Notes under the pieces: generated by a model | The model's input: only the letters and a program-made list of their open reading frames with translations | Databases searched by the model: none | What the model was told of the DNA's origin: nothing | Program-made: the position numbers and the translations under genes | IMG/VR virus record: IMGVR_UViG_3300027865_000007 | Reading direction: 5' to 3' (one strand) | DNA from: a virus | DNA: 64,000 bases | Shown: positions 1 to 64,000 of the stretch, in pieces | Layout of the letters: every line of letters begins with the position of its first letter | Numbering within the stretch: position 1 is the stretch's first letter

Positions 1-9334: not shown

Positions 9335-10126
9335 GTGATGAGACCCCAGTTTTGGAAGGTGCTCGTCATTGCCGCAATTCTTCCTCTAGGATGCGTAGCT
9401 AGGTCGAACACAAACGGAGAAAGATCCTCTACTGATGTGGCTGCCCTACTCTCGGCAGCCCACGTGGACATTGCTAGTATTGTGCAAGAGAGAGGAACAG
9501 GTAGCCTCGTCGGGATGAGCAGAGGCAGCGGCGGAGTCATCGGTAGGATGGACGATAGAGTTCTAATCGTCACCGCCAAGCACGTTATCAGAGACAGGAT
9601 AAGACCTGCAGATGCCACCGTTCAGGAACACAGACTCTTTGTGATGTTTGAGCAAAGGGGAGAGCTGATGCGGGCAAGAGTCGAAGCAAGCTCCGACCGA
9701 GGCGACATCGCAGTCATCTCCTGCGAACCGCCAACAGGGATAGACATCCGTCCACTCCCTCTAGCTACTCGTCTCCCAGAGAGAGGAGACATAGCCTACA
9801 TTGTGGGATCCCCTGGGCACGCTCGGGGACTTATCAGCCACGGCCTGGTAGCTGGTATCTGTGGAGAGACAATGAGTTGTAGTGCGTGTGTAGACGAGGG
9901 TTGTTATATTCTCGATCGCCCGCTCTACCCAGGCAATAGCGGAGGGGTCATAGCTAATACAGACGGAGAACTCATTGGCGTCGCCGTCCAGGTATCCTTC
10001 TTCCGCTTCAGGGGTCTTACTGTAGACCCTTACCTGTCCATCTTTGTTGGAATCGAATTGCTCGAGCCACTTCTTGCTGAGATTGATGACGATCAGCCTC
10101 TGTCTCACACTGGCCCTGAGCGGTAA
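9335..10126 (+). CDS. trypsin-like (S1) serine protease lipoprotein
   Basis: Lipoprotein signal (ILPLGC); catalytic triad contexts TAKHV, GDIAVIS, GNSGGV. Confidence 0.7.
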   Translation: MMRPQFWKVLVIAAILPLGCVARSNTNGERSSTDVAALLSAAHVDIASIVQERGTGSLVGMSRGSGGVIGRMDDRVLIVTAKHVIRDRIRPADATVQEHRLFVMFEQRGELMRARVEASSDRGDIAVISCEPPTGIDIRPLPLATRLPERGDIAYIVGSPGHARGLISHGLVAGICGETMSCSACVDEGCYILDRPLYPGNSGGVIANTDGELIGVAVQVSFFRFRGLTVDPYLSIFVGIELLEPLLAEIDDDQPLSHTGPER

Positions 10127-10167
10127 AGAAACCTCACTAGAGAAGTAGTAGGAATTCTAAGGAATCA

Positions 10168-10542
10168 ATGACTGACAGGGATACAAGCAGTCTCGATGAA
10201 CTGATGAAAGCACCTCGGTGCCTTGCACCTAATGGCTGGACTGCTAAGATGCTCGCCGCGGCACTAAGGAAAGATCCCTATCAGAGCAGGCTAAGCATTA
10301 GCCCCATCGTTCTCCGCCATCCCGTAACGGGCAAGTCAGGAGTGATGGGAGAGTTCGTTGACGATACGGTTGGAGAAGAGAGAGTAGCGGTAGAAACCGA
10401 CGATGCCATTGTATTCATTGCCAGACTGACAAACTCGGCACTAGGCACCGTATTCGTTCCCATCGGAGCCCTAACGACAACAGACTCAGTAGAGAAAGAA
10501 AACCCGCACTATGGGACAGTCGGACCTAAGGAAGAGGATTAG
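10168..10542 (+). CDS. hypothetical protein
   Basis: 124-aa ORF. Confidence 0.45.
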   Translation: MTDRDTSSLDELMKAPRCLAPNGWTAKMLAAALRKDPYQSRLSISPIVLRHPVTGKSGVMGEFVDDTVGEERVAVETDDAIVFIARLTNSALGTVFVPIGALTTTDSVEKENPHYGTVGPKEED

Positions 10543-11305
10543 AGAGTACGAAGATGCCTACAGGACTGTTCTTCCCCGCCGTCTCCCGCTAATCATCAGA
10601 GTAGATGGCAAGAGCTTCCACACTCTCTGTAGGGGAATGGAAAGACCCTGGGATCCTATCCTCAAGCATGCAATGGATACTGCAGCTATGGCTCTCTGCA
10701 TGGGGATTCAAGGGGCGAAGGTAGCCTACACTCAGTCTGATGAGATCACCATCCTGGCGACTGACTACGACGACATAGGGACTCAGTCCTGGTTCGGCAA
10801 GAATCTCCAGAAGATGTGCTCCACCGCTGCGAGCATTGCCTCTGTCACGTTCACTGAAGCCCTACGGTTCGAAGGTGAACTCCTGAGGGAAGGGCCTTAC
10901 AACAGGCTAGCAACCTTTGACGCGAGGTGCTTTATCGTGCCTAGGCACGAGGTCTGCAACGTCTTCATAGATAGACAGCAGGACTGCGTCAGGAATAGCA
11001 TCCAGATGCTAGGTCAGTCCCACTTCTCCCACAAGGAACTACAGGGACTGAGTAACAACGAGATCCAGGAGAAGCTCTTCCAAGAGAGGGAGATCAACTG
11101 GAATGACTGCAAGATCTGGCAGAAGAGAGGGAGATGTGTAGCAAGGAAGCTCTCTATGGACTTTGGATACCCCGGCGAGGGGAAGATCATGGTTACGCCG
11201 CGCCGTCACTGGACAATAGATAGCGAGCCCCCAACCTTCACGCAGGACAGACTATACATCGAGAGATTCGTATGGCCAGAGAAGGATTCGAAAGAGGAAG
11301 AGTAG
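10511..11305 (+). CDS. Thg1-like protein (tRNA-His guanylyltransferase family, 3'-5' nucleotidyltransferase)
   Basis: IIRVDGKSFH ... AYTQSDEITIL ... and the C-terminal half align with Thg1 (VVVRLDGRNFHRF ... AYGQSDEYSFVF). Confidence 0.85.
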   Translation: MGQSDLRKRIREYEDAYRTVLPRRLPLIIRVDGKSFHTLCRGMERPWDPILKHAMDTAAMALCMGIQGAKVAYTQSDEITILATDYDDIGTQSWFGKNLQKMCSTAASIASVTFTEALRFEGELLREGPYNRLATFDARCFIVPRHEVCNVFIDRQQDCVRNSIQMLGQSHFSHKELQGLSNNEIQEKLFQEREINWNDCKIWQKRGRCVARKLSMDFGYPGEGKIMVTPRRHWTIDSEPPTFTQDRLYIERFVWPEKDSKEEE

Positions 11306-11589
11306 AGCACTTCAACTCACAGAGACGCTGGGGTTTCATAGCGCAGGATGACAAACAAGTCCTATTCTTTTTCTCTCGGCGAAATATCTTCGGCGGAAGA
11401 GGCATGAAAGACCTTTGCCAAGGGGATCTTGTCGAGTTCATCCCCTATGCCGGCGGGCCAGAGGAGCTACCGGAGGCAAAAGCAGTCACGCTTATTGAAG
11501 GCTCATTCGTAGATAGATTCGTAAGACTTCTAAACAGTAAATGGGCAGAACCCAAAGCAAAGGAATTCAAGGAGATAGAATGTTCATAG
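11272..11589 (+). CDS. cold-shock domain protein
   Basis: GRVEHFNSQRRWGFIAQDD ... VLFFFS resembles the CspA RNP1/RNP2 region. Confidence 0.55.
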   Translation: MAREGFERGRVEHFNSQRRWGFIAQDDKQVLFFFSRRNIFGGRGMKDLCQGDLVEFIPYAGGPEELPEAKAVTLIEGSFVDRFVRLLNSKWAEPKAKEFKEIECS

Positions 11590-11891
11590 TAGAGTACACC
11601 CAGCACCGCCCCGACGATGATATGCTCACTAGAATTACTCACCACTTCGCGGCAAGTAAGAAGGACCTTCCATCCCTCATCGAGAAAATCGCCGAGACGG
11701 CGGGAGAAGAGGTAAACATCGTCCTAAACAGCTGCACATACGACGAGCTCAACACTAGCTTGAGCCGCGAGGGGCACCTCGATATGTCCCACCCGCTGAG
11801 CGACGTCCTAAAGATCAGGGTCTCCCTAATCCCCACGCAAAAAGAGACCCCAGCAAAGAAAGAGGAAGCAGATGAAGGAAGCGAAGACTGA
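11580..11891 (+). CDS. hypothetical protein
   Basis: ATG at 11580 with AAGGAG RBS 5 nt upstream; acidic C-terminus. Confidence 0.45.
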   Translation: MFIVEYTQHRPDDDMLTRITHHFAASKKDLPSLIEKIAETAGEEVNIVLNSCTYDELNTSLSREGHLDMSHPLSDVLKIRVSLIPTQKETPAKKEEADEGSED

Positions 11892-12513
11892 GATCGTTGT
11901 TCTCCTAGACAGCAGCGGATCTATGCAATGGATCTTCAGCGATACTCTTGGAGGGTTCAACAGGTTTCTAGAAGACCAGAAGGCAGAAGACGGGGAAGCC
12001 TGTCTCTCAATGGTTCAGTTCAACTACAACCCAAAGACAACCTATTGGCGGAAGCCAATTGCCAAAGCTCCCAAGCTCAGTCGAGCCAACTTCAAACCTT
12101 CAGGAGGAACTGCTCTACTGGATGCTTGGGGAGCAACGATGTTGAAGCTCGACGCTGCACTAGAGAAAATGTCAGAGGACGAGCAACCCGAGAACGTTAT
12201 CTTCGTAGTCCTCACAGACGGCCAGGAGAATGCCAGCAAAGAGTACAAGAAGCACCAGATCTTCGATATGGTTAGCAAGTATCGGAAGGAAAAGAACTGG
12301 GAATTTCTTTACCTTGGGGCAAATCAAGATGCAATCGCCGAGGGAGCAGGGCTTGGAGTAAGCGAAGGGTCAACGATGACCTTCAACGCCAGCTCTGATG
12401 GAGTCTCCGGTACCTACGATTCAATCTCCCGAGCAGTAAGGCAGTACAGGAGAGGCTATCGTGGCGACTACTTCTCGGAGGCCGATAGGGAAAAGGCCAA
12501 GAAGGGCTCTTGA
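11872..12513 (+). CDS. von Willebrand factor A (vWA) domain protein
   Basis: MIDAS motif DSSGSM near N-terminus, SGGTAL, VLTDGQEN. Confidence 0.65.
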   Translation: MKEAKTEIVVLLDSSGSMQWIFSDTLGGFNRFLEDQKAEDGEACLSMVQFNYNPKTTYWRKPIAKAPKLSRANFKPSGGTALLDAWGATMLKLDAALEKMSEDEQPENVIFVVLTDGQENASKEYKKHQIFDMVSKYRKEKNWEFLYLGANQDAIAEGAGLGVSEGSTMTFNASSDGVSGTYDSISRAVRQYRRGYRGDYFSEADREKAKKGS

Positions 12514-12685
12514 AACTATAGTGAGGCGTGCTATATTTAGCACTTGAGTGGATCCGCCGAAAGAGAATGAGTAATGAAGACTAACGACATCGCCGCCTTC
12601 TGGTAGATCCCCCGACCTAGAGGTCCCCCGTGGCCGTAAGCATGCAACCTAACGTTTGTTTGTTTCCGACTACGGAGGACTAAAA

Positions 12686-13024
12686 GTGATAGATCAACAA
12701 GTATATAGAAGCCCCGAGCTCTACGAGCTCAAGAAATCAATCGTCAAAGAGTACTGGGATTCCGCTGCTGGACGCGGCGGAGGTACCGATCGACGTAGAT
12801 ATCTACATCTCGCCTACAACTTCCTCAGGGGTATGCCCTACAAGAGAGTAGAGAGCAGAACCCACGAGCACCACCGTCTCAATGTCCGGCACTGGTGGAA
12901 CAACTGGACTAGGATCACTAAGGTAATCCAGGAGTTCGACTCTGACGGCATAGCAGACTGGGCTACCGACGACATCATCGAGAGATGGATCAGGGTAGGA
13001 GAGCCCGAGGAGCAAGTGGCATGA
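12686..13024 (+). CDS. hypothetical protein
   Basis: GTG at 12686 preceded by GGAGGA RBS; the tracked ORF begins at TTG 12656. Confidence 0.45.
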   Translation: MIDQQVYRSPELYELKKSIVKEYWDSAAGRGGGTDRRRYLHLAYNFLRGMPYKRVESRTHEHHRLNVRHWWNNWTRITKVIQEFDSDGIADWATDDIIERWIRVGEPEEQVA

Positions 13025-13341
13025 GGAAGCTATACCTCATCGGCCGCTCCGACCTCCCGCCCGGACTAAGAGCCGCCCAAGTGTGCCACGCAATGAGACT
13101 CTTCGCCGACGAGCATAGTGAGGAGGAGTCCCACTGGTACGAAACCTCTAATACAATAGTGCTGCTCGAGACAGCAGATGAGAATTCTCTGTCATCTCTC
13201 GCAAGTTTGGCTACAGCACGAAGGGTTCCATATTCACTCTTCCGGGAGCCGGACAGAAACGACGAAGCCACAGCAATAGCTCTAGGGCCAAAGGGACATT
13301 CACTATGCAGAAACCTCCCACTGATGCACTCGGAGCAGTAA
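13021..13341 (+). CDS. peptidyl-tRNA hydrolase, PTH2 (archaeal/eukaryotic) family
   Basis: KLYLIGRSDLPPGLRAAQVCHA matches the PTH2 motif (VVRTDL..GKGKIAAQCSHA); a later block also aligns. ATGA overlap with upstream gene. Confidence 0.65.
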   Translation: MRKLYLIGRSDLPPGLRAAQVCHAMRLFADEHSEEESHWYETSNTIVLLETADENSLSSLASLATARRVPYSLFREPDRNDEATAIALGPKGHSLCRNLPLMHSEQ

Positions 13342-13724
13342 TTGAACTAGGCGACTACGTACTCATTAGCTCCGACGGCGGGTCTGGCGGCGGGTTGGAC
13401 AAGTTTGTCGTAGGCCTCGTCTCAATGACTATTCCGAAAGAGGAGCAGAGCCATACCGGCAGATGGAAGGGCGACCTTAGGGTTATCTTTCCACACTACG
13501 ACTTCGCGTCTGGCGGCGGATACGCCACCAACTGGATCCAGGTTGGGAGGCGTTCCCATAGTTGCATTCTGGTCACCACCGCGCAGCTTCTCGGAAGCCC
13601 CGACGTTACCGTTAGCAACGAAATCGCAGACCCAAATACAGGCAAGACCACGCGCAACCTCAAGATCGTTCTCGAGGTAATGGAGGAACGAAGGCAGAAG
13701 GTCATCCTCACGAAGGCAGCTTAG
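13305..13724 (+). CDS. hypothetical protein (paralogue of the next gene)
   Basis: Shared N-terminal KPxTDxLGxxxExxDYVL motif with 13733-14080. Confidence 0.5.
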   Translation: MQKPPTDALGAVIELGDYVLISSDGGSGGGLDKFVVGLVSMTIPKEEQSHTGRWKGDLRVIFPHYDFASGGGYATNWIQVGRRSHSCILVTTAQLLGSPDVTVSNEIADPNTGKTTRNLKIVLEVMEERRQKVILTKAA

Positions 13725-13732
13725 AGAAAGCA

Positions 13733-14080
13733 ATGGAAAAGCCAGCCACCGACGTACTCGGGAAGCATCTAGAGACCAGGGACTATGTCCTATTCCCAAC
13801 AGGGACAGGGTATATCCTAGGGGTTGTAGCCGAGGTCAATCCTACCCAGCACCCGCGGCATGGAACTGTTAGGGTCATCCATCCGTACAAAGGCTACTCT
13901 CTCCACATAGGCAAGGATACAATCACCCGCTGGGGTAGCAAATGGAAGCGAAACCATACCCTAGTCAAGCTAACACAGCACGATATTGAATGTCCTGATC
14001 TTAGGATAGAGAACAAGCTAGACAATCTAGTAGACCTCCTCGAAGAGAAGAGGGTATGGCTAAAGGATAACCCGGCATAG
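13733..14080 (+). CDS. hypothetical protein (paralogue of previous gene)
   Basis: MEKPATDVLGKHLETRDYVL vs MQKPPTDALGAVIELGDYVL. Confidence 0.5.
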   Translation: MEKPATDVLGKHLETRDYVLFPTGTGYILGVVAEVNPTQHPRHGTVRVIHPYKGYSLHIGKDTITRWGSKWKRNHTLVKLTQHDIECPDLRIENKLDNLVDLLEEKRVWLKDNPA

Positions 14081-14145
14081 CTCAGCTGGCCAGAGCCGGC
14101 GTTTCTAATGCGCCGTGTGCCCGGGTTCGAATCCTGGTGCCGGGT
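14071..14145 (+). tRNA. tRNA with anticodon CUA (amber suppressor-type), C1-G72, short variable loop; no encoded CCA
   Basis: Manual cloverleaf: acceptor CCCGGCA/TGCCGGG; U8 A9; D-stem GCTC/GAGC; anticodon stem GGCGU/GCGCC; loop UUCUAAU (anticodon 14105-14107 = CUA); T-arm CCGGG-TTCGAAT-CCTGG. Confidence 0.7.
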
Positions 14146-14167
14146 CTAGAAGAAAACGGAGAGAAAG

Positions 14168-15277
14168 ATGAGTCATCCAACGCTGTACCACAGTGGCAAG
14201 AAAGATAAGATGTATTCCTGGAGGGTCTGGACTGAGGAGGACATGATTTGCACTGAGTTCGGTACCCTCGACGGCGAGAAACAAATCGCCAAGAAGAAGG
14301 CCCTCGGGAAGAACATTGGCAAGAAGAACGAAACCTCGCCAGAGGAGCAGGCAGAGCTTGAAGCCAAGTCGATGTGGCAGAACAAGCTAGACAGGAAGTA
14401 CCGGCTGACGGAGGAAGAGGCCAGCAAACCCCTACCCCTCCCTATGCTAGCTTACGAGTTTAGTAAGAAGGCAGACAAGGTCACCTACCCCTGCGATCTT
14501 CAACCCAAACTAGACGGAGTCAGATGTCTTGCCCGCTGGGAAAACGGAAAGGTGGAACTCCTCAGCAGGAGCGGCAAGCCTTACACCGCCCCAACACACA
14601 TCATCGAAGAGCTAGAGTGCATCCTCCCAACCAACACCATCCTAGATGGAGAGCTCTACGCTCACGGCGAGTCTCTCCAGACCATCAACAGCTGGGTAAA
14701 GAAGAAGAGAGACGAGACCACCCGCATCCTCTTCTGGGCCTACGATGTTATCGACGAGACCCAGCCAAAGGAGCCGTGGGCCTGCAGATGGCATCTTCTC
14801 GTCGGCCTGTTCAACCGTCCAGCATGGAAGACTGCCAGATACGTCGTGCAGACGCCCTGCTACGAGGCCCAAGACGAAGAAGAGATTCACGGTAGCCACG
14901 ACGAATTCCTCGAGCAAGGATTTGAGGGGGCCATCATCCGACTCCCCGATGGGGTCTATCGGTTCGGCTACCGCTCAAACTCCCTCCTGAAAGTCAAGGC
15001 CTTTGACGACGACGAGTTCAAGGTAGTCGGCTACTACGGCGGAAAGACTGAGAAATCAAAGGACTGTGTCACCTTCGAGTGTGCTGTAGGAGATGACAAG
15101 TTCGGAGTCGTACCCAAGGGAACGCTCGGACATAAGAGGCAACTTTACAAGGATGCAGAATCCTATATTGGCAAGTGGCTAAAAGTCCAATACTTCGGGT
15201 TCTCGGATAACGGTACCCCGCTCCTCCCGATAGGTCTTTGCTTTCGCTTAGAGGAAGATATGGATCTAAAGTCGTAA
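14168..15277 (+). CDS. ATP-dependent DNA ligase
   Basis: Motif I KLDGVR, motif IV-like EGAIIR, motif V LLKVK. Confidence 0.8.
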   Translation: MSHPTLYHSGKKDKMYSWRVWTEEDMICTEFGTLDGEKQIAKKKALGKNIGKKNETSPEEQAELEAKSMWQNKLDRKYRLTEEEASKPLPLPMLAYEFSKKADKVTYPCDLQPKLDGVRCLARWENGKVELLSRSGKPYTAPTHIIEELECILPTNTILDGELYAHGESLQTINSWVKKKRDETTRILFWAYDVIDETQPKEPWACRWHLLVGLFNRPAWKTARYVVQTPCYEAQDEEEIHGSHDEFLEQGFEGAIIRLPDGVYRFGYRSNSLLKVKAFDDDEFKVVGYYGGKTEKSKDCVTFECAVGDDKFGVVPKGTLGHKRQLYKDAESYIGKWLKVQYFGFSDNGTPLLPIGLCFRLEEDMDLKS

Positions 15278-15348
15278 ACTCACGTCAGTCCATTTAGTAA
15301 AAGACTGATATCCCCTTCCCGTATGCTACGCTTATTCTTGGAGGACAT

Positions 15349-16038
15349 ATGGGAAGGAAAGTAGATCTTACAGGGAAAAGTTTCGGAAGGTTGGCTGTGA
15401 TCCGAGAGGATGGATATTATCCTGAAGAAGATGGCCAAAGACTCGGGCGCAGGTCTGCCTGGCTCTGCCTCTGCGAATGTGGAAGTGAGAAGAGGGTTAG
15501 AGGGAGCTCCTTGACAAATGGCTCAACTAGAAGCTGCGGATGTCTCGCGACAGAGTCTAGGCAGAGAAATAACCACAAGAAGAAAAAGACCGAGTGTGTG
15601 ATTTGTGGAACAGAAATCGTGTACCGCGCTAGCAGAGCCAAGAAGACCTGCAGCCTAGAGTGCTTCAGGGCCTTCCGGCGGGTATATATCCAACGCTACG
15701 CAGCAGAGACTCCAGAGAACCATCTGCGAAGAGTATTTTACAATGCGAAAGCCAGCGCGAAAATGAGGGGTCTTCCCTTCGATATAACCATCGAGCACAC
15801 ACTCAAACTCCTTAGGAAACAAGGGTATGCCTGTGCCAAAACGGGAATCGGATTCCAATGCTCGAACAATCCACCAGAAAAATCCCCGTGGGCTCCGTCC
15901 CTAGACCAGACTACCCCGGGCGGAGGGTACACAGAAAACAACATCCAGCTTGTATGTCAAATGTACAATTATTGCAAGCATACCTGGAGGCATAAAGATG
16001 TACTTGAGTTTGCAAGGGCTGTTGCGACAGTTCACTGA
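15349..16038 (+). CDS. HNH endonuclease (phage homing-endonuclease type)
   Basis: N-terminal LTGKSFGRL ... WLCLCECG ... SCGC zinc module typical of phage HNH enzymes; C-terminal HNH-like region. Confidence 0.7.
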   Translation: MGRKVDLTGKSFGRLAVIREDGYYPEEDGQRLGRRSAWLCLCECGSEKRVRGSSLTNGSTRSCGCLATESRQRNNHKKKKTECVICGTEIVYRASRAKKTCSLECFRAFRRVYIQRYAAETPENHLRRVFYNAKASAKMRGLPFDITIEHTLKLLRKQGYACAKTGIGFQCSNNPPEKSPWAPSLDQTTPGGGYTENNIQLVCQMYNYCKHTWRHKDVLEFARAVATVH

Positions 16039-16139
16039 GGCTGGACTTCCCAATCTCCCAATCGGGCTGGCATTCCGGCTTGAAGAGGATATGAGCTAGG
16101 CTTGGATTCCAAGCGTGAATTGGTATAGAATCCCCTCTT

Positions 16140-16364
16140 ATGCGACACGCAAAAAAGGCTCTAGCAGCCATCCTCATATTGGCAGCATTTATGCTGACGG
16201 CAGTGGTCTGTACCTCTCCTACGTTCATGGAAGAAGTACAGCATATAGTTGAAATTCCAGCAGTTCTCCTCCTGAAGCCCGTCGAATTCCTCAGTACACA
16301 CAGAGACGATCTTCGTAGAGAATACTGCTACGCAACAGACGAAACCTGTAGGGAAATAGAGTGA
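16140..16364 (+). CDS. hypothetical small secreted/membrane protein
   Basis: N-terminal signal/TM segment (ALAAILILAAFMLTAVVC). Confidence 0.35.
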   Translation: MRHAKKALAAILILAAFMLTAVVCTSPTFMEEVQHIVEIPAVLLLKPVEFLSTHRDDLRREYCYATDETCREIE

Positions 16365-16368
16365 TTAG

Positions 16369-16932
16369 ATGGGTTGGAGCGAAGGTGATAAGAAACTTCT
16401 GTCTGCCACAGCACGGACAGGGGCACTAGGGAAGCGAGAGACTTTAGTTGAGCAGTATCTGACCGAGACCTATCGCCCCGACAAGAAGAGAAGAATCTTA
16501 GACTTTGGCTGTGGGGCCTATGCCAACTCGGTCAAGCGTCTACGCAAGCTAGGCTATAAGATCTCTGGGTATGACTTCTGCCCAGAGACCCCAGTAGGCC
16601 AAGAATCCTACGAAAAAAATCTAGACGAAGGTTTCATTCTCCCTGAGGAAGAGATTGTTATACGACGGTGGGAGCTTATCCTAGCTTCGAACGTTCTAAA
16701 CATCCAACCTTCCCTTGGGGCATTCTATAAAACGATTGGCTCCATCAAGGCCACGGCAAAGGAGGACTCAAAGATCATAGTCAACTTCCCGAGAGATCCC
16801 CGCCGCAACTTTGATGCGGACAGAAAGGGAGACCTAGTATTCAGAGAGCATATGAGAGGATTGTTTCACTCGGTAGATGAGATACGGTTCAAAAGTGGAC
16901 GGATTTGGGTAATGACAATAGGAGAAAGATAA
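16369..16932 (+). CDS. SAM-dependent methyltransferase
   Basis: Motif I ILDFGCGAY. Confidence 0.6.
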   Translation: MGWSEGDKKLLSATARTGALGKRETLVEQYLTETYRPDKKRRILDFGCGAYANSVKRLRKLGYKISGYDFCPETPVGQESYEKNLDEGFILPEEEIVIRRWELILASNVLNIQPSLGAFYKTIGSIKATAKEDSKIIVNFPRDPRRNFDADRKGDLVFREHMRGLFHSVDEIRFKSGRIWVMTIGER

Positions 16933-17165
16933 TGGCAAGAGTAGTAGGCGACACAGGCAAAATTCGCGACGGCAAGAGCAGGAGCAGATACATCAGGGTC
17001 TGCACTGAGACCTCGAACTCTAGGGTTTACCTCAAGAAATTCGATGGCTCACGCCACGCCGTAGGTTCGGGTGAGTTCTCCATACACGAGGAGCAGCTCT
17101 CCAGTCTCATCAACCTCCTGCTTCGGGCAGAGAAGGCAATGGACAGGCGATCCAATGGCTCGTAG
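16932..17165 (+). CDS. hypothetical protein
   Basis: ATG overlapping the upstream stop (TAATG). Confidence 0.4.
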   Translation: MARVVGDTGKIRDGKSRSRYIRVCTETSNSRVYLKKFDGSRHAVGSGEFSIHEEQLSSLINLLLRAEKAMDRRSNGS

Positions 17166-17523
17166 CACAGTCAATGGAAGAAGGATTGCCGTTACTGCCT
17201 CTTTCTGTGAGGACGATCTCGCGGCTCTAGAAGAGTGTGTAGAGGAGTGTACCAAGGCCGCCGCGGCCTTGTTCAGACCGGACAAACTTGATGGAGACCC
17301 TGAAGGTCCAAGCGTCGACGTCACAGGTATCCTTGAGGGAGACCACGACATAGACGACATCGAGAAGCAGTTTAGGATCATCGCGCAGGCGGTTCCAAGC
17401 CTAGAGGCAAAGGCCCACATCGGAGCCCAATGGGAAAGCAAATGGTGCGTTGCCACGCTGTCCCTCCAAGATGGAATTGTTACCGTTGGTTCCCCTGAGA
17501 CAGACGAGGTCTACCCCAACTAG
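17155..17523 (+). CDS. hypothetical acidic protein
   Basis: ATG at 17155; Asp/Glu-rich. Confidence 0.4.
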   Translation: MARSTVNGRRIAVTASFCEDDLAALEECVEECTKAAAALFRPDKLDGDPEGPSVDVTGILEGDHDIDDIEKQFRIIAQAVPSLEAKAHIGAQWESKWCVATLSLQDGIVTVGSPETDEVYPN

Positions 17524-17533
17524 GAGAAGGACA

Positions 17534-26086: not shown

Positions 26087-29000
26087 ATGGCAGCCTTTCA
26101 TCCCCCCGAGTCCACGACTGATCTTCTACATAATAGGTACTACCAGAAGGGCGAAGACTGGGAAGGGCTGTGCAGGCGAGTTGCTCACACGGCAGCCCAG
26201 GTAGAGCCCAAGAGTAAGAGAGCCGAGTGGGAGGGCAAGTTCTTCGAACTTCTCCACTCCGCCGAGGGCCTTCCTAATACCCCAGCCCTAGTAAACCTAG
26301 GTGCCAACCACGCTGGGTCAGTAGCAGCCTGCTTCTCTTTCAGACCAGACGACCATATGACCTCAATTATGGAGGTCTCTCGACTGGCTGCTATGACTCT
26401 AAAGTTTGGTGGCGGGGCAGGCTTCGAGTTATCCCTCCTTAGGCCTGCCGGATCTGCAGTTCAGTCCACCCACAAGCAGGCAATGGGCCCTGTTGGCGTG
26501 ATGAAGTTCTACAATTCTGTAGGCGATATGATCACCCAGGCAGGCATCCGTAAGGCTGCCCTCATAGCTATCCTTCGGATCGACCACCCCGATGTAATTC
26601 ACTTTATGCAGGCCAAGTCTGAGGACAAGCAGCTAGCCAACTTCAACATCTCTGTATCCATCACCGATGGGTTTATGAAGAAGCTCTCTAGCACCCCTGA
26701 GAGGCCCCACATCGCTCGTTTCGGTGGCAAGCAGTACTATATCCTTACCGATGGTACCGCCGTTCTGAAGGCCGAAAGAGGCTCAAAAGAGGTCCTCTCA
26801 GTAGAAGATACTTGGAACCTCCTCTGTGAGGGCGGCTCGCTGAATGGGGATCCAGGCATCTACTTTGTAGACCACGCCAACAAGAACAATCCTCTGCTGG
26901 AGACTCCTGGAGACACAGAGAGCCCCTACTATCTCCATGGGACAAACCCATGTGTAACAGGAGACACTAGACTCCATACCCACCTAGGCCTTGTAAAGGC
27001 CAAAGACCTCTGTCAAAGAGGAGATACTCTAGAAGTTACGGTCGACAAGAGGGCCCTCGACCTGCAGGAGAAGGGTACAGAGAAACGACCGGCACTGCCG
27101 ATGGTTATGACAACCAAGGCCGCCCATATATTTCGGCTTAGGACAAAGGAAGGATACAACATCAAGGCCTCCCCCTGGCACGAATTTTACACTACGCGAG
27201 GAAAGTTGAGACTCGAGGAGGTCGAAGTAGGAGACAAGATTCTCATTCAGTCCGGCGAAGGCATATTCGGCCCAGCAGGAACGAAAGAACTCGGGACTAT
27301 CATCGGCCTGATAGCCGGTGACGGCTGTATATCAGATCGAGGGAAAGGCAAGCACGCTGCCGAGATAGACCTCTGGGGCAAGGACAAACCCCTAGCCGAA
27401 AGGCTAGTCAGGTGGGTAAATAACCTTATCGCAGGCTTGTCCCACAATGGTAGAGAGTACAAAGTTAGTGCCGTAAGGCCTAAAGGGACAGACAAAGTGG
27501 TCATCAGATCGACCATCCTGGCACGAGTACTTGCAGATTACTGGTTCACAAAAGAGACAAAGTACGACGTCCCAGAGGTCATATGGTCGGGTACTAGACC
27601 ATGTGTAGTAGGCTACCTACGAGGACTGTTCAGTGCAGACGGCACCGTAAACGCCAGTAGCGGAGGAAATAGCTGTTCCATTCGCCTATCCTCCAGTAAA
27701 CCCCTACTACTAGAGCAGGTCCAGATCCTGCTATCCAACTTCGGAATCTTCTCGAGAATCTACAAGCGCCGCGAAGCTGGAGAGCGTATGCTACCTGACG
27801 GTAAGGGCGGCAAGAAGGTTTACCAGTGCAACGCAGATTACGAGCTGATCATCGACGGAGAATCACGCGGGATCTTTATGGAAAAGGTTGGCTTCCTGCA
27901 GGACTATAAGAATAGCCGATACACGGAGTGGGCCAAAGGCAAGCTACTCCGCAAAACGCAGCAATTCACGGCAGAAGTGTCATCCTTCGAGTACATGGGA
28001 ACCGAGGAAGTCTACGATACCACACAGGAAGACCACAACACTGTGATCTTCAACGGCTTCGTCACAGGACAATGTGGAGAACTGCCTTTAGAGGCTAACG
28101 GGGCCTGCGTCCTCGGATGTGTAGACCTAGCAAAGTTTGTAGTAGAAGAAGAGTTAGACACCGAGCGTCTAGCCACTATATTCAGAACGATGTGTCGGCT
28201 GCTCGAGAATATGACAGACATATCCGAGTGGCCAGACGAGGTAATAAAAGAGACTGTCCTGCGGACAAGAAGAATTGGCGTTGGAGTTATGGGCTTTGCC
28301 TCTATGCTAGATAAGCTTGGCATTATGTATGGCTCTGACGAGTGCATTAAGATGATTGATATCGTCGGCTCCCTAAGAGAGACCGCTTGTGCCGAGGAGT
28401 CCAAGCAGCTAGCTAAGGAGAGAGGTAGCTATCCAGCCTCCATAAATGGCGAGAAGCATAGGAATGTTGCGAGGACTGTAATCGCCCCGACTGGGACACG
28501 GGCAATGATTGCCAATACCTCCTGGGGCATTGAACCTCATCTTTACTGGGCTTTCGAAGAGAGAAGGAATGACCAGAAGAGATTCAGATTCCTTCCGGCC
28601 GTTCACGAATACCTAGACGAAGATACTCTAGCAGACCTCAAAGAGAAGGCGGACGGAAACCTAGAACATCTGAACAATATGATTCAGAGCCAGCTACCAC
28701 TCCATATGACCACGGCCAGGGATCTTTCCCCCGACGCACACCTAAGAGTTGTAGCTCAATGGCAGAGGTACACAGACTCTGCCGTATCAAAGTGCCTATC
28801 CGAAGGCACTTTAGTTCACACGAACAAAGGTATTCTTCCGATAGAGCAGCTCGGGGGTGCTTTCACCCCAGACAAAGTCGCCAAACCTCTCGAAGGACTG
28901 AAGGTTATAGACAAAGACGGGATTCCAAGGAAGGTAACTGCCCATTATTGCGCAGGAAAACTTCCCACAAGACGAATCAGGCTTTCGAACGGATCCACTC

Positions 29001-30619
29001 TCTCAGGCGCTCGCGAGACACATCGGGTTCTCACCCCAAGCGGATGGAAGAGACTCAAAGACCTTCGAGTAGGAGAGGCTGTTTTTGTTAGAGACCGCCA
29101 CCTGTCCCTCGGTAGTCTTGGAAAGAAACCCATCGACTCCGTAGAGATAAGCAGAAACTGCAAGCCAATCACAATCCCGGAAGAGATGTCCGTAGATCTA
29201 GCCTGTTGGCTGGGGATGGTCGCCGCAGACGGATACGTAATAACCAAAACGGGGAGCTCCTGGGTCCAGCTTACGGAAAAGAACCCCAAGGTAGGGAAGA
29301 GATTTGATACCCTGACACAGAAGATTTTTGGGAGGACCCCAAAAGTCAAAGTGGATGGTAGAAACGGAGTGATTTTGCATACAATACACTCCACCCCCTT
29401 AGCCCACTGGACAGAAGCGTTGATTGGAGACTCAGCAAGGACAAAGCACGCCCCGAAGCAAATTCTACACGGGTCTAAGGAAGAGAAGATTTCCTTCGCG
29501 GAGGGATTAACCCTTGATGGATATGTCCTCCCGCAGGGGTCAGGAGGCCTCGTCATCTATGGGGGAATTTCCAAAAGGCTAAGAGACGAAACCGCCGAGA
29601 TCTTGAGAAGTCTCGGTCTCCCGCAGGTAAGAAAGCGCGAAAAGAAAGTTCACGGGAGGAACTATAACTGCTACATAGTAGAGGTTAGGGAAGATCTTCA
29701 AGAGCTGATAGATCCAATCGAAAAGCACAAGAGCGTTTCCCCAAGTAGGAAAAGGTCTCTTGTGGGAATCGATCCGTCTGCGGTGGAGAACCTAAAGATT
29801 TCGTGCCTAGACCCTCGCTATAGAGGGTGGCTGTCTCTGCGAGCTAGGAAGAGAGATTACTGCTGGTCGACCACTGCGAGATCTCTAGAGCTCCAAGTTC
29901 TTGGTCGTGTGGAAAAGGTTACCCTTATTGAAGACCCAAGAGAGACCCAAATGTTCGACATCCAGGTCGAAGGAAATCATAGCTACCTTATCGACGGAAT
30001 CGTCTCCCACAACACAATCGTAGCTCCCTTCGAAGTTCTAACTCCTGAGAAGGTTAGCGAGATCTACCGCTTTGCTTGGGAGAGCAAACTCAAGGGTCTT
30101 ACGGTCTACCCAGAAGGCTCCCGTCAGGGAGAACCAATGAGTATTGGCAGGAAGAAGAAGACCCACGCTGGCCGACCGAAGAAGCTCCCAAGCGAGACTT
30201 ACGAAGAAGAGGTAATGATTGGCAGAGACCTTGTACAGGCCTTCTGCTTCGTAGGATTGAATCCCAAGAATCTAAAGGAGCCGGTCGAGGTTTTCCTAAA
30301 GCATCCCCACGTTGAGGATCCAACAGCCATTCAGTTCATCGATGTTCTCACCAGAATGATCTCCCTTGCTCTCAGACATAGACGGTGTCCGTCCTGCGGA
30401 GAAGAGGCCGTTCCGCTAGGTGAGATAATCAAACAACTCAGGAAGACCGATGGTCAGTCCCTCTATTCTGTCCCGGGCATCTTCGTAAAAGCGTTAGGCG
30501 AGTACCTAGGGCCAGGAGAATCAGTAGGGAAATGCCCCGACCACAAGTGCAAGGGCGAGCTAACTATAATCGAAGGCTGCCAGGTCTGTATGTCCTGTAA
30601 GTGGCGAGCCTGCGGCTAA
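26087..30619 (+). CDS. nrdJ: class II (adenosylcobalamin-dependent) ribonucleotide reductase interrupted by two inteins
   Basis: N-terminal LPNTPALVNLG...SVAACFSF...GGGAGFELSLLRP matches NrdJ. The NPCGE motif is split by insertion 1; the SK|T(INLP)-type motif by insertion 2. Extein is about 729 aa after removing both. Confidence 0.9.
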   Translation: MAAFHPPESTTDLLHNRYYQKGEDWEGLCRRVAHTAAQVEPKSKRAEWEGKFFELLHSAEGLPNTPALVNLGANHAGSVAACFSFRPDDHMTSIMEVSRLAAMTLKFGGGAGFELSLLRPAGSAVQSTHKQAMGPVGVMKFYNSVGDMITQAGIRKAALIAILRIDHPDVIHFMQAKSEDKQLANFNISVSITDGFMKKLSSTPERPHIARFGGKQYYILTDGTAVLKAERGSKEVLSVEDTWNLLCEGGSLNGDPGIYFVDHANKNNPLLETPGDTESPYYLHGTNPCVTGDTRLHTHLGLVKAKDLCQRGDTLEVTVDKRALDLQEKGTEKRPALPMVMTTKAAHIFRLRTKEGYNIKASPWHEFYTTRGKLRLEEVEVGDKILIQSGEGIFGPAGTKELGTIIGLIAGDGCISDRGKGKHAAEIDLWGKDKPLAERLVRWVNNLIAGLSHNGREYKVSAVRPKGTDKVVIRSTILARVLADYWFTKETKYDVPEVIWSGTRPCVVGYLRGLFSADGTVNASSGGNSCSIRLSSSKPLLLEQVQILLSNFGIFSRIYKRREAGERMLPDGKGGKKVYQCNADYELIIDGESRGIFMEKVGFLQDYKNSRYTEWAKGKLLRKTQQFTAEVSSFEYMGTEEVYDTTQEDHNTVIFNGFVTGQCGELPLEANGACVLGCVDLAKFVVEEELDTERLATIFRTMCRLLENMTDISEWPDEVIKETVLRTRRIGVGVMGFASMLDKLGIMYGSDECIKMIDIVGSLRETACAEESKQLAKERGSYPASINGEKHRNVARTVIAPTGTRAMIANTSWGIEPHLYWAFEERRNDQKRFRFLPAVHEYLDEDTLADLKEKADGNLEHLNNMIQSQLPLHMTTARDLSPDAHLRVVAQWQRYTDSAVSKCLSEGTLVHTNKGILPIEQLGGAFTPDKVAKPLEGLKVIDKDGIPRKVTAHYCAGKLPTRRIRLSNGSTLSGARETHRVLTPSGWKRLKDLRVGEAVFVRDRHLSLGSLGKKPIDSVEISRNCKPITIPEEMSVDLACWLGMVAADGYVITKTGSSWVQLTEKNPKVGKRFDTLTQKIFGRTPKVKVDGRNGVILHTIHSTPLAHWTEALIGDSARTKHAPKQILHGSKEEKISFAEGLTLDGYVLPQGSGGLVIYGGISKRLRDETAEILRSLGLPQVRKREKKVHGRNYNCYIVEVREDLQELIDPIEKHKSVSPSRKRSLVGIDPSAVENLKISCLDPRYRGWLSLRARKRDYCWSTTARSLELQVLGRVEKVTLIEDPRETQMFDIQVEGNHSYLIDGIVSHNTIVAPFEVLTPEKVSEIYRFAWESKLKGLTVYPEGSRQGEPMSIGRKKKTHAGRPKKLPSETYEEEVMIGRDLVQAFCFVGLNPKNLKEPVEVFLKHPHVEDPTAIQFIDVLTRMISLALRHRRCPSCGEEAVPLGEIIKQLRKTDGQSLYSVPGIFVKALGEYLGPGESVGKCPDHKCKGELTIIEGCQVCMSCKWRACG
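26951..28072 (+). mobile_element. intein 1 in nrdJ, inserted within the NP|CGE active-site motif, with LAGLIDADG-like homing endonuclease region
   Basis: Starts CVTGDTRLHT right after HGTNP. Contains IIGLIAGDGCISD (LAGLIDADG-like). Extein resumes CGELPL. C-terminal intein residues would be ...NGFVTGQ (Gln-terminal); alternative end at DHN (28039) cannot be excluded. Confidence 0.65.
28793..30013 (+). mobile_element. intein 2 in nrdJ with LAGLIDADG-like endonuclease region
   Basis: Begins CLSEGTLVHT after DSAVSK, ends ...YLIDGIVSHN followed by Thr (+1). Contains WLGMVAADGYVI motif. Flanks reconstitute SAVSK|TIVAP. Confidence 0.8.
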
Positions 30620-30627
30620 GGAGAGAA

Positions 30628-30915
30628 ATGTGCACTAACTGGACTGATGAGTATATTGGCAGAAGTAGTACTGCCGAAGCAAAAGAGAGGCTTAGAGTTT
30701 CTCTAGAGATTGCCGTAGAGAGAGCCCTCCTCCAGATGGTCGAGGCCGGTGCTATCTTCAGGCCCAACATCGATGTCGAGGTCAATGATAAGACCGGCAT
30801 TGCACACTTTCGCATCGCCTACATTGTGCCAAGCAACCACATCAAGATAGAAATTGTGCTCGACGAGCCGGAGGAGAGAGACCCAATGGCTCTTCTGAAG
30901 AAGGCGCTGGGATAG
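30628..30915 (+). CDS. hypothetical protein
   Basis: ATG 30628 with AAGGAG RBS. Confidence 0.4.
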   Translation: MCTNWTDEYIGRSSTAEAKERLRVSLEIAVERALLQMVEAGAIFRPNIDVEVNDKTGIAHFRIAYIVPSNHIKIEIVLDEPEERDPMALLKKALG

Positions 30916-30918
30916 GTA

Positions 30919-31095
30919 ATGAGCGCACCCAACGAGGAGTGGCCCACAACCGATGAGATCTGCTGCAGCGAGCCACTTCTCTCCAAACCTTCTGGTGAAG
31001 GAGTGTGGTGGAGTTGGTCCGACCTAATCCCACCCCAAGAACCCCGAGAGTTCCTGGAACTCTTCATTGAACTTCTAAAGGAAACCGCTAGGTAA
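30919..31095 (+). CDS. small hypothetical protein (58 aa)
   Basis: MSAPNEEWPTTDEICCSEPLL...; fills the gap before the kinase gene. Confidence 0.25.
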   Translation: MSAPNEEWPTTDEICCSEPLLSKPSGEGVWWSWSDLIPPQEPREFLELFIELLKETAR

Positions 31096-31097
31096 GA

Positions 31098-32042
31098 ATG
31101 CCATCAATTGTTGTAGTAGGCGACCTCCTAATCGACCGGTACCTCTACTGTACCCCTAAAGGCCTCTCTCCAGAGGCCCCCATCATATCTATGGATGTGG
31201 ATGAGATTGTTAGCAAGCCGGGCGGGGCAGCTAACGTAATGATGAACCTCCTCGCGCTAAGCAGGCTCCATACAGAGAGAGGCGAGAAGAATGAGGTAGA
31301 GATCAAGTACGTTGGGCCCGTACCAGAGATGCTCTGGACTATCCTCCGCCAGATAAAGGTAGAGGAGCACTTCAACTACTATGCCGGGAGGGCATACCAA
31401 GCCACCGTGAAGAGCCGGATTATCTTCAGAGAACCGTACCAACAGATCATAAGGTTCGACGAGGACAGGAAGACTCCAGTCTCGAAGATAGACGAGGACA
31501 CAATCGTCGCGATGCTCAAGGATAAGAGCTACGACATTGGCCTTGTGTCAGACTACAACCACGGTTCCATCTCCCAGGAAGTATACGATGCGGTCAGGAG
31601 GTCTTGTACTAGAGTTTTAGTTGACCCCAAAGGTGGCAACCCGCGCAAATACCAGGACGCAACCCTCATCACGCCAAATACGGAGGAACTGGGGACTCTG
31701 ACCGGACACCGGCCCTGGTCTCCGGGGAAGGACGAGGCAAGAAAGCTACAGGCCTGGTGTGGTGGCGCAGACGTCATCCACAAGGTGGGAGAGCATGGGT
31801 GCATCCACTATACTGAGAAGAGCGACCCCGTAGTCTATCTGGCATATAGAAATGGGCACGCAGTCATAGATCCGACAGGTGCAGGAGATACCTTCATTGC
31901 TATGCTAGCCTGGTGCTTCAGTCTCGACATCCCAACAGACAAAGCTATCAAAGCGGCAACTAGACTGGCGGGTATAAGCGTAACCCAACCAGGATGTTTC
32001 GTTCCCGAAGACAAAGACTATACAGATGCCCTCTATCCTTGA
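31098..32042 (+). CDS. pfkB-family sugar kinase, D-glycero-beta-D-manno-heptose-7-phosphate kinase-like (HldE/RfaE domain I type)
   Basis: VVVGDLLIDRYLYC...LSPEAP N-terminus and C-terminal DPTGAGDTF motif. Confidence 0.7.
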   Translation: MPSIVVVGDLLIDRYLYCTPKGLSPEAPIISMDVDEIVSKPGGAANVMMNLLALSRLHTERGEKNEVEIKYVGPVPEMLWTILRQIKVEEHFNYYAGRAYQATVKSRIIFREPYQQIIRFDEDRKTPVSKIDEDTIVAMLKDKSYDIGLVSDYNHGSISQEVYDAVRRSCTRVLVDPKGGNPRKYQDATLITPNTEELGTLTGHRPWSPGKDEARKLQAWCGGADVIHKVGEHGCIHYTEKSDPVVYLAYRNGHAVIDPTGAGDTFIAMLAWCFSLDIPTDKAIKAATRLAGISVTQPGCFVPEDKDYTDALYP

Positions 32043-32430
32043 GAAGACTGTAGCCGTTACTGGGTGCTACCAAATATTGCACCGAGGCCACGTTATTCTT
32101 CTGGAGAAGTGCAGGAAGCTAGGCAAGCTGACGGTTCTGCTCAACAGCGACGAGAGTGTGCTGAGGCTCAAGAACTATCTCGCAGAATCCTGGGAGACAA
32201 GACGCGATAACCTACTAGCTACAGGGCTAGTAGATAGGGTTCTAAGCATCGAAGATGATCCAACCATAATGATTTGGTTCCTCAAGCCAGACATTCTAGT
32301 AGCAGGAGACGACCACGACTATAGTGCCATTATGAGCAGGGGAGGGAAGTACGCAGGTGAAGTTATAACCTTCCCATACACTGAGGGGATCTGCTCGACA
32401 GATCTCTACAAGAAAAGTAAGAAGGAATGA
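32026..32430 (+). CDS. cytidylyltransferase-fold heptose-1-phosphate adenylyltransferase-like (HldE/RfaE domain II type)
   Basis: VAVTGCYQILHRGH (HxGH NTase motif) ... LNSDESVLRLK ... KPDILVAGDD. Confidence 0.7.
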   Translation: MPSILEKTVAVTGCYQILHRGHVILLEKCRKLGKLTVLLNSDESVLRLKNYLAESWETRRDNLLATGLVDRVLSIEDDPTIMIWFLKPDILVAGDDHDYSAIMSRGGKYAGEVITFPYTEGICSTDLYKKSKKE

Positions 32431-33209
32431 ACGCACCATACGAGAAGATCATAGTAAAGCTTAGATTCTCCGATGACTATTTCACCGCTAGGGTATCGTC
32501 CTCCTTTGGTAAGCTCCAAACAAAGAAGCGGGTAGAGTGCCTGGACGCTGACCTGACAGCACGTTTCTGGGGACGAGATAGCATCCAGAAGATACAGGAT
32601 GTTCTTGGTCTCACAACATCAGAAAAGATCTCGCTCAGGAACGGACAAACCCTCGGCAAGTACATTCCCCAAACCCTTATGGAGTCGTGGGTCAGGCAGA
32701 GGAAGGAAGCGCGAGTCAAAAGGGAAGATACCGTCCGGAGAATTGAGAAGGTCCTCACCGCCTTACACAAACTCTTCCTAAAAGATCGACGCTATAGAAG
32801 GGCTGCCCAGGGACAGGTTAGCTCTGATATAATGCCATATATGGACGGTTCTACCCTTCTCTGGCTGAGTGTTATCCTCTCGGCAAAGAAGGATTTCCTA
32901 AGATATCACGACGATCCGGATAGAGACGAGATCGAGGACTACAAAACCGCCCGGGACTTTCTCCTTGATGAGGACTACCACATTGACCTTGACCTTCCCG
33001 AACAGAGAGATAAAGGGAAGGGTAAGTTCGTCAATCTGAGAGACCTCCTAGACTTCTGTATTGAGAACTGCCGGGGAAGAAAACTAGATACAGGCCTGAT
33101 AGATCCGTCCACTGAACATCTTAGATCCTCCCTTGCTAAAGCCGCAGGAGATCCTAAACTAATAGCAAAGTACTGTAGAGAAAAAGATTTAGATACTGCC
33201 GCAGCGTAG
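32427..33209 (+). CDS. hypothetical protein
   Basis: 260-aa ORF. Confidence 0.45.
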   Translation: MNAPYEKIIVKLRFSDDYFTARVSSSFGKLQTKKRVECLDADLTARFWGRDSIQKIQDVLGLTTSEKISLRNGQTLGKYIPQTLMESWVRQRKEARVKREDTVRRIEKVLTALHKLFLKDRRYRRAAQGQVSSDIMPYMDGSTLLWLSVILSAKKDFLRYHDDPDRDEIEDYKTARDFLLDEDYHIDLDLPEQRDKGKGKFVNLRDLLDFCIENCRGRKLDTGLIDPSTEHLRSSLAKAAGDPKLIAKYCREKDLDTAAA

Positions 33210-33237
33210 TACCAACATAGTAGAGTCGGAGGAAGCC

Positions 33238-33597
33238 TTGTCTAAAGGGGTAAAGCACGACCAAAATAAGACCCGCTGGAGCCTACTGCCGTGGCGAGAA
33301 GTCGAAGAGATCGTGCGAGTCCTTATGCACGGGAGCAGGGAATACAACGACTACAACTGGCAGAAGGTCGAGAATGGGAGAGAACGATACTTCAACGCCG
33401 CGAAGAGACACCTCTTAGCGTGGTGGCAGGGAGAGAGACCCGACCCGGAGAGCAAACTCCCCCACCTAGCTCACGCAGCTTGCTGCATCCTATTCCTAAT
33501 GTGGCTGGACAACGAGGAGGATCGCAAAGAGTATACTAAGCTTTTCACAGACGACGAAGACACTTTCGAAGACGATAAAGACCAGAGACATAACTAA
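33238..33597 (+). CDS. dATP/dGTP diphosphohydrolase N-terminal domain-like protein (MazG-partner domain, DUF5664-like)
   Basis: KHDQNKTRWSLLP ... YNDYNW ... RHLLAWWQGERPDPESKLPHLAHAACCILFL follows the conserved pattern of this phage-associated domain. Confidence 0.5.
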   Translation: MSKGVKHDQNKTRWSLLPWREVEEIVRVLMHGSREYNDYNWQKVENGRERYFNAAKRHLLAWWQGERPDPESKLPHLAHAACCILFLMWLDNEEDRKEYTKLFTDDEDTFEDDKDQRHN

Positions 33598-33613
33598 CGC
33601 ATCACGGAGCAAT

Positions 33614-34696
33614 ATGGCAAAAAAGAGTAAAGGGAATGGCAAGGCCGTTCCCGCAAACTGGGACCTAGTAGTATCAAGTCTAACTAAGAAGCTCGGAGGC
33701 AGCCAGGCACTTTTCCGCCTGGACGATATGCCCCAAGCTCTAGACGTAGAAGTCATCCCAACAGGAATAGCCGGACTAGACAATGCCCTCGGGGTTTTCG
33801 GATTCCCGAAGGGAAGAATCATAGAGGTCTACGGACCAGAATCTTCAGGGAAGACCTCGTTAGCCCTGATGACCATTGCCCAGGCACAAAAGCTTTACCC
33901 CGACCGACCCGTCCTATACGTCGATCTAGAACACGCCCTAGAGCCAGTCTGGATGGCTACGCTAGGCGTACAGAGCAATACCCTCTGGATCGCCCAGCCT
34001 AACTGTGCAGAGGACGCACTACAGGTAGTCCTCACAGCAGCAGAGACCGGAGAGCCTGTACTCATCGTTCTTGACTCAGTCGCAAGCCTTTCGCCCCTTG
34101 CTGAGATTGAGGGAGAGATGTCCGACCAACAGATGGGACAGGTCGGCAGGCTGATGGGCAAGTTCTGCAGGAAGATCATCCCGGCCCTAAAGAAGAACGG
34201 CACAACTCTTATGTGTATCAACCAGATCCGAGCCAAGCTCGGGCCCTATGGTGGAGAGGCTCGTCCAGGAGGCAACGCCCTCAAGTTCTTCGCGTCGCAG
34301 ATAATTAGAATCAGGAAGAGCGGAGACCTAGCCAAGGGCGGCGAGATCATCGGTATCGACGTCACCTGCGAGATAAAGAAGAACAAGGTTGCCCCACCGT
34401 TCAGGTCTGCAATCATTTCTCTCCTGTTCGAGTCTGGTTTCTCCCCGACGCTATCACTTGTGGACTGCGCCGCTGAGGAAGAGATCATCAAGAAGTCAGG
34501 GGCTTGGTACAGCTACAAGGACGAGAACATCGGGCAGGGCCGTTTGAATACGGCAGCATACTTAGAGGGACATCCAGAGGTACGAAACGAAGTCTATGAG
34601 GCATACAAGGCCGCGAAGCTCCAGGTACCTCTAACTTCCCCAGCTTCAATTCCTGCTCCCGAGTCCCTCGACGAGGAGGAATTCTTTGATGCATAG
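33614..34696 (+). CDS. recA: RecA recombinase (bacterial type)
   Basis: GRIIEVYGPESSGKTSLAL (Walker A), LIVLDSVASL, GGNALKFFASQIIRIRK, KAGAWYSY - near-canonical RecA blocks. Confidence 0.95.
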   Translation: MAKKSKGNGKAVPANWDLVVSSLTKKLGGSQALFRLDDMPQALDVEVIPTGIAGLDNALGVFGFPKGRIIEVYGPESSGKTSLALMTIAQAQKLYPDRPVLYVDLEHALEPVWMATLGVQSNTLWIAQPNCAEDALQVVLTAAETGEPVLIVLDSVASLSPLAEIEGEMSDQQMGQVGRLMGKFCRKIIPALKKNGTTLMCINQIRAKLGPYGGEARPGGNALKFFASQIIRIRKSGDLAKGGEIIGIDVTCEIKKNKVAPPFRSAIISLLFESGFSPTLSLVDCAAEEEIIKKSGAWYSYKDENIGQGRLNTAAYLEGHPEVRNEVYEAYKAAKLQVPLTSPASIPAPESLDEEEFFDA

Positions 34697-34958
34697 ATAC
34701 ACTTACTTCTGTAAGAAGTGTGGGCATCACGAGGAGTGCCCCTCCAAAGCCGATTGGGATATCGTAAAGAAGAACCACAAGAGAAGAGGATGCGATCTAT
34801 CCATCGCCCCGGTAGACGGGGGGATGGAAGGGTACTGGGTACTAGCTAGACCTGACCTTGCCAGCGACCTAAAAGAAGTCTGGGATAAGAGAGCAAAGGA
34901 AAGAGAAGAGAATGAACAAGAGAATGATATTGATCCTGGATCAGACACAGGAATCTAA
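34686..34958 (+). CDS. small zinc-ribbon protein
   Basis: CKKCGHHEEC motif. Confidence 0.4.
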   Translation: MMHRYTYFCKKCGHHEECPSKADWDIVKKNHKRRGCDLSIAPVDGGMEGYWVLARPDLASDLKEVWDKRAKEREENEQENDIDPGSDTGI

Positions 34959-35136
34959 AGACGCCGAGACTTTCCTGTCAGGCAAAAACGTACCCTTCGA
35001 AATCCTCATCGCGTCGTCCATATGGAAAGAAATAGGATACTCCTTCCCAACCCTCCTTACAGGCAAGAAGGTTTACCAAGGGCTAGAGGAGATCAGAAAG
35101 GTACCGAAGGACCTTCATTATGGTGCACCAAGTTGA
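34912..35136 (+). CDS. glutaredoxin-fold-like protein lacking CxxC
   Basis: Secondary-structure-like pattern MILILD...VPFEIL...PTLL...G; no active-site Cys. Confidence 0.3.
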   Translation: MNKRMILILDQTQESKDAETFLSGKNVPFEILIASSIWKEIGYSFPTLLTGKKVYQGLEEIRKVPKDLHYGAPS

Positions 35137-35758
35137 AGACTACACCAGAGCTACCCTGCCAGTAGAGATAGACATTCCATCCAAAGGGTGTAAGGACTGC
35201 TCCCTATCTGAGAAGTCCTTTCCCATCCGACCAAGGGGCAATTACGATGCTAGAGTTATACTTGTTGGCGAGGCTCCGGGGAAAGTAGAGGAAGCAGAGA
35301 ACTGTTTCTTCATAGGCCCCGCCGGACGTTTGCTAGCTGAAGCTACTAAAGGGCTGGGGTTTAGCCTAGACGAAAACTTCTTCGTTATGAATACGGTTCT
35401 CTGCCGACCCCACCCACCAGCAGGGGTCAGGAAAGAAAATCGATTGCCAACGGCTACAGAGATCGCTGAGTGCCGACCTCACCTTGAAAAGATAGTAGAG
35501 GCGCACAACCCAGACCTAGTAGTTGTGATTGGCGGGGTAGCCGCCAAGGCCGTAATGAAGAAGTACCCCGGTTCTGTAGGTCGAACCGTCAACCGCTTCT
35601 TCGGATCTGACGAGCATAACCTACCTACAAGCGCAGACCTCTTCGCAATCTGGCACCCAGCCTATATCCTCCGGAATATGACGGAGAAGCCTGGCTGGAC
35701 AAAACAACTGGTCAAACTCAGGGACTATATGATCGGACGAGGATTAGTAATCGGATAA
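35120..35758 (+). CDS. uracil-DNA glycosylase, family 4
   Basis: CKDCSL (Fe-S Cys cluster start), VILVGEAPGKVEE, GPAGRLL, NTVLCRP motifs. Confidence 0.75.
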   Translation: MVHQVEDYTRATLPVEIDIPSKGCKDCSLSEKSFPIRPRGNYDARVILVGEAPGKVEEAENCFFIGPAGRLLAEATKGLGFSLDENFFVMNTVLCRPHPPAGVRKENRLPTATEIAECRPHLEKIVEAHNPDLVVVIGGVAAKAVMKKYPGSVGRTVNRFFGSDEHNLPTSADLFAIWHPAYILRNMTEKPGWTKQLVKLRDYMIGRGLVIG

Positions 35759-35761
35759 CGA

Positions 35762-35941
35762 ATGGACAAATGGACAGAGATTTTCGAAGTCATCGAGAAG
35801 GCGCCGCTAGACAGTCGAATCAGAAGAAGAACCCTACTCTTCCTCAAGCTTGCCAAGGAAAAGTACTCACAGGAGATCTGCGACGAGATCATCAGTAGCA
35901 TAAAGAAGGAACTAGAGGAGATAAGAAAGGGTCTCAACTAA
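35762..35941 (+). CDS. small hypothetical protein (59 aa)
   Basis: ATG 3 nt after UDG stop; TAATG overlap with dnaE piece 1. Confidence 0.35.
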   Translation: MDKWTEIFEVIEKAPLDSRIRRRTLLFLKLAKEKYSQEICDEIISSIKKELEEIRKGLN

Positions 35942-36849
35942 TGGCTGAATTTGTACACCTTCATCTTCACTCAGATAGATCGCAACTTGACTCTATAATC
36001 CAGATCCCCAAGCTGATACCCCTCTGTAGAGAACAAGGAATGAGGGCTGTAGCCATCACCGATCACGGCGTGGTATCGGCTGCTATCAGGCTGTACGAGG
36101 AGGCGCGGAAGGAGAAGGATAAAGATGACAACCCTGTGGCGCCCATCAAGCCCATCATAGGCTGTGAGCTTTACCTAGCTCCTACAGATGACCATACGCT
36201 CCGCGAGCCACTGGAAGGTCATCCACCGCAACAGTGCTATCACCTTACGGCCCTAGCAAAGAACGCGGCGGGAGTCTCACAGCTATATCAACTCTCCTCG
36301 CTGGGTTATCTAGAGGGCTACTACTACAAGCCTAGAGTCTCTATCAAGCAGATCGAAGAGATCGGGAAAGACCTCATACTCCTAGGGGCTTGTGCCAAAG
36401 GCCCCGTCAGCTGGAGTCTTCGGAACGACAACCGAGCCCAAGCAGGGGAGTACCTGGCTCGTCTCCGCGACTCATTCAAGGACAGGTTCTACCTAGAGCT
36501 TATGTACCACGGGCTCCGCTTCCAGGAAGTACTAAACGAAGAGCTTCTAGAGATGTCCAGACTCTACGAGGTACCCTGGATCCCAACGAACGATGCTCAC
36601 TTCCTATCTAGGGAAGATCACTACGAGCACTCTCTAATGATGTGTCTCCAGCTGAAGAAGACTCTTCCAGAACTCGACGAAGCTAAGATGCGCTACCCAA
36701 CTGAGTGCTATGTGAAGAGTCCGGAGGAGATGGAGTCATACTGGGGTGAAGACGCCTGTAGAAGGACGCTTGAGATAGCAGAGCAGGTGGACATAACCCT
36801 AGAGCTAGACAAACAACGCTTCCCTCTTTACTCTGAGCCCGATATCTAG
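35941..36849 (+). CDS. dnaE: DNA polymerase III alpha (DnaE) fragment 1: PHP domain only
   Basis: FVHLHLHSDRSQLDS ... AVAITDHG ... IIGCELY ... HYHLTALAKN; ends at the position where piece 2 resumes in DnaE alignment. Confidence 0.85.
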   Translation: MAEFVHLHLHSDRSQLDSIIQIPKLIPLCREQGMRAVAITDHGVVSAAIRLYEEARKEKDKDDNPVAPIKPIIGCELYLAPTDDHTLREPLEGHPPQQCYHLTALAKNAAGVSQLYQLSSLGYLEGYYYKPRVSIKQIEEIGKDLILLGACAKGPVSWSLRNDNRAQAGEYLARLRDSFKDRFYLELMYHGLRFQEVLNEELLEMSRLYEVPWIPTNDAHFLSREDHYEHSLMMCLQLKKTLPELDEAKMRYPTECYVKSPEEMESYWGEDACRRTLEIAEQVDITLELDKQRFPLYSEPDI

Positions 36850-36853
36850 AGTA

Positions 36854-36862
36854 TGCTATAAT
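36854..36862 (+). promoter_or_regulatory. putative extended -10 promoter (TGcTATAAT) positioned for a leaderless transcript of the HNH gene
   Basis: TGnTATAAT ends 6 nt before the A of ATG 36869. Confidence 0.25.
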
Positions 36863-36868
36863 CTGGGG

Positions 36869-37753
36869 ATGAAGGATAGGACTTGTCAGATCGAGTGGTG
36901 CTCTTCCCCTATAGATAGGAAAGGGCTCTGCACTAGACACTACACCCAGCAATGGAGACACGGCCGGATCATTCCTAAAGGGAAGGAACGCCCCACAAGA
37001 AGGTTCGACCCAAGCGAAAAGGTCGAGATCAAATGTCCAGTATGTGAAGAGACATACAAGATCGGGCTGCCTTACTATCTCCACAGAGTACGAAACGGTA
37101 AGTATAGCCAATGCCACAAATGCTCACACAAGCTCCGCGTGGCAGACCTTCCATTAAATAAGAAGGTCGAGAAAGGTGTCATCGAGAAGCTTCCGGACGG
37201 CTCGACCGTTCACTGGGGCGACTTCACATACCGCAAAGGGGGAAGACTATTCAAAGTCCTATGCCGAGAGGGATGTCAAGGAAGAAAAGAGCGTAGGTGC
37301 CAGCCAACCTCACTTCTGAAAGGAAAGGGTCTGTGCATATCCTGCGCCATGCTCCGCCACCATAATGGAGGAAAGTTCCCAGAAGTTGGGGATAAGAGGC
37401 ACACCAGCACAGGATACACAGACATATACCTAGGAGCCAACTCACCTGAATGTCTCCACTCCAAGGCAGGATGGGTACCGGAACATCGGGCTGTATGGCT
37501 GGCTCATTTCCCAGAGGATAAGGAGAAGCTAGCCGACGGGTTTCACGTACACCATAAAGACGGCAACCAGACGAATAATCTAATAGAGAACTTGGCCTTG
37601 CTCTCCAGAAGCGACCACACTAAGTATACCTCCCGGCTCTCAAGCAGGCTTATGACGCTTCTAAATAACGGGGAGATTAAGATAGATAGTAAGCAGGCGG
37701 GACTAGAAGACATTCTATCCATCAACGACTGCTTCCCAGAATACTCGGAGTAA
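36869..37753 (+). CDS. HNH endonuclease (free-standing homing-endonuclease-like)
   Basis: Cys-rich N-terminus (CQIEWC...GLCTRHY) and C-terminal HVHHKDGNQTNNLIENLALLSRSDHTK HNH motif. Confidence 0.8.
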   Translation: MKDRTCQIEWCSSPIDRKGLCTRHYTQQWRHGRIIPKGKERPTRRFDPSEKVEIKCPVCEETYKIGLPYYLHRVRNGKYSQCHKCSHKLRVADLPLNKKVEKGVIEKLPDGSTVHWGDFTYRKGGRLFKVLCREGCQGRKERRCQPTSLLKGKGLCISCAMLRHHNGGKFPEVGDKRHTSTGYTDIYLGANSPECLHSKAGWVPEHRAVWLAHFPEDKEKLADGFHVHHKDGNQTNNLIENLALLSRSDHTKYTSRLSSRLMTLLNNGEIKIDSKQAGLEDILSINDCFPEYSE

Positions 37754-37755
37754 AT

Positions 37756-38382
37756 ATGAAGTTTTGCTTGATTTCGGATACCCACGGACACCACCGCAAG
37801 ATAGATATTCCTAAGGACTGCGATGCCATCCTCTTCGCGGGGGATATGACTAAAAGAGGAGAGCCCGCCCTCCTAGCAGACTTCGCCGCGTGGACAGAGG
37901 AGCTAGGAAAGCCATTCGTAGCTATAGCGGGGAACCACGACCTCTCCCTAGACAAGGACACCTCCCTAGAGCCACTGCTAGACAACCTTTGCTACCTGCG
38001 GGATTCCTCTGTCGAGTTCGACGGAATAAAGATCTATGGCTCTCCTATGGCAAAGAAGATTGGAGTCTGGGCATTCGGCTATCAGACAGATGGAGAAGCT
38101 AAGGAGTACTGGGATCTCATCCCAGACGACACCGACATCCTGATTACCCACGGCCCGCCGTTAGGCATGCTTGACAAGCTATACTACGGAGGGGAAAGGG
38201 TAGGCTGCCCAGTCCTACTAAAGGCCATCGACCGAGTGAAACCAAAGCTCCATCTATTCGGCCACATACATGAGAGATGGGGAATTATCAAGAGCCATCC
38301 AACGATCTTTGTAAACGCATCCATCTGCACTTGGCCAGGAGTGGCACCAACAAACAAGCCATTCGTGCTAAACATAGGATAG
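37756..38382 (+). CDS. calcineurin-like metallophosphoesterase
   Basis: ISDTHGH, GDMTKRG, GNHD, GHIHE motifs. Confidence 0.65.
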   Translation: MKFCLISDTHGHHRKIDIPKDCDAILFAGDMTKRGEPALLADFAAWTEELGKPFVAIAGNHDLSLDKDTSLEPLLDNLCYLRDSSVEFDGIKIYGSPMAKKIGVWAFGYQTDGEAKEYWDLIPDDTDILITHGPPLGMLDKLYYGGERVGCPVLLKAIDRVKPKLHLFGHIHERWGIIKSHPTIFVNASICTWPGVAPTNKPFVLNIG

Positions 38383-38391
38383 GAGCTATAG

Positions 38392-39006
38392 ATGAAACCA
38401 ATCTACAAGGAGGACTTCCGTACCATTAGAGCTAACACCTTCAGCGGGGTTAGGGTCAATGATTCTCAGCTAAGCGACGAGCCTACAGACATCTCGGCCT
38501 GGTTTGGAGGAGAGAATATCGGCTGCGTGCAGGAGGTCAACCTACAGATAACCAAGCAAATACTCCCTCCATATATGAGCAACCCAGACCCTAGGACTTT
38601 CAGCAAGGGCCAACAGGCTTTCGCAGGCAGTCTTACCTTCATCAACCTCAACAGAGATCTGGTCGCAGAGAAGCTAAGGGAGGAGATCCTCTACCCAGAC
38701 ATCCCCGCGATCAAAGAGGGAGATCCCTTCCCGCAAATCAAACTTGGTTCGTGCGAGTGTACGACTATCGAGGACTACCACCTAGATCAGTTCCCTCCAT
38801 TCGACATCGTCATAAGCCTAAGCAGCTTCCAAATGGTCATAGCGGGCGCAGAACTTCTCGTCGAGGGTTGGAGTTGCTGCATTGATGGGGTAGAGACAGA
38901 AAGGTCGCTTACCTATCTCGCCAGGAACTTCTTTATGCGCCCAATTCCGAGGGAGACAGAGACCAAGTCCGAAGATCCCTTCAATCTCCTAAAGAAACTG
39001 CTGTAA
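38392..39006 (+). CDS. hypothetical protein ending in conserved C-terminal tail DPFNLLKKLL
   Basis: C-terminus shared with 61455-61829 and 63273-63680. Confidence 0.5.
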   Translation: MKPIYKEDFRTIRANTFSGVRVNDSQLSDEPTDISAWFGGENIGCVQEVNLQITKQILPPYMSNPDPRTFSKGQQAFAGSLTFINLNRDLVAEKLREEILYPDIPAIKEGDPFPQIKLGSCECTTIEDYHLDQFPPFDIVISLSSFQMVIAGAELLVEGWSCCIDGVETERSLTYLARNFFMRPIPRETETKSEDPFNLLKKLL

Positions 39007-39010
39007 CCGA

Positions 39011-39394
39011 ATGCCGACTAAGCTCTACGAACCTTCGTATGTCAACCAGCCGGCAGATGGATCTTACCACGGTCTAGAGAAGGTAATGACTCAGTACTCT
39101 AACGGTACCGGTTTTAGTAAAGAAGACTTCGTCAACCCGCCAACCGATGGAGAGACCCAAAAGCTAACGGCTATGATCACGAAGATCTTCGAAGATCATA
39201 GCAAGGCGATCAATAAGGCGATCACCGACGAGCTCAAAGACTATTCCATCTCTGCCAAGAAGGCTTCGAAGCCGGCAGTAGTAGATCAATCAGGCAATGG
39301 CAACCACGGTGTAATTACCCCAGAAACCAAAAGCCCGCGGACTAGAACTCAGAGAGTCAAAGACCGGATGAAAGAGAAGTTCTTCACCGAATGA
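39011..39394 (+). CDS. hypothetical protein
   Basis: 127-aa ORF. Confidence 0.45.
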   Translation: MPTKLYEPSYVNQPADGSYHGLEKVMTQYSNGTGFSKEDFVNPPTDGETQKLTAMITKIFEDHSKAINKAITDELKDYSISAKKASKPAVVDQSGNGNHGVITPETKSPRTRTQRVKDRMKEKFFTE

Positions 39395-40062
39395 AACCTA
39401 TCTTCATCGAAGCAACGACACTAAGCGACGCATGGTTTCAAGCCCTCGATGCCGTAATGGATCACGGTAGAGTATGGACTGTAGATCACGGTTCCTATAT
39501 AGGACAGGATAGATGGGAGCTAGACTACGTTACGATTCACGTCAAAGACCCGGGAGCAAGACCTCTAATACCAGAGATCCCACCCGGACTAGCAATCCCG
39601 CCGCCGGTGAGCGACGAGTACGTTGAGGATTATCTTCCATACCTGATGACCGACCATAGGGAGCCAGGAGAGCAATACACCTATGGCGAACGCCTGAAGC
39701 CTCAAATGGAAGAGATCATAAGAAGGTATAAGAAGCACGGGTTTGGTTCCAATCAGGAGTGCATTGCCATAGCTAAACCAGAGGACATTATGTTAGATGA
39801 TCCTCCGTGCCTCAGACAGATAGACACCAGGATCTACAAAGACGAATGTCGTGAGGGCCCCGCCACCCTCCACTTCGTCTGCTACTTCAGGAGCTGGGAT
39901 CTATGGGGTGGATTCCCCGCGAACCTAGCAGGGATAAGGCTCGTCCAGGAATATATGGCTCTAGAGATTGGAGTCGAGGCAGGCGAGATGATTGTTGCAT
40001 CTAAAGGACTACATATCTACGACCATGCCTGGGATGTAGCTAAGATCAGAACTGCGAGATAG
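39391..40062 (+). CDS. thymidylate synthase (ThyA)-fold protein, short divergent form (TS or pyrimidine hydroxymethylase candidate)
   Basis: DPPCLRQID (PCH-like nucleophile region) and YFRSWDLWGGFPANLAGIRLVQEYMA (YQRSxD..G.PFNIASY-like). Confidence 0.6.
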   Translation: MKPIFIEATTLSDAWFQALDAVMDHGRVWTVDHGSYIGQDRWELDYVTIHVKDPGARPLIPEIPPGLAIPPPVSDEYVEDYLPYLMTDHREPGEQYTYGERLKPQMEEIIRRYKKHGFGSNQECIAIAKPEDIMLDDPPCLRQIDTRIYKDECREGPATLHFVCYFRSWDLWGGFPANLAGIRLVQEYMALEIGVEAGEMIVASKGLHIYDHAWDVAKIRTAR

Positions 40063-40064
40063 CA

Positions 40065-40253
40065 ATGAGAGAACAGTCAACAAGCCCACAGGAAGGACAA
40101 TGGTACTTCCGCCGGACAACTAAGGAGAAATTCTACGTTGATTTGGTGGACGGCAAGATTACCTACTGCCGGAGACAGGACGGAACCTATCTATGTGTGA
40201 GCACCCAGGAATTTGATGGCGGCTTCTCAAAAGTCGAAACACCCTCGCTGTAA
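40065..40253 (+). CDS. hypothetical protein
   Basis: 62-aa ORF. Confidence 0.3.
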   Translation: MREQSTSPQEGQWYFRRTTKEKFYVDLVDGKITYCRRQDGTYLCVSTQEFDGGFSKVETPSL

Positions 40254-40419
40254 GGGGTGCGGAACAGCCAGGCCACTAGAGGTTTTCTACGATACTCCTG
40301 GAGGCGACATATACCTCTGTTCTAACTGCATCTCAGAGCTACTCTACCGAATGCTAGACGGCTACTACGACGACGTAGGAGAAGTCTACGAGGAGTGGAT
40401 ATATGACAAGAAAGTATAG
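40213..40419 (+). CDS. small zinc-ribbon protein
   Basis: CKGCG ... CSNC. Confidence 0.35.
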   Translation: MMAASQKSKHPRCKGCGTARPLEVFYDTPGGDIYLCSNCISELLYRMLDGYYDDVGEVYEEWIYDKKV

Positions 40420-40744
40420 GGTCGAGTGGCAGGTCGAGTTCGACAGAGACGTCCTCTGCATCAAGATCGTCAGAGAAGACAGCGACAGTAAGAGAGGCAT
40501 TATCCTTCGCGTCCCCGACTCCGCTCTAATAGAGACCGACGAAGACGAGCAGTACGGCAAGCAGACTATCAAATGCTGGGACTACGATGGAGAAGGAGAG
40601 GAAGAGACTGTCATCGGCGGGGATGCAGATATTCTCAAGGACGGCAATATGGAACCTCCAGATCTTGATGGGCTATTCAAGTGGGAGGCACCGAAATCGG
40701 GGATGGAAGAGCTGCTCGCCCATATCCTGAGCAATAAAAAGTAG
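40403..40744 (+). CDS. hypothetical acidic protein
   Basis: 113-aa ORF. Confidence 0.4.
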   Translation: MTRKYRVEWQVEFDRDVLCIKIVREDSDSKRGIILRVPDSALIETDEDEQYGKQTIKCWDYDGEGEEETVIGGDADILKDGNMEPPDLDGLFKWEAPKSGMEELLAHILSNKK

Positions 40745-40777
40745 CAGTAGTTCTCTTTAGTGCTACAGTAATACAAG

Positions 40778-40862
40778 GGAAGGGTGACCGAGTCAGGCCG
40801 ATGGTGCACGCCTGAAGCGTGTGGTCCGAAAGGGCCCGTAGGTTCAAATCCTACTCCTTCCG
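40778..40862 (+). tRNA. class II (long variable arm) serine-type tRNA whose anticodon reads GAA (Phe)
   Basis: Acceptor GGAAGGG/UCCUUCC (as in tRNA-Ser), G73; D-arm ACCG-AGTCAGGCCGA-TGGT; anticodon arm CACGC-CUGAAGC-GUGUG (anticodon 40814-40816 GAA); variable hairpin with GAAA loop; T-arm GTAGG-TTCAAAT-CCTAC. Aligns base-for-base with the tRNA-Ser(GCU) at 42203. Confidence 0.6.
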
Positions 40863-40876
40863 CCGAGAGAAGGTAA

Positions 40877-41239
40877 ATGAAGCATCTGCTAGGAATCCTA
40901 CTTGCTCTAATCATCTCATTCCCAATCGTTTCCTATGCAGAACTAGAACCTCCCCTACCAGAGAGGTTCACCACAATGACCCTTGCCGGTGCCTCAACTT
41001 TTTCTCTAGGCATTGGGCTACTAACTACAGCCCTACTAACTACACAGTGGGAACCAATCGAAGCCTCGGCAGAGATCCTTGGTACAACCTTCATAGGGGT
41101 ACTAGAACCAGACAACCCCGCCGGGCTATGGGTTGTATACGGAATAGCAGGGGCAGCAATCTTAGCTGGGATCATTATTATCGTGATAGACTCCATCTAT
41201 CGGGCACTTAGAAGATGCCGGCGTAGCTCCAATGATTAG
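40877..41239 (+). CDS. membrane protein with signal peptide
   Basis: Signal peptide then two TM segments. Confidence 0.45.
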   Translation: MKHLLGILLALIISFPIVSYAELEPPLPERFTTMTLAGASTFSLGIGLLTTALLTTQWEPIEASAEILGTTFIGVLEPDNPAGLWVVYGIAGAAILAGIIIIVIDSIYRALRRCRRSSND

Positions 41240-41301
41240 AGCGAGGCTTTCGTAAAGCTTAGGTGTTGGTTTGACTCCAACCGCCGGCTCCAGGAGGAAC
41301 A

Positions 41302-41637
41302 ATGCTATCAGTGAAGTTCACCGAGAAAGACTGCGAATATCTCAACACATATGATGCTTTCTCTGCAGACTGGTATGAGGAACTAGCTAGCAAATGTTCC
41401 TGCGCACCCAGAGAGCTGAGAACGCTCGGCCTATTCGACCTAATCGATAGGCTAGACGAGGAGAAAGATTTTCTCGTAGTCCTGCAGTTCAACTCGCTAC
41501 CCGTTAGGCCCTGGTTCGAACCTGAAGGAGGATATGCATCAGTTGGCACCACCAAAACAACCGTCGATAGTCCCGCCGCAACCAAAGAAGAAGCCAAAGA
41601 GAAAGAAGCCCCGAAAGCCAAAGAGGAAAGGCAATGA
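41302..41637 (+). CDS. hypothetical protein
   Basis: 111-aa ORF with KE-rich tail. Confidence 0.4.
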   Translation: MLSVKFTEKDCEYLNTYDAFSADWYEELASKCSCAPRELRTLGLFDLIDRLDEEKDFLVVLQFNSLPVRPWFEPEGGYASVGTTKTTVDSPAATKEEAKEKEAPKAKEERQ

Positions 41638-41665
41638 GAGACAATAAAAGCTGCCTCAACTGCAA

Positions 41666-41902
41666 GTGGTGGCCAGGGAACTGGCCCGACACTATCTTAT
41701 ATCCGGATGGTATGGGGTTGAGCAGGACGAGCTCGTAGAGATCCTGGTGATACACGAGCCCCACGTGAATGTTAGGAGCAACGACGGCAGAGACCTCTGC
41801 TTGCCAAAAAGCATACTGATATCCGTAGCTGAGGAGAAGACTCCCCCAGCACCAAAGAAGAAGAAAGAGGCAAAGCCTGGCCCCAATGGGTTCTATATTT
41901 AG
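41666..41902 (+). CDS. hypothetical protein
   Basis: 78-aa ORF. Confidence 0.35.
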   Translation: MVARELARHYLISGWYGVEQDELVEILVIHEPHVNVRSNDGRDLCLPKSILISVAEEKTPPAPKKKKEAKPGPNGFYI

Positions 41903-41906
41903 ATAA

Positions 41907-41983
41907 GCCCGAGTCGCCTAGCTGGTATGGCGTCAGGTTTCCAACCTGAAATAAGATCGGTTCGAGTCCGTTCTCGGGTTCCA
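41907..41983 (+). tRNA. tRNA-Gly (anticodon UCC), CCA encoded
   Basis: Acceptor GCCCGAG/CUCGGGU (G1-U72), D-arm GCC-AGCUGGUA-GGC, anticodon arm UCAGG-UUUCCAA-CCUGA (anticodon 41940-41942), T-loop TTCGAGT (one U-U mismatch in stem), CCA at 41981-41983. Confidence 0.7.
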
Positions 41984-41995
41984 AGGAGAAGAGAG

Positions 41996-42196
41996 ATGTA
42001 TACACTAGAAGAAGCACGAGAAGCCAAGGAAGAGTTCAAGAAGCTTTACCCCGGCATCACCGTCGGGGTCGGGGCCTTGCCCGAGCCTCATCTTGCAGTT
42101 AGGGTTCAAAGTAAGTCAGACCTGCTGAGGATGCCTGCCGAGGTACTAGGCGTTACGGTGCAAGCTATTCTTACCGATGTACCAAGGGCATACTAA
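41996..42196 (+). CDS. hypothetical protein
   Basis: ATG 41996 with AAGGAG RBS right after the tRNA. Confidence 0.35.
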   Translation: MYTLEEAREAKEEFKKLYPGITVGVGALPEPHLAVRVQSKSDLLRMPAEVLGVTVQAILTDVPRAY

Positions 42197-42202
42197 GCCC
42201 AT

Positions 42203-42291
42203 AGAGAGGTGGCCGAGTCAGGCTTATGGCACCGTCCTGCTAAGGCGGAGGCCCCGAAAGGGGTCCGTGAGTTCGAATCTCACCCTCTCTG
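42203..42291 (+). tRNA. tRNA-Ser (anticodon GCU), class II
   Basis: Acceptor AGAGAGG/CCUCUCU, G73; D-arm GCCG-AGTCAGGCTTA-TGGC; anticodon arm CCGUC-CUGCUAA-GGCGG (anticodon 42239-42241); long variable hairpin GGCCCC-GAAA-GGGGUCC; T-arm GTGAG-TTCGAAT-CTCAC. Confidence 0.8.
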
Positions 42292-42303
42292 CTAGGAGTA
42301 AAG

Positions 42304-42843
42304 ATGGTTAGAGCAGCAACGGCAATTATAGCCCTACTCTGTCTAAGTAGTTGCGGCCAGAGATGCTACGACAATAGCTATGCCAACATCACAGATTACA
42401 ACGTTAGTCCTAATGCCACTACGCCCGGCGGAATAGAAGTAGACACCTCCGATCTGCCCGCCAACCTTATAGAAATAGACAGGCAGACAGAAGCACTAGA
42501 AGCCTGCCTCAAGATGACAGTAGATAGAGACTGTCTCACAGTCTTGATTGCTCCGGACTGGTATATCTCTGAGTGCTCGGGTCAGCAGCTCTTCCCCTGT
42601 AGGATCAACCCAGACATCTGTAGAGACAAGATGCGGAGAGACGGAATGGCGGAGGAAGAGATAGAGGAGACTCTTCTAGTCTGTCCCTGTGCCTGCCGGG
42701 CCACCATACAAGACGAGAATGTGGTAGTTGCCACGCCTAACCTCTTGCTCTATAGAGCAGAGCTCGCTAGAATGCTCACTGGAATCAACAACCCGTGGAT
42801 ACCAGGCATCAGCGAGTGTCTCCTAGATCACTCAGAGGAATAA
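42304..42843 (+). CDS. lipoprotein (Cys-rich)
   Basis: Signal peptide with lipobox LSSC. Confidence 0.5.
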   Translation: MVRAATAIIALLCLSSCGQRCYDNSYANITDYNVSPNATTPGGIEVDTSDLPANLIEIDRQTEALEACLKMTVDRDCLTVLIAPDWYISECSGQQLFPCRINPDICRDKMRRDGMAEEEIEETLLVCPCACRATIQDENVVVATPNLLLYRAELARMLTGINNPWIPGISECLLDHSEE

Positions 42844-43187
42844 CGAAAAAGGGAATCCTGCTCGCCGTAATGGCAATTGCTTTATCAGCTTGCTCAGAGG
42901 GTGGAACGCTACCCATTCACCTCCAGAACGACGAGGGACTCTACATACAGGTTGCTGACTCAACCAGGCTAGAGTCTGGGACGCCGATGGTTAAGGTGCG
43001 TCTATCGAATGACGCCCCGATCCCCCAGGTAGCAGATCTAACCTGTACCTTCAGGTCAGGAGAGTACGCCCAGGAAGCTTTCTACCGCATCGAGATGGGG
43101 CCGCGGGAATGGGAGTACGTTTACGTAATGGGGCCCAGAATAGGATTTGGTGTTCGTGCTCAGTGCGAAGTGGAGAGGGGAAGATAA
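42795..43187 (+). CDS. possible lipoprotein (start uncertain)
   Basis: Hydrophobic stretch with lipobox-like LSAC; tracked ATG overlaps the upstream gene by 49 nt. Confidence 0.35.
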   Translation: MDTRHQRVSPRSLRGITKKGILLAVMAIALSACSEGGTLPIHLQNDEGLYIQVADSTRLESGTPMVKVRLSNDAPIPQVADLTCTFRSGEYAQEAFYRIEMGPREWEYVYVMGPRIGFGVRAQCEVERGR

Positions 43188-43189
43188 GG

Positions 43190-43417
43190 TTGCACTATAA
43201 GCAATGCGTCCTAGACAGAAGCGGCACACGAACTGTCACGTGGCTCCCAGAAGAGTTTGCAAAGCCAGGAAAGGTCGTGAAACTCCGCAAGAAAAGGCAG
43301 GAAGACTGGACTGATGGATGGCAGGTAAAGGTAGTTGGGAAGAAAAGGCTTAGTGAGGAGCAAATTGCCTGTATTGACAGACAGTTCCTACATCACCGAG
43401 AGACGACAGACATCTAG
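43190..43417 (+). CDS. hypothetical basic protein (TTG start)
   Basis: TTG at 43190 preceded by GAGAGGGGAAG; the tracked ORF starts earlier at 43109. Confidence 0.3.
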   Translation: MHYKQCVLDRSGTRTVTWLPEEFAKPGKVVKLRKKRQEDWTDGWQVKVVGKKRLSEEQIACIDRQFLHHRETTDI

Positions 43418-43500
43418 GAAGGTGAACCCGACGGGCTGCCGGGGCTCGCCTCGAAAGCGAAGTGTCCTGAGATGGATGGGGATCGTGCCCTCCGCCTTCC
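43417..43500 (+). other. GC-rich structured intergenic element (outer stem GGAAGG...CCTTCC enclosing internal helices); possible small RNA or regulatory structure
   Basis: About 85-nt non-coding segment, about 70% GC with nested complementarity. Not foldable as a canonical tRNA (no T-loop). Confidence 0.25.
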
Positions 43501-43551
43501 GCTAAGTACTTGCAATTACTAGAAGAAGAGAAAGCAGAGATCAGAAGAGTG

Positions 43552-43560
43552 TGGTATAAT
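43552..43560 (+). promoter_or_regulatory. extended -10-like element TGgTATAAT abutting the start codon of the next ORF
   Basis: Perfect TGnTATAAT; the ATG at 43562 is only 1 nt downstream, so function as a promoter for that gene is doubtful. Confidence 0.2.
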
Positions 43561-43561
43561 T

Positions 43562-43846
43562 ATGGCTCAAGCACTGACTGAAGAAGAGATTCTAGGGACG
43601 TATATAGAGTTGCAGAAGAGAGTGTGGAATCTGATCGAGAGTCCTATCGGTCAGCTCCAGTACAAACTACGTCGACTCGACCCGAAAGACACGCCACCAC
43701 TGGATATCAGAAATGTGGGGAAGATAGTCGGCAAGATGGACGCTCTCAAAATTCTTCTACACTCCCTCGAAACAGACTTAGGTGTCGAGATAATCGAGCT
43801 GGAAAAAAGGGCAAGCAAGAGAAGGAACAAAGAGGAAAACGGATGA
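43562..43846 (+). CDS. hypothetical protein
   Basis: 94-aa ORF. Confidence 0.4.
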   Translation: MAQALTEEEILGTYIELQKRVWNLIESPIGQLQYKLRRLDPKDTPPLDIRNVGKIVGKMDALKILLHSLETDLGVEIIELEKRASKRRNKEENG

Positions 43847-44037
43847 AGCACGAAATCGAAATCACAGTCCTCCCAGGAGGCAAGCTCGAGACAGAGGTAA
43901 AGGGCGTATCAGGCCCAAACTGCGAAGGTCTGTCCGTGTGGCTTGAGCAGCTCGGTGAGGTTCTAGAGCACAAGAGGACCGTCCCTGCAAAGAAGAAGAC
44001 CAAGGAGAAGGTCGGCATCAAGCAGAAGGTCGGTTAG
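43843..44037 (+). CDS. hypothetical protein
   Basis: ATGA overlap with upstream gene. Confidence 0.4.
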   Translation: MKHEIEITVLPGGKLETEVKGVSGPNCEGLSVWLEQLGEVLEHKRTVPAKKKTKEKVGIKQKVG

Positions 44038-44046
44038 GAGAGAACG

Positions 44047-44463
44047 ATGAGCGCATATAGACTAATCGAGTGCGAGATCTACGAGGGAGAGCACATCATT
44101 GAGGCTCTCGTAGAGATGGGGATTCCCCGCTCTTGCATCGAGGTTCACGATACCCCTCAGGCCCTTCAGGGCTACACCGGTGACACCCGGAGTACAAAGG
44201 GAAACATCATCGTCCGGAGGAAGCACGTCAACAAGCACCTCTCCGGAGGATCCAGCAACGACCTCGGGTTCGAGCTCAGGGACGGCAAGTACGCTGCCCA
44301 CGTCTCAAACTACGATCAGGGCTGGTGGAACCGAAAGCAGGACCGCTTTATGCAGGTTGCTGCAGCTTCCCAGGCGATCAAGGCTGCGAAAAAGCGCGGC
44401 TACCGCGTGACCAAGACTGAAGTAGAGGGTAAGATCAAGATCAAGCTCAAGAAGTCCTACTAG
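44047..44463 (+). CDS. hypothetical protein
   Basis: 138-aa ORF. Confidence 0.45.
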   Translation: MSAYRLIECEIYEGEHIIEALVEMGIPRSCIEVHDTPQALQGYTGDTRSTKGNIIVRRKHVNKHLSGGSSNDLGFELRDGKYAAHVSNYDQGWWNRKQDRFMQVAAASQAIKAAKKRGYRVTKTEVEGKIKIKLKKSY

Positions 44464-44475
44464 TAGAGGAAGAAG

Positions 44476-46107
44476 ATGATCGAAGAACTCATTGCCTGCG
44501 ACGAGGCCAGGATCCCTGTGATCTGGTTCGTTACCCACGAAGAGTTGAGAGCAGAGGCCGAGATTGTCCGGTACACTAAGGACGATATGAAAGGCGAGCT
44601 CTGGATCTGGTCCCTAACCTCTAACAAGGGACAGGCCGGGTGGGAACCACCTCAGGGAACCATAAAGAAGAACCTGAAGGTGCCGTTCATCCCGGAGGAG
44701 GATCAGGCCGAGGTCTCTGTTGCCATCAAGACCTTCATCGATTTCGTAGCAGCAGAGGAAGAGGCGGCCGAAGCAGACGACCGCGAGGCAAAGAAGTACG
44801 TTGCTCTCATTCGAGACCCCCACGTCTTCTTGGACGAGGATATGTCCTTCAGGAGGATGCTCCGGGACGCGGCCAGAGAGCTGAGGGACACTGACTCGAC
44901 TATCGTCTGCGTTTCGCCGATCGATATGCTTCCCACGGATCTGAAGACCGACGTAGTGAAGATCCACGCTGGCCTGCCCAAGCAGGAGACCATCGAGAAG
45001 ATGATGAAGAACCAGCTGGAGGACTACGAAATTCCCATCACGGCGAAGGCGCTTAGTAAGCTGTCCGGAGCCTGTTGCGGAATGACCCTCCAGCAGTCCG
45101 CAGATACCCTAGCAAAGAGCCTTACCAAGTTCGGTGAGATCAACATCCAGTTCATCTCCCGGGCTAAGACAGAGGCAATCTCTAAGGTCTCAGGGCTAAG
45201 GTACGAGGGAAAGACCCCTTCGATGGATGAGGTCGGAGGCCTAGCCGGCATCAAGGAGTGGATGCTAGAGAGAGCCGGAGGATTCTCCCAAGAGGCCAGA
45301 GACTTCGGCCTACCGTCTCCAAGAGGCGTTCTCTGCCTTGGTATTCCGGGCACCGGAAAGAGCCTCTTCTCAAAGGCCGTGGCAGCGATGCTCGACCTCC
45401 CGCTTATCGCCCTGACCACCCCGGATCTGAAGGGTGGCATCGTAGGTGAGACGGAGGAGAACGTCAGGAATGCATTCGACACGATCAACACCATCGGCAA
45501 CTGCGTGGTCAGGATCGACGAGATGGAGAAGGGCCTTCCGTCCTCGGAGGGAAGGAATCTAGACGCTGGTGCCAGCGACGCTGTCCTCGGTGGGCTCTTG
45601 AAGTGGATGCAGGACAGAGAGAGCGGAGCATTCCTCGTGGCTACGGCCAACGATATCTCCGCAATGAGGCCAGAGCTCCTCAGGAAGGGAAGGTTCGACG
45701 CAATCTTTTTCGTTGATCTCCCAGATCTCGAAGAGAGGAAAGAGATCTTCCTGATCCACCTGGCAAAGAGGAACAGGAAGCTCAGCAGCCAGGACATCGC
45801 GACAGTCTCGATGGAGACAAAAGGATACTCCGGCGCTGAGATTGAGGCATCCGTCATCGATGGCCTCTGGAAGGCCTGGAGCGACGGCAAGAGGAAGATG
45901 ACTACGGACGACATCCTGTCTTGCATCAGGATGGATGTCCCCCTCAGCCAGACGATGGCCGAGCACATCAAGGCTCTGAGAGAGTGGGCCGACAAGAGGG
46001 CAAGGTCTGCCTCCAAGACCACGGCGGATATGGCCGGGCTTAGCAAGGATAAGAAGTCCACGAAGAAGCCTGGCAGACGGAAGCTGAAGCTCGAGAAGGC
46101 GAATTAG
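44476..46107 (+). CDS. AAA+ ATPase (classic clade) with about 260-aa N-terminal domain
   Basis: Walker A GIPGTGKS, Walker B VVRIDEME, sensor ATAN, arginine finger region GRFD. Confidence 0.8.
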   Translation: MIEELIACDEARIPVIWFVTHEELRAEAEIVRYTKDDMKGELWIWSLTSNKGQAGWEPPQGTIKKNLKVPFIPEEDQAEVSVAIKTFIDFVAAEEEAAEADDREAKKYVALIRDPHVFLDEDMSFRRMLRDAARELRDTDSTIVCVSPIDMLPTDLKTDVVKIHAGLPKQETIEKMMKNQLEDYEIPITAKALSKLSGACCGMTLQQSADTLAKSLTKFGEINIQFISRAKTEAISKVSGLRYEGKTPSMDEVGGLAGIKEWMLERAGGFSQEARDFGLPSPRGVLCLGIPGTGKSLFSKAVAAMLDLPLIALTTPDLKGGIVGETEENVRNAFDTINTIGNCVVRIDEMEKGLPSSEGRNLDAGASDAVLGGLLKWMQDRESGAFLVATANDISAMRPELLRKGRFDAIFFVDLPDLEERKEIFLIHLAKRNRKLSSQDIATVSMETKGYSGAEIEASVIDGLWKAWSDGKRKMTTDDILSCIRMDVPLSQTMAEHIKALREWADKRARSASKTTADMAGLSKDKKSTKKPGRRKLKLEKAN

Positions 46108-46131
46108 AGCAACCCTATAGCCCCGACGGGG

Positions 46132-47031
46132 ATGATAGTTATGGCAAAGAAGAAGCCAGCCAAGTCTAAGAAGACCGAGAAGCCTAAGATCAGACGGTTC
46201 ACCCTTGTCGAAGGTGGCAAGAAGCGATTCTGGCAGATCTCTCTCTTCAACGCAGAGGATCCCGTTCGCGTCGTGAGAAATTGGGGCAGGATCGGAGCCA
46301 AAGGTCGAGAGAAGGTTCAGACCTTCAACGCGGCGGGATCTGCCAAGCAACTCTTCGACGATATGATCGCAGAGAAGGTTGGCCGGGGCTACAAGGAGAC
46401 TAAGGTCAAAGGCCTAGTCGAGACATCCCCAGGGGTCTGGGTAATCGCAGAGGAAGAAGAGCCAAAGGAAGCTTTCTTCGAGAAGCCCGAGAAGAAGGTT
46501 GCGAAGCCACCTAAGCTACCAAAGAACTGGCCTGAGGTGAAGAAAAATCTCCTGCCCGAGGAGATTGTCCTCTACGAGAAGCACAACGATACTAGGACTC
46601 GTCAGAGGCGGGCGGCCCTGTGCAAGAAGCATACTCCGCTGCTTAGGCCCACGGCAGTACATGGGAAGGAGACCAAAGCACTCCGAGAAACAGTGTGGGT
46701 TCTTCTCAGGTGTGCATACCTCAGGTTCCTGCTGGAGCTTTCCCTCTACAATCCTGACACCACGGATGCAGGAAGGTCGGCCCTAACAGCTCTCGCGGCG
46801 AAGCTAGAGAAACTTCCCTCGAGCCAAAAGAAGTATGTGAACGAGAAGCTTGCTCCCATCACTTCCGACAAGGCTAAGGGTGGGTTCAGCATCAAGAGTG
46901 CCGAGGAAGGTATCAATGCTTTCTCTCTCGAAATGATCAGAGAGATCAATGAGAAAGAGAAGATCGGGTACGGAGGAATCAACCGAAAGAGAGCGAAGAG
47001 GCTCGCCGGTCGATTGAAGAGAGCAACGTAA
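46132..47031 (+). CDS. WGR-domain protein with C-terminal extension
   Basis: KRFWQISLFNAEDPVRVVRNWGRIGAKGREKVQTF...GYKE matches the WGR domain. Confidence 0.6.
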   Translation: MIVMAKKKPAKSKKTEKPKIRRFTLVEGGKKRFWQISLFNAEDPVRVVRNWGRIGAKGREKVQTFNAAGSAKQLFDDMIAEKVGRGYKETKVKGLVETSPGVWVIAEEEEPKEAFFEKPEKKVAKPPKLPKNWPEVKKNLLPEEIVLYEKHNDTRTRQRRAALCKKHTPLLRPTAVHGKETKALRETVWVLLRCAYLRFLLELSLYNPDTTDAGRSALTALAAKLEKLPSSQKKYVNEKLAPITSDKAKGGFSIKSAEEGINAFSLEMIREINEKEKIGYGGINRKRAKRLAGRLKRAT

Positions 47032-47624
47032 TGTACTGGTTCGTAGCAGATACCCACTTTGGCCACGACAACATCCGTCGCTACTGCGACCGCCCGTTCT
47101 CTTCAGTAGGGGAGATGGACGATGCTCTCATAGGAACCTTCTCTAAGCTAGTGAAGAAGGGCGACACTCTTATCCACGCAGGCGACATCGCAATGAACCC
47201 GAAGTTTATCCTGCGGTTCCTCGACTCAATCGACGGCAAGATCCTCTACTGCTTCGGCAACCACGACAAGAAGAAGCATAGAGGGATTATCAAAGACCAC
47301 CCGGCGGTGATACACACCGGAGAGCTAATAGCCGGAGACATAGAAGGTAATCACGTTGTAGCGTGCCACTATGCAATGAGAGTCTGGGACAGAAGCCACC
47401 ACGGCTCTACCCACGTCTACGGACACTCCCACGGAACTCTACCTCCTATGGCAGGCTCACTCGACATAGGTATCGACAATGCTTTCAGGCTGTTAGGAGA
47501 GTATCGACCGTTCTCTCTCGAAGAGGTTCTCAAGTTCTCTTCAGAAAAGGGTCTAGAGAAACAGGAAGAAATCATTTATGCTTATGTAGAGCACCTCCAC
47601 AAGACGGTGGGCTCCGGGGAGTAA
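47031..47624 (+). CDS. calcineurin-like metallophosphoesterase
   Basis: VADTHFGH, AGDIAMN, GNHD, GHSHG. Confidence 0.65.
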   Translation: MYWFVADTHFGHDNIRRYCDRPFSSVGEMDDALIGTFSKLVKKGDTLIHAGDIAMNPKFILRFLDSIDGKILYCFGNHDKKKHRGIIKDHPAVIHTGELIAGDIEGNHVVACHYAMRVWDRSHHGSTHVYGHSHGTLPPMAGSLDIGIDNAFRLLGEYRPFSLEEVLKFSSEKGLEKQEEIIYAYVEHLHKTVGSGE

Positions 47625-47864
47625 ATGTCCGAAGAAAAGAAGCCCGCCAGAACCAAAGGTCTCTCAAGAAAAAGAGCTGCCGAAGCTATATGCTGGGAGT
47701 GTCTTGGAGGAAAGACTAGAGAGAACTGCCAATCCCCTTGGTGTCCTCTATATGCATTCAGAAGCGGAGTAGAACAATCGGACTGCAAGTTGTGGTGGAT
47801 GGAGCCTAAGTCGGAGTGGGAGAAGCTCTACAGGAAGAAGAGTAAGGAGGATGAAGGAGAGTGA
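47625..47864 (+). CDS. small Cys-rich protein
   Basis: CWEC ... CQSPWC. Confidence 0.35.
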   Translation: MSEEKKPARTKGLSRKRAAEAICWECLGGKTRENCQSPWCPLYAFRSGVEQSDCKLWWMEPKSEWEKLYRKKSKEDEGE

Positions 47865-48120
47865 TGCCTACCCGTGGGAAGTTCGAGTACTTCTAACTGA
47901 GGAAGCTCTCAAGAGAGATGCAGCAGTAATAGACATCCTCGACGAGCTTGTATCTACAAGTCTCGCCTACCATTGTCCATACTGTGGGAAGAGAAAACCG
48001 TTCGAGACCTGTCGGTCTTGCAAATATCTAGAGAGCTGTATTGAAGGCGGCGTGCTGGGATGCCCCGGCTGCCTGAATTGCGAAGGTATAAGTGGAAAAC
48101 TCCGAGCTGTTGAGGACTAA
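47851..48120 (+). CDS. small Cys-rich zinc-binding protein
   Basis: CPYC ... CRSC ... CPGCLNC. Confidence 0.35.
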   Translation: MKESDAYPWEVRVLLTEEALKRDAAVIDILDELVSTSLAYHCPYCGKRKPFETCRSCKYLESCIEGGVLGCPGCLNCEGISGKLRAVED

Positions 48121-49726
48121 AGCCCTCGCAGGACTAGAAGAGAGAGGGCTCTCAGGTAAGCAAGAGTATGTAGACCGCCTAGAGTATGAACTCGAAACCA
48201 TTGAGAAGCTAGGATTCACGACCTACTTCCTTGTGATGTGCGACATCGTGAGGTTTGCCAGAGAGAACGACATCCTCTATGGCCCCGGTCGCGGGAGCGG
48301 AGCTGGAAGTCTACTGAACTACTGCCTAAAGATCACGCTCATCGACCCACTAAAGTACGGGCTCCACTTCGAGAGGTTCCTGAACCCCAATAGGGTATCT
48401 CCACCAGACATTGACTGGGACACCGCCGATCGAGGTAGAATTATTGAGTATCTCGAGGGAAAGTACGGTAAGGACAGAGTCGCTCGCGTGGGTACAGTCA
48501 ACTTCCTGAGAACGAAGAGCGCTATCAGAGACATCGGTAGAGTCCTTGAGAAAGAGTTCAAGTTCATAGACAACCTAGCTGAGCTTGTACCTCCGCCCGT
48601 CGCCGGCCTCTGGGATAGTTTTGACCGGGAGGCTGAGGTCGAGCCAGAACTCCTCTCGTCTAGGTACCAAGAGATCATAGACCCCACTAGGAAGCTCTGG
48701 GGGGTACTCAGGAGCTATGGTACACACGCAGGAGGGGTTGCTATAGCCCCCATACCAATCAGCGAGATGGCGCCCCTCTACAAGGATAAGGACGGTAATC
48801 CAGTCTCTCAGTTCGACTGGAGAGACCTCGAGAAGGCAGGGCTACTCAAGTTCGATATCCTAGGGCTAAACACCTTGGAGGTAATCCAGCTGACCCTGAA
48901 ATATCTGAAGGTCGACGCGATAGACCTTGATCTAGAGAGTCTCGAGGACGGAGACCCAGACGCATACAAGATGATTTGCAGCGGCGATCTTGATGGGGTA
49001 TTCCAGCTCGGCGGGAGTGAGTCAATCAAGCAGCTCACAGTCTCTATGTCTCCCAAATGCATTGAGGATCTCGCCCTTGTGACGAGTCTCTACCGCCCAG
49101 GCCCTCTATCTAGTGGAATGGTCGATGGCGCCGTGAGGGTCAAGCAAGGGAAGGCTACTCCTAAGTACATCGACCCCATACTTGCCCCAATCTTGGACGT
49201 GACGCACGGCGTTCCTGTCTTCCAGGAACAGATTATGAATATCTGCACTGACCTATGTGGGTATACCCTTCCCGAAGCAGACAAGATGCGGAAGATTGTA
49301 GGTAAGAAGCTCAAGAAAGAGATGCCCAAACAGAAGAAGATGTTCGTGGAAGGAGCCATTGCAAATGGGGTACCTCGGAGCGGAGCCGAAAAACTTTTCG
49401 GACAGATAGAGGATTACGCTCAGTACCTGTTCAACAAGACACACGCAGTCGCTTACTCCGTAATAACGTACTGGACGGCATACCTAAAGGCCCATCATCC
49501 AATAGCTTTCTACGCTAGCCTCCTCGCTTGCGAGAAACATCCAGACAAGAGAACGCAGTACGCGAGCACGATCAAAACGGCGGGGATAGACATTCTTCCA
49601 CCCGATGTAAATCTATCGGGCTTCTATCACCAGCCAGAGGGAAACGCAATCAGGTTTGGCCTCAGCCACATCAAAGGGATGGCCACGGCTACCGCTCAAG
49701 AGATCGTAGACCTTAGAAATGACTAG
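48092..49726 (+). CDS. dnaE: DNA polymerase III alpha (DnaE) fragment 2: palm/thumb/fingers core
   Basis: GFTTYFLVMCDIV ... GPGRGSGAGSLLNYCL ... FERFLNP ... PDIDWD and later blocks; starts exactly where piece 1 ends in DnaE alignment. Confidence 0.9.
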   Translation: MENSELLRTKALAGLEERGLSGKQEYVDRLEYELETIEKLGFTTYFLVMCDIVRFARENDILYGPGRGSGAGSLLNYCLKITLIDPLKYGLHFERFLNPNRVSPPDIDWDTADRGRIIEYLEGKYGKDRVARVGTVNFLRTKSAIRDIGRVLEKEFKFIDNLAELVPPPVAGLWDSFDREAEVEPELLSSRYQEIIDPTRKLWGVLRSYGTHAGGVAIAPIPISEMAPLYKDKDGNPVSQFDWRDLEKAGLLKFDILGLNTLEVIQLTLKYLKVDAIDLDLESLEDGDPDAYKMICSGDLDGVFQLGGSESIKQLTVSMSPKCIEDLALVTSLYRPGPLSSGMVDGAVRVKQGKATPKYIDPILAPILDVTHGVPVFQEQIMNICTDLCGYTLPEADKMRKIVGKKLKKEMPKQKKMFVEGAIANGVPRSGAEKLFGQIEDYAQYLFNKTHAVAYSVITYWTAYLKAHHPIAFYASLLACEKHPDKRTQYASTIKTAGIDILPPDVNLSGFYHQPEGNAIRFGLSHIKGMATATAQEIVDLRND

Positions 49727-49803
49727 AAGCTCAGTAAAACATAATGTAGTAGCAGGGGAGGCAAGATGCTACTATCACGCGTGCACTTGAGTAGGAAAAC
49801 TCG

Positions 49804-50889
49804 ATGACAATTTCCTCGATCAGGGACATCGTCGAAAGAACTTCTGCTAATGCCAAAGCCCTTGAGTGCTTAGGGAAGGCGGGAGCCTTCAACAACCTAG
49901 AGGACGGGCTAAACGAGCTAGAGGCAGCCGAGTACGGTCGGGAGATGGTAGTCTACCTCCGCGATCTAGGGAAGTTCAAGGAGCGTTCTGCTAAGCACGC
50001 TGAGTCTCTCCATCAGAAGGAAGAGAAGTTCCGAGATAAGGTAGAGGCCCGCCGCGTTCGAATGGAAGAGAAGGATGCCAAGTACCAGAAGAAGCTAACC
50101 GAGTACGAGGCCCGGCTAGCCGAGGTACAGGTAAAGAATGCAGCGAGAGGCGATAAGAAACCCCTAAAGGAACCCGTAAAACCACTACCACCGAAGCCTC
50201 TGAAAGGCGTTGAGTATCCAAAGCCTTCGAAGGTTCCAACAGAACCACCAGAACCACCGAGACCTAGGATTGCCCTCTCACAGCGGGAGAGAGTCCGCCT
50301 CCAGAGAGAGATGCTCTACATCTATCTCACAGGCCATCCCCTCGACGAGGCCCTGCCCGAGAATGGACTCACTCCAATTGGAGATCTAGCCCTGCTAGTT
50401 TCTCCCGACGGCGAAGAGGTTCCTAAGAAAAAGAGAAAGAAGATAGTCGTAACAATTCGTGGCGTGCTGCTATCACATAAGGTCACGAATACTCGAAGCA
50501 AAAAGCTTATGGCCAGACTCCGTCTCGAGGACAAGACAGGTAGCATAGAGGTAGTAGTCTTCCCTGCCCTCTATGACTCCCTAAAGGGCCTCCTAACCGA
50601 CGGTGAAATATATAAAGTGACAGGAGAGGTCGACACGACAAAGAATGTTGGTGACGACGGAGAAGAGCGCTCACATACCCAAGTAAAGGGTAAGAAAGTT
50701 AGAGCTGTCAGGATTGGCAGCGATAAGGAGTGGGATATCAACTACCCGCTCCTGCGGGGAGGACTTAGGATTCTCCCAGGACCAGCGCAGAAATCGAAAG
50801 GACTTGCTGCGAGTACCATAATGCAGCAGGCCCGAAAGACTATCGAGGCAAGGATTGAAGCACTTCGACAGAGTTCAACGCTACTGTGA
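49804..50889 (+). CDS. dnaE: DNA polymerase III alpha (DnaE) fragment 3: C-terminal HhH/OB-fold region
   Basis: KALECLGKAGAFNNL (HhH region) and OB-fold VVTIRGVLLSHKV...LRLEDKTGSIEVVVFPALYDSL. Separated from piece 2 by a TAG stop and a 78-nt spacer in a different frame, with its own RBS. Confidence 0.8.
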   Translation: MTISSIRDIVERTSANAKALECLGKAGAFNNLEDGLNELEAAEYGREMVVYLRDLGKFKERSAKHAESLHQKEEKFRDKVEARRVRMEEKDAKYQKKLTEYEARLAEVQVKNAARGDKKPLKEPVKPLPPKPLKGVEYPKPSKVPTEPPEPPRPRIALSQRERVRLQREMLYIYLTGHPLDEALPENGLTPIGDLALLVSPDGEEVPKKKRKKIVVTIRGVLLSHKVTNTRSKKLMARLRLEDKTGSIEVVVFPALYDSLKGLLTDGEIYKVTGEVDTTKNVGDDGEERSHTQVKGKKVRAVRIGSDKEWDINYPLLRGGLRILPGPAQKSKGLAASTIMQQARKTIEARIEALRQSSTLL

Positions 50890-51724
50890 CGGATTTAGAG
50901 ACAAATTAGGAGACTGTGAAGAGATTAGGCCTAGCCCTGTAGGCAAGAAGAGAACGAAGATCGTCGCAATATCTGACCTTCACGTTCCCTTCTGCAGGGA
51001 GGACCTAGTCAAGGAGATTGCTAAGAAGCATTCAGGAGCAGACGAGTGTGTGGTCACCGGAGACCTATTCGACTGCAACCTAATCTCCGTATTCCCGAAA
51101 GAGAAGGAAATTCCGTTTGCGATTGAGTATGCAGCGGTCTTTGAGCTAGTCTATGCCCTCTCTCAGAACTTCGGCAAGGTCACCCTCGTAGATGGGAACC
51201 ACGACTTTGGCAGGTTCGCCCGAGAGATGGGAAAGATCAACCCCACCATCAAGTTCCTAGTCAAGGAAAGCCCTCTAAAGTATGTTGCCGAGGGACGCTC
51301 CTTCTCTCCTCAGGGAGAAGACCAGGGAACTATCAGTCTCCCCAATGTCTTCTACGCTGGAGAGAGTGGCCCCAGCTGGTGGCATAGAGTAGGAAAGACC
51401 ATCTTCGCCCACAGGCTAAGAGGATTCAGGAAAGCACCAATGGCGAATGCTGCCCACGTTGCCGACTGGTTCATCAATCGAGGTACCGACTTTCAGTGCC
51501 TCGTCAGCGCTCATAGCCATAGGGTCGGGATGATTCCCTACCGTGGAGGCAGAATTCTCATCGACCAGGGAGCCCTATGCTATCCGATGGCTTACGAGGT
51601 CGACGGGGGATGTAATCTCCCGCCAATGGACCTCGGTTATGCTATCGTCGAGATGGATTCCAAAGGTAATGTAGATCCGGTAGCTACTGGGCCTGTCTAC
51701 CTCGGAACTTATCAAGAGGTATAG
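50855..51724 (+). CDS. calcineurin-like metallophosphoesterase
   Basis: ISDLHVP, GDLFD, GNHD, AHSH. Confidence 0.6.
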   Translation: MKHFDRVQRYCDGFRDKLGDCEEIRPSPVGKKRTKIVAISDLHVPFCREDLVKEIAKKHSGADECVVTGDLFDCNLISVFPKEKEIPFAIEYAAVFELVYALSQNFGKVTLVDGNHDFGRFAREMGKINPTIKFLVKESPLKYVAEGRSFSPQGEDQGTISLPNVFYAGESGPSWWHRVGKTIFAHRLRGFRKAPMANAAHVADWFINRGTDFQCLVSAHSHRVGMIPYRGGRILIDQGALCYPMAYEVDGGCNLPPMDLGYAIVEMDSKGNVDPVATGPVYLGTYQEV

Positions 51725-52036
51725 ATGCCGCAGCGGAAGAGAAAGACCATCTGCTGTCCCGAGTGTGGGAGAGAGAAGGACATATCTATTTTCTTCCACA
51801 CGCTAGCTACTCTCAGAGCCCCCGTGAAGGACGGCATAGCCCAACTCGGAGATGATCTCCTCAGGGAACCGCAAATCGCCGGGACCGAAGTTGTCGTAAG
51901 GTACTCCAACTCAGACGGAACCACTAAGCTTATCTTCTTCGAAGAAGAGATGGAATTAGAGGTAGACTGTCCCAAATGTGGTAAAGCCTTCGACTTACCC
52001 AAAGGAACCGTTGTCGAATGCAAAGGTGCAAGATAA
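51725..52036 (+). CDS. zinc-ribbon protein
   Basis: CCPECG ... CPKCG. Confidence 0.4.
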   Translation: MPQRKRKTICCPECGREKDISIFFHTLATLRAPVKDGIAQLGDDLLREPQIAGTEVVVRYSNSDGTTKLIFFEEEMELEVDCPKCGKAFDLPKGTVVECKGAR

Positions 52037-52251
52037 GATTCTTCCTCCCCGGAAGGGTCGAGATTCAGGTTCAGGCAGGAGAAGAGGAGACCGTTGACGA
52101 TCTCCTAAAGTCGCTGACTGATGGCAAGGCTCCCACTTGGCTCGAAGAACTGATCCTCGGCAGTGTCCGTATAGAAGACATCGAGATAGAGGAGGCTAGA
52201 ATTCTAGGAGACCATCCGGACCTGGAGGAACCGCTAGACTTCGACCCCTAG
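52018..52251 (+). CDS. hypothetical acidic protein
   Basis: 77-aa ORF. Confidence 0.3.
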   Translation: MQRCKIRFFLPGRVEIQVQAGEEETVDDLLKSLTDGKAPTWLEELILGSVRIEDIEIEEARILGDHPDLEEPLDFDP

Positions 52252-52264
52252 GAATAACAAACGT

Positions 52265-53254
52265 ATGCTAGAAGACCCACGCTCGAATCTCTTCAAACTT
52301 TTCGAGGCGGCACTTCTTGACGGCAGGGGATTCCCCCACCAGAGTTCAGGAATGTGTCGTCCATCCGAGGCGTCCGTACAGATACAAACTAAGGCTGGTC
52401 CGCTTGTTATAGGATCCTGCAATAGGAAGCTCTGGTACCGACTAAATAAGGCGAAGGTTACGGAAGGAGACTACCTCGCCCATCAGATTCAGAGAATGAA
52501 TGTAGGTAAGGAAGTTGAGAACTCTGTAATAGAGACCTGTAAGAGAGAGGGGCTGTTTGTAGACAACAACATTTCCTTTAGAGTTGTAATGGACGGAGTT
52601 CCTGTCGCTGGCGAGATGGACCTTGTCCTTCGTACTAGCCCTTGCAGCGGCAAGAAGTACTGTATGGAGTGCAAGAGTATCTACGGGTACTATGCCACCA
52701 AGGAGACCTTCGGGAAGTCTCTAAAGATGGGAGGAGATGCAGGCAAGCCAAAGGATTCATATCTAATGCAGCTTGCCCTCTACCTCAACTACTTCTCTAG
52801 GCTACCTAAGACTGATCCATCCTACCTAGAGTTTGGTGCCCTATTCATCTGCGATAGAGGAGATGGACACTTCGGAGTCTTTGATGTCTGGCTAGAAGAG
52901 GAGACCCGGTTCATAACAGAGGATGAGCCAATCAAAGTTCATCGCATCCTCTACTCCTCTGATCATATGGGAGTACCGAAGACAGTAGTTCCGTACACCA
53001 CAGAAGACATCCTACATAGATATAGGACAGGGCTAGCTCACATAGACAAGCTTGACCCGCCCGAGAGAGACTTTGTCCTCGAGTTCGATAAAGAGATGGT
53101 AGAGATGCGGCACGAGCAGGGGAAGGTCTCTGCCTCGGCATATTCTAAGTGGACTAAGTCCCACGGCCCACGTGGTAAAGCAAAAGAGAAGTTGGGCGAC
53201 TGGCAATGTGGCTACTGCCCTTACAGGTCGCTCTGTTGGGAACTAAATACTTAG
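52265..53254 (+). CDS. PD-(D/E)xK nuclease, Cas4/RecB-like with C-terminal Fe-S Cys motif
   Basis: N-terminal Cys (GSCNRKLWY), DLVL...ECK core, C-terminal CGYCPYRSLC cluster. Confidence 0.5.
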   Translation: MLEDPRSNLFKLFEAALLDGRGFPHQSSGMCRPSEASVQIQTKAGPLVIGSCNRKLWYRLNKAKVTEGDYLAHQIQRMNVGKEVENSVIETCKREGLFVDNNISFRVVMDGVPVAGEMDLVLRTSPCSGKKYCMECKSIYGYYATKETFGKSLKMGGDAGKPKDSYLMQLALYLNYFSRLPKTDPSYLEFGALFICDRGDGHFGVFDVWLEEETRFITEDEPIKVHRILYSSDHMGVPKTVVPYTTEDILHRYRTGLAHIDKLDPPERDFVLEFDKEMVEMRHEQGKVSASAYSKWTKSHGPRGKAKEKLGDWQCGYCPYRSLCWELNT

Positions 53255-53263
53255 GAGTTCGAT

Positions 53264-53662
53264 ATGCTTGGACAATGTAAAGGCTGTGGCTCGTGGATTT
53301 CGGAGTGCAGCTGTACAACGACAACCGGCAGCATTGGCTACGGAACTATCGCGTACGGAGCCCCTTTCGGAGAGCTTACCCCCCTGCCATTAGAGTCGCC
53401 CCTTACTGATATACCAACCTATCTACCAACCTACTCTGCCCCAGACGAGCATATAAGGTCTGAAGAAGAGATCAGGGAGCTCCTGTCCAAGATCTTTATG
53501 TGGCTATCAGGGATGTCTGAGTATCCTGACGAACTCAGAGAAATCTTCGACCCGGGTGTAGTAGGAGAACCAGAGGACGAGCCTGATGATCTTATCCAAT
53601 GCCCAGAGAAGTCCGCTGTTCAGATTCTCCGCTGGGTCTTGAAGGAAATCGACCTACCCTAA
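53264..53662 (+). CDS. hypothetical protein with Cys-rich N-terminus
   Basis: CKGCGSWISECSC. Confidence 0.4.
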   Translation: MLGQCKGCGSWISECSCTTTTGSIGYGTIAYGAPFGELTPLPLESPLTDIPTYLPTYSAPDEHIRSEEEIRELLSKIFMWLSGMSEYPDELREIFDPGVVGEPEDEPDDLIQCPEKSAVQILRWVLKEIDLP

Positions 53663-53669
53663 GGAACCT

Positions 53670-54650
53670 ATGAACAAAGTAAAGTGGATGAAGTGGAACC
53701 GGTACTCCGGCCCACGCATCAAAGGCACAACTCCCTACCATCTTCCCGACGACGCTGACCACTGGGAGAGAGTCCTATGGCTAACCTCTATCGTAGAGAG
53801 CGGAGGTAAGTTTGGTGCTGTCATTGCTTATGATGGCACTGGAACCACCGCCGGCCTGACTCAGTGCATTGCTGTCTATCCTAGAGAGCTTCGGAATGAA
53901 GACAACAACCCTAACGACGATCAGGGTATTCTCTGGAAGCTTATCGAAGAGGTACGGAAAGATAATCCCGAATTACTCCAGAGACTTGACGAAGAGTTCA
54001 AAGAGATCGGTTGGTTTATTAGTCCGGGAGGGCAAGTACTCCACCGTGCCGGTGGAGAGATTGTTCTTGGACGCCTCCTCCGAGATGAGCTCACACCCCC
54101 AAGCAGAGGGGCGGTGCCTAGGAGAGGAGAGCACTGGGACGGTGCTAAGGGCTGGGCTCTTATCTTCCACGACATCTTTGCTGACCCCAAGTCTTTCGAT
54201 GCCCAGATTACATTTGCTACTGAGCACACCCACAAGGTTGCCAAGAGAAAGCCAAAGGCACTGCGTGGAAAGACCATTCAGGAGATTATCTACGAAGATC
54301 ATCTAGAGCAACTAGGGCCCAGTTGGAACAAAGAAGACCCGCTAGACCTAGCGATGTCAGTCTTCTGGTCCAATTCAGTAAACGCTCCGGCGATAGCTTT
54401 TTCTAAACTACAACGAGCGGTAAATATCCTAAAGGGATCAAGCGGAACCAGCCCCCTAGACCTTTCCCTTTCCTATCACCGTGAAGTGATGGCCCGCAGG
54501 TTGGTTCGCCTATTAGGAACAAGTAGTTATGGTCGTTGGAATGCTAGTGAACCAAATGGGAGGTACCAACGAACCAGGAAAGCAGCAAAGAAAGTCTGGC
54601 CCGCAAGGTTTTTCAAAGGGCCTAAGGCCCTAATGCCTCGGAGACTCTGA
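53670..54650 (+). CDS. possible lytic transglycosylase (SLT-domain-like) - candidate peptidoglycan hydrolase
   Basis: ESGGKFGAVIAYDGTGTTAGLTQ resembles the SLT motif ES...GA.GLMQ. Weak. Confidence 0.35.
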   Translation: MNKVKWMKWNRYSGPRIKGTTPYHLPDDADHWERVLWLTSIVESGGKFGAVIAYDGTGTTAGLTQCIAVYPRELRNEDNNPNDDQGILWKLIEEVRKDNPELLQRLDEEFKEIGWFISPGGQVLHRAGGEIVLGRLLRDELTPPSRGAVPRRGEHWDGAKGWALIFHDIFADPKSFDAQITFATEHTHKVAKRKPKALRGKTIQEIIYEDHLEQLGPSWNKEDPLDLAMSVFWSNSVNAPAIAFSKLQRAVNILKGSSGTSPLDLSLSYHREVMARRLVRLLGTSSYGRWNASEPNGRYQRTRKAAKKVWPARFFKGPKALMPRRL

Positions 54651-55271
54651 ATGACAAAACGTAGAATTCTACTCGATATGGACGACGTTCTCGCCCGCTG
54701 CGTCGACTACTGGCTCGAACAACTAAACAAGACCCACAACCTAAGCCTCTGCAAGGCAGACATATCCAACTGGAATATGTCCAAGAACCCAGAGGTCCGC
54801 GCTACAGGGCTTACCTACGACGAAATCTTTGCCCCGATGGGTAAAAAAGGATTCTTCTTCGAATTGCCTGTTATGGAGGGCGCCCAAGAGGGTGTCCAGG
54901 ATCTCATCGATAACTTCGGGGAAGTAGTGATCGTTACTAGCCTTCCTAGCGATATCTACCGCCCAGGCGAAGTGACTCAGGAAAAGCTTGACTGGTTGCG
55001 AAAATACTTCCCCTACTTCAGCAAGACAAGAAACATAGTAATGACGAAGAGAAAGGGCCTTGTGAAAGGCGACTTGCTGATTGACGATGCTCCGCATAAC
55101 ATCTTGGAGTATCCTGGTAAGACTGTCGTCTTCGACCAGCCCTACAATCAGGGGGTCGCGGCGACAGCAAGAGTAGCGAACCAACCAGGGTCTCCAGCCT
55201 GGGAGAGAGTGCTAGAGACCTGCCTAGATATCTTTGCGAAGGAGACTGATGAGCGTCCGTACCCAGTTTGA
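54651..55271 (+). CDS. 5'(3')-deoxyribonucleotidase (HAD superfamily, NT5C-like)
   Basis: N-terminal ILLDMDDVLA (DxD nucleophile motif) and LLIDDAPHN. Confidence 0.55.
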   Translation: MTKRRILLDMDDVLARCVDYWLEQLNKTHNLSLCKADISNWNMSKNPEVRATGLTYDEIFAPMGKKGFFFELPVMEGAQEGVQDLIDNFGEVVIVTSLPSDIYRPGEVTQEKLDWLRKYFPYFSKTRNIVMTKRKGLVKGDLLIDDAPHNILEYPGKTVVFDQPYNQGVAATARVANQPGSPAWERVLETCLDIFAKETDERPYPV

Positions 55272-57684
55272 TCTCTTCCTAGACAAAATCCGACCCCACA
55301 TCCTCGACTACCTAGAGACTAAAGGCTACAACACAAGCCACGCGATCAAGTGTATAAACCCTACTCACGATGATCACAACCCTTCAATGCTCTGTGCTCA
55401 GGCAGAGCAGAACGACTGGCGGGTCTGGTGTACGTCCTGTGGGTGGAGGGCAGATATCTTTGATGCCTTCGCTGTCTTAGAAGACACGCCGAGGAAAGGA
55501 GCCCAGTGGGTAGAGCAGACCGTAACGCCACTTGCGGTTATGTTTAACATCCCTTCGCCGGTCATAGACTTTACCCCTGAGGAACAGTTCTGCCACGACT
55601 TATACAGGACTTATGAGGACATCGCAGCTCTCTTAGACCACGACCTACCAAAGTGGGGTGGCTCAGCCCTAGAGTATGTAGAGTCAAGGAAGTGGACAGA
55701 GGAGACCCTAAAGGACTTAGACATCGGGGTCATCTCATATGAGAAAATCCAAGAGCACATTCCTATGGACGAGAGAGAGAGGTTTGGCCTCAACAGACCC
55801 GACGTCTTTAGTCCAGAGAACCTAATCTACACAGCAAGAGACCTCTACGGAAGACCCGTAAGGTTCTTCGGTCGCCGACCCGAAGGGCAGAAACCGAAGT
55901 TTGTATCGACTGCCTCAGCTGGCCTAACCGTAAACGTATGGCAGAACAGAGGACAGCTCTACCTATCCCACCTACTAGAGAGATCAGATACCACCTGCAT
56001 CCTTGTCGAAGGACAGAGCAGCGCTGTTGCCCTCTACCAAGAGGGGATTAGGAACGTTGTTGCCTCCTATGGCTGTAAGGGCTTCTCAGAGGCCCACGCA
56101 GACACGCTAGCTCTTAGAGGTGTATCCAGAGTCACCATCCTCTACGACGGCGACAAGGAGGGTCAGGACGCCGTTGAGGCCCTTCTATCCAAAGAGTTCG
56201 TAAGGTCTGGTGGTCTCTACTACGAAGTAGTGGTTATGCCAGACAACCACGACCCAGATTCCTATGTTAGGGAAGAGGGGTTCGACAAGCTTCAGAATCT
56301 GCTAGACGATGCGAAGCAGAGCTCTTTCGAGTTCTTACTCTCAAAGATAGATCCCCGGGCCGGAGTAGAATCTATCTGCGAGGAGACCGTCCCTTACATC
56401 GCTGCCTCCCAGAGTGATATCAGTCGGGAGAAGATGGCCAAGGAGCTATCAGAGCATCTAGATGGTGATGTATCCATTGGAGCCATCCTCGCCGACGTAA
56501 GAAGGATTGACAATCGGGTCGTTACCGAAGCCTTAGAGAAGCAGAAGATAGCTCTCTCCTCGATGACAAGGCAGATTCGAGACAACCCACTCGAAGCTAA
56601 AGAGACTCTGAGGAGTACCCTAGATAGACTCGACGCGATTGATAGAGAGAGAAGCCCTAAGAGCAGCACGGCTAGCTGCTTAGCTAGGCTCCGCGCCAAC
56701 AAGCTTCTAGAAGAGACTCGGATTAGCGGAGGTTATACTCTACGTCCTGACGGGCTAGGCCCTCTTTCTGATTTCCTCAGCGGAGGAGATTGGGCTGGAA
56801 GCAGAACTTGTTTCATCGCGGCGGTGAAGAATATGGGAAAGAGCTCCTTCCTAGACCAGTTCATCTGGGAGGCATTATCCAATCCAGACAACAACGCCAT
56901 TGCATATCTCCTTACGCTTGATGACCCTGTTGAAGTCCGATTCAGGAGATTCGGATGTATCTCCCTGGGGGATAAGATCTTTGCTCAGAATATGATTGCC
57001 AACCCCCGGTGGCACAGCGAGGAACTAGGGATTGAGGGCGTTTACGAGAAGAGAGAGATAGCCTACAGCAACCTGACTAAAATGATCTCCAGCGGGAGAT
57101 TGATAATCGAAGGGGTGGGCGACGGCACTACAATGGCCTACGCCGAGAGAAGGCTTGCCCAAATAAGGAGAGAGAACCCAGAGTCCAACATCATCTTCGG
57201 GCTCGACAACTTCCACGACTGCTCCGACTGGGAGAATGTTCAGGAGACGGTCAGAATAGGAAGACTGATAAAGTATGGGAAGCAAATCTGCGAGCAGCAT
57301 AAGGCCCTAGGAATGTTCACAGCGGAGTACCGAAAGCTTGACCGCCCCGACCGACCGGGAACAGATGACGACCTAGCTGATAGCAGGAAGCTAGGATACG
57401 CTGCGGCTCTAACGATGCATCTCTTCTCAGACCTTGACGATAAGGACGATGAGGCTCTCCTGGTTCATAAGCATCTAGGAGAACTTCTACCACGTCTGAT
57501 AGTAAACGTCGGAAAGAACAAGATCACCAAAGTGAAGGGCCGCGAGAAGATGATCTTTGACTTCTACCCATCTTCGTCGATGTTCTCTCCAGTATCGAGA
57601 GACCAGGCGAAAGCGGATATACTAGCAAGGAAGGAGGAGCTGGCACCTTACAAGCAAGACGCTGAACCTGACGAATCGCAGTAG
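55249..57684 (+). CDS. DNA primase-helicase (zinc finger + TOPRIM + DnaB-like helicase; T7 gp4-like)
   Basis: CHC2 zinc finger (CINPTHDDHNPSM...CTSCGW), TOPRIM (ILVEGQSSAV ... ILYDGDKEGQDA), helicase Walker A-like FIAAVKNMGKSSF and LDNFHD. Confidence 0.7.
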   Translation: MSVRTQFDLFLDKIRPHILDYLETKGYNTSHAIKCINPTHDDHNPSMLCAQAEQNDWRVWCTSCGWRADIFDAFAVLEDTPRKGAQWVEQTVTPLAVMFNIPSPVIDFTPEEQFCHDLYRTYEDIAALLDHDLPKWGGSALEYVESRKWTEETLKDLDIGVISYEKIQEHIPMDERERFGLNRPDVFSPENLIYTARDLYGRPVRFFGRRPEGQKPKFVSTASAGLTVNVWQNRGQLYLSHLLERSDTTCILVEGQSSAVALYQEGIRNVVASYGCKGFSEAHADTLALRGVSRVTILYDGDKEGQDAVEALLSKEFVRSGGLYYEVVVMPDNHDPDSYVREEGFDKLQNLLDDAKQSSFEFLLSKIDPRAGVESICEETVPYIAASQSDISREKMAKELSEHLDGDVSIGAILADVRRIDNRVVTEALEKQKIALSSMTRQIRDNPLEAKETLRSTLDRLDAIDRERSPKSSTASCLARLRANKLLEETRISGGYTLRPDGLGPLSDFLSGGDWAGSRTCFIAAVKNMGKSSFLDQFIWEALSNPDNNAIAYLLTLDDPVEVRFRRFGCISLGDKIFAQNMIANPRWHSEELGIEGVYEKREIAYSNLTKMISSGRLIIEGVGDGTTMAYAERRLAQIRRENPESNIIFGLDNFHDCSDWENVQETVRIGRLIKYGKQICEQHKALGMFTAEYRKLDRPDRPGTDDDLADSRKLGYAAALTMHLFSDLDDKDDEALLVHKHLGELLPRLIVNVGKNKITKVKGREKMIFDFYPSSSMFSPVSRDQAKADILARKEELAPYKQDAEPDESQ

Positions 57685-57691
57685 GAGGCCG

Positions 57692-57895
57692 ATGCATTAC
57701 ACCATTCTGTTAGCAGCACTAGCCATAGAAGGCGGAACCCTGATGGTCAACAAAGGGGCCAAGATGCTACTACCGGAACTCGCGAAATTGCTAGATAACC
57801 CAGAGATAGAGGATCTATACGAAGCGCTTGCCGAGGGAAGTTTCGTAGAGAAGGCACTTGATGCCTATCGCAAACTGTGTCTAGAATCGAAGTAA
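57692..57895 (+). CDS. hypothetical protein
   Basis: 67-aa ORF. Confidence 0.3.
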   Translation: MHYTILLAALAIEGGTLMVNKGAKMLLPELAKLLDNPEIEDLYEALAEGSFVEKALDAYRKLCLESK

Positions 57896-57910
57896 CGGAA
57901 GGAGCACCGA

Positions 57911-58252
57911 TTGGAAAATCTGGAGCTCGTTACTAAAGTCAGACAGGTCGAAACCCTCCTCAAAGAAGCGAAAGAACATTACGATCAATCAGAATCTCTG
58001 ATCGAAGAAGCGTTCACGCTGATCTCAACAGCAGTAATCCCCGAGGGCGACTCCCCATTTAGGAGAGAACGTGGCGAAGAGCACCGACGACTTGCCATCC
58101 GAGGTGTCGCCGCTGCCCTTGAGGTAATGGACAAAGACGACCTAACCAAGAGACTAAAGAGAGCAATCTCGGAGGTCTATCACATCCTCACCTTTATTCA
58201 GGAGTCAAAAGAGGCTGACGTAGCAACGACCATCATAGGAAAGGCCTCTTAG
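57911..58252 (+). CDS. hypothetical protein (TTG start in track)
   Basis: 113-aa ORF. Confidence 0.3.
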   Translation: MENLELVTKVRQVETLLKEAKEHYDQSESLIEEAFTLISTAVIPEGDSPFRRERGEEHRRLAIRGVAAALEVMDKDDLTKRLKRAISEVYHILTFIQESKEADVATTIIGKAS

Positions 58253-58266
58253 ACTATAGTAGAGCA

Positions 58267-59247
58267 ATGATCAAGATCAAGACCGCCCTCATCATCGCGG
58301 GCGTACTGGGAGTCCTAGGTCTAATCCCAGCCGCCGCAATGTTCTGGAAGATGTCCAAGCTGGAGGCAATGAACCTTCAACTCTCGGGACAAATGGATAT
58401 CCAGGGCAAGCACCTCACCAAATCCCTGCTGAGAGCCTCAACAGAGATGGCTACACACGAGGAACTATCTGAGTTTGCGGCGGAATCACGCCTTGACATA
58501 GAACGAGTCCGAGCAGATCTAGCCTCCTTGGGAGCAAGACTCGAGGCGGTAGCTTCCACAAAAGCTTCAACGACGACAGTTCATCACGACCGCCAACCAT
58601 CAGACTCAAGCACTCCCTCAGAGACGAAAGTTCCTATCTGTCCGGAAGATGGTAGAGCAATCGACGTACACGGGTACACAAAGAGAATAGAAACCAGACA
58701 GATAAGAGATTCAAACGGAATGAGAGTTGCCGACGTCTCCTTCGAGGCAGCCGAAGAAGCCCCCTGGTCAGACTCTGTGCACGGAATTACATTCCTAATC
58801 AACAGCACAGTCGGAAGGACCGATGACGGCAGACTTGTCCTGCACACAGAGCTCCTCGCTACAAGCGAAGCAGAGCCAGACCAGACCTTTAGAATCGAAG
58901 GAATAGAGTCCCGGATGCTACAAGTCCCAGAAGAGGCCAGGTTCAGTTTCTGGGATCCTCACATCCTACTAGCCATCAATTTTGGGATCACAGTCCGCCC
59001 AGCTCTTGACCTTAGCGCATCGATGAATGTTCTGTTTACGGTGATGTCCTACGGAGATTTCTCGTTCGTCGGCATTGGCGTAGGGTATGACGCCTTCCAG
59101 AACTCTTTTATCGCATCATTCCAACCGTTTATGTATAACATCGGCGGGCCGATCCCTGTTCTATCTGACCTTCACGTTTACCCGTTCGTATCAGCAGACC
59201 ACAATGCTACTATCTCAGTTGGTGCCGGGCTGGGGACGAGACTCTAA
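58267..59247 (+). CDS. membrane-anchored protein (N-terminal TM)
   Basis: ALIIAGVLGVLGLIPAAAMFW, then coiled coil and beta-rich C-terminal region. Confidence 0.5.
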   Translation: MIKIKTALIIAGVLGVLGLIPAAAMFWKMSKLEAMNLQLSGQMDIQGKHLTKSLLRASTEMATHEELSEFAAESRLDIERVRADLASLGARLEAVASTKASTTTVHHDRQPSDSSTPSETKVPICPEDGRAIDVHGYTKRIETRQIRDSNGMRVADVSFEAAEEAPWSDSVHGITFLINSTVGRTDDGRLVLHTELLATSEAEPDQTFRIEGIESRMLQVPEEARFSFWDPHILLAINFGITVRPALDLSASMNVLFTVMSYGDFSFVGIGVGYDAFQNSFIASFQPFMYNIGGPIPVLSDLHVYPFVSADHNATISVGAGLGTRL

Positions 59248-59408
59248 AAGGACCTGGAATGCCCTCTTAGAGGCCTAAACCAGCCCTCAGACAGCCAGGA
59301 AAGACTTCTATCGCACCCGAACACACCTAGCAAGACAGACCGTCCTGGGGACGAAACAGAGCAATTTTAGACCCTCTAGTAGGGTTGATGATAGGAACAA
59401 GGCTATAG

Positions 59409-59636
59409 ATGACTACAGAACTTTACCGGTGCCAAGCGTGCGGAGATTCCCAGGTCGACGAGACTATCCCACGGCAACTTTGTTGGAGGAGTTGGAGGAC
59501 AGGAGCCTACAATAGGCAGAGGGACTGGAAGCGTACCCTCTTCACCTGCCACAAGTGCCAGGGCAAGTCAGACAAGGAAGTCGTCCAGCTCTATATGGAG
59601 TTGGAAAAAGCCAAGTACAGTGAGCCAATTCTTTAG
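59409..59636 (+). CDS. zinc-ribbon protein
   Basis: CQACG ... CHKCQG. Confidence 0.4.
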   Translation: MTTELYRCQACGDSQVDETIPRQLCWRSWRTGAYNRQRDWKRTLFTCHKCQGKSDKEVVQLYMELEKAKYSEPIL

Positions 59637-59684
59637 CTCCAGACTACCAACCGCAGATAAACTAGAGGTAGAGTAAGGATAAAT

Positions 59685-59981
59685 ATGCCACCAATCAAGA
59701 AAAAGATCGACGTATTAAGGAAAGTCCAGGCGAGGGTCTCTAAACCAGTCCCGTTCTGCTCGGAAGGAAAGAGAATAACCCTAAGCTCATACGTAAGGGT
59801 CATCTGTCCAAGGTCTACACACGAGGGGACTACCGGGCTCGTATGCGATACAAGAGAGAAGCCGCCGGACGGGAAGGACGTCAAGGTAGCTTTCCTCGAG
59901 CAGACAGGCAAGGAATACACCGTAGGACTAAAAGTGATATGGATGAGTAGTAAAAGCCTGGCAGTAAGAAAGCGGCTATGA
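59685..59981 (+). CDS. hypothetical protein
   Basis: 98-aa ORF. Confidence 0.4.
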   Translation: MPPIKKKIDVLRKVQARVSKPVPFCSEGKRITLSSYVRVICPRSTHEGTTGLVCDTREKPPDGKDVKVAFLEQTGKEYTVGLKVIWMSSKSLAVRKRL

Positions 59982-60235
59982 CAGATAAGAACAAACCGGA
60001 GCTAACCCAAGAAGAAGAATCCTACCTAAAGACATACAAGGCTCTTCAAGACTTTGTATACCTAGCCAAGAGGACTATCTACGCCGCGAGCAAAGAACAG
60101 AGAGAAGCCTCTGATGCCCACGCCAAAATAGGAGATTTAGCTGGGGCACGCATACATAAAGCCAGAATTCAGGGGCTTGATCTTGCAGCTAAACTCCTCG
60201 GCAAAGAGCTAAGCAGCTGGCAAGAGGAAGAATAA
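59978..60235 (+). CDS. hypothetical protein
   Basis: 85-aa ORF. Confidence 0.4.
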   Translation: MTDKNKPELTQEEESYLKTYKALQDFVYLAKRTIYAASKEQREASDAHAKIGDLAGARIHKARIQGLDLAAKLLGKELSSWQEEE

Positions 60236-60252
60236 ACCAGAGTAGGTTCCAT

Positions 60253-60618
60253 ATGAAAGTCGGCGACCAGGTAATGCTATCTGACTGGGCTCAGCAGGGT
60301 TCCTACTACCAGAATCTGACGGCCAATTGGAAACTACCGTGGGTGATCACGCACATAGATTACTACCCGTGCACCGGAGGGGATGGCTCCGAGGTATTCC
60401 TAGAGACCCTGAATAACAGAGCAGGTCATATGGCAGGGTCGTCGCTAGTCCCATATAAGGAAGGACATATCTATCCTCCTTGGCCGCCCAGCCGAGAGTT
60501 TCCCGTCCTGAATGGATATAAGGGCGTGACTCCGCCAGACATTCCTGAAGGTGCAACTGACGATGAGGTCAATGAGATCCTCACGAAGTGGATAACGGAA
60601 GCTACTCCGAATGAGTGA
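60253..60618 (+). CDS. hypothetical protein
   Basis: 121-aa ORF. Confidence 0.4.
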   Translation: MKVGDQVMLSDWAQQGSYYQNLTANWKLPWVITHIDYYPCTGGDGSEVFLETLNNRAGHMAGSSLVPYKEGHIYPPWPPSREFPVLNGYKGVTPPDIPEGATDDEVNEILTKWITEATPNE

Positions 60619-60838
60619 TAGAACATACAACGGTATAGAACGGCGAGGGCTCTTGCTGACCCTCGCCTATATTACCTTTGGAGCACATACAGACTCACTA
60701 AGGTGTAGAGGTCTATTCAATGCCATCGCGGAAGAGATTGGAGAAAAAGAGATGGCTTCATACCTCAAAGAACTCAAAGACCTCTTCGGCAATACGGCCG
60801 AGGCGGCCCACAAGGGACTAAGATGGTCTAAGCTATGA
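60611..60838 (+). CDS. hypothetical protein
   Basis: 75-aa ORF. Confidence 0.35.
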   Translation: MSDRTYNGIERRGLLLTLAYITFGAHTDSLRCRGLFNAIAEEIGEKEMASYLKELKDLFGNTAEAAHKGLRWSKL

Positions 60839-61056
60839 CATTCCTCTGGTTCGTAATGCTTGAACCGCCGCAGGGAAGAAGCTACATCTTCCACATAGGC
60901 GCAGAGTATGGCGACGATGCAGTCGAGTACGCAAAGATCTGGCTACTAGAGGAAGGCCTGGGAGAGCTCCTCAGGTACAATCTAAACCCTCACGTCGACC
61001 GCATTGGAACAACAAAAGAAATAGGAATCATAACCATCAGACTAGGTAGGGAGTAA
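60835..61056 (+). CDS. hypothetical protein
   Basis: 73-aa ORF. Confidence 0.35.
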   Translation: MTFLWFVMLEPPQGRSYIFHIGAEYGDDAVEYAKIWLLEEGLGELLRYNLNPHVDRIGTTKEIGIITIRLGRE

Positions 61057-61268
61057 TGATGACTGAAGACGAGCTAGCAGAGTACATCGCTGCGCACCCA
61101 AAAGCCCAAGAGAAACTCTCCAAGCTAGTAGTAGACTGTGCTATGGAGTACGCTGAGCTAGTAAACAAAGGGGGCTGGGCAGACCAGCTTCTCTACCTAG
61201 CTGATTCATACGGCCAACCCGACGCCGACGAGTTTGTGAAAGAGGCCATAGGAATAGACAATGACTGA
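61056..61268 (+). CDS. hypothetical protein
   Basis: 70-aa ORF. Confidence 0.35.
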   Translation: MMTEDELAEYIAAHPKAQEKLSKLVVDCAMEYAELVNKGGWADQLLYLADSYGQPDADEFVKEAIGIDND

Positions 61269-61458
61269 ACAAACAGACAAATTCATAGCTAAGCACGCGC
61301 TGGTTGGTATGGCAGAAATGCTTGCCCATAACATTAGAACCCTGCCGGGCGCGATCTCGCCATTCGAAAGAAAGCTCCTCATAGATAAGACGATCAAGCT
61401 CCACGAGTACATTGGGCACGCCCTAGAGGCAGCGAAAAAGATGGCAGACGCTCGATGA
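61261..61458 (+). CDS. hypothetical protein
   Basis: 65-aa ORF. Confidence 0.35.
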   Translation: MTEQTDKFIAKHALVGMAEMLAHNIRTLPGAISPFERKLLIDKTIKLHEYIGHALEAAKKMADAR

Positions 61459-61829
61459 GCATCATCAACGTCCACTACAAGAAGGACATTCCAAACCGCA
61501 CGGGGACTATTCGATTCTATTCCGACGGCAAACGAATCGACATCGATAGCATAGCTATAACCCAGAAGAAACTCCCGGGCCCTGGGCCCGTGCTAACTAT
61601 CGAGCGTACTGTCAGGGTTTTCGGCCACCAACCACGTACAGGTAGCGACCTAACGCTAAGAGCTACAAATGAGGACGGACAGATAGCGGAGCTAAAGATT
61701 CCAGGGCTCCGCAGACATTCTAATCTCCCGCCCGGCACGTTCTACTGTGATAACTTCCCCTGGTGGCAATGGATAACCCCAGAACCAATAGAGAAAGATC
61801 CATTCGACCTACTAAAGAAACTACTATAG
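61455..61829 (+). CDS. hypothetical protein with WWxW motif and C-terminal tail DPFDLLKKLL
   Basis: FPWWQWITPEPIEKDPFDLLKKLL C-terminus; paralogue of 62743-63273 and 63273-63680. Confidence 0.5.
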   Translation: MSIINVHYKKDIPNRTGTIRFYSDGKRIDIDSIAITQKKLPGPGPVLTIERTVRVFGHQPRTGSDLTLRATNEDGQIAELKIPGLRRHSNLPPGTFYCDNFPWWQWITPEPIEKDPFDLLKKLL

Positions 61830-61848
61830 CTCTAATGTCTTTCCCTAA

Positions 61849-62213
61849 GCCTGGCGTAGTAGTCATTCAGGAGACTCCCCTATTCCCCACGAATATGACT
61901 CTAGTATAGAGATACCTCAGGTTATCTGTACGATAGATGCACTTCTTGGAGATGTAGACCTTAGGGTTGATATCCCCGACGGCGGGAAGGAAGAACTCGA
62001 GTCATACTTCCGCGAGACACTTCATACATTCCTCGCTCTCCCAATCACGCCCGCACTAAAAGAAAAAGTAGAGCTAACAGTAAAAGCCGTCCTATGTAGC
62101 CTAGTAAAAGAAGGCAGGCTATATAAGAGATGGGACGGAGATAAGATGGTGTGGAAGATAATCCCAAAGAAGTTCTCCATAGACGAGTTTGTAAAGCTCT
62201 GCCGCGATCTCTG
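61849..62213 (+). pseudogene. coding-like ORF (121 codons) with no canonical in-frame start; C-terminus paralogous to 62743-63273 (possible frameshifted/pseudogenised or non-canonically initiated paralogue)
   Basis: Stop-free from 61849 to TGA at 62211-62213; ends ...MVWKIIPKKFSIDEFVKLCRDL vs ...VQWWQWQKEEKKSLTLDEFISLCRELEEK. First in-frame ATG is only 23 codons before the stop. Confidence 0.25.
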
Positions 62214-62224
62214 AGAGAAACCGT

Positions 62225-62743
62225 ATGAAACAAATGAACTATCTGTCAGCTACGACGATTGTAGTCAGCACACCCACCACAGCCATCTCCATAACGAAGG
62301 TTGCGGTAGAGACCTGTAGGAAAATGTCACCCATCTATACGATGGGCCACCAGCCACCCCTCCCACAAGGCAACCAGTTCCAGGGAAGCATCCTTCTACC
62401 AGAGGTATGCGAGCCAGAGGACATTAGCTTAGAGCCCTTCAGTCTTACGGTTAGCTGCAAGCTGGGTAAAGGTATGTGCAAGGAAGAGATTGCTAGCCTG
62501 AGTGGGGAAAGGATCCTCCACCTTCCCAACTGCCGCGGCCTCACAGACAACAACGAAGAGCTCATTCTAAACGATCGACAGTTCATCTTCTACACACCTC
62601 CCAAAGAACCCGTCGCTCACTACGCGATAGAACAACTCGCACAGATCTTCCCTGAGGGTCTAATCCATCGCTCTAGATATGACGGTGAGCCAAGCTTCGG
62701 ACTAACATTTGGTATACCCTGGACTAAGCAGAAAAAGGAATAA
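62225..62743 (+). CDS. hypothetical protein
   Basis: 172-aa ORF. Confidence 0.45.
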   Translation: MKQMNYLSATTIVVSTPTTAISITKVAVETCRKMSPIYTMGHQPPLPQGNQFQGSILLPEVCEPEDISLEPFSLTVSCKLGKGMCKEEIASLSGERILHLPNCRGLTDNNEELILNDRQFIFYTPPKEPVAHYAIEQLAQIFPEGLIHRSRYDGEPSFGLTFGIPWTKQKKE

Positions 62744-63273
62744 TGGCAAACGTCCTATCCAACCTCGTGCAATTTGGCCCTCCTGTCAAAGCCCTCGAAG
62801 AAGAGATCAAAGCACTTGAAAAAGAGACGCCTACAACCAGCACCTTCAAGACACCAGCCCACAGCCTCGGTGGGGGCGTCGAGTTTTCAATCGACGGAGA
62901 GCCCTGTGGGATTACAACCTGTCAGCTCACGATCACAAAGCAGAAAAAACCCTCATACCAGTACATAATGGGAGACCCGAAGCCAACCAAAATCCTTCCG
63001 GGCAAAACAGGCATCACACTCTCGCTCTATGGGAAGATGCCAGACACAATCCCTTTCGACCTGACACTGGAGGCCAGGAACGGGTACGGTGACCTAGCCA
63101 AAGCAACGATCTTCGGAATCGAGATTATCTCGGAAGGGTGGCCTACGACAGGCAAGGGCCAGTACACAGGCATCGCGAAAAATGTACAGTGGTGGCAGTG
63201 GCAAAAGGAAGAGAAGAAATCTCTAACCCTAGATGAGTTTATAAGTCTCTGTAGAGAGCTAGAGGAGAAGTAA
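62743..63273 (+). CDS. hypothetical protein (WWQW family paralogue, no KKLL tail)
   Basis: VQWWQWQKEEKK...DEFISLCRELEEK. Confidence 0.45.
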   Translation: MANVLSNLVQFGPPVKALEEEIKALEKETPTTSTFKTPAHSLGGGVEFSIDGEPCGITTCQLTITKQKKPSYQYIMGDPKPTKILPGKTGITLSLYGKMPDTIPFDLTLEARNGYGDLAKATIFGIEIISEGWPTTGKGQYTGIAKNVQWWQWQKEEKKSLTLDEFISLCRELEEK

Positions 63274-63680
63274 TGGCATTCCTACCATTTGTAATCCCAC
63301 CCAAGCCAAGCGGAGGGCTATCCTTTACCGCTGGGCCTGGAAGAAGGATTTACGTGAATAAGAAGCCCTCCAAGATTGCCCACATAGGGATTGGGTATAC
63401 TCTTCCGACCTATATAGCTATGATAATTGATCCTAATGATCCCGTCCCGCCGGACGGAGCTACTATAAGGTTCGAAGCCGATGATGGGGCCTGCCAAATG
63501 GCCGTCTTGGAGGCGCACGACATCAAAGTCAATGTTACTCTTATCACCTCCACCCAGGTCGACTGGTGGAAGTGGGAACCGTCATCAATTGGTATCGCTG
63601 TCCTAAGAAATGTCAGGGTAGCACCAGCTGACGACCCGAAAGATAGAGATCCTTTCGATCTACTAAAGAAGCTGGCCTAA
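63273..63680 (+). CDS. hypothetical protein with WWKW motif and C-terminal tail DPFDLLKKLA
   Basis: VDWWKWEPSS ... DRDPFDLLKKLA. Confidence 0.5.
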   Translation: MAFLPFVIPPKPSGGLSFTAGPGRRIYVNKKPSKIAHIGIGYTLPTYIAMIIDPNDPVPPDGATIRFEADDGACQMAVLEAHDIKVNVTLITSTQVDWWKWEPSSIGIAVLRNVRVAPADDPKDRDPFDLLKKLA

Positions 63681-63682
63681 TA

Positions 63683-64000
63683 TGATTCTAGTCCTATCTG
63701 ATATTCATGTGGGGCGCCGGGGCGCCCATTGGAGAGAGGCTCTCCACCTGATGAGAGACCCCAAGTGGGAGAAGATCATCATATGTGGCGACTTTTTCGA
63801 TCTATGGTACAGACCTACAGTTGTCCTGACGTTAGTCCTCCTCTTCCTGAGCCAAGACTTGGCCAAAAAGATCGTCTACGTGGTTGGCAACCACGACGAG
63901 GACATAGACGATCTGCTTCCTACCGGCGAGCTATTCCAAGAGGTCACCACCTGCTATAAGATGGAGATCGACGGGAAGAGGTTTATCTTTGTCCATGGGC
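63683..64000 (+). CDS. calcineurin-like metallophosphoesterase (3' truncated at window end)
   Basis: MILVLSDIHVG ... CGDFFD ... VVGNHDED ... VHG; ORF open to the end of the window. Confidence 0.55.

Follow-up and report, generated by a model that had tools for sequence, protein, structure and literature searches.

Results

A phage ribonucleotide reductase gene with two in-frame inteins

The DNA analyzed here is a 64,000-nucleotide stretch (the window) of a viral record, IMG/VR IMGVR_UViG_3300027865_000007, and all positions refer to this stretch. The window has the look of phage DNA: nearly all of its predicted open reading frames lie on the plus strand, the GC content is 51.8%, and its genes include those for an RNA ligase, a DNA ligase, a UvsX-like recombinase, a primase and a DnaE-type polymerase.

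Positions 26087-30619 form a single, uninterrupted plus-strand open reading frame of 1510 codons, with a stop codon at 30617-30619, which encodes a ribonucleotide reductase (RNR) precursor containing two inteins, both inserted in frame. The N-extein (26087-26950, residues 1-288) ends in HGTNP, the first half of the NPCGE active-site motif, and is followed by intein 1 (26951-28072, residues 289-662, 374 amino acids). The middle extein (28073-28792, residues 663-902) starts with the +1 cysteine, which is the thiyl-radical cysteine of NPCGE, and ends in DSAVSK, after which intein 2 (28793-30013, residues 903-1309, 407 amino acids) is inserted. The C-extein (30014-30616, residues 1310-1510) begins with TIVAP and includes a CPSCGEE motif (30386-30406) and a cysteine-rich C-terminal tail (30533-30616). 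All of these segments are on the plus strand, and the same type of tail is found in the phage NrdJ proteins of three other loci (L002, L004 and L082).

Excision of 26951-28072 and 28793-30013 leaves a protein of 729 amino acids. Its best relative in the PDB is NrdJ of T. maritima (1xje, E = 1e-63), and the alignment of the two is gap-free over both junctions. At the first, TNPCGELPL pairs with TNPCGEIGL (TNPCGELPLEANGAC with TNPCGEIGLSDYEAC); at the second, where 1xje reads ISKTINMP, QRYTDSAVSKTIVAP pairs with QRYVDNNISKTINMP. The NPCGE finger-loop motif, with its thiyl-radical cysteine, is restored only once intein 1 is removed. The spliced extein scored 440.3 bits against the NCBIfam model TIGR02504 (NrdJ_Z; cut-off 399.95), and Pfam domains found on the precursor were Ribonuc_red_lgC (E = 3e-73), Ribonuc_red_lgN, LAGLIDADG_3 and Intein_splicing. 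Both the RNR alpha barrel and the N-terminal all-alpha domains are present in the product. The reading frame, junction and domain matches are far beyond chance, and by its sequence the gene is assigned to the adenosylcobalamin-type (class II, NrdJ) phage ribonucleotide reductases. A preliminary description of the locus had proposed a class II enzyme with two LAGLIDADG-type inteins, the first of them inside NPCGE, whose removal restores the NrdJ motifs. Each of these proposals is borne out: the first by the RNR domains, TIGR02504 and 1xje, the second by the LAGLIDADG_3 match and the two motifs found in each intein, and the last two by the junction alignments.

Neither the phage record collection nor IMG/VR contains a close relative of the window gene. 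When the gene was compared by Megablast with 50,697 phage records, no match was returned, and in a tblastn search of the phage records with the extein every matched record was less than 60% identical, with 24-33% identity in the 25 best. Scanning IMG/VR with a single protein sequence, be it the N-extein or intein 1, gave no hits; the IMG/VR relatives of the inteins described below were reached only through profile-derived patterns.

Architecture of intein 1

Intein 1 splits NPCGE between Pro288 and the thiyl-radical cysteine, a position that in intein-less nrdJ DNA corresponds to CATGGGACAAACCCA/TGTGGAGAACTGCCT (here and below, a slash within a motif marks a junction). Its junctions are HGTNP/CVTGDTRL and NGFVTGQ/CGELPL (DHNTVIFNGFVTGQ/CGELPL), and its predicted nucleophiles are Cys289 at the N-terminus and Cys663 at the +1 position. 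Block A (CVTGDTRLHT, 26951-26980) carries Cys1, the predicted first nucleophile; the pattern CVT.DTRL is conserved in the family, and Cys1 is kept in 57 of the 58 homologs whose N-terminal junction can be read. Block B (GYNIKASPWHEFYT, 27152-27193) contains S-P-W-H, in which the histidine (B:10) is kept and serine (B:7) replaces the threonine present in 23 of 25 family members. This substitution, T74S, is conservative, and it is the only departure from the family among positions that are at least 90% conserved.

Two LAGLIDADG motifs are nested in intein 1. The first (LGTIIGLIAGDGCIS, 27290-27334) was located by Pfam and the family alignment and includes ..IAGDG..; the second (VVGYLRGLFSADGTV, 27605-27649) includes ..FSADG.., and its D-G-T-V is invariant or nearly so in the family. 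Both are present with the catalytic acidic residue and are conserved in relatives. Block F (EEVYDTTQEDHNTVIF, 28004-28051) contains the tripeptide DHN, and block G (NGFVTGQ, 28052-28072) closes the intein with a penultimate glycine and a terminal glutamine (codon CAA, 28070-28072). In Pfam, intein 1 scored 97 bits for LAGLIDADG_3 and 35.5 bits for Intein_splicing, just below the cut-off of 35.8.

An AlphaFold2 model of intein 1, built with 33 homologs, had a mean pLDDT of 92.4. The top Foldseek matches of this model in the PDB were the intein-endonucleases TliVMA (7qsu), PI-PfuI (1dq3), PhoVMA, PI-TkoII (2cw7) and PI-SceI (1vde), with free LAGLIDADG enzymes and mini-inteins ranking lower. TliVMA, PI-PfuI, PI-TkoII and PI-SceI share the Hint plus LAGLIDADG architecture of the model (E values from 1e-18 to 1e-10); the solved LAGLIDADG inteins are, however, only 10-18% identical to intein 1, and their hosts differ with the exception of PI-PfuI, which also resides in an RNR. 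As modeled, with confidence, intein 1 is thus a Hint domain combined with a LAGLIDADG endonuclease.

The Gly-Gln terminus is the majority state of the intein 1 family

By the canonical pattern an intein ends in His-Asn, whereas intein 1 ends in Gly-Gln. In the alignment with the solved DnaE intein 7qil, block F of the latter (...VYDIGVESDHNFALSDGFIA) pairs with ...VYDTTQEDHNTVIFNGFVT of intein 1, which places DHN in block F, and the residues that follow, GFVT(GQ), align to block G. Among 66 homologs with a readable +1 cysteine, the C-terminal junction is Gly-Gln/Cys in 50 and Gly-Asn/Cys in 16 (junctions projected from an HMM; an earlier regular-expression pass gave 35 and 8). In none of these 66 is the last residue anything but Gln or Asn; His, Lys, Glu, Asp and Ala are all absent there. 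The penultimate glycine is conserved as part of NG.VTG[QN]/C, and the penultimate histidine is absent from intein 1 and from its whole Gly-Gln and Gly-Asn family. The histidine of DHN is variable (H, G, R, K, M, C or N).

In the RNR hosts examined, the terminal Gln is encoded by CAA, and in two hosts of a second kind (head proteins, see below) by CAG; neighboring codons vary synonymously. Because Gly-Gln is conserved, and because both Gln codons are used while their neighbors vary synonymously, the terminal glutamine is a selected, family-wide feature and neither a reading error nor a decay mutation. A rough neighbor-joining tree requires at least 11 switches between Gln and Asn, a count that is itself approximate, being based on 185 residues and fragmentary sequences; one Asn subclade lies inside the RNR clade, and many switches fall in the second host context. 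On account of these switches, Gln and Asn behave as functional equivalents at this terminus, as judged from the family sequences. To get from Gln to Asn or back, two nucleotides must change, and the clade contains no residue that would represent an intermediate step.

These results uphold the preliminary reading that intein 1 ends in Gly-Gln and lacks a penultimate histidine, with the Gly-Gln/Cys-Gly-Glu junction conserved in dozens of allelic inteins. The description had also called the splicing chemistry uncommon; uncommon it is, but not new, as glutamine-type inteins have already been studied experimentally (PMC4031507, PMC549080, PMC8175363).

Relatives and host genes of intein 1

When intein 1 was searched against 5.8 billion proteins, 70 relatives were recovered, mostly about 55% identical; nearly all of these are located in NrdJ of Gammaproteobacteria and other bacteria, at the site TNP/C.../CGEQPLPPYG. 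A profile search raised the set to 90. Nearly all database homologs are fragments of at most 681 amino acids that begin or break off within the intein, and split or frameshifted host genes were therefore suspected; at the single locus inspected (L001), a stretch of N within the intein identified the fragment as an assembly artifact.

In IMG/VR, phage NrdJ proteins contain allelic inteins with 28-42% identity to intein 1. Some end in Gln, preceded by Arg (L002 and L003), Leu (L004 and L005) or Ser (L009), and the more distant alleles end in His-Asn (L008, L010 and L013). Intein 1 is also related to inteins of a second host, a protein of about 250 amino acids that weakly resembles phage head-morphogenesis and minor head proteins (PHROG 4728 and 115). 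These inteins, at GLHPH/C.../CRC, share 25-30% identity with intein 1 and end in Gly-Gln or Gly-Asn. The Gly-Gln clade accordingly occurs in two contexts, the RNR thiyl-radical cysteine site of bacteria and phages and the HPH/CRC site of the phage head-morphogenesis-like protein.

With the inteins of bacterial NrdJ proteins, intein 1 shares 54-66% identity, whereas for the downstream extein the identity to those proteins is only 24-27%, and in the rough tree the window intein is nested within the bacterial Gln clade. The disparity between intein and extein identity shows that intein 1 has moved between very divergent nrdJ alleles, and the sequence comparison indicates horizontal transfer. We also examined composition. 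The GC fractions of the inteins are 0.515 and 0.504. In GC, in GC3 and in the divergence of codon usage, both inteins remain inside the spread shown by the other parts of the gene and by other window genes; by these measures, neither intein shows a sign of recent arrival. Of the recent mobility suggested previously, the movement holds, given the presence of intein 1 in very divergent nrdJ genes and motifs that look intact, but not the recency, since composition matches that of the phage.

Intein 2

Intein 2 is inserted between Lys and Thr of SKT, with junctions DSAVSK/CLSEGT and IDGIVSHN/TIVAP, and thus has the standard Cys1, His-Asn and +1 Thr ascribed to it in the preliminary description. 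Only two relatives were found: P0071, from the 5.8 billion proteins (35% identity over half the length), and L082, from IMG/VR (35%, full length). Both occupy the same SK/T site of an NrdJ and end in SHN/T. Judged by sequence, intein 2 is canonical at its termini but nearly an orphan.

The LAGLIDADG motifs of intein 2 (..VAADG.., 29198-29239, and ..LTLDG.., 29486-29527) carry the catalytic acidic residue and are conserved in its relatives, and the endonuclease region (residues 121-304) matches the TliVMA intein in the PDB. Pfam scores were 28.1 bits for LAGLIDADG_3 (cut-off 22.5) and 35.6 for Intein_splicing (cut-off 35.8). Block B (28991-29035) reads A-R-E-T-H: the histidine is present, but the usual Thr-x-x-His pattern is broken by an arginine that aligns to Thr of Mtu RecA and to Ser of L082. 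An AlphaFold2 model, built with one homolog only, had a pLDDT of 34 and was unusable.

Discussion

Proposed splicing of the NrdJ precursor

We consider it very likely that this gene encodes a class II phage NrdJ from which both inteins splice by the class-1 route, intein 1 by way of glutamine cyclization. The precursor of 1510 amino acids would be inactive until both inteins excise themselves. We infer this inactivity from the position of the insertion, because the +1 cysteine is the thiyl-radical cysteine and intein 1 splits NPCGE. In intein 1, Cys1 would form a thioester, as in the standard route, and the N-extein would then be passed to the +1 cysteine, itself the catalytic cysteine of the reductase. 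Cyclization of the terminal Gln662 to an aminoglutarimide would release the intein, and an S-to-N shift would remake NPCGE. The proposed route departs from the standard one only in the cyclizing residue, Gln in place of an Asn that forms a succinimide, and in the residue before it, Gly in place of His. The Gly-Gln end leaves membership in class 1 intact, because the glutamine-type variant of that class is documented (PMC4031507). Intein 2 would splice canonically, through Cys1, His-Asn and the +1 Thr, between Lys and Thr of SKT. The LAGLIDADG homing-endonuclease domains of both inteins, if active, would copy the inteins into empty nrdJ alleles.

Some observations weigh against parts of this account. 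The intein 1 family lacks the penultimate histidine, and its block-F histidine is not conserved; because neither is conserved, candidate residues that would activate the glutamine are not evident from the family. For intein 2, the observation is the atypical block B, with Arg where Thr is usual.

Three other readings of intein 1 were weighed. The preliminary description had raised the possibility that the intein truly ends at DHN, which it placed at 28037-28039; the tripeptide spans 28031-28039, and the coordinates given cover just its Asn codon. The next 11 residues (TVIFNGFVTGQ) would then belong to an unusual extein, with the junction NP-TVIFNGFVTGQCGE. His-Asn is the canonical intein end and lies just those 11 residues upstream, yet DHN corresponds to the block-F DHNF of the solved intein and what follows to its block G. 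Within the family it is the histidine of DHN that varies, whereas NG.VTG[QN]/C is conserved. An end at DHN would moreover make the +1 residue Thr and leave NPCGE broken, whereas removal up to the Gln gives the gap-free match to 1xje. The alignments (7qil blocks F and G, family conservation and 1xje) refute this end, and the probability that remains to it is negligible.

It is also very unlikely that intein 1 is a decayed, non-splicing insertion, disabled by its Gln, in a phage nrdJ pseudogene. Such decay would account for the loss of both the terminal Asn and the penultimate His, and for the Ser in block B, but the 1510-codon frame and the catalytic motifs of the extein are intact, and the residues conserved in at least 90% of the family are retained save for T74S. 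Gln is, furthermore, the majority state of the clade, bacterial nrdJ included, and inteins of the glutamine type are proven to splice (PMC4031507). Alternatively, intein 1 might splice without its terminal Gln as the cleaving residue; C-terminal cleavage would then take a different path, for instance hydrolysis or an attack that other residues assist. Mechanisms besides cyclization are possible for inteins that end in Gln, Asp or Glu, according to reviews (PMC4031507, PMC2807308), and the missing conservation of both histidines is compatible with such a route. The last position is nevertheless Gln or Asn in all 66 members with a +1 cysteine, as expected if a cyclizable side-chain amide is required, and we regard cleavage that bypasses the Gln as improbable. 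Cyclization of the terminal Gln is the reading that we retain.

Comparison with known inteins

The RNR large-subunit intein of Chilo iridescent virus (CIV, IIV-6) resembles intein 1 by description, in that it is located in a viral RNR catalytic subunit, has an endonuclease domain and ends in Gln. This Gln is native, and the intein splices more efficiently with it than with Asn (PMC4031507, PMC549080, PMC1635734). The CIV intein, unlike intein 1, resides in a class I enzyme, which belongs to a eukaryotic virus. No iridovirus proteins were among the intein 1 matches, either in the search of 5.8 billion proteins or in the profile search. The literature searched gave neither the insertion site nor the terminal motif of the CIV intein.

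The PolII inteins of Pyrococcus (Pab from P. abyssi, Pho from P. horikoshii) and Methanoculleus splice slowly with Gln (PMC4031507, PMC8175363, PMC8229266); their Gln cyclization to aminoglutarimide has been characterized and their structures solved (PMC8175363, PMC8229266). In contrast to intein 1, they are mini-inteins without an endonuclease, located in DNA polymerase II. They end in His-Gln and have a block-F histidine next to the Gln, whereas the intein 1 family ends in Gly-Gln and does not conserve the block-F histidine. For non-Asn inteins in general, mechanisms besides cyclization have been considered possible (PMC4031507).

Pyrococcus-type NrdJ inteins (NCBIfam PRK08332) share the insertion point of intein 1, directly N-terminal to the thiyl-radical cysteine, which is the most frequent contiguous intein site in RNRs (PMC2677866). 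The PRK08332 profile matches residues 57-372 of intein 1 (E = 5.6e-31) and stops two residues short of the Gly-Gln end.

Implications

RNR genes with more than one intein, phage RNRs that contain inteins, and inteins of the glutamine type have all been documented before, and a Gln end is rare but described. None of our findings overturns current understanding. What they add is modest, a family picture drawn from sequences that is marked by a Gly-Gln majority, apparently repeated exchange of Gln and Asn, and two unrelated host proteins. For annotation, the locus should be called one nrdJ gene that contains two inteins, and the upstream His-Asn should not replace the Gln end as a supposed correction. 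For intein biochemistry, the many natural Gly-Gln and Gly-Asn pairs at one site offer a comparative set for glutamine cyclization without the usual histidines. For phage biology, the data show an intein common to bacterial and very divergent phage nrdJ genes. It is conceivable, although rather unlikely, that the Gly-Gln end marks a large, uncharacterized intein clade with a distinct catalytic solution for C-terminal cleavage. If so, it could mean slow or conditional splicing that gates the dNTP supply of the phage, for example through redox control of Cys1 and the +1 cysteine.

Inteins of the intein 1 clade in a second host protein

Members of the intein 1 clade also occupy a second type of host, a phage head-morphogenesis-like protein of ~250 aa that is broken by these inteins at a GLHPH/CRC motif (the slash marks the insertion point here and below). 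Such hosts were represented by protein-database relatives P0068 and P0076-P0095, and by IMG/VR loci L011, L012, L014 and L016. As elsewhere in the clade, the inteins end in Gly-Gln or Gly-Asn before Cys. The host protein itself had no Pfam match and only weak matches to PHROG families.

Conversion of a terminal Gln codon (CAA/CAG) to one for Asn (AAT/AAC) takes two nucleotide changes and passes through His or Lys. Switches between Gln and Asn have apparently been many in the intein 1 clade, although the intermediate His or Lys is missing: the last residue of the clade members was never either of these, nor any residue besides Gln and Asn.

Other intein-containing NrdJ proteins

Two further phage loci from IMG/VR, L004 and L005 (IMG/VR_UViG_3300025616_000416 and 3300004805_000006), encode a two-intein NrdJ in an ORF at 2056-6960. 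The first intein lies at NP/C and ends in Leu-Gln. The second, which has the end THN/T, is inserted at IAPTG/T, whereas the second intein of the window NrdJ is inserted at SK/T.

Many database homologs are fragmentary. In L001, the single locus inspected for the cause, the database 'protein' starts inside the intein because a run of N (3933-3982) falls within the intein-coding region, and the N-extein is overlain by a spurious minus-strand gene from the gene caller. Since so many other homologs are fragmentary in the same way, these observations suggest that mis-assembly or mis-annotation of intein-containing nrdJ genes is frequent.

Other genes of the window

A DnaE/PolIII-alpha-type DNA polymerase is split over three separate ORFs: the first encodes a PHP domain, the second the polymerase core together with the fingers and HhH, and the third a C-terminal piece with an OB fold. 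The PHP piece is immediately followed by a gene for an HNH endonuclease (polymerase pieces and HNH gene at 35941-36849, 36869-37753, 48092-49726 and 49804-50889), and ~11 kb of unrelated genes separate the first and second pieces. The ends of the pieces showed no intein halves. The arrangement is that of a 'gene in pieces'.

Immediately downstream of nrdJ, adjacent ORFs (31098-32430) encode, by domain matches, a sugar kinase of the PfkB family and a protein resembling cytidylyltransferases, a pair that presumably resembles a split HldE-type sugar-nucleotide pathway. Unusually for a phage-like genome, a 629-aa protein (44-1933) carries the shoulder domain (Pfam MVP_shoulder, E 8.5e-23) and repeat domains of Major Vault Protein. 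Genes for an RNA ligase (2028-3404), an ATP-dependent DNA ligase (14168-15277), an RlaP-type nucleotidyltransferase of the pol-beta family and RNA repair pathway (17450-18682) and a WGR-domain protein (46132-47031) constitute a phage-borne nucleic-acid repair set.

Follow-up and report, generated by a model that had tools for sequence, protein, structure and literature searches.

Introduction

Separate HldA kinases and HldC nucleotidyltransferases occur in bacteria, so that an HldE divided over two genes is not unusual in itself. HldE-like genes have also been annotated in phages, among them the cyanomyophages P-SSM2 (PSSM2_309-311), P-SSM5, S-SM2 and SynMITS9220M01 in GenBank, with PHROG 7878 and PHROG 8133 as the corresponding families, and an HldE-like gene has been annotated as an auxiliary metabolic gene of a cave-pool phage. 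Activated sugars are likewise made by phage clusters that glycosylate DNA. In E. coli, the metagenomic phage cluster 'contig 53', which encodes an HAD/APH-like kinase together with a cytidylyltransferase and a GT-B enzyme, decorates 5hmC with mono- and di-heptose (bioRxiv 10.1101/2023.12.21.572611), and the arabinosyl-5hoC pathway of RB69, DLP3 and HY126 comprises an isomerase, a kinase, a phosphatase and a nucleotidyltransferase (PMC13326640).

Here we analyse a 64-kb stretch of viral DNA (hereafter, the window) from a genome that is probably larger than 200 kb. An earlier note had described adjacent overlapping genes at positions 31098-32430 as the two halves of HldE, and both are indeed present as plus-strand ORFs at these coordinates, overlapping by 17 nt. 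The two-gene unit delimited in that note extends into a third gene, encoding a protein that we designate X (32427..33209) and that is fused to the nucleotidyltransferase in some relatives.

Results

A kinase-nucleotidyltransferase-X cassette in a huge-phage replication block

The features of the locus discussed below are the following:

30601..31095, plus strand: variable slot between the RNR and kinase genes, here holding two small ORFs
30601..30915, plus strand: small ORF, 104 aa, no Pfam or PADLOC match
30919..31095, plus strand: small ORF, 58 aa, no Pfam or PADLOC match
31098..32042, plus strand: HldA-like pfkB sugar-phosphate kinase, 314 aa, stop codon TGA
32026..32430, plus strand: HldC-like nucleotidyltransferase (NTase) of the cytidylyltransferase fold, 134 aa, overlapping the kinase gene by 17 nt
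32427..33209, plus strand: protein X, 260 aa, its ATG overlapping the TGA of the NTase gene (ATGA)
54651..55271: NT5C-type deoxynucleotidase, the sole HAD-superfamily protein of the window

All genes of the window lie on one strand and form a replication and nucleotide-metabolism block. The block encodes two deaminases, ClpP, a Thg1-like protein, DNA ligase, RlaP, an isochorismatase, SpoVG and Whirly, and an RNR with two inteins directly 5' of the kinase cassette. On the 3' side of the cassette are genes for a MazZ-like protein, RecA, a family-4 UDG, a split Pol III alpha, HNH and Metallophos proteins and a ThyA homolog, and farther downstream for AAA+, WGR, NT5C and primase-helicase proteins, together with five tRNAs. 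The single-strand arrangement, the intein-bearing RNR, the split Pol III alpha, the HNH protein, the primase and the five tRNAs support the identification of the window as phage DNA, and synteny with a 229-kb IMG/VR viral contig (L010, IMGVR_UViG_3300037067_013742) provides a second line of support. A megablast search with 14 kb around the locus returned no nucleotide-level match among 50,697 deposited phage records, and homologs with 36-51% identity were found on metagenomic contigs, the largest being JGI Ga0452216_000005 with 245 kb. Judged by these homologs, the cassette is part of a huge-phage lineage known from metagenomes only.

The comparative analysis encompassed ten related loci (L002-L005, L008-L010, L030, L032 and L033). 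The gene order RNR, kinase, NTase, protein X (~260 aa), MazZ-like, RecA is conserved in every readable related locus, and the kinase, NTase and X genes were found in each locus of the lineage with sequence at that position. No promoter- or terminator-like sites were detected on the plus strand between the RNR and RecA genes, and consecutive starts and stops overlap by 17 nt and 4 nt in the window and by 4, 8 and 4 nt in L008. We propose that the cassette is transcribed together with the replication and nucleotide-metabolism genes and is specific to one huge-phage lineage.

Two other interpretations of the neighbourhood were considered and rejected. A defence or anti-defence system was discarded on the basis of zero PADLOC matches, and a link of the neighbouring MazZ-like gene to a Z-genome (PurZ/MazZ) was discarded because a PurZ-like gene was not seen in the window.

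The kinase and the nucleotidyltransferase belong to the HldE families

The kinase matches the Pfam PfkB model above its gathering score (E=1e-19). Its top NCBIfam match is rfaE_dom_I (163.1 bits, E=8e-48), but the equivalog cut-off of 345 bits is not reached. The next unrelated family, ribokinase, scores 54 bits, about 110 bits below the HldE model, so that by score the enzyme is nearer to HldE than to the ribokinase that the earlier note had contemplated as an alternative. The nearest solved structure, Burkholderia HldA (4e84, E=4e-21), aligns over residues 4-300, whereas non-HldE pfkB families align to the C-terminal ATP half alone (residues ~160-300). HldE-type models are also the top match for all 17 kinases of the lineage (best E=7e-50). 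In searches against GTDB genomes, the best match was a 30%-identical protein from a Bdellovibrionales MAG, the others being generic pfkB kinases that share the DPTGAGDTF motif.

This motif, reported in the earlier note along with HRGH in the NTase, was located at aa 258-266 (nt 31869-31895), and the pfkB/ribokinase catalytic set to which it contributes is intact in the window kinase and throughout the lineage, including D264 of GAGD (261-264), N194 and E197 (NxxE), G42-G43, and D9 and D13. Using as a reference the 73 alignment columns with at least 85% conservation in 105 bacterial HldE/HldA kinases, the window kinase was found to retain 52. The HldE-specific lid motifs are largely kept over the full length of the protein, and the retained columns include GGAAN (42-46) and the HldE-typical motifs SPEAP (24-28), K105/R107 (TxKxR), QQxxRxD (115-121), SDY (151-153) and DPK (176-178). 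The window kinase also presents the lineage-specific switches G18C, R22G, K155H, T229K, V259P and V266F. Across the lineage, the bacterial residues G18, R22, T102, K155, T229 and V259 and a 'G.D' segment have been substituted or lost, and the lineage-wide replacements include five positions that are at least 99% invariant in bacterial HldE/HldA kinases, two of them basic (R22 and K155). The lineage kinases are monophyletic in 200 of 200 NJ bootstraps and share ~29% identity with bacterial kinases and ~28% with those of cyanophages. The window kinase is predicted to phosphorylate heptose-7-phosphate at O1, for which the GmhA-like gene coupled to the kinase gene in L002 and L008, described below, gives indirect support.

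For the NTase, the Pfam CTP_transf_like model was matched above its gathering score (E=1e-8), and the top NCBIfam match is rfaE_dom_II (TIGR02199; 74.3 bits, E=8e-21), short of the equivalog cut-off of 181.5 bits. The second model, glycerol-3-phosphate cytidylyltransferase, scores 42 bits, so that rfaE_dom_II leads by ~32 bits. The nearest solved structure is Burkholderia BpHldC (5x9q, E=3e-10). HldE models rank first for 13 of 13 lineage NTases, and TagD is the second-best family (best E 1e-15). A metagenome gene caller (P0132) places the start of this protein at residue 18, 17 codons later, but ATG 32026 is the better start because the later one removes the initial beta-strand (VAVTGC) that every relative conserves.

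The NTase retains HxGH as H19-R-G-H22 (HRGH, aa 19-22, nt 32080-32091), NSD and an ISTT-type motif (GICST); the segment PYTEGICST aligns with PFEHDRSTT of BpHldC, with a Tyr at the position of the adenine-stacking F143. Several loops differ from those of HldC. TNG is changed to VTG (N30T), ExTP to EDDPT, LKG..RP.N to LKNYLAES with a deletion of two residues, and KGGDY to AGDDHDY (K116A), the pattern AG[DSN]DH being conserved lineage-wide. Docking on BpHldC, which is not a substrate complex, predicts five motifs contacting heptose-1-phosphate (PMC7993394), and the TNG, LKG..RP.N and KGGDY loops are all among the regions it assigns to this ligand. Two of these docking-predicted motifs are clearly altered in the phage NTase (N30 to T, K116 to A), and the 'KG..RP.N' loop is also shortened. 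The enzyme is predicted to be a heptose-1-phosphate nucleotidyltransferase, with adenylyl probably the group transferred.

The description of the two proteins as halves of HldE hence stands as regards the top-scoring models and nearest structures, which are those of HldA and HldC, but not at the level of the equivalog cut-offs (163 versus 345 bits and 74 versus 181.5 bits); identity to the bacterial enzymes is about 30%. Their designation as ADP-heptose enzymes is supported at the family level by the HldE matches and by a GmhA-like neighbour in two relatives, described below. Given the unmet equivalog cut-offs and the altered NTase loops predicted to contact heptose-1-phosphate, the exact sugar phosphate and nucleotide stay predictions.

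A GmhA-like isomerase occupies the upstream slot in two relatives

The slot between the RNR and kinase genes is variable across the lineage. In two of the seven loci with upstream sequence it holds a gene for a GmhA-like isomerase of the SIS family (SIS_2), which the other five lack:

L002:9372-10004: GmhA-like SIS isomerase, between RNR and kinase
L008:8067-8696: GmhA-like SIS isomerase, between RNR and kinase

These proteins of 209-210 aa are encoded by genes whose stop codons overlap the start codon of the kinase gene, indicating translational coupling. The top NCBIfam match of both is phosphoheptose isomerase/GmhA (87 and 78 bits, below the cut-off), and they retain GNGGSH..AEHLT.EL, STSG and IQEVHQVYVH. 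The presence of this gene next to the kinase in two relatives supports heptose as the probable sugar. Furthermore, the kinases of L002 and L008 carry the same lineage-specific substitutions as the window kinase; since these GmhA-positive members share them, the substitutions mark a subfamily and are no argument for another sugar.

In L004 and L010 the slot is empty and the RNR gene abuts the kinase gene. No SIS/GmhA remnant was found in the window by tblastn with the GmhA-like protein of a relative, and a pattern scan, which is an insensitive method, returned no further GmhA-like proteins of the lineage elsewhere in IMG/VR. From the two small ORFs in the window slot, the empty slot of L004 and L010 and the lack of an SIS remnant, the isomerase looks ancestral and dispensable, which fits the use of a host GmhA.

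The search for the remaining pathway genes in the window combined precomputed Pfam labels (positions ~760-42000) with scans of the larger ORFs between 42 and 64 kb. Neither an SIS/GmhA protein, a GmhB-type phosphatase, a heptose epimerase nor a recognisable glycosyltransferase was detected in the 64 kb. The earlier note had seen no GmhA or GmhB in the window, and the Pfam labels and ORF scans, blank for both, and the tblastn search, blank for GmhA, agree. The complete ADP-heptose pathway (GmhA, HldA/E, GmhB, HldC/E and HldD) is thus not encoded together in the window. In the relatives, no GmhB-type phosphatase, heptose epimerase (HldD) or glycosyltransferase was found within 10 kb on either side of the cassette. 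Because these three were found neither in the window nor within that distance in the relatives, the pathway lacks a known third step and a known consumer.

Protein X is coupled to the nucleotidyltransferase

Homologs of protein X are restricted to 11 sequences in a collection of 5.8 billion proteins; all belong to this lineage, and Pfam domains are absent from every one of them. Searches with X gave no meaningful match in PDB sequences (profile search), Pfam, PHROGs or PADLOC, nor in the 50,697 deposited phage records or GTDB genomes. A full HMMER scan identified three proteins of 376-427 aa, among the nearest representatives of the NTase, in which an N-terminal NTase is fused to an X homolog (BLASTP E=6e-35, 1e-51 and 7e-46). 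The three fusions are independent and carried by distant relatives. Their existence constitutes strong comparative evidence that X would act together with the NTase.

In its fairly confident AF2 model (pLDDT 80.7), X consists of a small alpha/beta domain, a basic helix of 45 residues rich in Arg and Lys, and a helical C-terminal domain. A natural NTase-X fusion (P0138) was modelled too poorly (pLDDT 56, pTM 0.36) to define domain geometry. Assignment of X to known glycosyltransferases (GT-A/GT-B) or HAD phosphatases was rejected, as it has neither sequence nor fold similarity to them. X would most likely be either the missing 7-phosphatase or a transferase.

Discussion

A putative heptose-activation cassette

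We consider it reasonably probable that nucleotide-activated heptose is synthesised by the cassette during replication, X being the missing phosphatase or a transferase. The families, the conserved catalytic and nucleotide-binding motifs, the operon structure and synteny, the GmhA neighbour in relatives and the NTase-X fusions are computed results, whereas which sugar and nucleotide are used, what X does and where the heptose goes are inferred parts of this scheme. It would encompass an operon of three to four genes, encoding a GmhA-like isomerase (lost in the window phage), the HldA-like kinase, the HldC-like NTase and X. The GmhA step would be performed by host GmhA in the window phage and by the phage's own GmhA in L002 and L008. 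The kinase would phosphorylate O1 to yield heptose-1,7-bisphosphate, the 7-phosphate could be taken off by host GmhB, by another phosphatase or by X, and the NTase would convert heptose-1-phosphate and an NTP, by analogy ATP, into nucleotide-activated heptose. The product would be passed to a transferase, for which X is one candidate, and its possible acceptors are DNA, the virion and the host surface.

A rather unlikely alternative is that the pair represents a classical auxiliary metabolic gene, boosting host ADP-heptose for the LPS core or another surface glycan so as to change the receptor or block superinfection, with X unrelated to sugar chemistry. This is the usual published interpretation of phage HldE-like genes, and the apparent reliance of the window phage on host GmhA and GmhB fits a heptose-making host. 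In P-SSM2-type phages the NTase and kinase genes sit among tail-fibre and sugar-modifying genes, and, among 137 ORFs surveyed with Pfam in the neighbourhood of 15 viral loci, glycan-type genes were common beside cyanophage-type pairs (epimerase/dehydratase, 15; cupin, 10; GT2, 7; GT1, 5; DegT aminotransferase, 3). Such a glycan-cluster context is however absent here, the cassette lying between the RNR and RecA genes without a glycosyltransferase or epimerase within 10 kb on either side, and the lineage kinases form a clade apart from those of the cyanophage type, with 28% identity. A role confined to the host surface would also leave unexplained the obligatory coupling to X and the occasional NTase-X fusion. 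Drift of both enzymes towards another substrate, be it a different aldose phosphate, a polyol phosphate (TagD-type) or a nucleoside or cofactor in salvage, appears quite unlikely. Both score at less than half of the equivalog cut-offs, the kinase has lost two invariant basic residues, R22 and K155, and two NTase motifs are nearer to TagD, the second-best family (best lineage E 1e-15), than to HldC (AGDDHDY versus MGDDWEG in TagD, and SWETR versus SYEHR). The isomerase is also absent from five of the seven lineage loci with upstream sequence. Nevertheless, the largely kept lid motifs specific to HldE span the whole kinase, other pfkB families aligning to its C-terminal ATP half alone; in two members sharing the substitutions, the kinase is translationally coupled to a GmhA-like gene whose catalytic motifs are intact; and the NTase retains an aromatic residue at the adenine-stacking position. 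NAD or cofactor salvage by a pfkB kinase and an NMNAT/PPAT-like NTase, with an isochorismatase encoded nearby, was rejected on the basis of the full-length similarity to HldA and the adjacent GmhA-like gene in relatives.

A further alternative is DNA hypermodification, whereby NDP-heptose or a related NDP-sugar would glycosylate a hydroxylated base in phage DNA and X might be an unrecognised DNA sugar transferase. Heptosyl-5hmC offers a precedent (bioRxiv 10.1101/2023.12.21.572611), and the arabinosyl-5-hydroxycytosine pathway, with its succession of isomerase, anomeric kinase, HAD phosphatase and NTase, proceeds through steps in the same order (PMC13326640). The location of the cassette in a block with RNR, MazZ-like, RecA, UDG, Pol III, ThyA-like, two deaminase and NT5C genes and the long Arg/Lys-rich helix of X are consistent with this proposal, which we nonetheless regard as distinctly improbable. 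The 64-kb window contains no dCMP/dUMP hydroxymethylase signature, TET/JBP dioxygenase or recognisable DNA glycosyltransferase, and X lacks a GT-A or GT-B fold. Moreover, because the ThyA homolog retains its Cys and the uracil-specifying Asn, and relatives encode ThyX at the same position, ordinary dTMP synthesis is suggested.

The synthesis of a nucleotide-activated heptose during replication hence remains our preferred reading. A bolder form of it, in which X would be a new-fold enzyme completing a self-contained kinase-NTase-X module that delivers activated heptose to a replication-linked target, notably phage DNA, is a long shot. If true, it would constitute a pfkB/HldC-based route to heptosylated DNA, with a transferase or bisphosphate phosphatase unrelated to known GT and HAD enzymes. 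Since HldE-like genes are already annotated in cyanophages, the kinase-NTase pair is not new to phages; what is new is a lineage-specific (GmhA)-kinase-NTase-X cassette inside a huge-phage replication module. Until now, the heptose genes of phages have been interpreted as auxiliary to surface glycans, whereas here a putative minimal heptose-activation unit lies within a replication block and is tied to X. If X turned out to be a transferase or to supply the missing phosphatase activity, it would represent a new family of enzymes and reveal the use of activated heptose by huge phages, possibly in a new DNA or virion modification, which could be relevant to the evasion of restriction and other defences. 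Even under a conservative interpretation, the NTase-X fusions offer a concrete starting point for the function of this orphan family of phage proteins.

Comparison with known systems

Like bacterial HldA, HldC and HldE, the lineage enzymes combine the same two folds, with the same top-scoring families and adjacent genes. They have in common with bacterial HldE the GAGD Asp, NxxE, GG and SPEAP in the kinase, and HxGH, NSD, the ISTT-type motif and the aromatic adenine-stacker in the NTase. They differ from it in scoring below the equivalog cut-offs, in forming a separate clade (200/200), in the replacement of invariant positions and in the altered sugar-phosphate loops of the NTase. In contrast to bacteria, the lineage presents no GmhB, HldD epimerase or heptosyltransferase in the window or within 10 kb in relatives, and its NTase is coupled or fused to X, which is absent from bacteria (GTDB scan).

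The cyanomyophages resemble the lineage in that kinase and NTase are encoded by two distinct genes, which overlap and match HldE best. Their gene order is reversed, the NTase preceding the kinase, and their shorter kinase (~250 aa) keeps the canonical G18, R22, K155 and T229. Their genes are located inside glycan clusters (epimerases, cupins, GT1/GT2) beside tail-fibre genes, which is not the case for the lineage cassette, and protein X is absent from their loci.

The DNA-glycan clusters bring along an HAD phosphatase, a recognisable GT-B DNA glycosyltransferase and a base-hydroxylating enzyme, none of which was found in the lineage loci or the window. Their kinases are APH/protein-kinase-like, whereas that of the lineage belongs to pfkB. 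Both nevertheless rely on phage-encoded sugar activation by an anomeric kinase and a nucleotidyltransferase, a role predicted for the lineage enzymes, and in both, pathway enzymes are often fused.

Nucleotide metabolism

Taken together, two deaminases, an NT5C-type 5'-deoxynucleotidase, a ThyA homolog and a MazZ-like gene point to an extensively reshaped dNTP pool. The window genes concerned are:

4540-5423, + strand: two adjacent deaminase-fold genes (dCMP_cyt_deam_1)
33238-33597, + strand: MazZ-like dATP/dGTP diphosphohydrolase domain protein (PF18909, E=3e-33)
39391-40062, + strand: divergent ThyA homolog, 223 aa
54651-55271, + strand: NT5C-type 5'-deoxynucleotidase (E=2.5e-31)

The MazZ-like gene lies directly after the gene for X, a 260-aa lineage-restricted protein, throughout the lineage, and no PurZ-like gene was seen within the window. 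The top match of the ThyA homolog was the archaeal-type thymidylate synthase family TIGR03283, with a score of 108 bits that falls below the cut-off of 174. The protein retains the catalytic Cys and the uracil-specifying Asn, and its syntenic position is occupied by ThyX in three related metagenomic loci (L002, L008 and L009). The homolog probably serves as a genuine dTMP synthase, with a dUMP-modifying activity as a conceivable alternative.

Replication genes and inteins

The ribonucleotide reductase large subunit and several genes of the replication block are as follows:

26087-30619, + strand: ribonucleotide reductase large subunit, 1510 aa, with two inteins
35941-36849, 36869-37753, 48092-49726 and 49804-50889, + strand: DNA polymerase III alpha in separate pieces (set includes an HNH endonuclease gene)
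38392-39006, + strand: 204-aa protein of the replication block

The two inteins of the reductase, one of which carries a LAGLIDADG endonuclease, compare with zero or one in the relatives, whose proteins span 729-1140 aa. In DNA polymerase III alpha, the PHP domain is followed by the HNH endonuclease gene, and the piece encompassing the core, finger and HhH regions lies 11 kb downstream, with the OB-fold piece after it. Part of the 204-aa protein weakly matched a family that PHROG labels 'major head protein' (E=1e-10).

tRNA genes

Two tRNA features were identified:

14071-14146, + strand: tRNA with anticodon CTA, an amber (UAG) suppressor (ARAGORN label 'tRNA-Pyl')
40778-42292, + strand: four-tRNA cluster (Phe-GAA, Thr-CGT, Gly-TCC, Ser-GCT)

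The cluster is flanked by the ThyA homolog and an AAA+ gene, and the CTA-anticodon tRNA closely precedes the DNA ligase gene on its 5' side. This tRNA may be a sign that TAG is recoded in some genes of the window phage; such recoding is on record for some huge phages. The stop codon of X is TAG.

Related loci and cyanophage comparison

In some relatives, the cassette is flanked by extended arrays of small paralogous ORFs (55-80 aa) whose products carry repeats of the 'QVWxQVxDQV' type; the window lacks such arrays:

L003 6904-9973 and 14694-18531; L005 10993-11733 and 16714-18593; L002 9166-9375 and 14398-15246: paralogous short-ORF arrays

The nucleotidyltransferase gene of L003 (~10950-11000) presents a frame shift within the conserved 'VTGC|FQLLH' motif: the copy is frameshifted or a pseudogene, or else the contig is misassembled at this point.

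The Prochlorococcus phage P-SSM2 locus (L007) includes the following gene:

L007 7722-8066: PSSM2_311, 114 aa, annotated 'phosphoheptose isomerase'

SIS/GmhA models returned no match to PSSM2_311, and the protein matched HAD-type phosphatase families (TIGR01689, E=1e-8; NF046079, E=3e-5). PSSM2_311 may be a mis-named GmhB-like phosphatase.

Follow-up and report, generated by a model that had tools for sequence, protein, structure and literature searches.

The window analysed here, 64,000 nucleotides of an uncultured large phage, probably a jumbo phage, represented by a single metagenome contig (an IMG/VR UViG), carries three dnaE ORFs on its plus strand, each found at the coordinates given in the original prediction. 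These ORFs and the features around them are listed in Table 1.

Table 1. Features at the dnaE locus of the window.
Feature	Position	Strand	Evidence or remark
dnaE piece 1, PHP domain protein, 302 aa	35941..36849	+	Pfam PHP 3e-39
Extended -10 match TGCTATAAT	36854-36862		before HNH gene
HNH endonuclease ORF, 294 aa	36869..37753	+	HNH_3 8.8e-10; PHROG HNH families
Phosphoesterase gene	37756-38382		directly after HNH gene; conserved in relatives
tRNA cluster Phe-GAA, Thr-CGT, Gly-TCC, Ser-GCT	40778..42292	+	inside 11.2-kb interval
dnaE piece 2, polymerase core, 544 aa	48092..49726	+	DNA_pol3_alpha 3.7e-77; finger domain 1.2e-44
Non-coding spacer, 77 nt	49727..49803	+	between pieces 2 and 3
dnaE piece 3, C-terminal subunit, 361 aa	49804..50889	+	OB fold 5.6e-12
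Calcineurin-like phosphoesterase gene	50855..51724	+	overlaps end of piece 3

On the NCBIfam profile PRK05673, piece 1 covers positions 5-290, piece 2 positions 294-847 and piece 3 positions 937-1049, and an in-silico fusion of the pieces aligns unbroken over positions 5-928, with the start of piece 3 extending the match from 847 to 928. The fusion scores 877 bits against TIGR00594 (cut-off 434). In alignments to solved DnaE structures, piece 1 matches Taq residues 6-290 and Mycobacterium tuberculosis (Mtb) DnaE1 residues 3-307, piece 2 matches Mtb residues 314-875 and Taq up to residue 909, and piece 3 matches Taq residues 929-1097. By these comparisons with full-length DnaE, the pieces are collinear, non-overlapping and jointly complete parts of one DnaE, which agrees with the earlier claim that nothing is missing. 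All catalytic residues of the polymerase and the PHP domain are present.

Piece 1 starts at an ATG that overlaps the stop of a small upstream ORF (TAATG) and ends in a TAG (36847-36849). It holds nine of the nine PHP metal ligands (H8, H10, D17, H42, E76, H101, C151, D218 and H220); H42, E76, H101, C151, D218 and H220 show no variation among 27 clade members, and the N-terminal HxH and D ligands occur in the clade consensus. The whole DnaE-specific N-terminal region is retained, including the part outside the Pfam PHP domain, and it is the region past this domain that, in solved DnaE structures, is packed onto the palm. From its sequence, the PHP subunit is predicted to be an active zinc-dependent 3'-5' proofreading exonuclease.

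Piece 2 comprises the palm, thumb, fingers and the first half of the (HhH)2 domain, starts with GTG preceded by AAGG, and has its polymerase aspartates D106, D108 and D255 aligned to Taq D463, D465 and D618. In piece 2 alone the HHH_6 match spans positions 1-46 of 90 (41 bits), while in the fusion across the 2/3 junction it spans positions 1-84 (73.7 bits), which places the second break inside the (HhH)2 domain. Between pieces 2 and 3, a TAG stop (49724-49726), a 78-nt spacer in another frame and a new ribosome-binding site had been described; the stop, the change of frame and an AGGA 8-11 nt upstream of the piece 3 ATG hold, while the spacer measures 77 nt. Besides this AGGA it contains a 9-bp hairpin (GTAGTAGCA...TGCTACTAT), and its fold was no more stable than that of shuffled sequence (z = 0.19). 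Piece 3 begins with the second HhH motif (residues 1-40), followed by a Lys/Glu-rich helix of 78 residues (38-115), a Pro-rich disordered linker (116-159), the OB fold (215-301) and a C-terminal beta hairpin and helix. A crude pattern search of piece 3 turned up no canonical internal clamp-binding motif. The calcineurin-like phosphoesterase gene at its end also comes after the C-terminal piece or the fused gene in 8/8 relatives examined, and its product may be a putative accessory nuclease of the replicase.

A search of related phages for intact and split dnaE, as had been suggested, found dozens of relatives broken at the same two positions as the window, which shows the break to be genuine and of long standing. 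Free-standing PHP and C-terminal homologues (40-67% identity) come from independent metagenome contigs, the longest of 245 kb; about 38 are PHP-only proteins of 255-321 aa (50-67% identity), and 25 are C-terminal proteins of 313-347 aa, all with the same start position. PHP-less cores of approximately 545-550 aa were present in syntenic contigs of 66-245 kb, and a PHP-only gene accompanies a PHP-less core gene in the window and in five related contigs, those for which the two could be placed (JAPOGW010000003.1, Ga0452216_000005, a SRR21545381 contig, a SRR19053155 contig and an IMG/VR UViG). The 2/3 junction takes several forms: a 4-nt overlap (ATGA or TTGA), as in translational coupling, in L091, L119, L128 and L131; an 11-nt overlap in L129; and gaps of 243 nt with 1 small ORF (L005), 809 nt with 3 (L121) and 1445 nt with 5 (L120). 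In L122/P0170, L127, P0163, P0173 and P0272, core and C-terminus form a clean in-frame fusion that aligns residue for residue over the break. The junction of core and C-terminal piece is labile: most relatives have it split, some have it fused, and a tree interleaves the two states, with weak bootstrap values (41% for L127 plus the window, 6-55% at deep nodes). The PHP fission is older, because all cores of the clade are without PHP.

Pieces 1 and 2 had been described as lying 11.2 kb apart with about 20 genes between them. The length stands (11,242 nt), while the unrelated ORFs number nearer two dozen and are accompanied by four tRNA genes, which marks the interval as ordinary genome and not as an intervening element. 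In the window and its relatives, 5-13 kb separate the PHP gene from the gene for the core.

As originally noted, a free-standing HNH endonuclease gene directly follows piece 1, beginning 19 nt past its stop codon. The promoter-like element ascribed to this gene can be traced to one extended -10 match, a kind of match found 4 times in the window versus 0.7 expected. No homologue of the HNH ORF was present in the ten related loci examined: in L008 there is a direct overlap between the PHP gene and the orthologue of the phosphoesterase gene that follows HNH in the window, and in L009, L010 and L120 different small ORFs occupy the HNH position. Given its absence from relatives and the L008 overlap, the HNH gene was inserted into an already-split layout; it is, on this comparison, a later, lineage-specific insertion of a free-standing homing-type endonuclease outside the polymerase. 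The suggestion that this gene drove the split is therefore not upheld, since the split predates it. It is improbable, more broadly, that an intact dnaE was disrupted by the insertion of a homing endonuclease gene (this HNH or an ancestor), in the way that mobE split nrdA of Aeh1. The position of the HNH ORF and the wealth of mobile elements in the clade would fit such an event: the ribonucleotide reductase of the window contains two inteins, relatives carry inteins in AAA, primase and dnaE core genes and have recA in pieces, and small inserted ORFs gather at the 2/3 junction of relatives. Yet 0/9 of these small ORFs match an endonuclease family, and what parts pieces 1 and 2 is kilobases of conserved unrelated genes and tRNAs rather than one endonuclease gene. 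An ancient endonuclease-mediated break that has since been erased is conceivable.

The three-way split of DnaE in this phage is best explained by two gene fissions, with three separately translated subunits that re-associate non-covalently and a PHP domain acting in trans, a reading to which we assign a probability of approximately 0.7. Even though the window is one metagenome contig, we consider it extremely unlikely that the stops are sequencing or assembly errors, or marks of a degrading pseudogene. Indeed, independent JGI and ENA assemblies have an identical piece 3 and gene order, and with the same two breaks recurring in dozens of relatives of 40-67% identity, sequencing error is ruled out. 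Moreover, catalytic residues are invariant, every piece has its own start codon with a ribosome-binding site or a coupled overlap, and 11 kb of functional genes lie between pieces 1 and 2.

Joining of the pieces after transcription or translation, by split inteins, RNA splicing, bypass or frameshifting over the spacer, or amber read-through with a suppressor tRNA of the phage itself, is likewise very improbable. There is precedent in cyanobacterial dnaE, whose halves are joined by a split intein (PMC3919608), and in the relative L091 a true split intein, together with a free LAGLIDADG ORF, lies within the core. Furthermore, both pieces 1 and 2 end in TAG, the window encodes a tRNA with the anticodon CUA (14071-14146), and a hairpin lies within the spacer. 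However, the termini abut on the DnaE profile (290|294, and 847 to 928 in the fusion), and such flush ends leave no room for intein halves; neither extra 100-aa or 35-aa halves nor a Cys/Ser/Thr +1 context was found. The split intein of L091, by comparison, is easy to see. An Rfam E-value scan yielded tRNAs only and no intron family, also within the spacer, where a group I intron had been considered. TAG read-through of pieces 1 and 2 would meet a TAA after 4 and 6 codons, respectively, and the GAC take-off codon has no matching in-frame landing site. The spacer shows no similarity in relatives, and a conserved recoding signal cannot be reconciled with the range of their junctions, which extends from an overlap of 4 nt to 1.4 kb of ORFs. 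As originally described, then, no intein or intron is visible at the junctions, and no intein, intron, read-through or frameshift unites the pieces.

With no joining mechanism found, the earlier picture of a replicase assembled from fragments, with a free PHP domain, most plausibly translates into separate subunits. Subunit 1 (PHP) would act in trans, much like epsilon for E. coli Pol III, with which it would share, as a functional analogy, the placement of the proofreader on a separate polypeptide. Subunit 2 would supply the catalytic core of palm, thumb, fingers and first helix-hairpin-helix, and subunit 3 the second helix-hairpin-helix, the long charged helix and the OB fold. Neither piece 2 nor piece 3 is likely to work without the other, since only both together rebuild the one (HhH)2 DNA-binding domain. 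We infer that the three polypeptides re-associate non-covalently into an active DnaE-like enzyme. An AlphaFold2 model of the in-silico fusion, made without an alignment, was too poor (pLDDT 35.7) to inform on this. Alternatively, the pieces might no longer form one enzyme, with PHP serving as an independent phosphoesterase or exonuclease (cf. stand-alone PHP proteins and the PHP of PolX), and the core might use other accessory nucleases, such as the phosphoesterase beside piece 3. Consistent with this, the PHP gene is distant from the core, and its neighbours serve nucleotide metabolism and repair (UDG, RecA, thymidylate synthase and MazG). Furthermore, L122 and L123, whose core and C-terminus are fused, showed no PHP gene less than 10 kb from the core, and the module includes two conserved calcineurin-like phosphoesterases. 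We nevertheless regard such sub-functionalisation as unlikely: piece 1 keeps the full 5-290 profile region including its palm-packing part, the PHP-only and PHP-less core genes co-occur, and the split (HhH)2 speaks against independence of piece 3. The separately translated, re-associating subunits thus remain our preferred reading.

Like cyanobacterial dnaE-n/dnaE-c, the window builds a C-family alpha from separate, possibly distant genes that jointly complete DnaE. The cyanobacterial gene, however, is in two pieces and not three, and breaks in the fingers next to the FNKSH motif (piece 2 residues ~447-451), whereas the breaks of the window are inside (HhH)2 and where PHP meets the palm. Intein fragments on the cyanobacterial halves ligate them by protein trans-splicing, while the window pieces are without intein sequence. 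The relative L091 combines a split intein three residues from the cyanobacterial site with both intein-free breaks. In sharing a complete nine-residue metal site, the window PHP resembles the intrinsic PHP proofreader of Mtb DnaE1 (PMC5636811). The window PHP is a free 302-aa protein, unlike that of characterised cellular enzymes. To our knowledge, PHP is always covalently part of alpha in these, Taq DnaE with its intrinsic PHP proofreader among them.

The PHP/palm boundary is a recurrent site of breakage. PHP is fused to the core in 72-74/79 loci, and it stands apart in two other IMG/VR lineages: L190, where a 307-aa PHP gene overlaps an 869-aa gene for core plus C-terminus, and L187, where a cpYpsA-PHP fusion lies 3.6 kb from a PHP-less 779-aa core. 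In Mycobacterium phage MrMiyagi, a DnaE-like protein is annotated as two overlapping genes (83/84), with the break within the core region. These three lineages are unrelated to the window (roughly 30% identity), have two pieces each and lack a break inside (HhH)2, and we know of no study of their split genes.

Other phage genes are also found in pieces, such as the split gene 43 polymerase of some T4-like phages and the T4 topoisomerase gp39/gp60. In Aeromonas phage Aeh1, nrdA is reportedly split by mobE, an endonuclease gene located exactly in the break and its evident cause. The window shares with these systems an essential replication or nucleotide-metabolism enzyme made as separate polypeptides that come together, presumably in the window as well, without covalent joining, in large lytic phages with many homing endonucleases and inteins. 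It differs from Aeh1 nrdA in that its HNH gene is lineage-specific and younger than the breaks, and in featuring a C-family DnaE split three ways with 5-13 kb between pieces. The three-piece DnaE is therefore a further case of genes in pieces, in an arrangement common to a small phage clade.

The three dnaE genes, which encode a PHP domain (piece 1), a polymerase core (piece 2) and a C-terminal region (piece 3), were found on the + strand where the original prediction had placed them (coordinates in the table below), and their products proved, as it had also claimed, to be collinear and non-overlapping when compared with solved DnaE structures. In structure alignments piece 1 corresponded to residues 6-290 of Taq DnaE and 3-307 of Mtb DnaE1, piece 2 to residues 314-875 of the Mtb enzyme, 311-854 of the E. 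coli enzyme and up to residue 909 of Taq, and piece 3 to Taq 929-1097. The NCBIfam profile PRK05673 (1146 positions) placed the pieces in the same order, at positions 5-290, 294-847 and 937-1049, and an in-silico fusion of the three gave a single unbroken alignment over positions 5-928. By these comparisons with full-length DnaE no part is absent, and together the predicted products make up a complete DnaE: a PHP domain with nine metal residues, palm, thumb and fingers with three aspartates, and (HhH)2, OB fold and C-terminal region. Instead of the single polypeptide of about 1100-1200 aa seen in DnaE, three ORFs were present. Against the superfamily model TIGR00594, with its cut-off of 434, scores of 877 bits for the fusion and 577 bits for piece 2 sufficed, whereas piece 1, at 228 bits, and piece 3, at 43 bits, fell short; none of the NCBIfam equivalog models was passed, even by the fusion (PRK05673: 925 bits against a cut-off of 1002).

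The pieces lie on a common strand in one replication module and initiate independently: the start of piece 1 is coupled to a small upstream ORF via TAATG, and those of pieces 2 and 3 stand in the contexts AAGG-N6-GTG and AGGA-N7-ATG, respectively. The large ORFs of the window are all on the + strand, its AT skew is strongly positive throughout (0.11-0.24) and its GC content is about 51%. Two of the predicted spacings needed adjustment. The 11.2 kb interval between pieces 1 and 2 (11,242 nt) was reproduced, but it holds roughly two dozen ORFs and four tRNA genes rather than about 20 genes; likewise, the spacer between pieces 2 and 3 exists but measures 77 nt, not 78.

Positions of the dnaE pieces and the HNH gene, state of the junction between pieces 2 and 3 (junction 2/3) in the window and related loci or proteins, and elements of the piece 3 model
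Feature	Position, locus or protein	Strand	Details
Piece 1, PHP	35941-36849	+	302 aa; Pfam PHP 3e-39
HNH endonuclease ORF	36869-37753	+	HNH_3 8.8e-10; 15 PHROG HNH families
Piece 2, core	48092-49726	+	544 aa; DNA_pol3_alpha 3.7e-77; finger domain 1.2e-44
Piece 3, C-terminal	49804-50889	+	361 aa; OB fold PF01336 5.6e-12
Junction 2/3	L091, L119, L128, L131		4-nt ATGA or TTGA overlap, typical of translational coupling
Junction 2/3	L129		11-nt overlap
Junction 2/3	window		77-nt spacer
Junction 2/3	L005		243 nt with 1 small ORF
Junction 2/3	L121		809 nt with 3 small ORFs
Junction 2/3	L120		1445 nt with 5 small ORFs
Junction 2/3	L122/P0170 (syntenic), L127, P0163, P0173, P0272		clean in-frame fusion
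Piece 3 model	residues 6-25		second HhH, two short helices
Piece 3 model	residues 38-115		single 78-residue Lys/Glu-rich helix
Piece 3 model	residues 116-159		Pro-rich, no regular secondary structure
Piece 3 model	residues 160-176		conserved helix before OB fold, as in bacterial DnaE
Piece 3 model	residues 215-301		OB barrel
Piece 3 model	C-terminal		beta hairpin and helix

Judging from its residues, the enzyme appears to be functional. In piece 2 the three catalytic aspartates (D106, D108 and D255) align with D463, D465 and D618 of Taq, and piece 1 retains the full set of nine PHP metal ligands (H8, H10, D17, H42, E76, H101, C151, D218 and H220), aligned with those of Taq and Mtb DnaE1. Six of the nine are invariant among 27 clade members; the N-terminal HxH...D is present in the clade consensus, and the shortfall there is due to truncated gene calls. 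Proofreading by the PHP domain is an established property of Mtb DnaE1 (PMC5636811). Given the full set of ligands, the PHP domain of the window is thus of this proofreading type.

The split is genuine and not an artefact, as identical break points recurred in relatives on independent contigs. A word-index search returned 25 homologues of piece 3 (40-56% identity, 313-347 aa), every one of which starts at a common residue (M-x-F-x-S-I). Approximately 38 homologues of piece 1 (50-67% identity, 255-321 aa) consist of PHP only, while the closest homologues of piece 2 measure ~545-550 aa, with longer ones arising only through inteins and PHP occurring in none. The related genes reside on contigs of 66-245 kb, one of them a 229 kb IMG/VR viral genome, in a conserved order that runs from RNR through sugar-nucleotide genes, RecA, UDG, PHP, a phosphoesterase and thymidylate synthase, later through MazG, DUF2997, DUF1257, AAA and WGR, and lastly through core, C-terminal piece and another phosphoesterase towards the primase. 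The latter calcineurin-like phosphoesterase gene (289 aa; window 50855-51724, +) follows the C-terminal piece or the fused gene in the window and in 8/8 relatives, including L005, L091, L119, L120, L121, L122 and L127, and the two genes usually overlap; a second such gene (37756-38382) is conserved near the PHP gene. Both phosphoesterases might be nucleases that partner the replicase.

When 1.84 billion cluster representatives were searched exhaustively with a profile, just 11 proteins were retrieved at E <= 1e-30 (seven free-standing, three fused and one fragment), and the clade is therefore small. None of 50,697 phage records matched the 16-kb region in megablast, and tblastn of piece 3 against the same collection gave weak OB-fold matches only, so that this collection contains no cultured relative. 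When genome contigs were searched with a piece 3 profile, only bacterial DnaE C-termini were recovered, with no clade members and hence no clue to the host.

The two breaks differ in their history. Break 1, at the PHP/palm boundary, is ancestral to the whole clade: PHP is missing from every related core, including those of the distant proteins P0163, P0170, P0173, P0177 and P0272. Among relatives in which both genes were located, the distance from PHP to core was 5.3 kb in L120, ~12.4 kb in the 229 kb IMG/VR genome and ~13 kb in JAPOGW010000003.1, compared with 11.2 kb in the window. A 201-aa ORF upstream of the core in L123, considered as a candidate degenerate PHP, showed no meaningful similarity.

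Break 2, between core and C-terminal region, falls in the loop between the two HhH motifs. Piece 2 alone covers just positions 1-46 of the 90-position HHH_6 model (41 bits), while a fusion spanning the junction covers positions 1-84 (73.7 bits), such that one small DNA-binding domain is divided between two polypeptides. This sharing of the (HhH)2 domain is the strongest argument that pieces 2 and 3 would have to assemble. The second break is labile in evolution, its state ranging from overlaps to clean fusions (table). L127 is as near to the window as any split relative (64% identity in the core, 56% in the C-terminal part), yet it is fused ('...KFREESGSRFETIQ...'). In a neighbour-joining tree of the C-terminal part, fused and split forms were interleaved, with weak bootstrap values (41% for L127 plus the window). 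We conclude that the junction has changed state more than once, the weakly supported tree giving neither number nor direction of these events; a single-nucleotide indel at the ATGA overlap would turn a split gene into a fused one. Since fused and split junctions coexist in relatives, both forms are presumably functionally equivalent.

We considered how the pieces might be joined, and no mechanism was found at the junctions of the window, consistent with the prediction that neither inteins nor introns are visible there. A split-intein pair would show an N-intein of ~100 aa beginning with Cys/Ser and a C-intein of ~35 aa ending in (H)N and followed by Cys/Ser/Thr. The pieces instead end flush with the DnaE profile (290/294, and 847 onward), which leaves no room for intein halves, and none of them matched an Intein or Hint Pfam family; this possibility was rejected. 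Group I or group II introns were ruled out as well: an E-value scan with Rfam 15 over 35500-51500 detected four tRNAs only and no intron family, the 77-nt spacer (49727-49803), where a group I intron had been suggested as something to look for, had a fold of no greater stability than shuffled sequence (z = 0.19), and it lacks conservation in relatives. Pieces 1 and 2 both stop at TAG, which invites amber read-through by a phage tRNA-CUA, but in-frame TAA codons follow after 3 and 5 further codons and read-through would accordingly lengthen the pieces by 4 and 6 codons only. The reading frames of pieces 2 and 3 differ. For a translational bypass of the T4 gene 60 type, the take-off codon GAC lacks a landing codon in frame, and the non-conserved spacer again speaks against it.

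The window does carry a tRNA gene with anticodon CTA (amber suppressor; 14071-14146, +), labelled tRNA-Pyl by ARAGORN. Among 100 greedily chosen + strand ORFs, 41 end in TAG, 37 in TAA and 22 in TGA, and coding density drops from 0.93 to 0.92 if TAG is read as sense; the tRNA may be used by recoded late genes in other parts of the genome, or give rise to C-terminal extensions. The DUF1257, AAA ATPase and WGR genes (44047-47031, +) share one frame, with only TAG stops and short spacers between them, and amber suppression would fuse them into one polyprotein, although this arrangement may also be coincidental. Unusual accessory genes were found at 44-1933, 2028-3404, 10511-11305, 14168-15277 and 17450-18682 (+), encoding a protein with Major Vault Protein shoulder and Vault_3 domains, an RNA ligase, a Thg1-like tRNA-His guanylyltransferase, an ATP-dependent DNA ligase and a nucleotidyltransferase, which suggest a tRNA repair or maturation module.

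The HNH gene directly after piece 1 had led to the proposal that a homing endonuclease may have driven the split. Aeh1 nrdA/mobE, a phage gene in pieces, reportedly has an endonuclease within its break. The gene has the marks of a free-standing HNH homing endonuclease, namely the motif (cleavage being predicted only), an intergenic insertion and a sporadic distribution. The PHP gene of L008 overlaps the gene orthologous to the phosphoesterase at 37756-38382, and since these two genes adjoin there, the HNH ORF, flanked by 19 nt before and 2 nt after, is a precise intergenic insertion, as is typical of free-standing homing endonucleases. Its homologue was absent from all ten related loci, which are split without it (the layout of L008 included), and the nine small ORFs at junction 2/3 of relatives belong to no endonuclease family (one is a DUF7352 protein). 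The HNH-driven origin was thus not supported and an Aeh1-type break was rejected; by comparison of the loci, the insertion is younger than the dnaE split.

The promoter-like element ascribed to the HNH gene fared less clearly. It corresponds to a single extended -10 match (TGCTATAAT) whose end lies 6 nt upstream of the ATG, while a generic sigma-70 scan found no promoter by this gene and gave total counts equal to background. The extended -10 motif TGNTATAAT has four exact matches in the window, all on the + strand (20910, 32825, 36854 and 43552), compared with 0.7 expected, and four matches were reached in 1/100 shuffles. Two of them, at 36854 and 43552, stop 6 and 1 nt short of an ATG and, if promoters, would imply leaderless or very short-leader transcripts. 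As a promoter of the HNH gene, the match is suggestive, nothing more.

An intein junction does occur in the clade. In L091 (IMGVR_UViG_3300037067_013742; 7011-10004), the core contains a split intein as a third break beside the two intein-free ones, so that DnaE is encoded in four ORFs: '...YLFNA/CLSANTEVLV' and '...VISGN/SHSVAYAYL' flank a free-standing 284-aa LAGLIDADG ORF, at a site three residues from the insertion site of the cyanobacterial DnaE intein. This locus shows how an intein junction looks here, a feature that the dnaE pieces of the window lack. Inteins also occur in other genes of the clade. The RNR large subunit of the window (26087-30619, +) reaches 1510 aa because it carries two inteins, marked by LAGLIDADG_3 (residues 506-602) and Intein_splicing/Hint (953-1309) domains, and its relatives have 0 or 1 intein (729, 874, 1140 and 1208 aa). 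Inteins were further seen in the AAA ATPase of L010 (19747-20903) and the primase of L121 (16117-18969), and recA of L010 (6470-8760) is fragmented around a 345-aa Myb-like ORF, that of L008 (7180-8700) being enlarged to 506 aa.

As predicted, the comparative evidence argues for a replicase assembled from fragments, and a multi-subunit DnaE is well supported on these comparative grounds. The products of the three ORFs would re-associate non-covalently into a DnaE-like polymerase, in which PHP would dock on palm and thumb, just as it does in unsplit DnaE, and proofread in trans, functionally resembling E. coli alpha-epsilon, and piece 3 would complete the duplex-binding (HhH)2 module and supply the OB fold. 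An AlphaFold2 model of the in-silico fusion, made without an alignment, was uninformative, with a pLDDT of 35.7 and a pTM of 0.27, and a model of piece 3 from a 21-sequence alignment reached a mean pLDDT of 82.8 (elements in the table). Foldseek matched the latter in the PDB to SSB-type OB folds and Mtb DnaE1. Its long helix and linker take the place of the region of E. coli alpha that holds the clamp-binding motif, and a crude pattern found no internal clamp-binding motif in piece 3. It is conceivable, though in our view improbable, that the fissions were adaptive, beyond being simply tolerated, and yielded a modular replicase with a dissociable PHP proofreader and a tau-like C-terminal tether or dimerisation scaffold. 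Separate expression of PHP would then let fidelity or exonuclease activity be tuned or shared, and the C-terminal subunit, with its conserved 78-residue charged helix and its linker, would couple polymerase cores or recruit replisome parts, for which the phosphoesterase encoded next to piece 3 could be a candidate. If true, the replisome would have an architecture for which cells offer no parallel.

Replication enzymes in pieces are already familiar, split gp43 of some T4-like phages and T4 gp39/gp60 being such cases, and we do not claim a new mechanism. C-family polymerases, to our knowledge, are taken to be single-chain, with the intein-religated cyanobacterial enzyme as the sole textbook exception. 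The cyanobacterial dnaE resembles that of the window in being encoded by separate genes, which are re-ligated by a split intein (PMC3919608), but it has two pieces, broken beside the FNKSH motif, in contrast to three intein-free pieces here. In the two large surveys of bacterial C-family polymerases that were searched, the only such dnaE genes named are intein-split and frameshifted ones, and literature searches retrieved no description of a three-piece intein-free DnaE, of a break inside (HhH)2, of split DnaE/PHP in phages or of the accessions of the related contigs. Of 79 sampled IMG/VR loci, 72-74 have PHP fused to the core. Two viral lineages unrelated to the clade of the window carry PHP in a separate gene: in L190 (IMGVR_UViG_3300042923_000275; 9998-13494) the PHP and core genes are adjacent and overlap in different frames, and in L187 (IMGVR_UViG_3300014205_000177; 9083-16852) a cpYpsA(SLOG)-PHP fusion lies 3.6 kb from a PHP-less core, with a DnaQ-like exonuclease gene and an intein-containing helicase between them. 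Together with Mycobacteriophage MrMiyagi, whose DnaE-like protein is annotated as two genes, these cases indicate that splitting of phage DnaE is rare but recurrent.

Annotation pipelines will call such ORFs partial dnaE genes or pseudogenes, and pieces 1 and 3 escape the family cut-offs. The natural PHP-in-trans layout and the split (HhH)2 should be useful, and somewhat surprising, to polymerase specialists: the clade is a ready-made system to test PHP proofreading in trans and to ask how the structural contribution of the PHP domain differs from its catalytic one. It also marks the PHP/palm boundary and the loop between the HhH motifs as two positions where an interrupted chain is compatible with the fold, and the coexistence of fused and split forms among close relatives neatly illustrates the ease with which phages interconvert gene fission and fusion.

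Follow-up and report, generated by a model that had tools for sequence, protein, structure and literature searches.

In this study, we found that three small proteins encoded by a large phage end in the same peptide, DPF[DN]LLKKL[LA], and we read this tail, with middling confidence, as a portable C-terminal docking helix by which its carriers would plug into one common putative partner. The window analyzed here is a stretch of viral DNA of 64,000 nucleotides. The tail closes g063 (38392-39006), g104 (61455-61829) and g107 (63273-63680), whose C-termini, directly before the stop codon, are SEDPFNLLKKLL, EKDPFDLLKKLL and DRDPFDLLKKLA, respectively, exactly as the original prediction had described them. 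Sequence comparison supports the view that the tail behaves as a conserved functional C-terminal element, as would be expected of a docking or addressing peptide. The source phage is rare, uncultured and large, and belongs to a lineage without close relatives.

The terminal peptide and its carriers

A six-frame scan of the window gave only three DPFxLL sites, which are the ends of g063, g104 and g107. A search for further DPFxLLKKL proteins, which the original prediction had proposed, thus yielded no more exact sites in the window, but it did yield g050, with a degenerate tail, and, at other loci, the proteins P0002 and P0003. When a relaxed tail pattern was applied to the last 16 residues of the 767 complete ORFs in the window and at related loci, it matched nine, where shuffling predicts 0.43; all nine matches were tail carriers, and g050 was the only extra one. 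The full form of the tail is an acidic or basic residue followed by D-P-F-x-L-L-K-K-L-Phi-COOH. The last residue is variable among carriers (L, A, S, W or G), and the tails end in KLL, KLA, KLS, KLW or LLG, while the distance of the tail to the free C-terminus is near-constant. Conservation of the tail far exceeds that of any part of the carrier bodies. We refer to the DPFxLLKKL form as class A and to the form DEF[IV]xLCR[DE]L as class B, the sequence of which is not distinctive, as similar internal helices occur in unrelated phage proteins.

The first carrier, g063 (+ strand, 204 aa, TAA stop), is a full tail-tube/Hcp-fold protein with the class-A tail DPFNLLKKLL at 38974-39003, and has a metallophosphoesterase gene (g062) on one side and a ThyA-like gene (g065) on the other. 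The other two exact tails lie in a cluster of small genes on the + strand. In this cluster, g104 (124 aa, TAG stop) appears to be a small diverged tube-like paralogue with WWQW at 61761-61772 and the class-A tail DPFDLLKKLL at 61797-61826. It is followed by an apparent gap that holds a frameshifted gene, g104b (61835..62214, + strand). The frameshift is a 7-nt deletion near 61873, and the gene is intact, with 128 aa, in the strain variant L039, which is 99.8% identical to window positions 58797-63067 with one indel. The g104b tail, SIDEFVKLCRDL before the stop, is of class B and its C-terminus matches the tail of g106, while its body is not tube-like and has no match to the tube HMM. The next gene, g105 (62225..62743, + strand, 172 aa), is a probable tube-like paralogue with the N-terminal motif CRKMSPIYTMG; at the tail position it carries a diverged helix, HYAIEQLAQIF, and then 30 more residues. 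It is followed by g106 (62743..63273, + strand, 176 aa), a clear compact member of the tube family with WWQW at 63190-63201 and the class-B tail LDEFISLCRELEEK at 63229-63270. The last gene, g107 (135 aa, TAA stop), seems to be a diverged paralogue with WWKW at 63564-63575 and the class-A tail DPFDLLKKLA at 63648-63677.

Beyond the proteins originally noticed, the set was extended by g104b, g050 and g051. Directly 3' of the RNR gene, g050 (30601..30915, + strand, 104 aa) has a non-tube body and the degenerate class-A tail DPMALLKKALG at 30880-30912; its residues 66-101 match residues 107-133 of g107 (E = 0.01). The neighboring g051 (30919..31095, + strand, 58 aa) has WWSW at 31006-31017, a Pro-rich linker and a B-like terminal amphipathic helix, REFLELFIELLKETAR. 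An amber-suppressor tRNA is encoded in the window, and both g104 and g050 stop at TAG, while g063, g107 and all tail carriers of other loci stop at TAA or TGA. Readthrough of the g104 TAG would add two residues only. The g050 TAG is in frame with g051, and the g050 tail is terminal only if TAG is read as a stop.

The WWxW motif, which had been predicted in two of the carriers and in 62743-63273, was recovered in g104, g107 and g106, and additionally in g051, with no other occurrence on the + strand of the window. This motif is an elaboration of the "PW" that the tube family usually shows after the last strand, and is part of the C-terminal edge of the tube fold.

Tail-tube-like carriers

Most carriers belong to an expanded tail-tube/Hcp-fold family (g063, g104-g107) that lies outside any tail module. 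The protein g063 matched PHROG 9206 (E = 1e-10), KLEB27-3 gp026 (blastp, E = 1e-23) and, in tblastn, the tube proteins of 0305phi8-36-like phages. Its AF2 model (pLDDT 79) is a tube/Hcp beta-sandwich with long strands at 41-58 and 71-86, which form a long beta-hairpin, and a terminal helix at 196-203 after a low-order linker; the top Foldseek hits of the model were tube and Hcp proteins, with probability 1.0 for Hcp and for the phage 812, PVC, AFP and lambda gpV tube proteins. The family membership of g106 was shown by hhalign (97% probability, E = 3e-11), the tube HMM (E = 2e-13) and KLEB27-3 gp026 (blastp, E = 9e-9). Both g063 and g106 are clear tail-tube/Hcp-fold proteins. The matches of g105 (hhalign E = 2e-4, 46% probability; tube HMM E = 0.0018; alignment) and of g104 (hhalign E = 3e-4, 39% probability) to the tube family are marginal by hhalign, g107 alone had no significant match to the tube profile, and the AF2 model of g104 is unusable at pLDDT 41. 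As g104 matched g106 (blastp, E = 1e-5), g107 matched g104 (blastp, E = 2e-4), and g104, g106 and g107 align coherently along their full length, we regard g104, g105 and g107, on these comparisons, as diverged small paralogues of the same family. The claim that the bodies are otherwise different therefore held in that they are diverged, but not in that they are unrelated.

The tube proteins of 0305phi8-36-like jumbo myophages (gp140/gp141; KLEB27-3 gp026-028; PHROG 9206) are sequence homologues of g063 and g106. They belong to the Pfam Phage_tube_2 superfamily with the Hcp/gpV fold, which g063 is predicted to share, and several paralogues per genome are usual in this family, as in the window. 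The canonical tube genes adjoin sheath genes, stand in three tandem copies and have polar, unconserved tails, whereas the tube-like genes of the window, several of them much shorter, are surrounded by genes of nucleotide metabolism and replication and encode a conserved terminal helix. The canonical arrangement is present in the loci L006, L007 and L038, and in this module (a sheath-sized gene, then three tube paralogues) the tail is absent. A separate clade of this tube family ends in a conserved peptide of its own, YN[EP]YTDTW[TS][WF][LM], before the stop. The 64-kb window has no sheath, baseplate or tape-measure genes, and Pfam and PHROG matches gave no capsid, portal, encapsulin shell, sheath or clamp gene in it. 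A tube fold without a tail module nearby suggests that the fold was put to another use.

The tail in other phages and on non-tube proteins

Two orthologues of g063 in other phages have the tail. P0052 (locus L017) is a positional orthologue in the order SIR2, tailed tube gene, small ORF and ThyA-like gene, and this ThyA-like gene is 64% identical to g065; P0009 (locus L016) is the second orthologue and likewise lies between SIR2 and ThyA-like genes. Despite body identities of 30-35%, both retain F-x-L-L-[KR]-K-L, the tails of the two orthologues being DLFYLLKKLLG and NPFYLLRKLW. Among 150 tube homologues, only three (g063 itself, P0009 and P0052), and one doubtful case, have the tail, which is absent from IMG/VR and from 185,579 genomes.

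Two small acidic proteins of 70 and 72 aa, P0002 and P0003 (pI about 4.2), carry DPFDLLKKL[LS] before the stop. Their last 14 residues align with the tube-like family and nothing else does; profile comparison with the tube family gave no similarity beyond the tail for P0002/P0003, with P0003 not significant, and none beyond the tail for g050. On inspection, a W-rich acidic stretch and a hydrophobic strand of P0003 loosely resemble the end of g107. The P0003 contig and the window co-occur in the same three samples, and for this reason may come from one genome.

Selection on the peptide

Between copies, the 30-nt tail segments are 77-80% identical, while the flanks (60 nt upstream and 40 nt downstream) are at the random level of 17-32% and cannot be aligned. 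Among the five exact tails, differences by codon position were 11/6/49, with 41 synonymous against 11 non-synonymous codon differences. A recent copy at the DNA level is ruled out by this bias toward third codon positions together with the unalignable flanks. Judged from these codon differences, selection acts on the tail peptide. The possibility that the tails are simply the end of a recently duplicated family with no other occurrences is contradicted by the same pattern and by the tail on P0002/P0003. The nucleotide identity between copies would also fit a conserved DNA or RNA element at the 3' end, such as a terminator, promoter or recombination site, instead of a peptide. Against this stand the third-position changes, the fixed reading frame and stop position of the tail, orthologues at GC 0.39-0.44 that keep the peptide with different codons, and terminator- and promoter-like sites that are not in excess within 59000-64000. 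We give this explanation practically no chance, and on the codon-position pattern it is effectively refuted. With peptide-level selection, retention in orthologues of about 30-35% identity and occurrence on an unrelated protein family, the prediction of a targeting or docking-type signal has gained support.

Discussion

We favor a docking peptide because the tail is an amphipathic helix on a flexible linker, with a hydrophobic moment of 0.55-0.62 and a net side-chain charge of 0 to +1. D-P would cap a helix of about 2.5 turns, in which F3, L6 and L9/L10 would form one hydrophobic face with K7-K8 on the other, and the helix would hang on a linker of 8-12 residues, rich in Pro, Glu, Asp and Lys, after the last beta-strand of the carrier. 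The hydrophobic face may insert into a groove of one common partner encoded by the phage (or host), and such insertion would tether all carriers at the same site. The tube/Hcp fold normally forms hexameric rings with the C-terminus outside, and we therefore propose that each ring would present six tails for multivalent binding. The helix is probably ancestral to the tube-fold clade, with some copies kept near-invariant (class A) and others presumably drifted (class B and g105). Since most carriers are paralogues, the recurrence of the tail is partly inheritance and not independent acquisition. The non-tube carriers (P0002/P0003 and g050) could bind at the same socket and act as adaptors, competitors or co-assembling factors. 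The receptor that we prefer would belong to the same tube-fold assembly or to a layer surrounding it, so that the tail would act as an assembly latch.

Studies of other systems offer several parallels. The sliding clamp gp45 of phage T4 is bound by tails on gp43, gp33 and gp55, which dock their carriers on one hub, and the bacterial beta-clamp is bound by the motif QL[SD]LF. Like the tail, the T4 sequences are short hydrophobic/acidic C-terminal peptides on otherwise different phage proteins, a small acidic one included, and the tail core PF[DN]LL has the hydrophobic-polar-hydrophobic-hydrophobic pattern of L[SD]LF. Unlike clamp motifs, the tail lacks Gln and has four further conserved residues, KKL-Phi, and its carriers are tube-fold and small acidic proteins instead of DNA enzymes or transcription factors. 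A clamp-binding motif (Q-L-[SD]-L-F or [ST]LDFLF) was rejected, as PF[DN]LL (PFYLL and LFYLL in the orthologues) has no Gln; the window gave no DNA_pol3_beta or gp45-like match. The MIM1 helices of ESCRT-III dock on the MIT domain of Vps4, and the N-terminal helix of VipB docks on ClpV. These systems share with ours paralogous polymer-forming subunits, a short terminal amphipathic helix and a flexible linker, and their AAA+ readers Vps4 and ClpV are paralleled by a Cdc48/PAN-type AAA+ ATPase encoded in the window (g078, 44476-46107). The tail does not fit the MIM1 consensus (D/E)xxLxxRLxxL(K/R), a search of g078 gave no MIT-like domain, and none of the evidence ties g078 to the tail.

Other peptide readings were weighed against docking. 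It is unlikely, though worth serious consideration, that the tail is the conserved C-terminal arm of this tube-fold clade, for example a latch onto a neighboring subunit or ring of the same protein, which was inherited by duplication and is no portable addressing signal, with the small non-tube carriers as truncated or rearranged derivatives. The paralogy of g063 and g104-g107, the separate terminal peptide of the other tube clade and the loose resemblance of P0003 to the g107 end are consistent with such an arm, but P0002/P0003 and g050 share only the tail with the family, the tail is conserved far above the bodies, and the canonical virion tube proteins have none. We give a small probability to a tag read by g078 that would time the unfolding, disassembly or degradation of the carriers, perhaps with transfer to the ClpP-family peptidase g016 (8672-9301), much as Vps4 reads MIM helices and ClpV reads the VipB helix. 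The AAA module of g078 is closest to the D2 of Cdc48/VAT/PAN and is joined to a unique N-terminal region of about 250 aa, g016 is ClpP-like, and the polymer-forming fold of the carriers and the near-constant distance to the free C-terminus would suit a tag. However, g078 shows only AAA and AAA-lid, with neither MIT nor another known peptide-binding domain detected, the last residue of the tail varies, and the motif is unlike MIM1 and ssrA/LAA-type degrons. The ssrA/ClpX-type degron consists of terminal LAA-like residues read by ClpX, and was rejected on the tail endings listed above.

A cargo-addressing signal into the capsid or a shell of the MVP-like protein g001 is very unlikely in our view. 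The MVP_shoulder and Vault_3 domains of g001 and the ClpP-family protease, with its weak score against head-maturation protease models, would fit such a signal, and the tail resembles encapsulin cargo-loading peptides, which are common to unrelated cargo, in being short, C-terminal and on a flexible linker. The encapsulin core is a GSL-type motif (e.g., LTVGSLRR), and this candidate was rejected, as DPFxLLKKL has no GSL-type core and is predicted to be helical; an encapsulin (HK97-fold) shell gene had no Pfam or PHROG match among the window genes. Capsid, portal and encapsulin genes are absent near any carrier, neither co-variation nor adjacency of the tail with g001 was seen, and loading of known vault cargo relies on a domain of about 160 aa instead of a peptide. 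Nothing that we found links the tail to a capsid, to the MVP-like protein or to the ClpP-like protease. About as improbable is a membrane-targeting helix, comparable to the C-terminal anchors of MinD and FtsA, that would recruit ring-shaped carriers to the membrane of the host. These anchors are also terminal amphipathic helices of about 10 residues after a linker, the moment of the tail is as high as theirs, the AF2 model shows a helix, and avidity by oligomerization would apply here as well. But their net charge of +3 is not reached by the tail, the linkers are acidic, and lipid-binding helices mainly conserve amphipathicity, so that a tail kept almost unchanged, D-P and K-K included, on such diverged carriers is not typical of them.

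Both phages and cells use common terminal docking peptides to bring many proteins to one hub, as with clamp-binding tails, SSB tails, cargo-loading peptides and MIM helices. The peptide described here is new and sharply conserved, and the proteins that it marks come from an uncultured lineage of large phages without close relatives. The tail is a ready-made bait, and identification of the putative hub with it could also show what about eight genes do that otherwise resist interpretation; should the hub be a compartment or an unfoldase, the tail would further serve as a compact engineering tag. We consider it doubtful that the tail works as an address label in a new phage targeting system, in which exapted tube-fold rings that have ceased to be tail parts, and small acidic proteins, would be recruited by the one 10-residue helix to an intracellular structure or hub built by the phage, with a putative shell of the MVP-like protein, a replication/nucleotide-synthesis factory and a Cdc48-like AAA+ machine as candidates. 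If true, a large phage outside the known phage-nucleus lineage would sort its proteins by a peptide code.

The tail peptide in the window

Three ORFs, g063 (38392-39006), g104 (61455-61829) and g107 (63273-63680), had been predicted to end in a common peptide, DPF[DN]LLKKL[LA], and this tail was present on all three as described, the C-termini being SEDPFNLLKKLL, EKDPFDLLKKLL and DRDPFDLLKKLA, respectively. A six-frame scan of the window found no DPFxLL beyond these genes. When the search was relaxed to hydrophobic-x-hydrophobic-hydrophobic-[KR]-[KRE]-hydrophobic anywhere in the final 16 residues, the window and related loci, read in all frames, gave matches in 9 of 767 complete ORFs, compared with 0.43 expected from shuffling. 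All nine were tail carriers, and the only new one was g050 (30601-30915, ending in ERDPMALLKKALG), directly 3' of the ribonucleotide reductase gene.

The 396 bp between g104 and g105, apparently non-coding, are a frameshifted gene, g104b (61835-62214, + strand). In the strain variant L039 (sample ERZ27250393), which matches window positions 58797-63067 at 99.8% identity but has 7 more bases near 61873, positions 3039-3425 encode an intact 128-aa version of g104b ending in VWKIIPKKFSIDEFVKLCRDL. The 7-nt deletion in the window either makes g104b a genuine pseudogene of this strain or stems from an assembly error. The end of g104b matches that of g106 (WWQWQKEEKKSLTLDEFISLCRELEEK); this diverged class B and the near-invariant class A have the skeleton D-x-F-x-x-L-x-[KR]-x-L in common. 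Looser versions were seen in g051 (REFLELFIELLKETAR) and g105 (62225-62743; HYAIEQLAQIF). A DNA pattern scan for class B returned only internal helices of unrelated phage proteins, and class B is therefore not distinctive alone. Together with the loci described below, the tail is now known from about eight genes, in two classes, and from three further phage genomes.

The stop codons of the carriers differed, with TAG in g104 and g050, and TAA or TGA in g063, g107 and every carrier from another locus. TAG read-through would add two residues to g104 and fuse g050 in frame with g051. The window encodes an amber suppressor tRNA with anticodon CUA (14071-14146, + strand; tRNA-Pyl by ARAGORN, 46 bits with the Rfam tRNA model). 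TAG recoding in this region was nevertheless rejected, because TAG is the commonest stop of the window and closes 46 of 108 genes, many of them conserved and well delimited. The tRNA may point to stage-specific TAG read-through, or to recoding of genes elsewhere in the genome.

Most carriers are tube-like proteins

The original prediction placed the tail on unrelated bodies. For its three named carriers this premise is only partly true, as they are diverged paralogues. The product of g063 matched PHROG 9206 (E=1e-10) and gp026 of KLEB27-3 (blastp E=1e-23), and in tblastn it matched proteins of Bacillus jumbo myophages from the 0305phi8-36 group, both the tail tube protein and tube paralogues. 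Its AlphaFold2 model (68 homologues, pLDDT 79) is a beta-sandwich with a long hairpin, followed by a linker with little order and, at the end, a helix (residues 196-203). Foldseek against the PDB returned the tube proteins of phage 812, PVC, AFP, diffocin and lambda as well as Hcp, each with probability 1.0. Against the tube profile, g106 was a clear family member (hhalign probability 97%, E=3e-11), and g104 and g105 were marginal, with half of the tube domain matched at E of about 2-3e-4. No significant match was obtained for g107 alone, but it aligned coherently over its whole length with g104 and g106; G17, F21, G25, P45, T52, D65, A70 and WWxW are invariant in this alignment. The AlphaFold2 model of g104, built from a three-sequence alignment, was unusable (pLDDT 41), and no tube similarity was found in the body of g104b.

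The WWxW motif was found in g104, g106 and g107 as predicted; it also occurs in the 58-aa g051 and nowhere else on the + strand. It lies immediately past the last conserved strand, at the site of "AR-x-I-x-PW" in most family members. Judged from this position, WWxW is part of the fold's edge and not a second signal. A separate clade of this tube family (P0041, P0047, P0080 and P0142) ends in a conserved peptide of its own, HTGQIYN[EP]YTDTW[TS][WF][LM], and conserved terminal peptides may be a recurrent feature of the family.

Orthologues and carriers in other genomes

When 1.84 billion representative proteins were searched exhaustively with g063 in HMMER, only 154 homologues were obtained, none of them above about 46% identity. 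Among the 150 homologues listed, the tail was present in three, namely g063 itself, P0009 (contig L016, ending in NKDLFYLLKKLLG) and P0052 (contig L017, ending in SDNPFYLLRKLW); the end of P0020, GPFPTLREFLT, is a doubtful tail. Body identities among the three tailed proteins were 30-35%, and F, LL, K and L of the tail were invariant. P0052 is the positional orthologue of g063: the order on L017 (GC 0.43) is SIR2, tailed tube gene, small ORF and a ThyA-like gene 64% identical to g065, the ThyA-like gene of the window. On L016 (GC 0.39), the order is SIR2, tailed tube gene, g075-like gene, small ORF and untailed tube paralogue. The related 190-kb IMG/VR contig L038 carries a sheath-sized gene, three tandem tube paralogues and a 2137-aa tape-measure-sized gene, the same canonical arrangement as in the Bacillus phages of the 0305phi8-36 group, and none of the L038 tube proteins has the tail. 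IMG/VR searches for related loci with window genes g092 and g063 gave no match.

In local tests, the bare tail gave E-values of 20-500 at database size, so HMMER is blind to tail-only matches, and we therefore relied on stop-anchored back-translated DNA patterns, scanned against IMG/VR, JGI metagenome contigs and one genome per species for 185,579 species. The IMG/VR scans (DPF[DN]LLKKL, and DPFxLLKKLx before a stop) gave chance matches only, and the GTDB species genomes gave zero matches and then 15 by chance. Two matches in the JGI metagenomes, L008 and L010, were genuine. Each encodes an acidic protein of 70-72 aa (pI about 4.2) ending in EEEKDPFDLLKKLS or RNRDPFDLLKKLL. At both loci, the gene for the tailed protein is preceded by those for a HAD-type phosphatase and then a helical protein of about 100 aa. 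The two tailed proteins are 43% identical and have only their last 14 residues in common with the tube-like family. They were also the only matches of a five-sequence profile of the tail region, and Pfam matched neither them nor their neighbours. No PDB chain of 20 or more residues matched the tail region, and exact sequence look-up of g106 and g107 returned no record.

The L008 protein lies on the 47.9-kb contig L012. L012 and pieces of the window occur in the same three samples (ERZ27250324, ERZ27250393 and SRR8436406); the 58-kb contig of the window and the L012 contig come from the last two. L012 and the window are also alike in GC content (near 0.52) and in having their genes on a single strand. 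From this co-occurrence, L012 is probably another part of the window's genome or of that of a co-resident relative. L012 also has three tandem paralogues (6877-8497; 202, 170 and 167 aa), whose C-terminal regions are conserved as L[KR]KC[LI].G.[DN][KR]W.D; the one scanned (6877-7485) gave no family match.

Selection on the peptide

The three window tails are written with different codons (CCC/CCA/CCT, CTC/CTA, AAA/AAG and CTG/CTA). Among five exact tails, 11, 6 and 49 differences fell at codon positions 1, 2 and 3, respectively; 41 codon differences were synonymous and 11 non-synonymous, and the flanks of the copies (60 nt upstream, 40 nt downstream) were only 17-32% identical. These results indicate that selection acts on the peptide. 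A DNA element is excluded by the codon-position and synonymous pattern, and recent duplication of one gene family, which the original prediction had set against a targeting signal, is contradicted by the third-position differences and the unalike flanks.

Gene content of the window

The window comes from a large, uncultured phage, and its genes form a block on a single strand, devoted to replication, repair and nucleotide metabolism. Megablast of 24 kb of the window against cultured phages gave no match, and tblastn with the primase-helicase and DnaE found distant relatives only and no close cultured relative. The replication and repair genes include RecA, UDG, DNA ligase, primase-helicase and a split DnaE: the PHP-domain ORF of DNA polymerase III alpha (35941-36849) is followed by an HNH endonuclease gene (36869-37753), and the alpha core (48092-49726) and the OB-fold C-terminal part (49804-50889) lie 11 kb beyond this pair. 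The ribonucleotide reductase (26087-30619, + strand) has 1510 aa, far above the usual length, and its Cys-initiated inserts look by eye like two putative inteins. DUF2997, DUF1257 and a Cdc48/PAN-type AAA+ ATPase form a conserved-looking trio (43624-46107, + strand) in one frame with TAG stops between, and the ATPase has a unique N-terminal region of about 250 aa. An RNA/tRNA repair set comprises RNA ligase (2028-3404), a Thg1-like tRNA-His guanylyltransferase (10511-11305), PTH2 peptidyl-tRNA hydrolase (12985-13341) and RlaP nucleotidyltransferase (17450-18682). A MazZ-like dATP/dGTP diphosphohydrolase domain (33238-33597), dCMP deaminase (4887-5423), the divergent ThyA-like enzyme (39391-40062) and an NT5C 5'-deoxynucleotidase (54651-55271) are together a possible hint that the phage DNA has a modified base. 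A Whirly-family ssDNA-binding protein (23179-23685, E=9e-19), a SpoVG homologue (22348-22677), three or four metallophosphoesterases, a ClpP gene and two paralogous trypsin-like serine proteases (9335-10126 and 19556-20494; blastp E=2e-18) with hydrophobic, signal-peptide-like N-termini were also found. The MVP homologue g001 (44-1933, + strand; MVP_shoulder E=8.5e-23, Vault_3 repeat) has an ORF that probably begins before the window does; among viruses, MVPs have to date been described from two gut phages only (bioRxiv 10.1101/2023.11.10.566534). No capsid, portal, sheath, baseplate, clamp, encapsulin or TPR-type gene was detected in the window.

Interpretation of the tail

The tail is predicted to be a strongly amphipathic helix (hydrophobic moment about 0.6, no net charge) with an Asp-Pro cap, joined to the body by a linker of 8-12 residues rich in Pro, Glu, Asp and Lys. 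Because it is near-invariant on much-diverged bodies, is retained in orthologues, occurs on non-homologous small carriers and is absent from canonical tube proteins, the best reading of these sequences is a docking peptide for a specific protein groove. A membrane anchor is unlikely, since the helix lacks positive charge and its sequence is highly constrained. The tail fits none of the known clamp-binding, encapsulin cargo, MIM1 and ssrA consensus motifs. The docking or addressing signal of the original prediction is the best reading, and its proposed targets, the MVP homologue, the ClpP-like protease and the capsid, are so far without support.

Proteins with the tube fold assemble into hexameric rings whose C-termini face outwards, so tube-like carriers would form rings presenting six tails each, although such rings are putative for the small paralogues. 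We speculated that the receptor belongs to the same tube-fold assembly or to a layer surrounding it. Alternatives to this preferred guess are the AAA+ ATPase g078, a shell (a capsid or one of the MVP type) and a host hub.

Studies have shown that SIR2-type defences sense tail tube proteins (PMC10981675, PMC11087589); the bacterial DSR2 defence does so and depletes NAD+ (PMC10981675). In both relatives, the gene immediately upstream of the tailed tube-like one is SIR2 (L016 88-789 and L017 3-368), L012 carries NAMPT and NUDIX genes (251-3830), and the window has an isochorismatase/nicotinamidase-like gene (18651-19175). The lineage invests in NAD metabolism, a point worth noting given that DSR2 senses tail tube proteins. 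The SIR2 genes next to the orthologues and the NAMPT/NUDIX genes of L012 led us to consider tube-like proteins as decoys for SIR2-type defences, but this idea leaves the tail unexplained. We read the tail as a new shared terminal docking peptide, borne by an unusual set of carriers.

Follow-up and report, generated by a model that had tools for sequence, protein, structure and literature searches.

A serine-type class II tRNA gene with a shortened anticodon arm in an uncultured large phage

Does a phage tRNA built like tRNA-Ser deliver serine to phenylalanine codons? The question is raised by a gene at positions 40778–40862 (plus strand) of a 64,000-nucleotide stretch of viral DNA, IMG/VR record IMGVR_UViG_3300027865_000007, which was analysed as a whole and is referred to here as the window. 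A preliminary description had assigned this gene a serine-type class II tRNA body with the phenylalanine anticodon GAA, predicted to insert Ser at Phe codons or, failing that, to act as an inactive decoy. Such insertion by a phage tRNA would be striking, whether as a weapon or as a means of recoding. The tRNA and its long variable hairpin were recovered by ARAGORN, by Rfam RF00005 and by a covariance model of the tRNA-Ser family (R1), and the locus is real: an uncultured large phage carries here a class II tRNA gene of serine type.

The gene is 85 nucleotides long, ending at the discriminator G73 (position 40862), and the next letters, CC then G, leave the CCA incompletely encoded; the ARAGORN call spans 40778–40864 (+). 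Rfam RF00005 scores it at 39.8 bits (threshold 29; E = 3e-6; model positions 1–71 covered) and R1 at 73.1 bits (E ~1e-17). All parts lie on the plus strand. The 5′ strand of the acceptor stem, GGAAGGG (40778–40784), pairs with 40855–40861 (UCCUUCC); all seven pairs are standard in the R1 alignment, G7–U66 being a wobble, and the tRNA-Ser-like acceptor and G73 noted earlier were confirmed from the sequence and the alignments. The D arm, ACC-GAGUCAGGCCGAU-GGU (40787–40805), has a 3-bp stem with C11–G24 and carries A14, G15, G18 and G19; together with U8, G9 and G26 it shares a 22-nucleotide identity with tRNA-Ser(GCU) of L006. Residue N26 (40806) is a G, paired with U44 in the R1 alignment. The 5′ strand of the anticodon stem, CACGC (40807–40811), is identical in both drawings of the arm considered below and is also the strand of Escherichia coli serW. 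In the Ser-family alignment it is followed by a 5-nucleotide loop, CUGAA (40812–40816), by the 3′ strand GCGUG (40817–40821), and by U44, the variable arm GGUCC-GAAA-GGGCC and C48 (40822–40837), leaving one unpaired base per side of the variable stem, which is the serine-type layout. The T arm, GUAGG-UUCAAAU-CCUAC (40838–40854), was assigned from the sequence, Rfam and the R1 alignment. Every helix is perfectly paired and the conserved tertiary nucleotides are all present. The sequence is 100% identical in three further assemblies (L002, L003 and L004, of which two are held at ENA and one at JGI), and all copies are free of population variation; with four identical assemblies, a sequencing or assembly error is ruled out.

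The serine-type body is well supported, with agreement between the covariance score, the identity nucleotides, the variable arm and the nearest neighbours. R1 rests on 29 phage tRNA-Ser that differ in anticodon. As a caveat, these training sequences were collected with patterns derived from the tRNA under study, and UGA loops predominate in the loop columns of the model. It gives 73.1 bits for this tRNA, 85.3 bits for tRNA-Ser(GCU), its bona fide paralogue elsewhere in the tRNA island (42203–42291, +; also found by ARAGORN and Rfam), and 30–32 bits for the class I Thr(CGU) (41217–41289) and Gly(UCC) (41907–41980) of that island. Most of the 74 R1 matches score 72–93 bits, and this tRNA lies at the low end because two loop positions are deleted. 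When the anticodon loop was masked, the eight nearest of 90 tRNAs were all tRNA-Ser. All nine matches to its D-loop/T-loop pattern in IMG/VR and JGI metagenomes were likewise tRNA-Ser, none of them an orthologue, and tRNA-Ser accounted for most of the best annotated matches among cultured phages. The resemblance of the D arm to that of the paralogue at 42203, noted in the preliminary description, was confirmed, with matches at 17 of 21 positions.

Nucleotides of the serine identity set are found throughout the body: G1–C72, G2–C71, A3–U70, C11–G24 and G73. A3–U70 and C11–G24 belong to the E. coli tRNA-Ser identity set. The published set includes G73, G1–C72 and G2–C71, and SerRS is blind to the anticodon and reads the variable arm (PMC9976931). 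One unpaired base on each side of the variable stem is the arrangement in 54 of 66 comparison tRNA-Ser, the numbers being 1 and 2 in tRNA-Leu and 1 and 3 in tRNA-Tyr; positions 26 and 44 are most often G and U, as here (31 of 74 sequences). Other origins of the body were rejected. Descent from tRNA-Leu(YAA) or tRNA-Tyr by mutation of position 34 disagrees with G73 in place of A73, with the variable-arm flanks and with nearest neighbours that are all tRNA-Ser. tRNA-Phe has a class I body with a short variable loop and the discriminator A73, and a tRNA-Phe body is incompatible with G73 and with a variable region of 14–16 nucleotides that forms a hairpin. The 7-bp acceptor and 5-bp T stems also differ from the 8/4 or 9/3 acceptor/T stems of the serylated allo-tRNAs that Mukai and colleagues reportedly described in 2017.

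The anomaly is confined to the anticodon arm. The stretch from N26 to N44 measures 17 nucleotides, against the normal 19. R1 aligns it as G/CACGC/CUG--AA/GCGUG/U/GGUCC..GGGCC/C with a mean posterior of 0.98, so that the 7-nucleotide loop with NGA or GCU expected of a tRNA-Ser is absent; anticodon loops of seven nucleotides are found in 72 of the 74 Ser-model matches, this tRNA being one of the two exceptions. CUGAA appears to be the remnant of a CUNGAAA-type loop from which two loop positions were deleted. ARAGORN and Rfam RF00005 both draw the arm differently, with the 3′ strand at 40819–40823 (GUGUG), the loop at 40812–40818 (CUGAAGC) and the anticodon GAA. In that drawing N44 and one pair of the variable stem are lost, and the variable stem is flanked by no unpaired base on its 5′ side and two on its 3′ side, a layout found in none of the 66 comparison tRNA-Ser. 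The GAA call is most likely a drawing artefact, arising because the programs restore the canonical 5 bp and 7 nucleotides by drawing U44 and the variable stem's first G into the anticodon stem.

Folding calculations strongly disfavour the GAA register. Cloverleaf energies, which as nearest-neighbour values take no account of tertiary contacts, modifications or protein binding, are −33.8 kcal/mol with the 5-nucleotide loop, −30.2 kcal/mol with a CCUGAAG loop and −27.2 kcal/mol for the GAA drawing. When the remaining stems were constrained, the ensemble gave the base pairs of the 5-nucleotide-loop fold probabilities of at least 0.94 (0.99 for the loop-closing C–G pair and 0.98 for the first variable-stem pair), and those of the GAA drawing about 1e-4. 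Because unconstrained folding of whole tRNAs misfolds 14% of normal tRNAs, it was replaced by folding of the N26–N48 segment alone, in which the GAA register has a probability of 7.5e-5, compared with a median of 0.966 for the canonical stem in control tRNA-Ser (n = 66). The serine-type geometry of the variable arm and the G26–U44 pair are dismantled in the fold that shows GAA and are kept with the 5-nucleotide loop; the one-per-side layout is present in that fold and when the loop is opened to CCUGAAG, and absent from the GAA drawing. The GAA reported earlier is what generic tools draw, and it is not confirmed as the anticodon of the folded molecule. A shifted register backed by a covariance model, named beforehand as evidence against GAA, is essentially what R1 returned, in the form of a 5-nucleotide loop from which UGA can be read if the closing pair opens.

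We consider it somewhat more probable than not that the gene descends from a UCN-reading tRNA-Ser that lost two nucleotides from its anticodon arm and is now non-decoding or very weak. In this reading the molecule has retained a complete acceptor stem, the D and T arms, the G26–U44 pair and the serine-type variable arm, and its 5-bp anticodon stem, CACGC/GCGUG, is predicted to close the 5-nucleotide CUGAA in place of a 7-nucleotide loop. The gene is probably co-transcribed with those around it and its RNA processed, the RNase P/CCA end being intact; and as SerRS takes no account of the anticodon, charging with serine may follow. On the ribosome the tRNA would be unable to present a normal anticodon, and as a copy of tRNA-Ser it would be dead for decoding or, at best, very weak. 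An inactive molecule, the fallback of the preliminary description, is compatible with the evidence. Were the closing C–G pair to open, the loop would become CCUGAAG with the serine anticodon UGA, and any residual decoding would then be harmless.

Comparison with E. coli serW tRNA-Ser(GGA), whose arm is G/CACGC/CUGGAAA/GUGUG/U, places the missing nucleotides: the phage arm equals that of serW with GG reduced to G, AAA reduced to AA and U40 replaced by C. The anticodon stems agree at nine of ten positions in the family alignment and at all ten in the GAA register. The 7/5 cloverleaf, G73, G1–C72, G2–C71, C11–G24, G26–U44 and the one-per-side variable arm are shared with serW and with the Ser(AGA) and Ser(UGA) tRNAs of the related phage L126. 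In contrast to UCN-reading tRNA-Ser with CUGGAAA or CUAGAAA loops, the 5-nucleotide CUGAA holds no serine anticodon unless its closing pair opens.

L126 is the only true relative found; it is syntenic, and its proteins are 35–73% identical to those of the window. Its three tRNA-Ser all have 7-nucleotide loops with serine anticodons (AGA, UGA and GCU), so that GAA is not conserved. The first tRNA after ThyA in L126 is tRNA-Ser(AGA), with the arm A/CGCGC/CUAGAAA/GCGCG/C; its stem is the same as that of the tRNA studied here except for a compensatory change of pair 28–42 from G–C to A–U, and the orthology of the two rests on position and stem similarity only. The variable arm of the L126 tRNA-Ser(GCU), U/GGUCC..GGGCC/C, is identical to that of the 40778–40862 tRNA, while the tRNA-Ser(GCU) of the window is the orthologue of L126 13892–13978, from which its acceptor and T stems do not differ. 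These comparisons draw on a single relative, all copies of the gene itself being identical. Searches for further relatives gave an unrelated tRNA-Ser(CGA) and no orthologue with an acceptor/D-arm pattern in IMG/VR, no relative with an AAA-ATPase query in IMG/VR, and the self-match only with the upstream 113-residue ORF. A CTGAAG class II pattern had 44 matches in GTDB genomes, none of them a class II tRNA with GAA; cultured phages and E. coli genomes, searched with blastn, gave only partial tRNA-Ser matches or none; and nine contigs reached through ThyA and DUF1257 homologues, together with a PHP-protein profile scan of IMG/VR, were bacterial or distant phages without tRNA islands.

The gene occupies a tight slot, 33 nucleotides downstream of one ORF and 14 nucleotides upstream of the next. 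As a counter-point to decay, its perfect helices, its full set of conserved tertiary nucleotides and this tight slot make it look maintained. A remnant of an att site was rejected, the tRNA being full-length and lying within a co-directional gene array with no integrase nearby. A promoter and terminator scan of 39300–43000 gave a result no better than chance.

Among the alternatives to a loop-truncated, decoding-impaired tRNA-Ser, the one that fares best is a working tRNA-Ser for UCN codons, which we nevertheless regard as unlikely. Here the closing C–G pair would open to leave a 4-bp stem on G26–U44 and the loop CCUGAAG, with C33, A37 and the anticodon UGA; charged by SerRS, the tRNA would read UCA and UCG and possibly all four UCN codons. 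Of the 74 aligned sequences, 41 are phage tRNA-Ser(UGA) with a CCUGAAA loop, to which this loop is identical at six of seven positions, and C33 occurs also in tRNA-Ser chosen independently of that pattern (L007, L011, L001 and L183). The reading keeps the serine-type variable arm and G26–U44, has an energy 3 kcal/mol more favourable than that of the GAA drawing, and would supply a decoder for the 38 UCN codons per 1,000 of the phage genes, for which ARAGORN found no other tRNA in the window, L126 having two. Against it, the loop is closed by a Watson–Crick pair, C32–G38, at a probability of 0.99, and opening it costs 3.6 kcal/mol. Given the specificity of MiaA, the replacement of the family's A38 by G38 would also be expected to weaken recognition for the i6A37 modification. 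Bacterial tRNAs with a 4-bp anticodon stem have been described, but their terminal pair is merely unpaired and the full nucleotide count is kept (PMC13092985), whereas the present arm really lacks two nucleotides and has a 4-bp stem only if the closing pair opens.

Quite improbable, in our estimate, is a retained tRNA-Ser mimic with a non-decoding function, for example as a decoy or sponge that engages host defence enzymes directed at tRNA-Ser. VapC-type anticodon nucleases and MenT/AbiEii-type nucleotidyltransferases are suggested targets, for which the body would be intact for recognition and the loop unusable or uncleavable. The cloverleaf is perfect apart from the loop, the gene is compactly embedded, and an unrelated viral contig (L015) holds a second serine-type class II tRNA with a 5-nucleotide loop, although the search pattern that led to L015 favoured CTGAAG. 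The L015 tRNA and one called 'tRNA-???' by ARAGORN in a phage tRNA array (L014, 3670–3740) resemble the present one in combining an intact cloverleaf with an anticodon loop of non-canonical length. RNA-repair-type genes in the window hint at a conflict over tRNAs: an RNA ligase-like protein (2028–3404; E = 4e-4, below Pfam's threshold), an RlaP nucleotidyltransferase (17450–18682) and a phosphoesterase (37756–38382). MenT3 is described as preferring tRNA-Ser (PMC11541572), and phage tRNAs with altered anticodon loops counter tRNA-targeting defences (PMC10264068, PMC11464382), such changes letting them escape host tRNA nucleases (PMC10264068, PMC11464382, PMC11555353). These are likewise phage-encoded, with change concentrated in the anticodon loop, but they retain a 7-nucleotide loop and still decode, whereas the 40778–40862 arm is two nucleotides short; moreover, the material bearing on selective maintenance is limited to one relative, without variation. 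It is a comparably long shot that the two-nucleotide shortening is itself adaptive, giving either a SerRS-recognisable decoy or sponge with an unusable loop, or a register-switching tRNA that shows UGA or GAA depending on its binding partner.

The model of the preliminary description, a canonical CUGAAGC loop with GAA on a serylated (or partly PheRS-charged) tRNA that puts Ser at UUC and UUU, we hold to be very unlikely. As a counter-point, both general-purpose tools choose this register, in which U33 and G26 are present and the stem CACGC/GUGUG is that of serW, and at least one phage tRNA-Phe has G37 (L007, loop UUGAAGG). Nor is the concept absurd, as IMG/VR contigs L080, L082, L114 and L089 encode unambiguous serine-type class II tRNAs with GAA (R1, 68–74 bits). 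In L080, L082 and L114, which are low-GC prophage-like contigs, these lie antisense between terL and portal, L089 being separate; the stems of L080 and L082 differ by a compensatory change, and the top of the acceptor stem is mismatched in this group. The tRNAs of L080, L082 and L114 share with the present one the acceptor 5′ strand GGAAGGG with the U66 wobble, and all four share its serine-type D arm and variable arm. Their anticodon arm is different, having a 5-bp stem, a CUGAAAA loop and a canonical-stem probability of 0.91–0.97 (three tRNAs folded over N26–N48) against 7.5e-5 here, and they are not kin of the phage, the tRNA identity of about 0.5–0.6 being no higher than to any other tRNA-Ser.

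Several points weigh against the GAA model besides its register probability of about 1e-4 and its absence from the Ser-family alignment and from L126. An A36–U1 codon pair needs A37 with a bulky modification for strength and would be weak without them. G73 and the long variable arm oppose charging by PheRS. Loss of N44 and the 0/2 flanks would weaken the variable arm that SerRS reads (PMC9976931). The human tRNA-Ser-AGA-2-3 G35A variant is described as inserting Ser at Phe codons (PMC12993449, PMC9956149) and an engineered tRNA-Ser(UGG) as a mistranslating anticodon variant (PMC6827378); like these, the phage tRNA joins a serine body to a string readable as a non-serine, here Phe, anticodon, but those are single-base changes within a normal 7-nucleotide loop and arm, whereas the phage tRNA needs a disfavoured register shift. 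The conserved Phe residues of E. coli RecA align with those of the phage RecA, indicating that TTY is read as Phe in the phage and rejecting a reassignment of UUY to Ser; Ser at TTY would damage the phage's own proteins, because TTY means Phe there and makes up 33 codons per 1,000. TAG recoding was also rejected in the window, TAG terminating 44 of 98 long stop-to-stop frames at a coding density of 91% in the standard code. Insertion of Ser at Phe codons is accordingly not supported, and the tRNA is not supported as a Ser-for-Phe mistranslator.

The locus carries a warning for annotation, as anticodons of class II viral tRNAs can be invented by generic models that take no account of the variable arm; at least one published survey of prophages lists tRNA-Phe(GAA) genes without a codon-usage rationale (PMC10688831). 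If the shortening were adaptive, the tRNAs of L015, L080, L082, L114 and L089 would belong to a wider, undescribed phage repertoire of class II tRNAs with non-cognate or disabled loops. Oddities recur in phage tRNA-Ser genes, among them C33, true GAA and CUA anticodons, and 5-nucleotide anticodon loops, and they deserve a systematic survey.

The serine-type class II tRNA gene at window 40778–40862 (+) is one of five tRNA genes found in the window by ARAGORN, which extends it to 40778–40864 (87 nt) and labels it 'tRNA-Phe(gaa)'. It scores 39.8 bits against the Rfam general tRNA model (threshold 29), a match that far exceeds chance. The features read in it by the preliminary description are present: a 7-bp acceptor stem (GGAAGGG/UCCUUCC), discriminator G73, a variable region forming a hairpin, and a D arm matching that of the neighbouring tRNA-Ser(GCU) at 42203 in 17 of 21 positions. 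Two ENA assemblies and one JGI assembly carry the gene with 100% identity, there is no variation among the four assemblies, and the gene is no assembly error; given these copies and features, the factual part of that description is correct.

The body of the molecule is of serine type, as judged from sequence comparison. With the anticodon loop masked, its 8 nearest neighbours among 90 phage tRNAs were all tRNA-Ser, as were the matches of a D-loop/T-loop pattern derived from it (one IMG/VR and eight JGI contigs) and most of the best matches in annotated phage genomes. A covariance model, R1, was built from 29 phage tRNA-Ser of mixed anticodons, with the variable arm explicitly modelled; it gave the candidate 73.1 bits, compared with 85 for the window's tRNA-Ser(GCU) and 30–32 for the neighbouring tRNA-Thr and tRNA-Gly. 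The candidate contains G1-C72, G2-C71, A3-U70 and C11-G24. Bacterial serine identity resides in the variable arm, G73 and the first acceptor pairs, independently of the anticodon (PMC9976931), so the premise that SerRS would ignore the anticodon is sound.

A canonical tRNA has 19 nt from N26 to N44 (1 + 5 + 7 + 5 + 1). The corresponding stretch of the candidate, GCACGCCUGAAGCGUGU, has 17 nt and stops directly before a perfect variable hairpin (GGUCC-GAAA-GGGCC), leaving the anticodon arm, as read from the sequence, 2 nt short. Three drawings of this arm were compared, using nearest-neighbour cloverleaf energies that ignore tertiary structure and modifications. Drawing A, that of ARAGORN and Rfam, has the stem CACGC/GUGUG and the loop CUGAAGC (anticodon GAA, G37) at −27.2 kcal/mol; it attains 5 bp and 7 nt only by taking U44 plus the variable stem's first G, leaving no N44 and 0 and 2 unpaired bases flanking the variable stem. 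Drawing B, at −33.8 kcal/mol, has the stem CACGC/GCGUG and a 5-nt loop, CUGAA, keeping G26-U44 and 1 and 1 unpaired flanking bases. Drawing C′ opens the closing C-G pair of drawing B, giving a 4-bp stem and the loop CCUGAAG (UGA, C33, A37) at −30.2 kcal/mol, with the variable arm and N44 unchanged.

The variable-arm flanks distinguish these drawings. A single unpaired base flanking the variable stem at either end, as in drawings B and C′, was found in 54 of the 66 distinct tRNA-Ser collected here, and the 0 and 2 arrangement of drawing A in none of them; the flanks are 1 and 2 in tRNA-Leu and 1 and 3 in tRNA-Tyr. G26 with U44 is the commonest 26/44 combination (31 of 74 sequences). The R1 alignment of the candidate reproduces drawing B (G CACGC CUG--AA GCGUG U GGUCC..GGGCC C; mean posterior 0.98). 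Each of the 25 pairs in the model is of a standard kind in the candidate, and 23 of them show changes on both sides among 11 aligned sequences. The training sequences of R1 were found with candidate-derived patterns and its loop columns come mainly from UGA loops; the register is nevertheless fixed by the stems and variable arm. In an ensemble calculation holding the acceptor, D and T stems fixed, pair probabilities were 0.94–1.00 for drawing B and approximately 1e-4 for drawing A. When the N26 to N48 segment was folded alone, the gene-finder register had a probability of 7.5e-5 in the candidate, compared with a median of 0.966 in 66 control tRNA-Ser, 0.93 in the Escherichia coli tRNA-Ser(GGA) gene serW, and 0.91–0.97 in three genuine class II GAA tRNAs; unconstrained folding was an unreliable control and was dropped. 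The loop CUGAAGC with anticodon GAA stands in the ARAGORN and Rfam drawings, whereas the R1 alignment and the folding ensemble favour a 5-nt loop; this essentially amounts to the covariance-supported shift of register that the preliminary description had named, with a Ser anticodon, as refuting its reading.

The window derives from a large phage that has not been cultured; neither cultured phages nor IMG/VR yielded a close relative of it. A ThyA homologue (73% identity) led to the one relative available for comparison, the 66-kb contig L126, which is syntenic with the window and has 16 proteins in common with it (35–73% identity). Its tRNA island comprises Ser(AGA), Gly, Thr, Ser(UGA), Ser(GCU) and Trp; all three tRNA-Ser have 7-nt loops and serine anticodons, unlike the candidate, and the GAA whose conservation had been raised is absent. 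The first tRNA after ThyA, at the candidate's position, has the arm A CGCGC CUAGAAA GCGCG C, with the stem of drawing B save for a compensatory 28–42 G-C to A-U change, and the variable arm of L126 Ser(GCU), U GGUCC..GGGCC C, is identical to the candidate's. The L126 Ser(AGA) gene lies at 11562–11652 (+); A34 is rare in bacterial-type tRNAs apart from tRNA-Arg(ACG). Compared with the serW arm (G CACGC CUGGAAA GUGUG U), the candidate shows GG to G, AAA to AA and U40 to C, the last turning G30-U40 into G30-C40. Its stem matches serW in 10 of 10 positions in drawing A and 9 of 10 in drawing B, the former because the 3′ strand GCGUGUG is repetitive. The candidate is most likely a UCN-type tRNA-Ser copy that has lost two loop nucleotides.

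Long open reading frames in the window all lie on the plus strand (approximately 51% G+C). They encode a protein with Major Vault Protein shoulder and repeat domains (44–1933), an RNA ligase-like protein (2028–3404; E = 4e-4, under Pfam's threshold), an RlaP nucleotidyltransferase ('RNA repair pathway'; 17450–18682), a 1,510-residue ribonucleotide reductase whose sequence is broken up by intein and LAGLIDADG segments (26087–30619), a split PolIII alpha, RecA, DNA ligase, ThyA and an AAA ATPase. The candidate belongs to a small tRNA island downstream of ThyA, with Thr(CGU), Gly(UCC) and Ser(GCU), each tRNA squeezed between short frames, with a Shine-Dalgarno-like motif and the next start codon lying within approximately 12–17 nt downstream (junctions at 40862–40877, 41289–41302, 41980–41997 and 42291–42304). 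No promoter or terminator signals above chance were found at the island, whose tRNAs are presumably cut from polycistronic transcripts; CCA is encoded by the Thr and Gly genes, but not by the two serine-type genes. A separate 76-nt class I tRNA at 14071–14146 (+), 'Pyl' according to ARAGORN, has anticodon CUA (loop UUCUAAU), C1-G72 and discriminator U, and is a potential amber suppressor. Of 98 long stop-to-stop frames, 44 end in TAG, and the standard code gives a coding density of 91%, so the window's early and replication genes show no sign of TAG recoding (late genes lie outside it).

Pattern scans of other contigs brought up further unusual tRNAs. An unambiguous Phe anticodon (loop CUGAAAA, 5-bp stem) is carried by serine-type class II tRNAs at L080 5137–5223 (+), L082 6795–6882 (−), L114 2308–2395 (−) and L089 11813–11901 (+), which score 68–74 bits on R1, show a canonical-stem probability of 0.91–0.97 and have one unpaired base on either side of the variable arm. 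In L080 and L082 the gene lies antisense, with terL on one side and portal on the other, and has a terminator-like hairpin behind it; a compensatory change in the anticodon stem, U-A to C-G, distinguishes the two genes. The L114 tRNA is identical to that of L082, its surroundings having been examined for the hairpin alone. In this type the two uppermost pairs of the acceptor stem are G-G mismatches. Seven unexplained 'tRNA-Phe(GAA)' genes appear in a Latilactobacillus curvatus prophage survey (PMC10688831). Class II tRNAs labelled Gln(CUG) by ARAGORN, at L014 4764–4851 (−) and L015 4641–4724 (−), measure 84–88 nt, score 70–73 bits on the Ser model and each adjoin a normal tRNA-Gln(CUG); the L014 loop has 7 nt (CUCUGAA), and the aligned 5-nt loop of L015 (UCUGA) is the only short loop besides the candidate's among 74 Ser-model matches. 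U at position 33 is near-universal in tRNAs. C33 takes its place frequently in phage tRNA-Ser genes, for example at L088 6735–6824, L084 11155–11244 (−), L007 4440–4530, L011 1466–1556, L183 996–1080 (−) and L001 1317–1409 (−), and in L109 and L117, with loops CCUGAAA, CCGGAAA, CCCGAAA, CCGCUAA and UCGCUAA; we found no description of it in the literature. CCUGAAA accounts for 41 of 74 aligned sequences, a count raised by the search pattern, and an informal tally gave C33 in approximately 6 of 19 tRNA-Ser chosen independently of that pattern. Class II tRNAs with anticodon CUA lie at L079 1519–1611 and L103 54–140; the latter, in a phage tRNA array, reaches 83 bits with the Ser model, has its variable arm flanked by a single unpaired base at either end and is a candidate for an amber suppressor that inserts serine. 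Over-long ARAGORN calls with an extra arm, L095 1859–1945 (Asn(GUU), 87 nt), L007 6685–6778 (Arg(ACG), 94 nt) and L013 8640–8720 (Met(CAU), 81 nt), may represent either misfolds or further cases of a non-cognate anticodon on a class II body.

After loss of two loop nucleotides from a UCN-type tRNA-Ser, the next possibility, an unlikely one, is residual UCN reading through drawing C′, whose loop CCUGAAG agrees in 6 of 7 positions with CCUGAAA, the C33-bearing loop found in many phage tRNA-Ser(UGA). More doubtful is a retained non-decoding role, for example as a decoy against tRNA-Ser-directed defences. Intact helices throughout and a tight intergenic slot disfavour simple decay and leave room for such a role; phage tRNAs with altered anticodon loops do defeat host tRNA nucleases, but the documented examples still decode (PMC10264068, PMC11464382). 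The preliminary proposal that a serylated, GAA-displaying tRNA inserts Ser at Phe codons is unsupported and least probable: the fold showing GAA destroys the serine-type variable-arm geometry and the 26–44 pair, whereas no GAA anticodon is displayed by the fold in which the SerRS determinants survive; GAA is not shared by L126; and the phage reads TTY as Phe, its conserved RecA phenylalanines aligning with those of E. coli RecA.

To our knowledge, a 5-nt loop cannot present an anticodon in a U-turn. Our best estimate is that the shortened tRNA-Ser copy would yield a decoding-dead product, which may be processed and serylated all the same. With TTY in use as Phe at 33 per 1,000 codons of the phage, efficient insertion of Ser would harm its own proteins.
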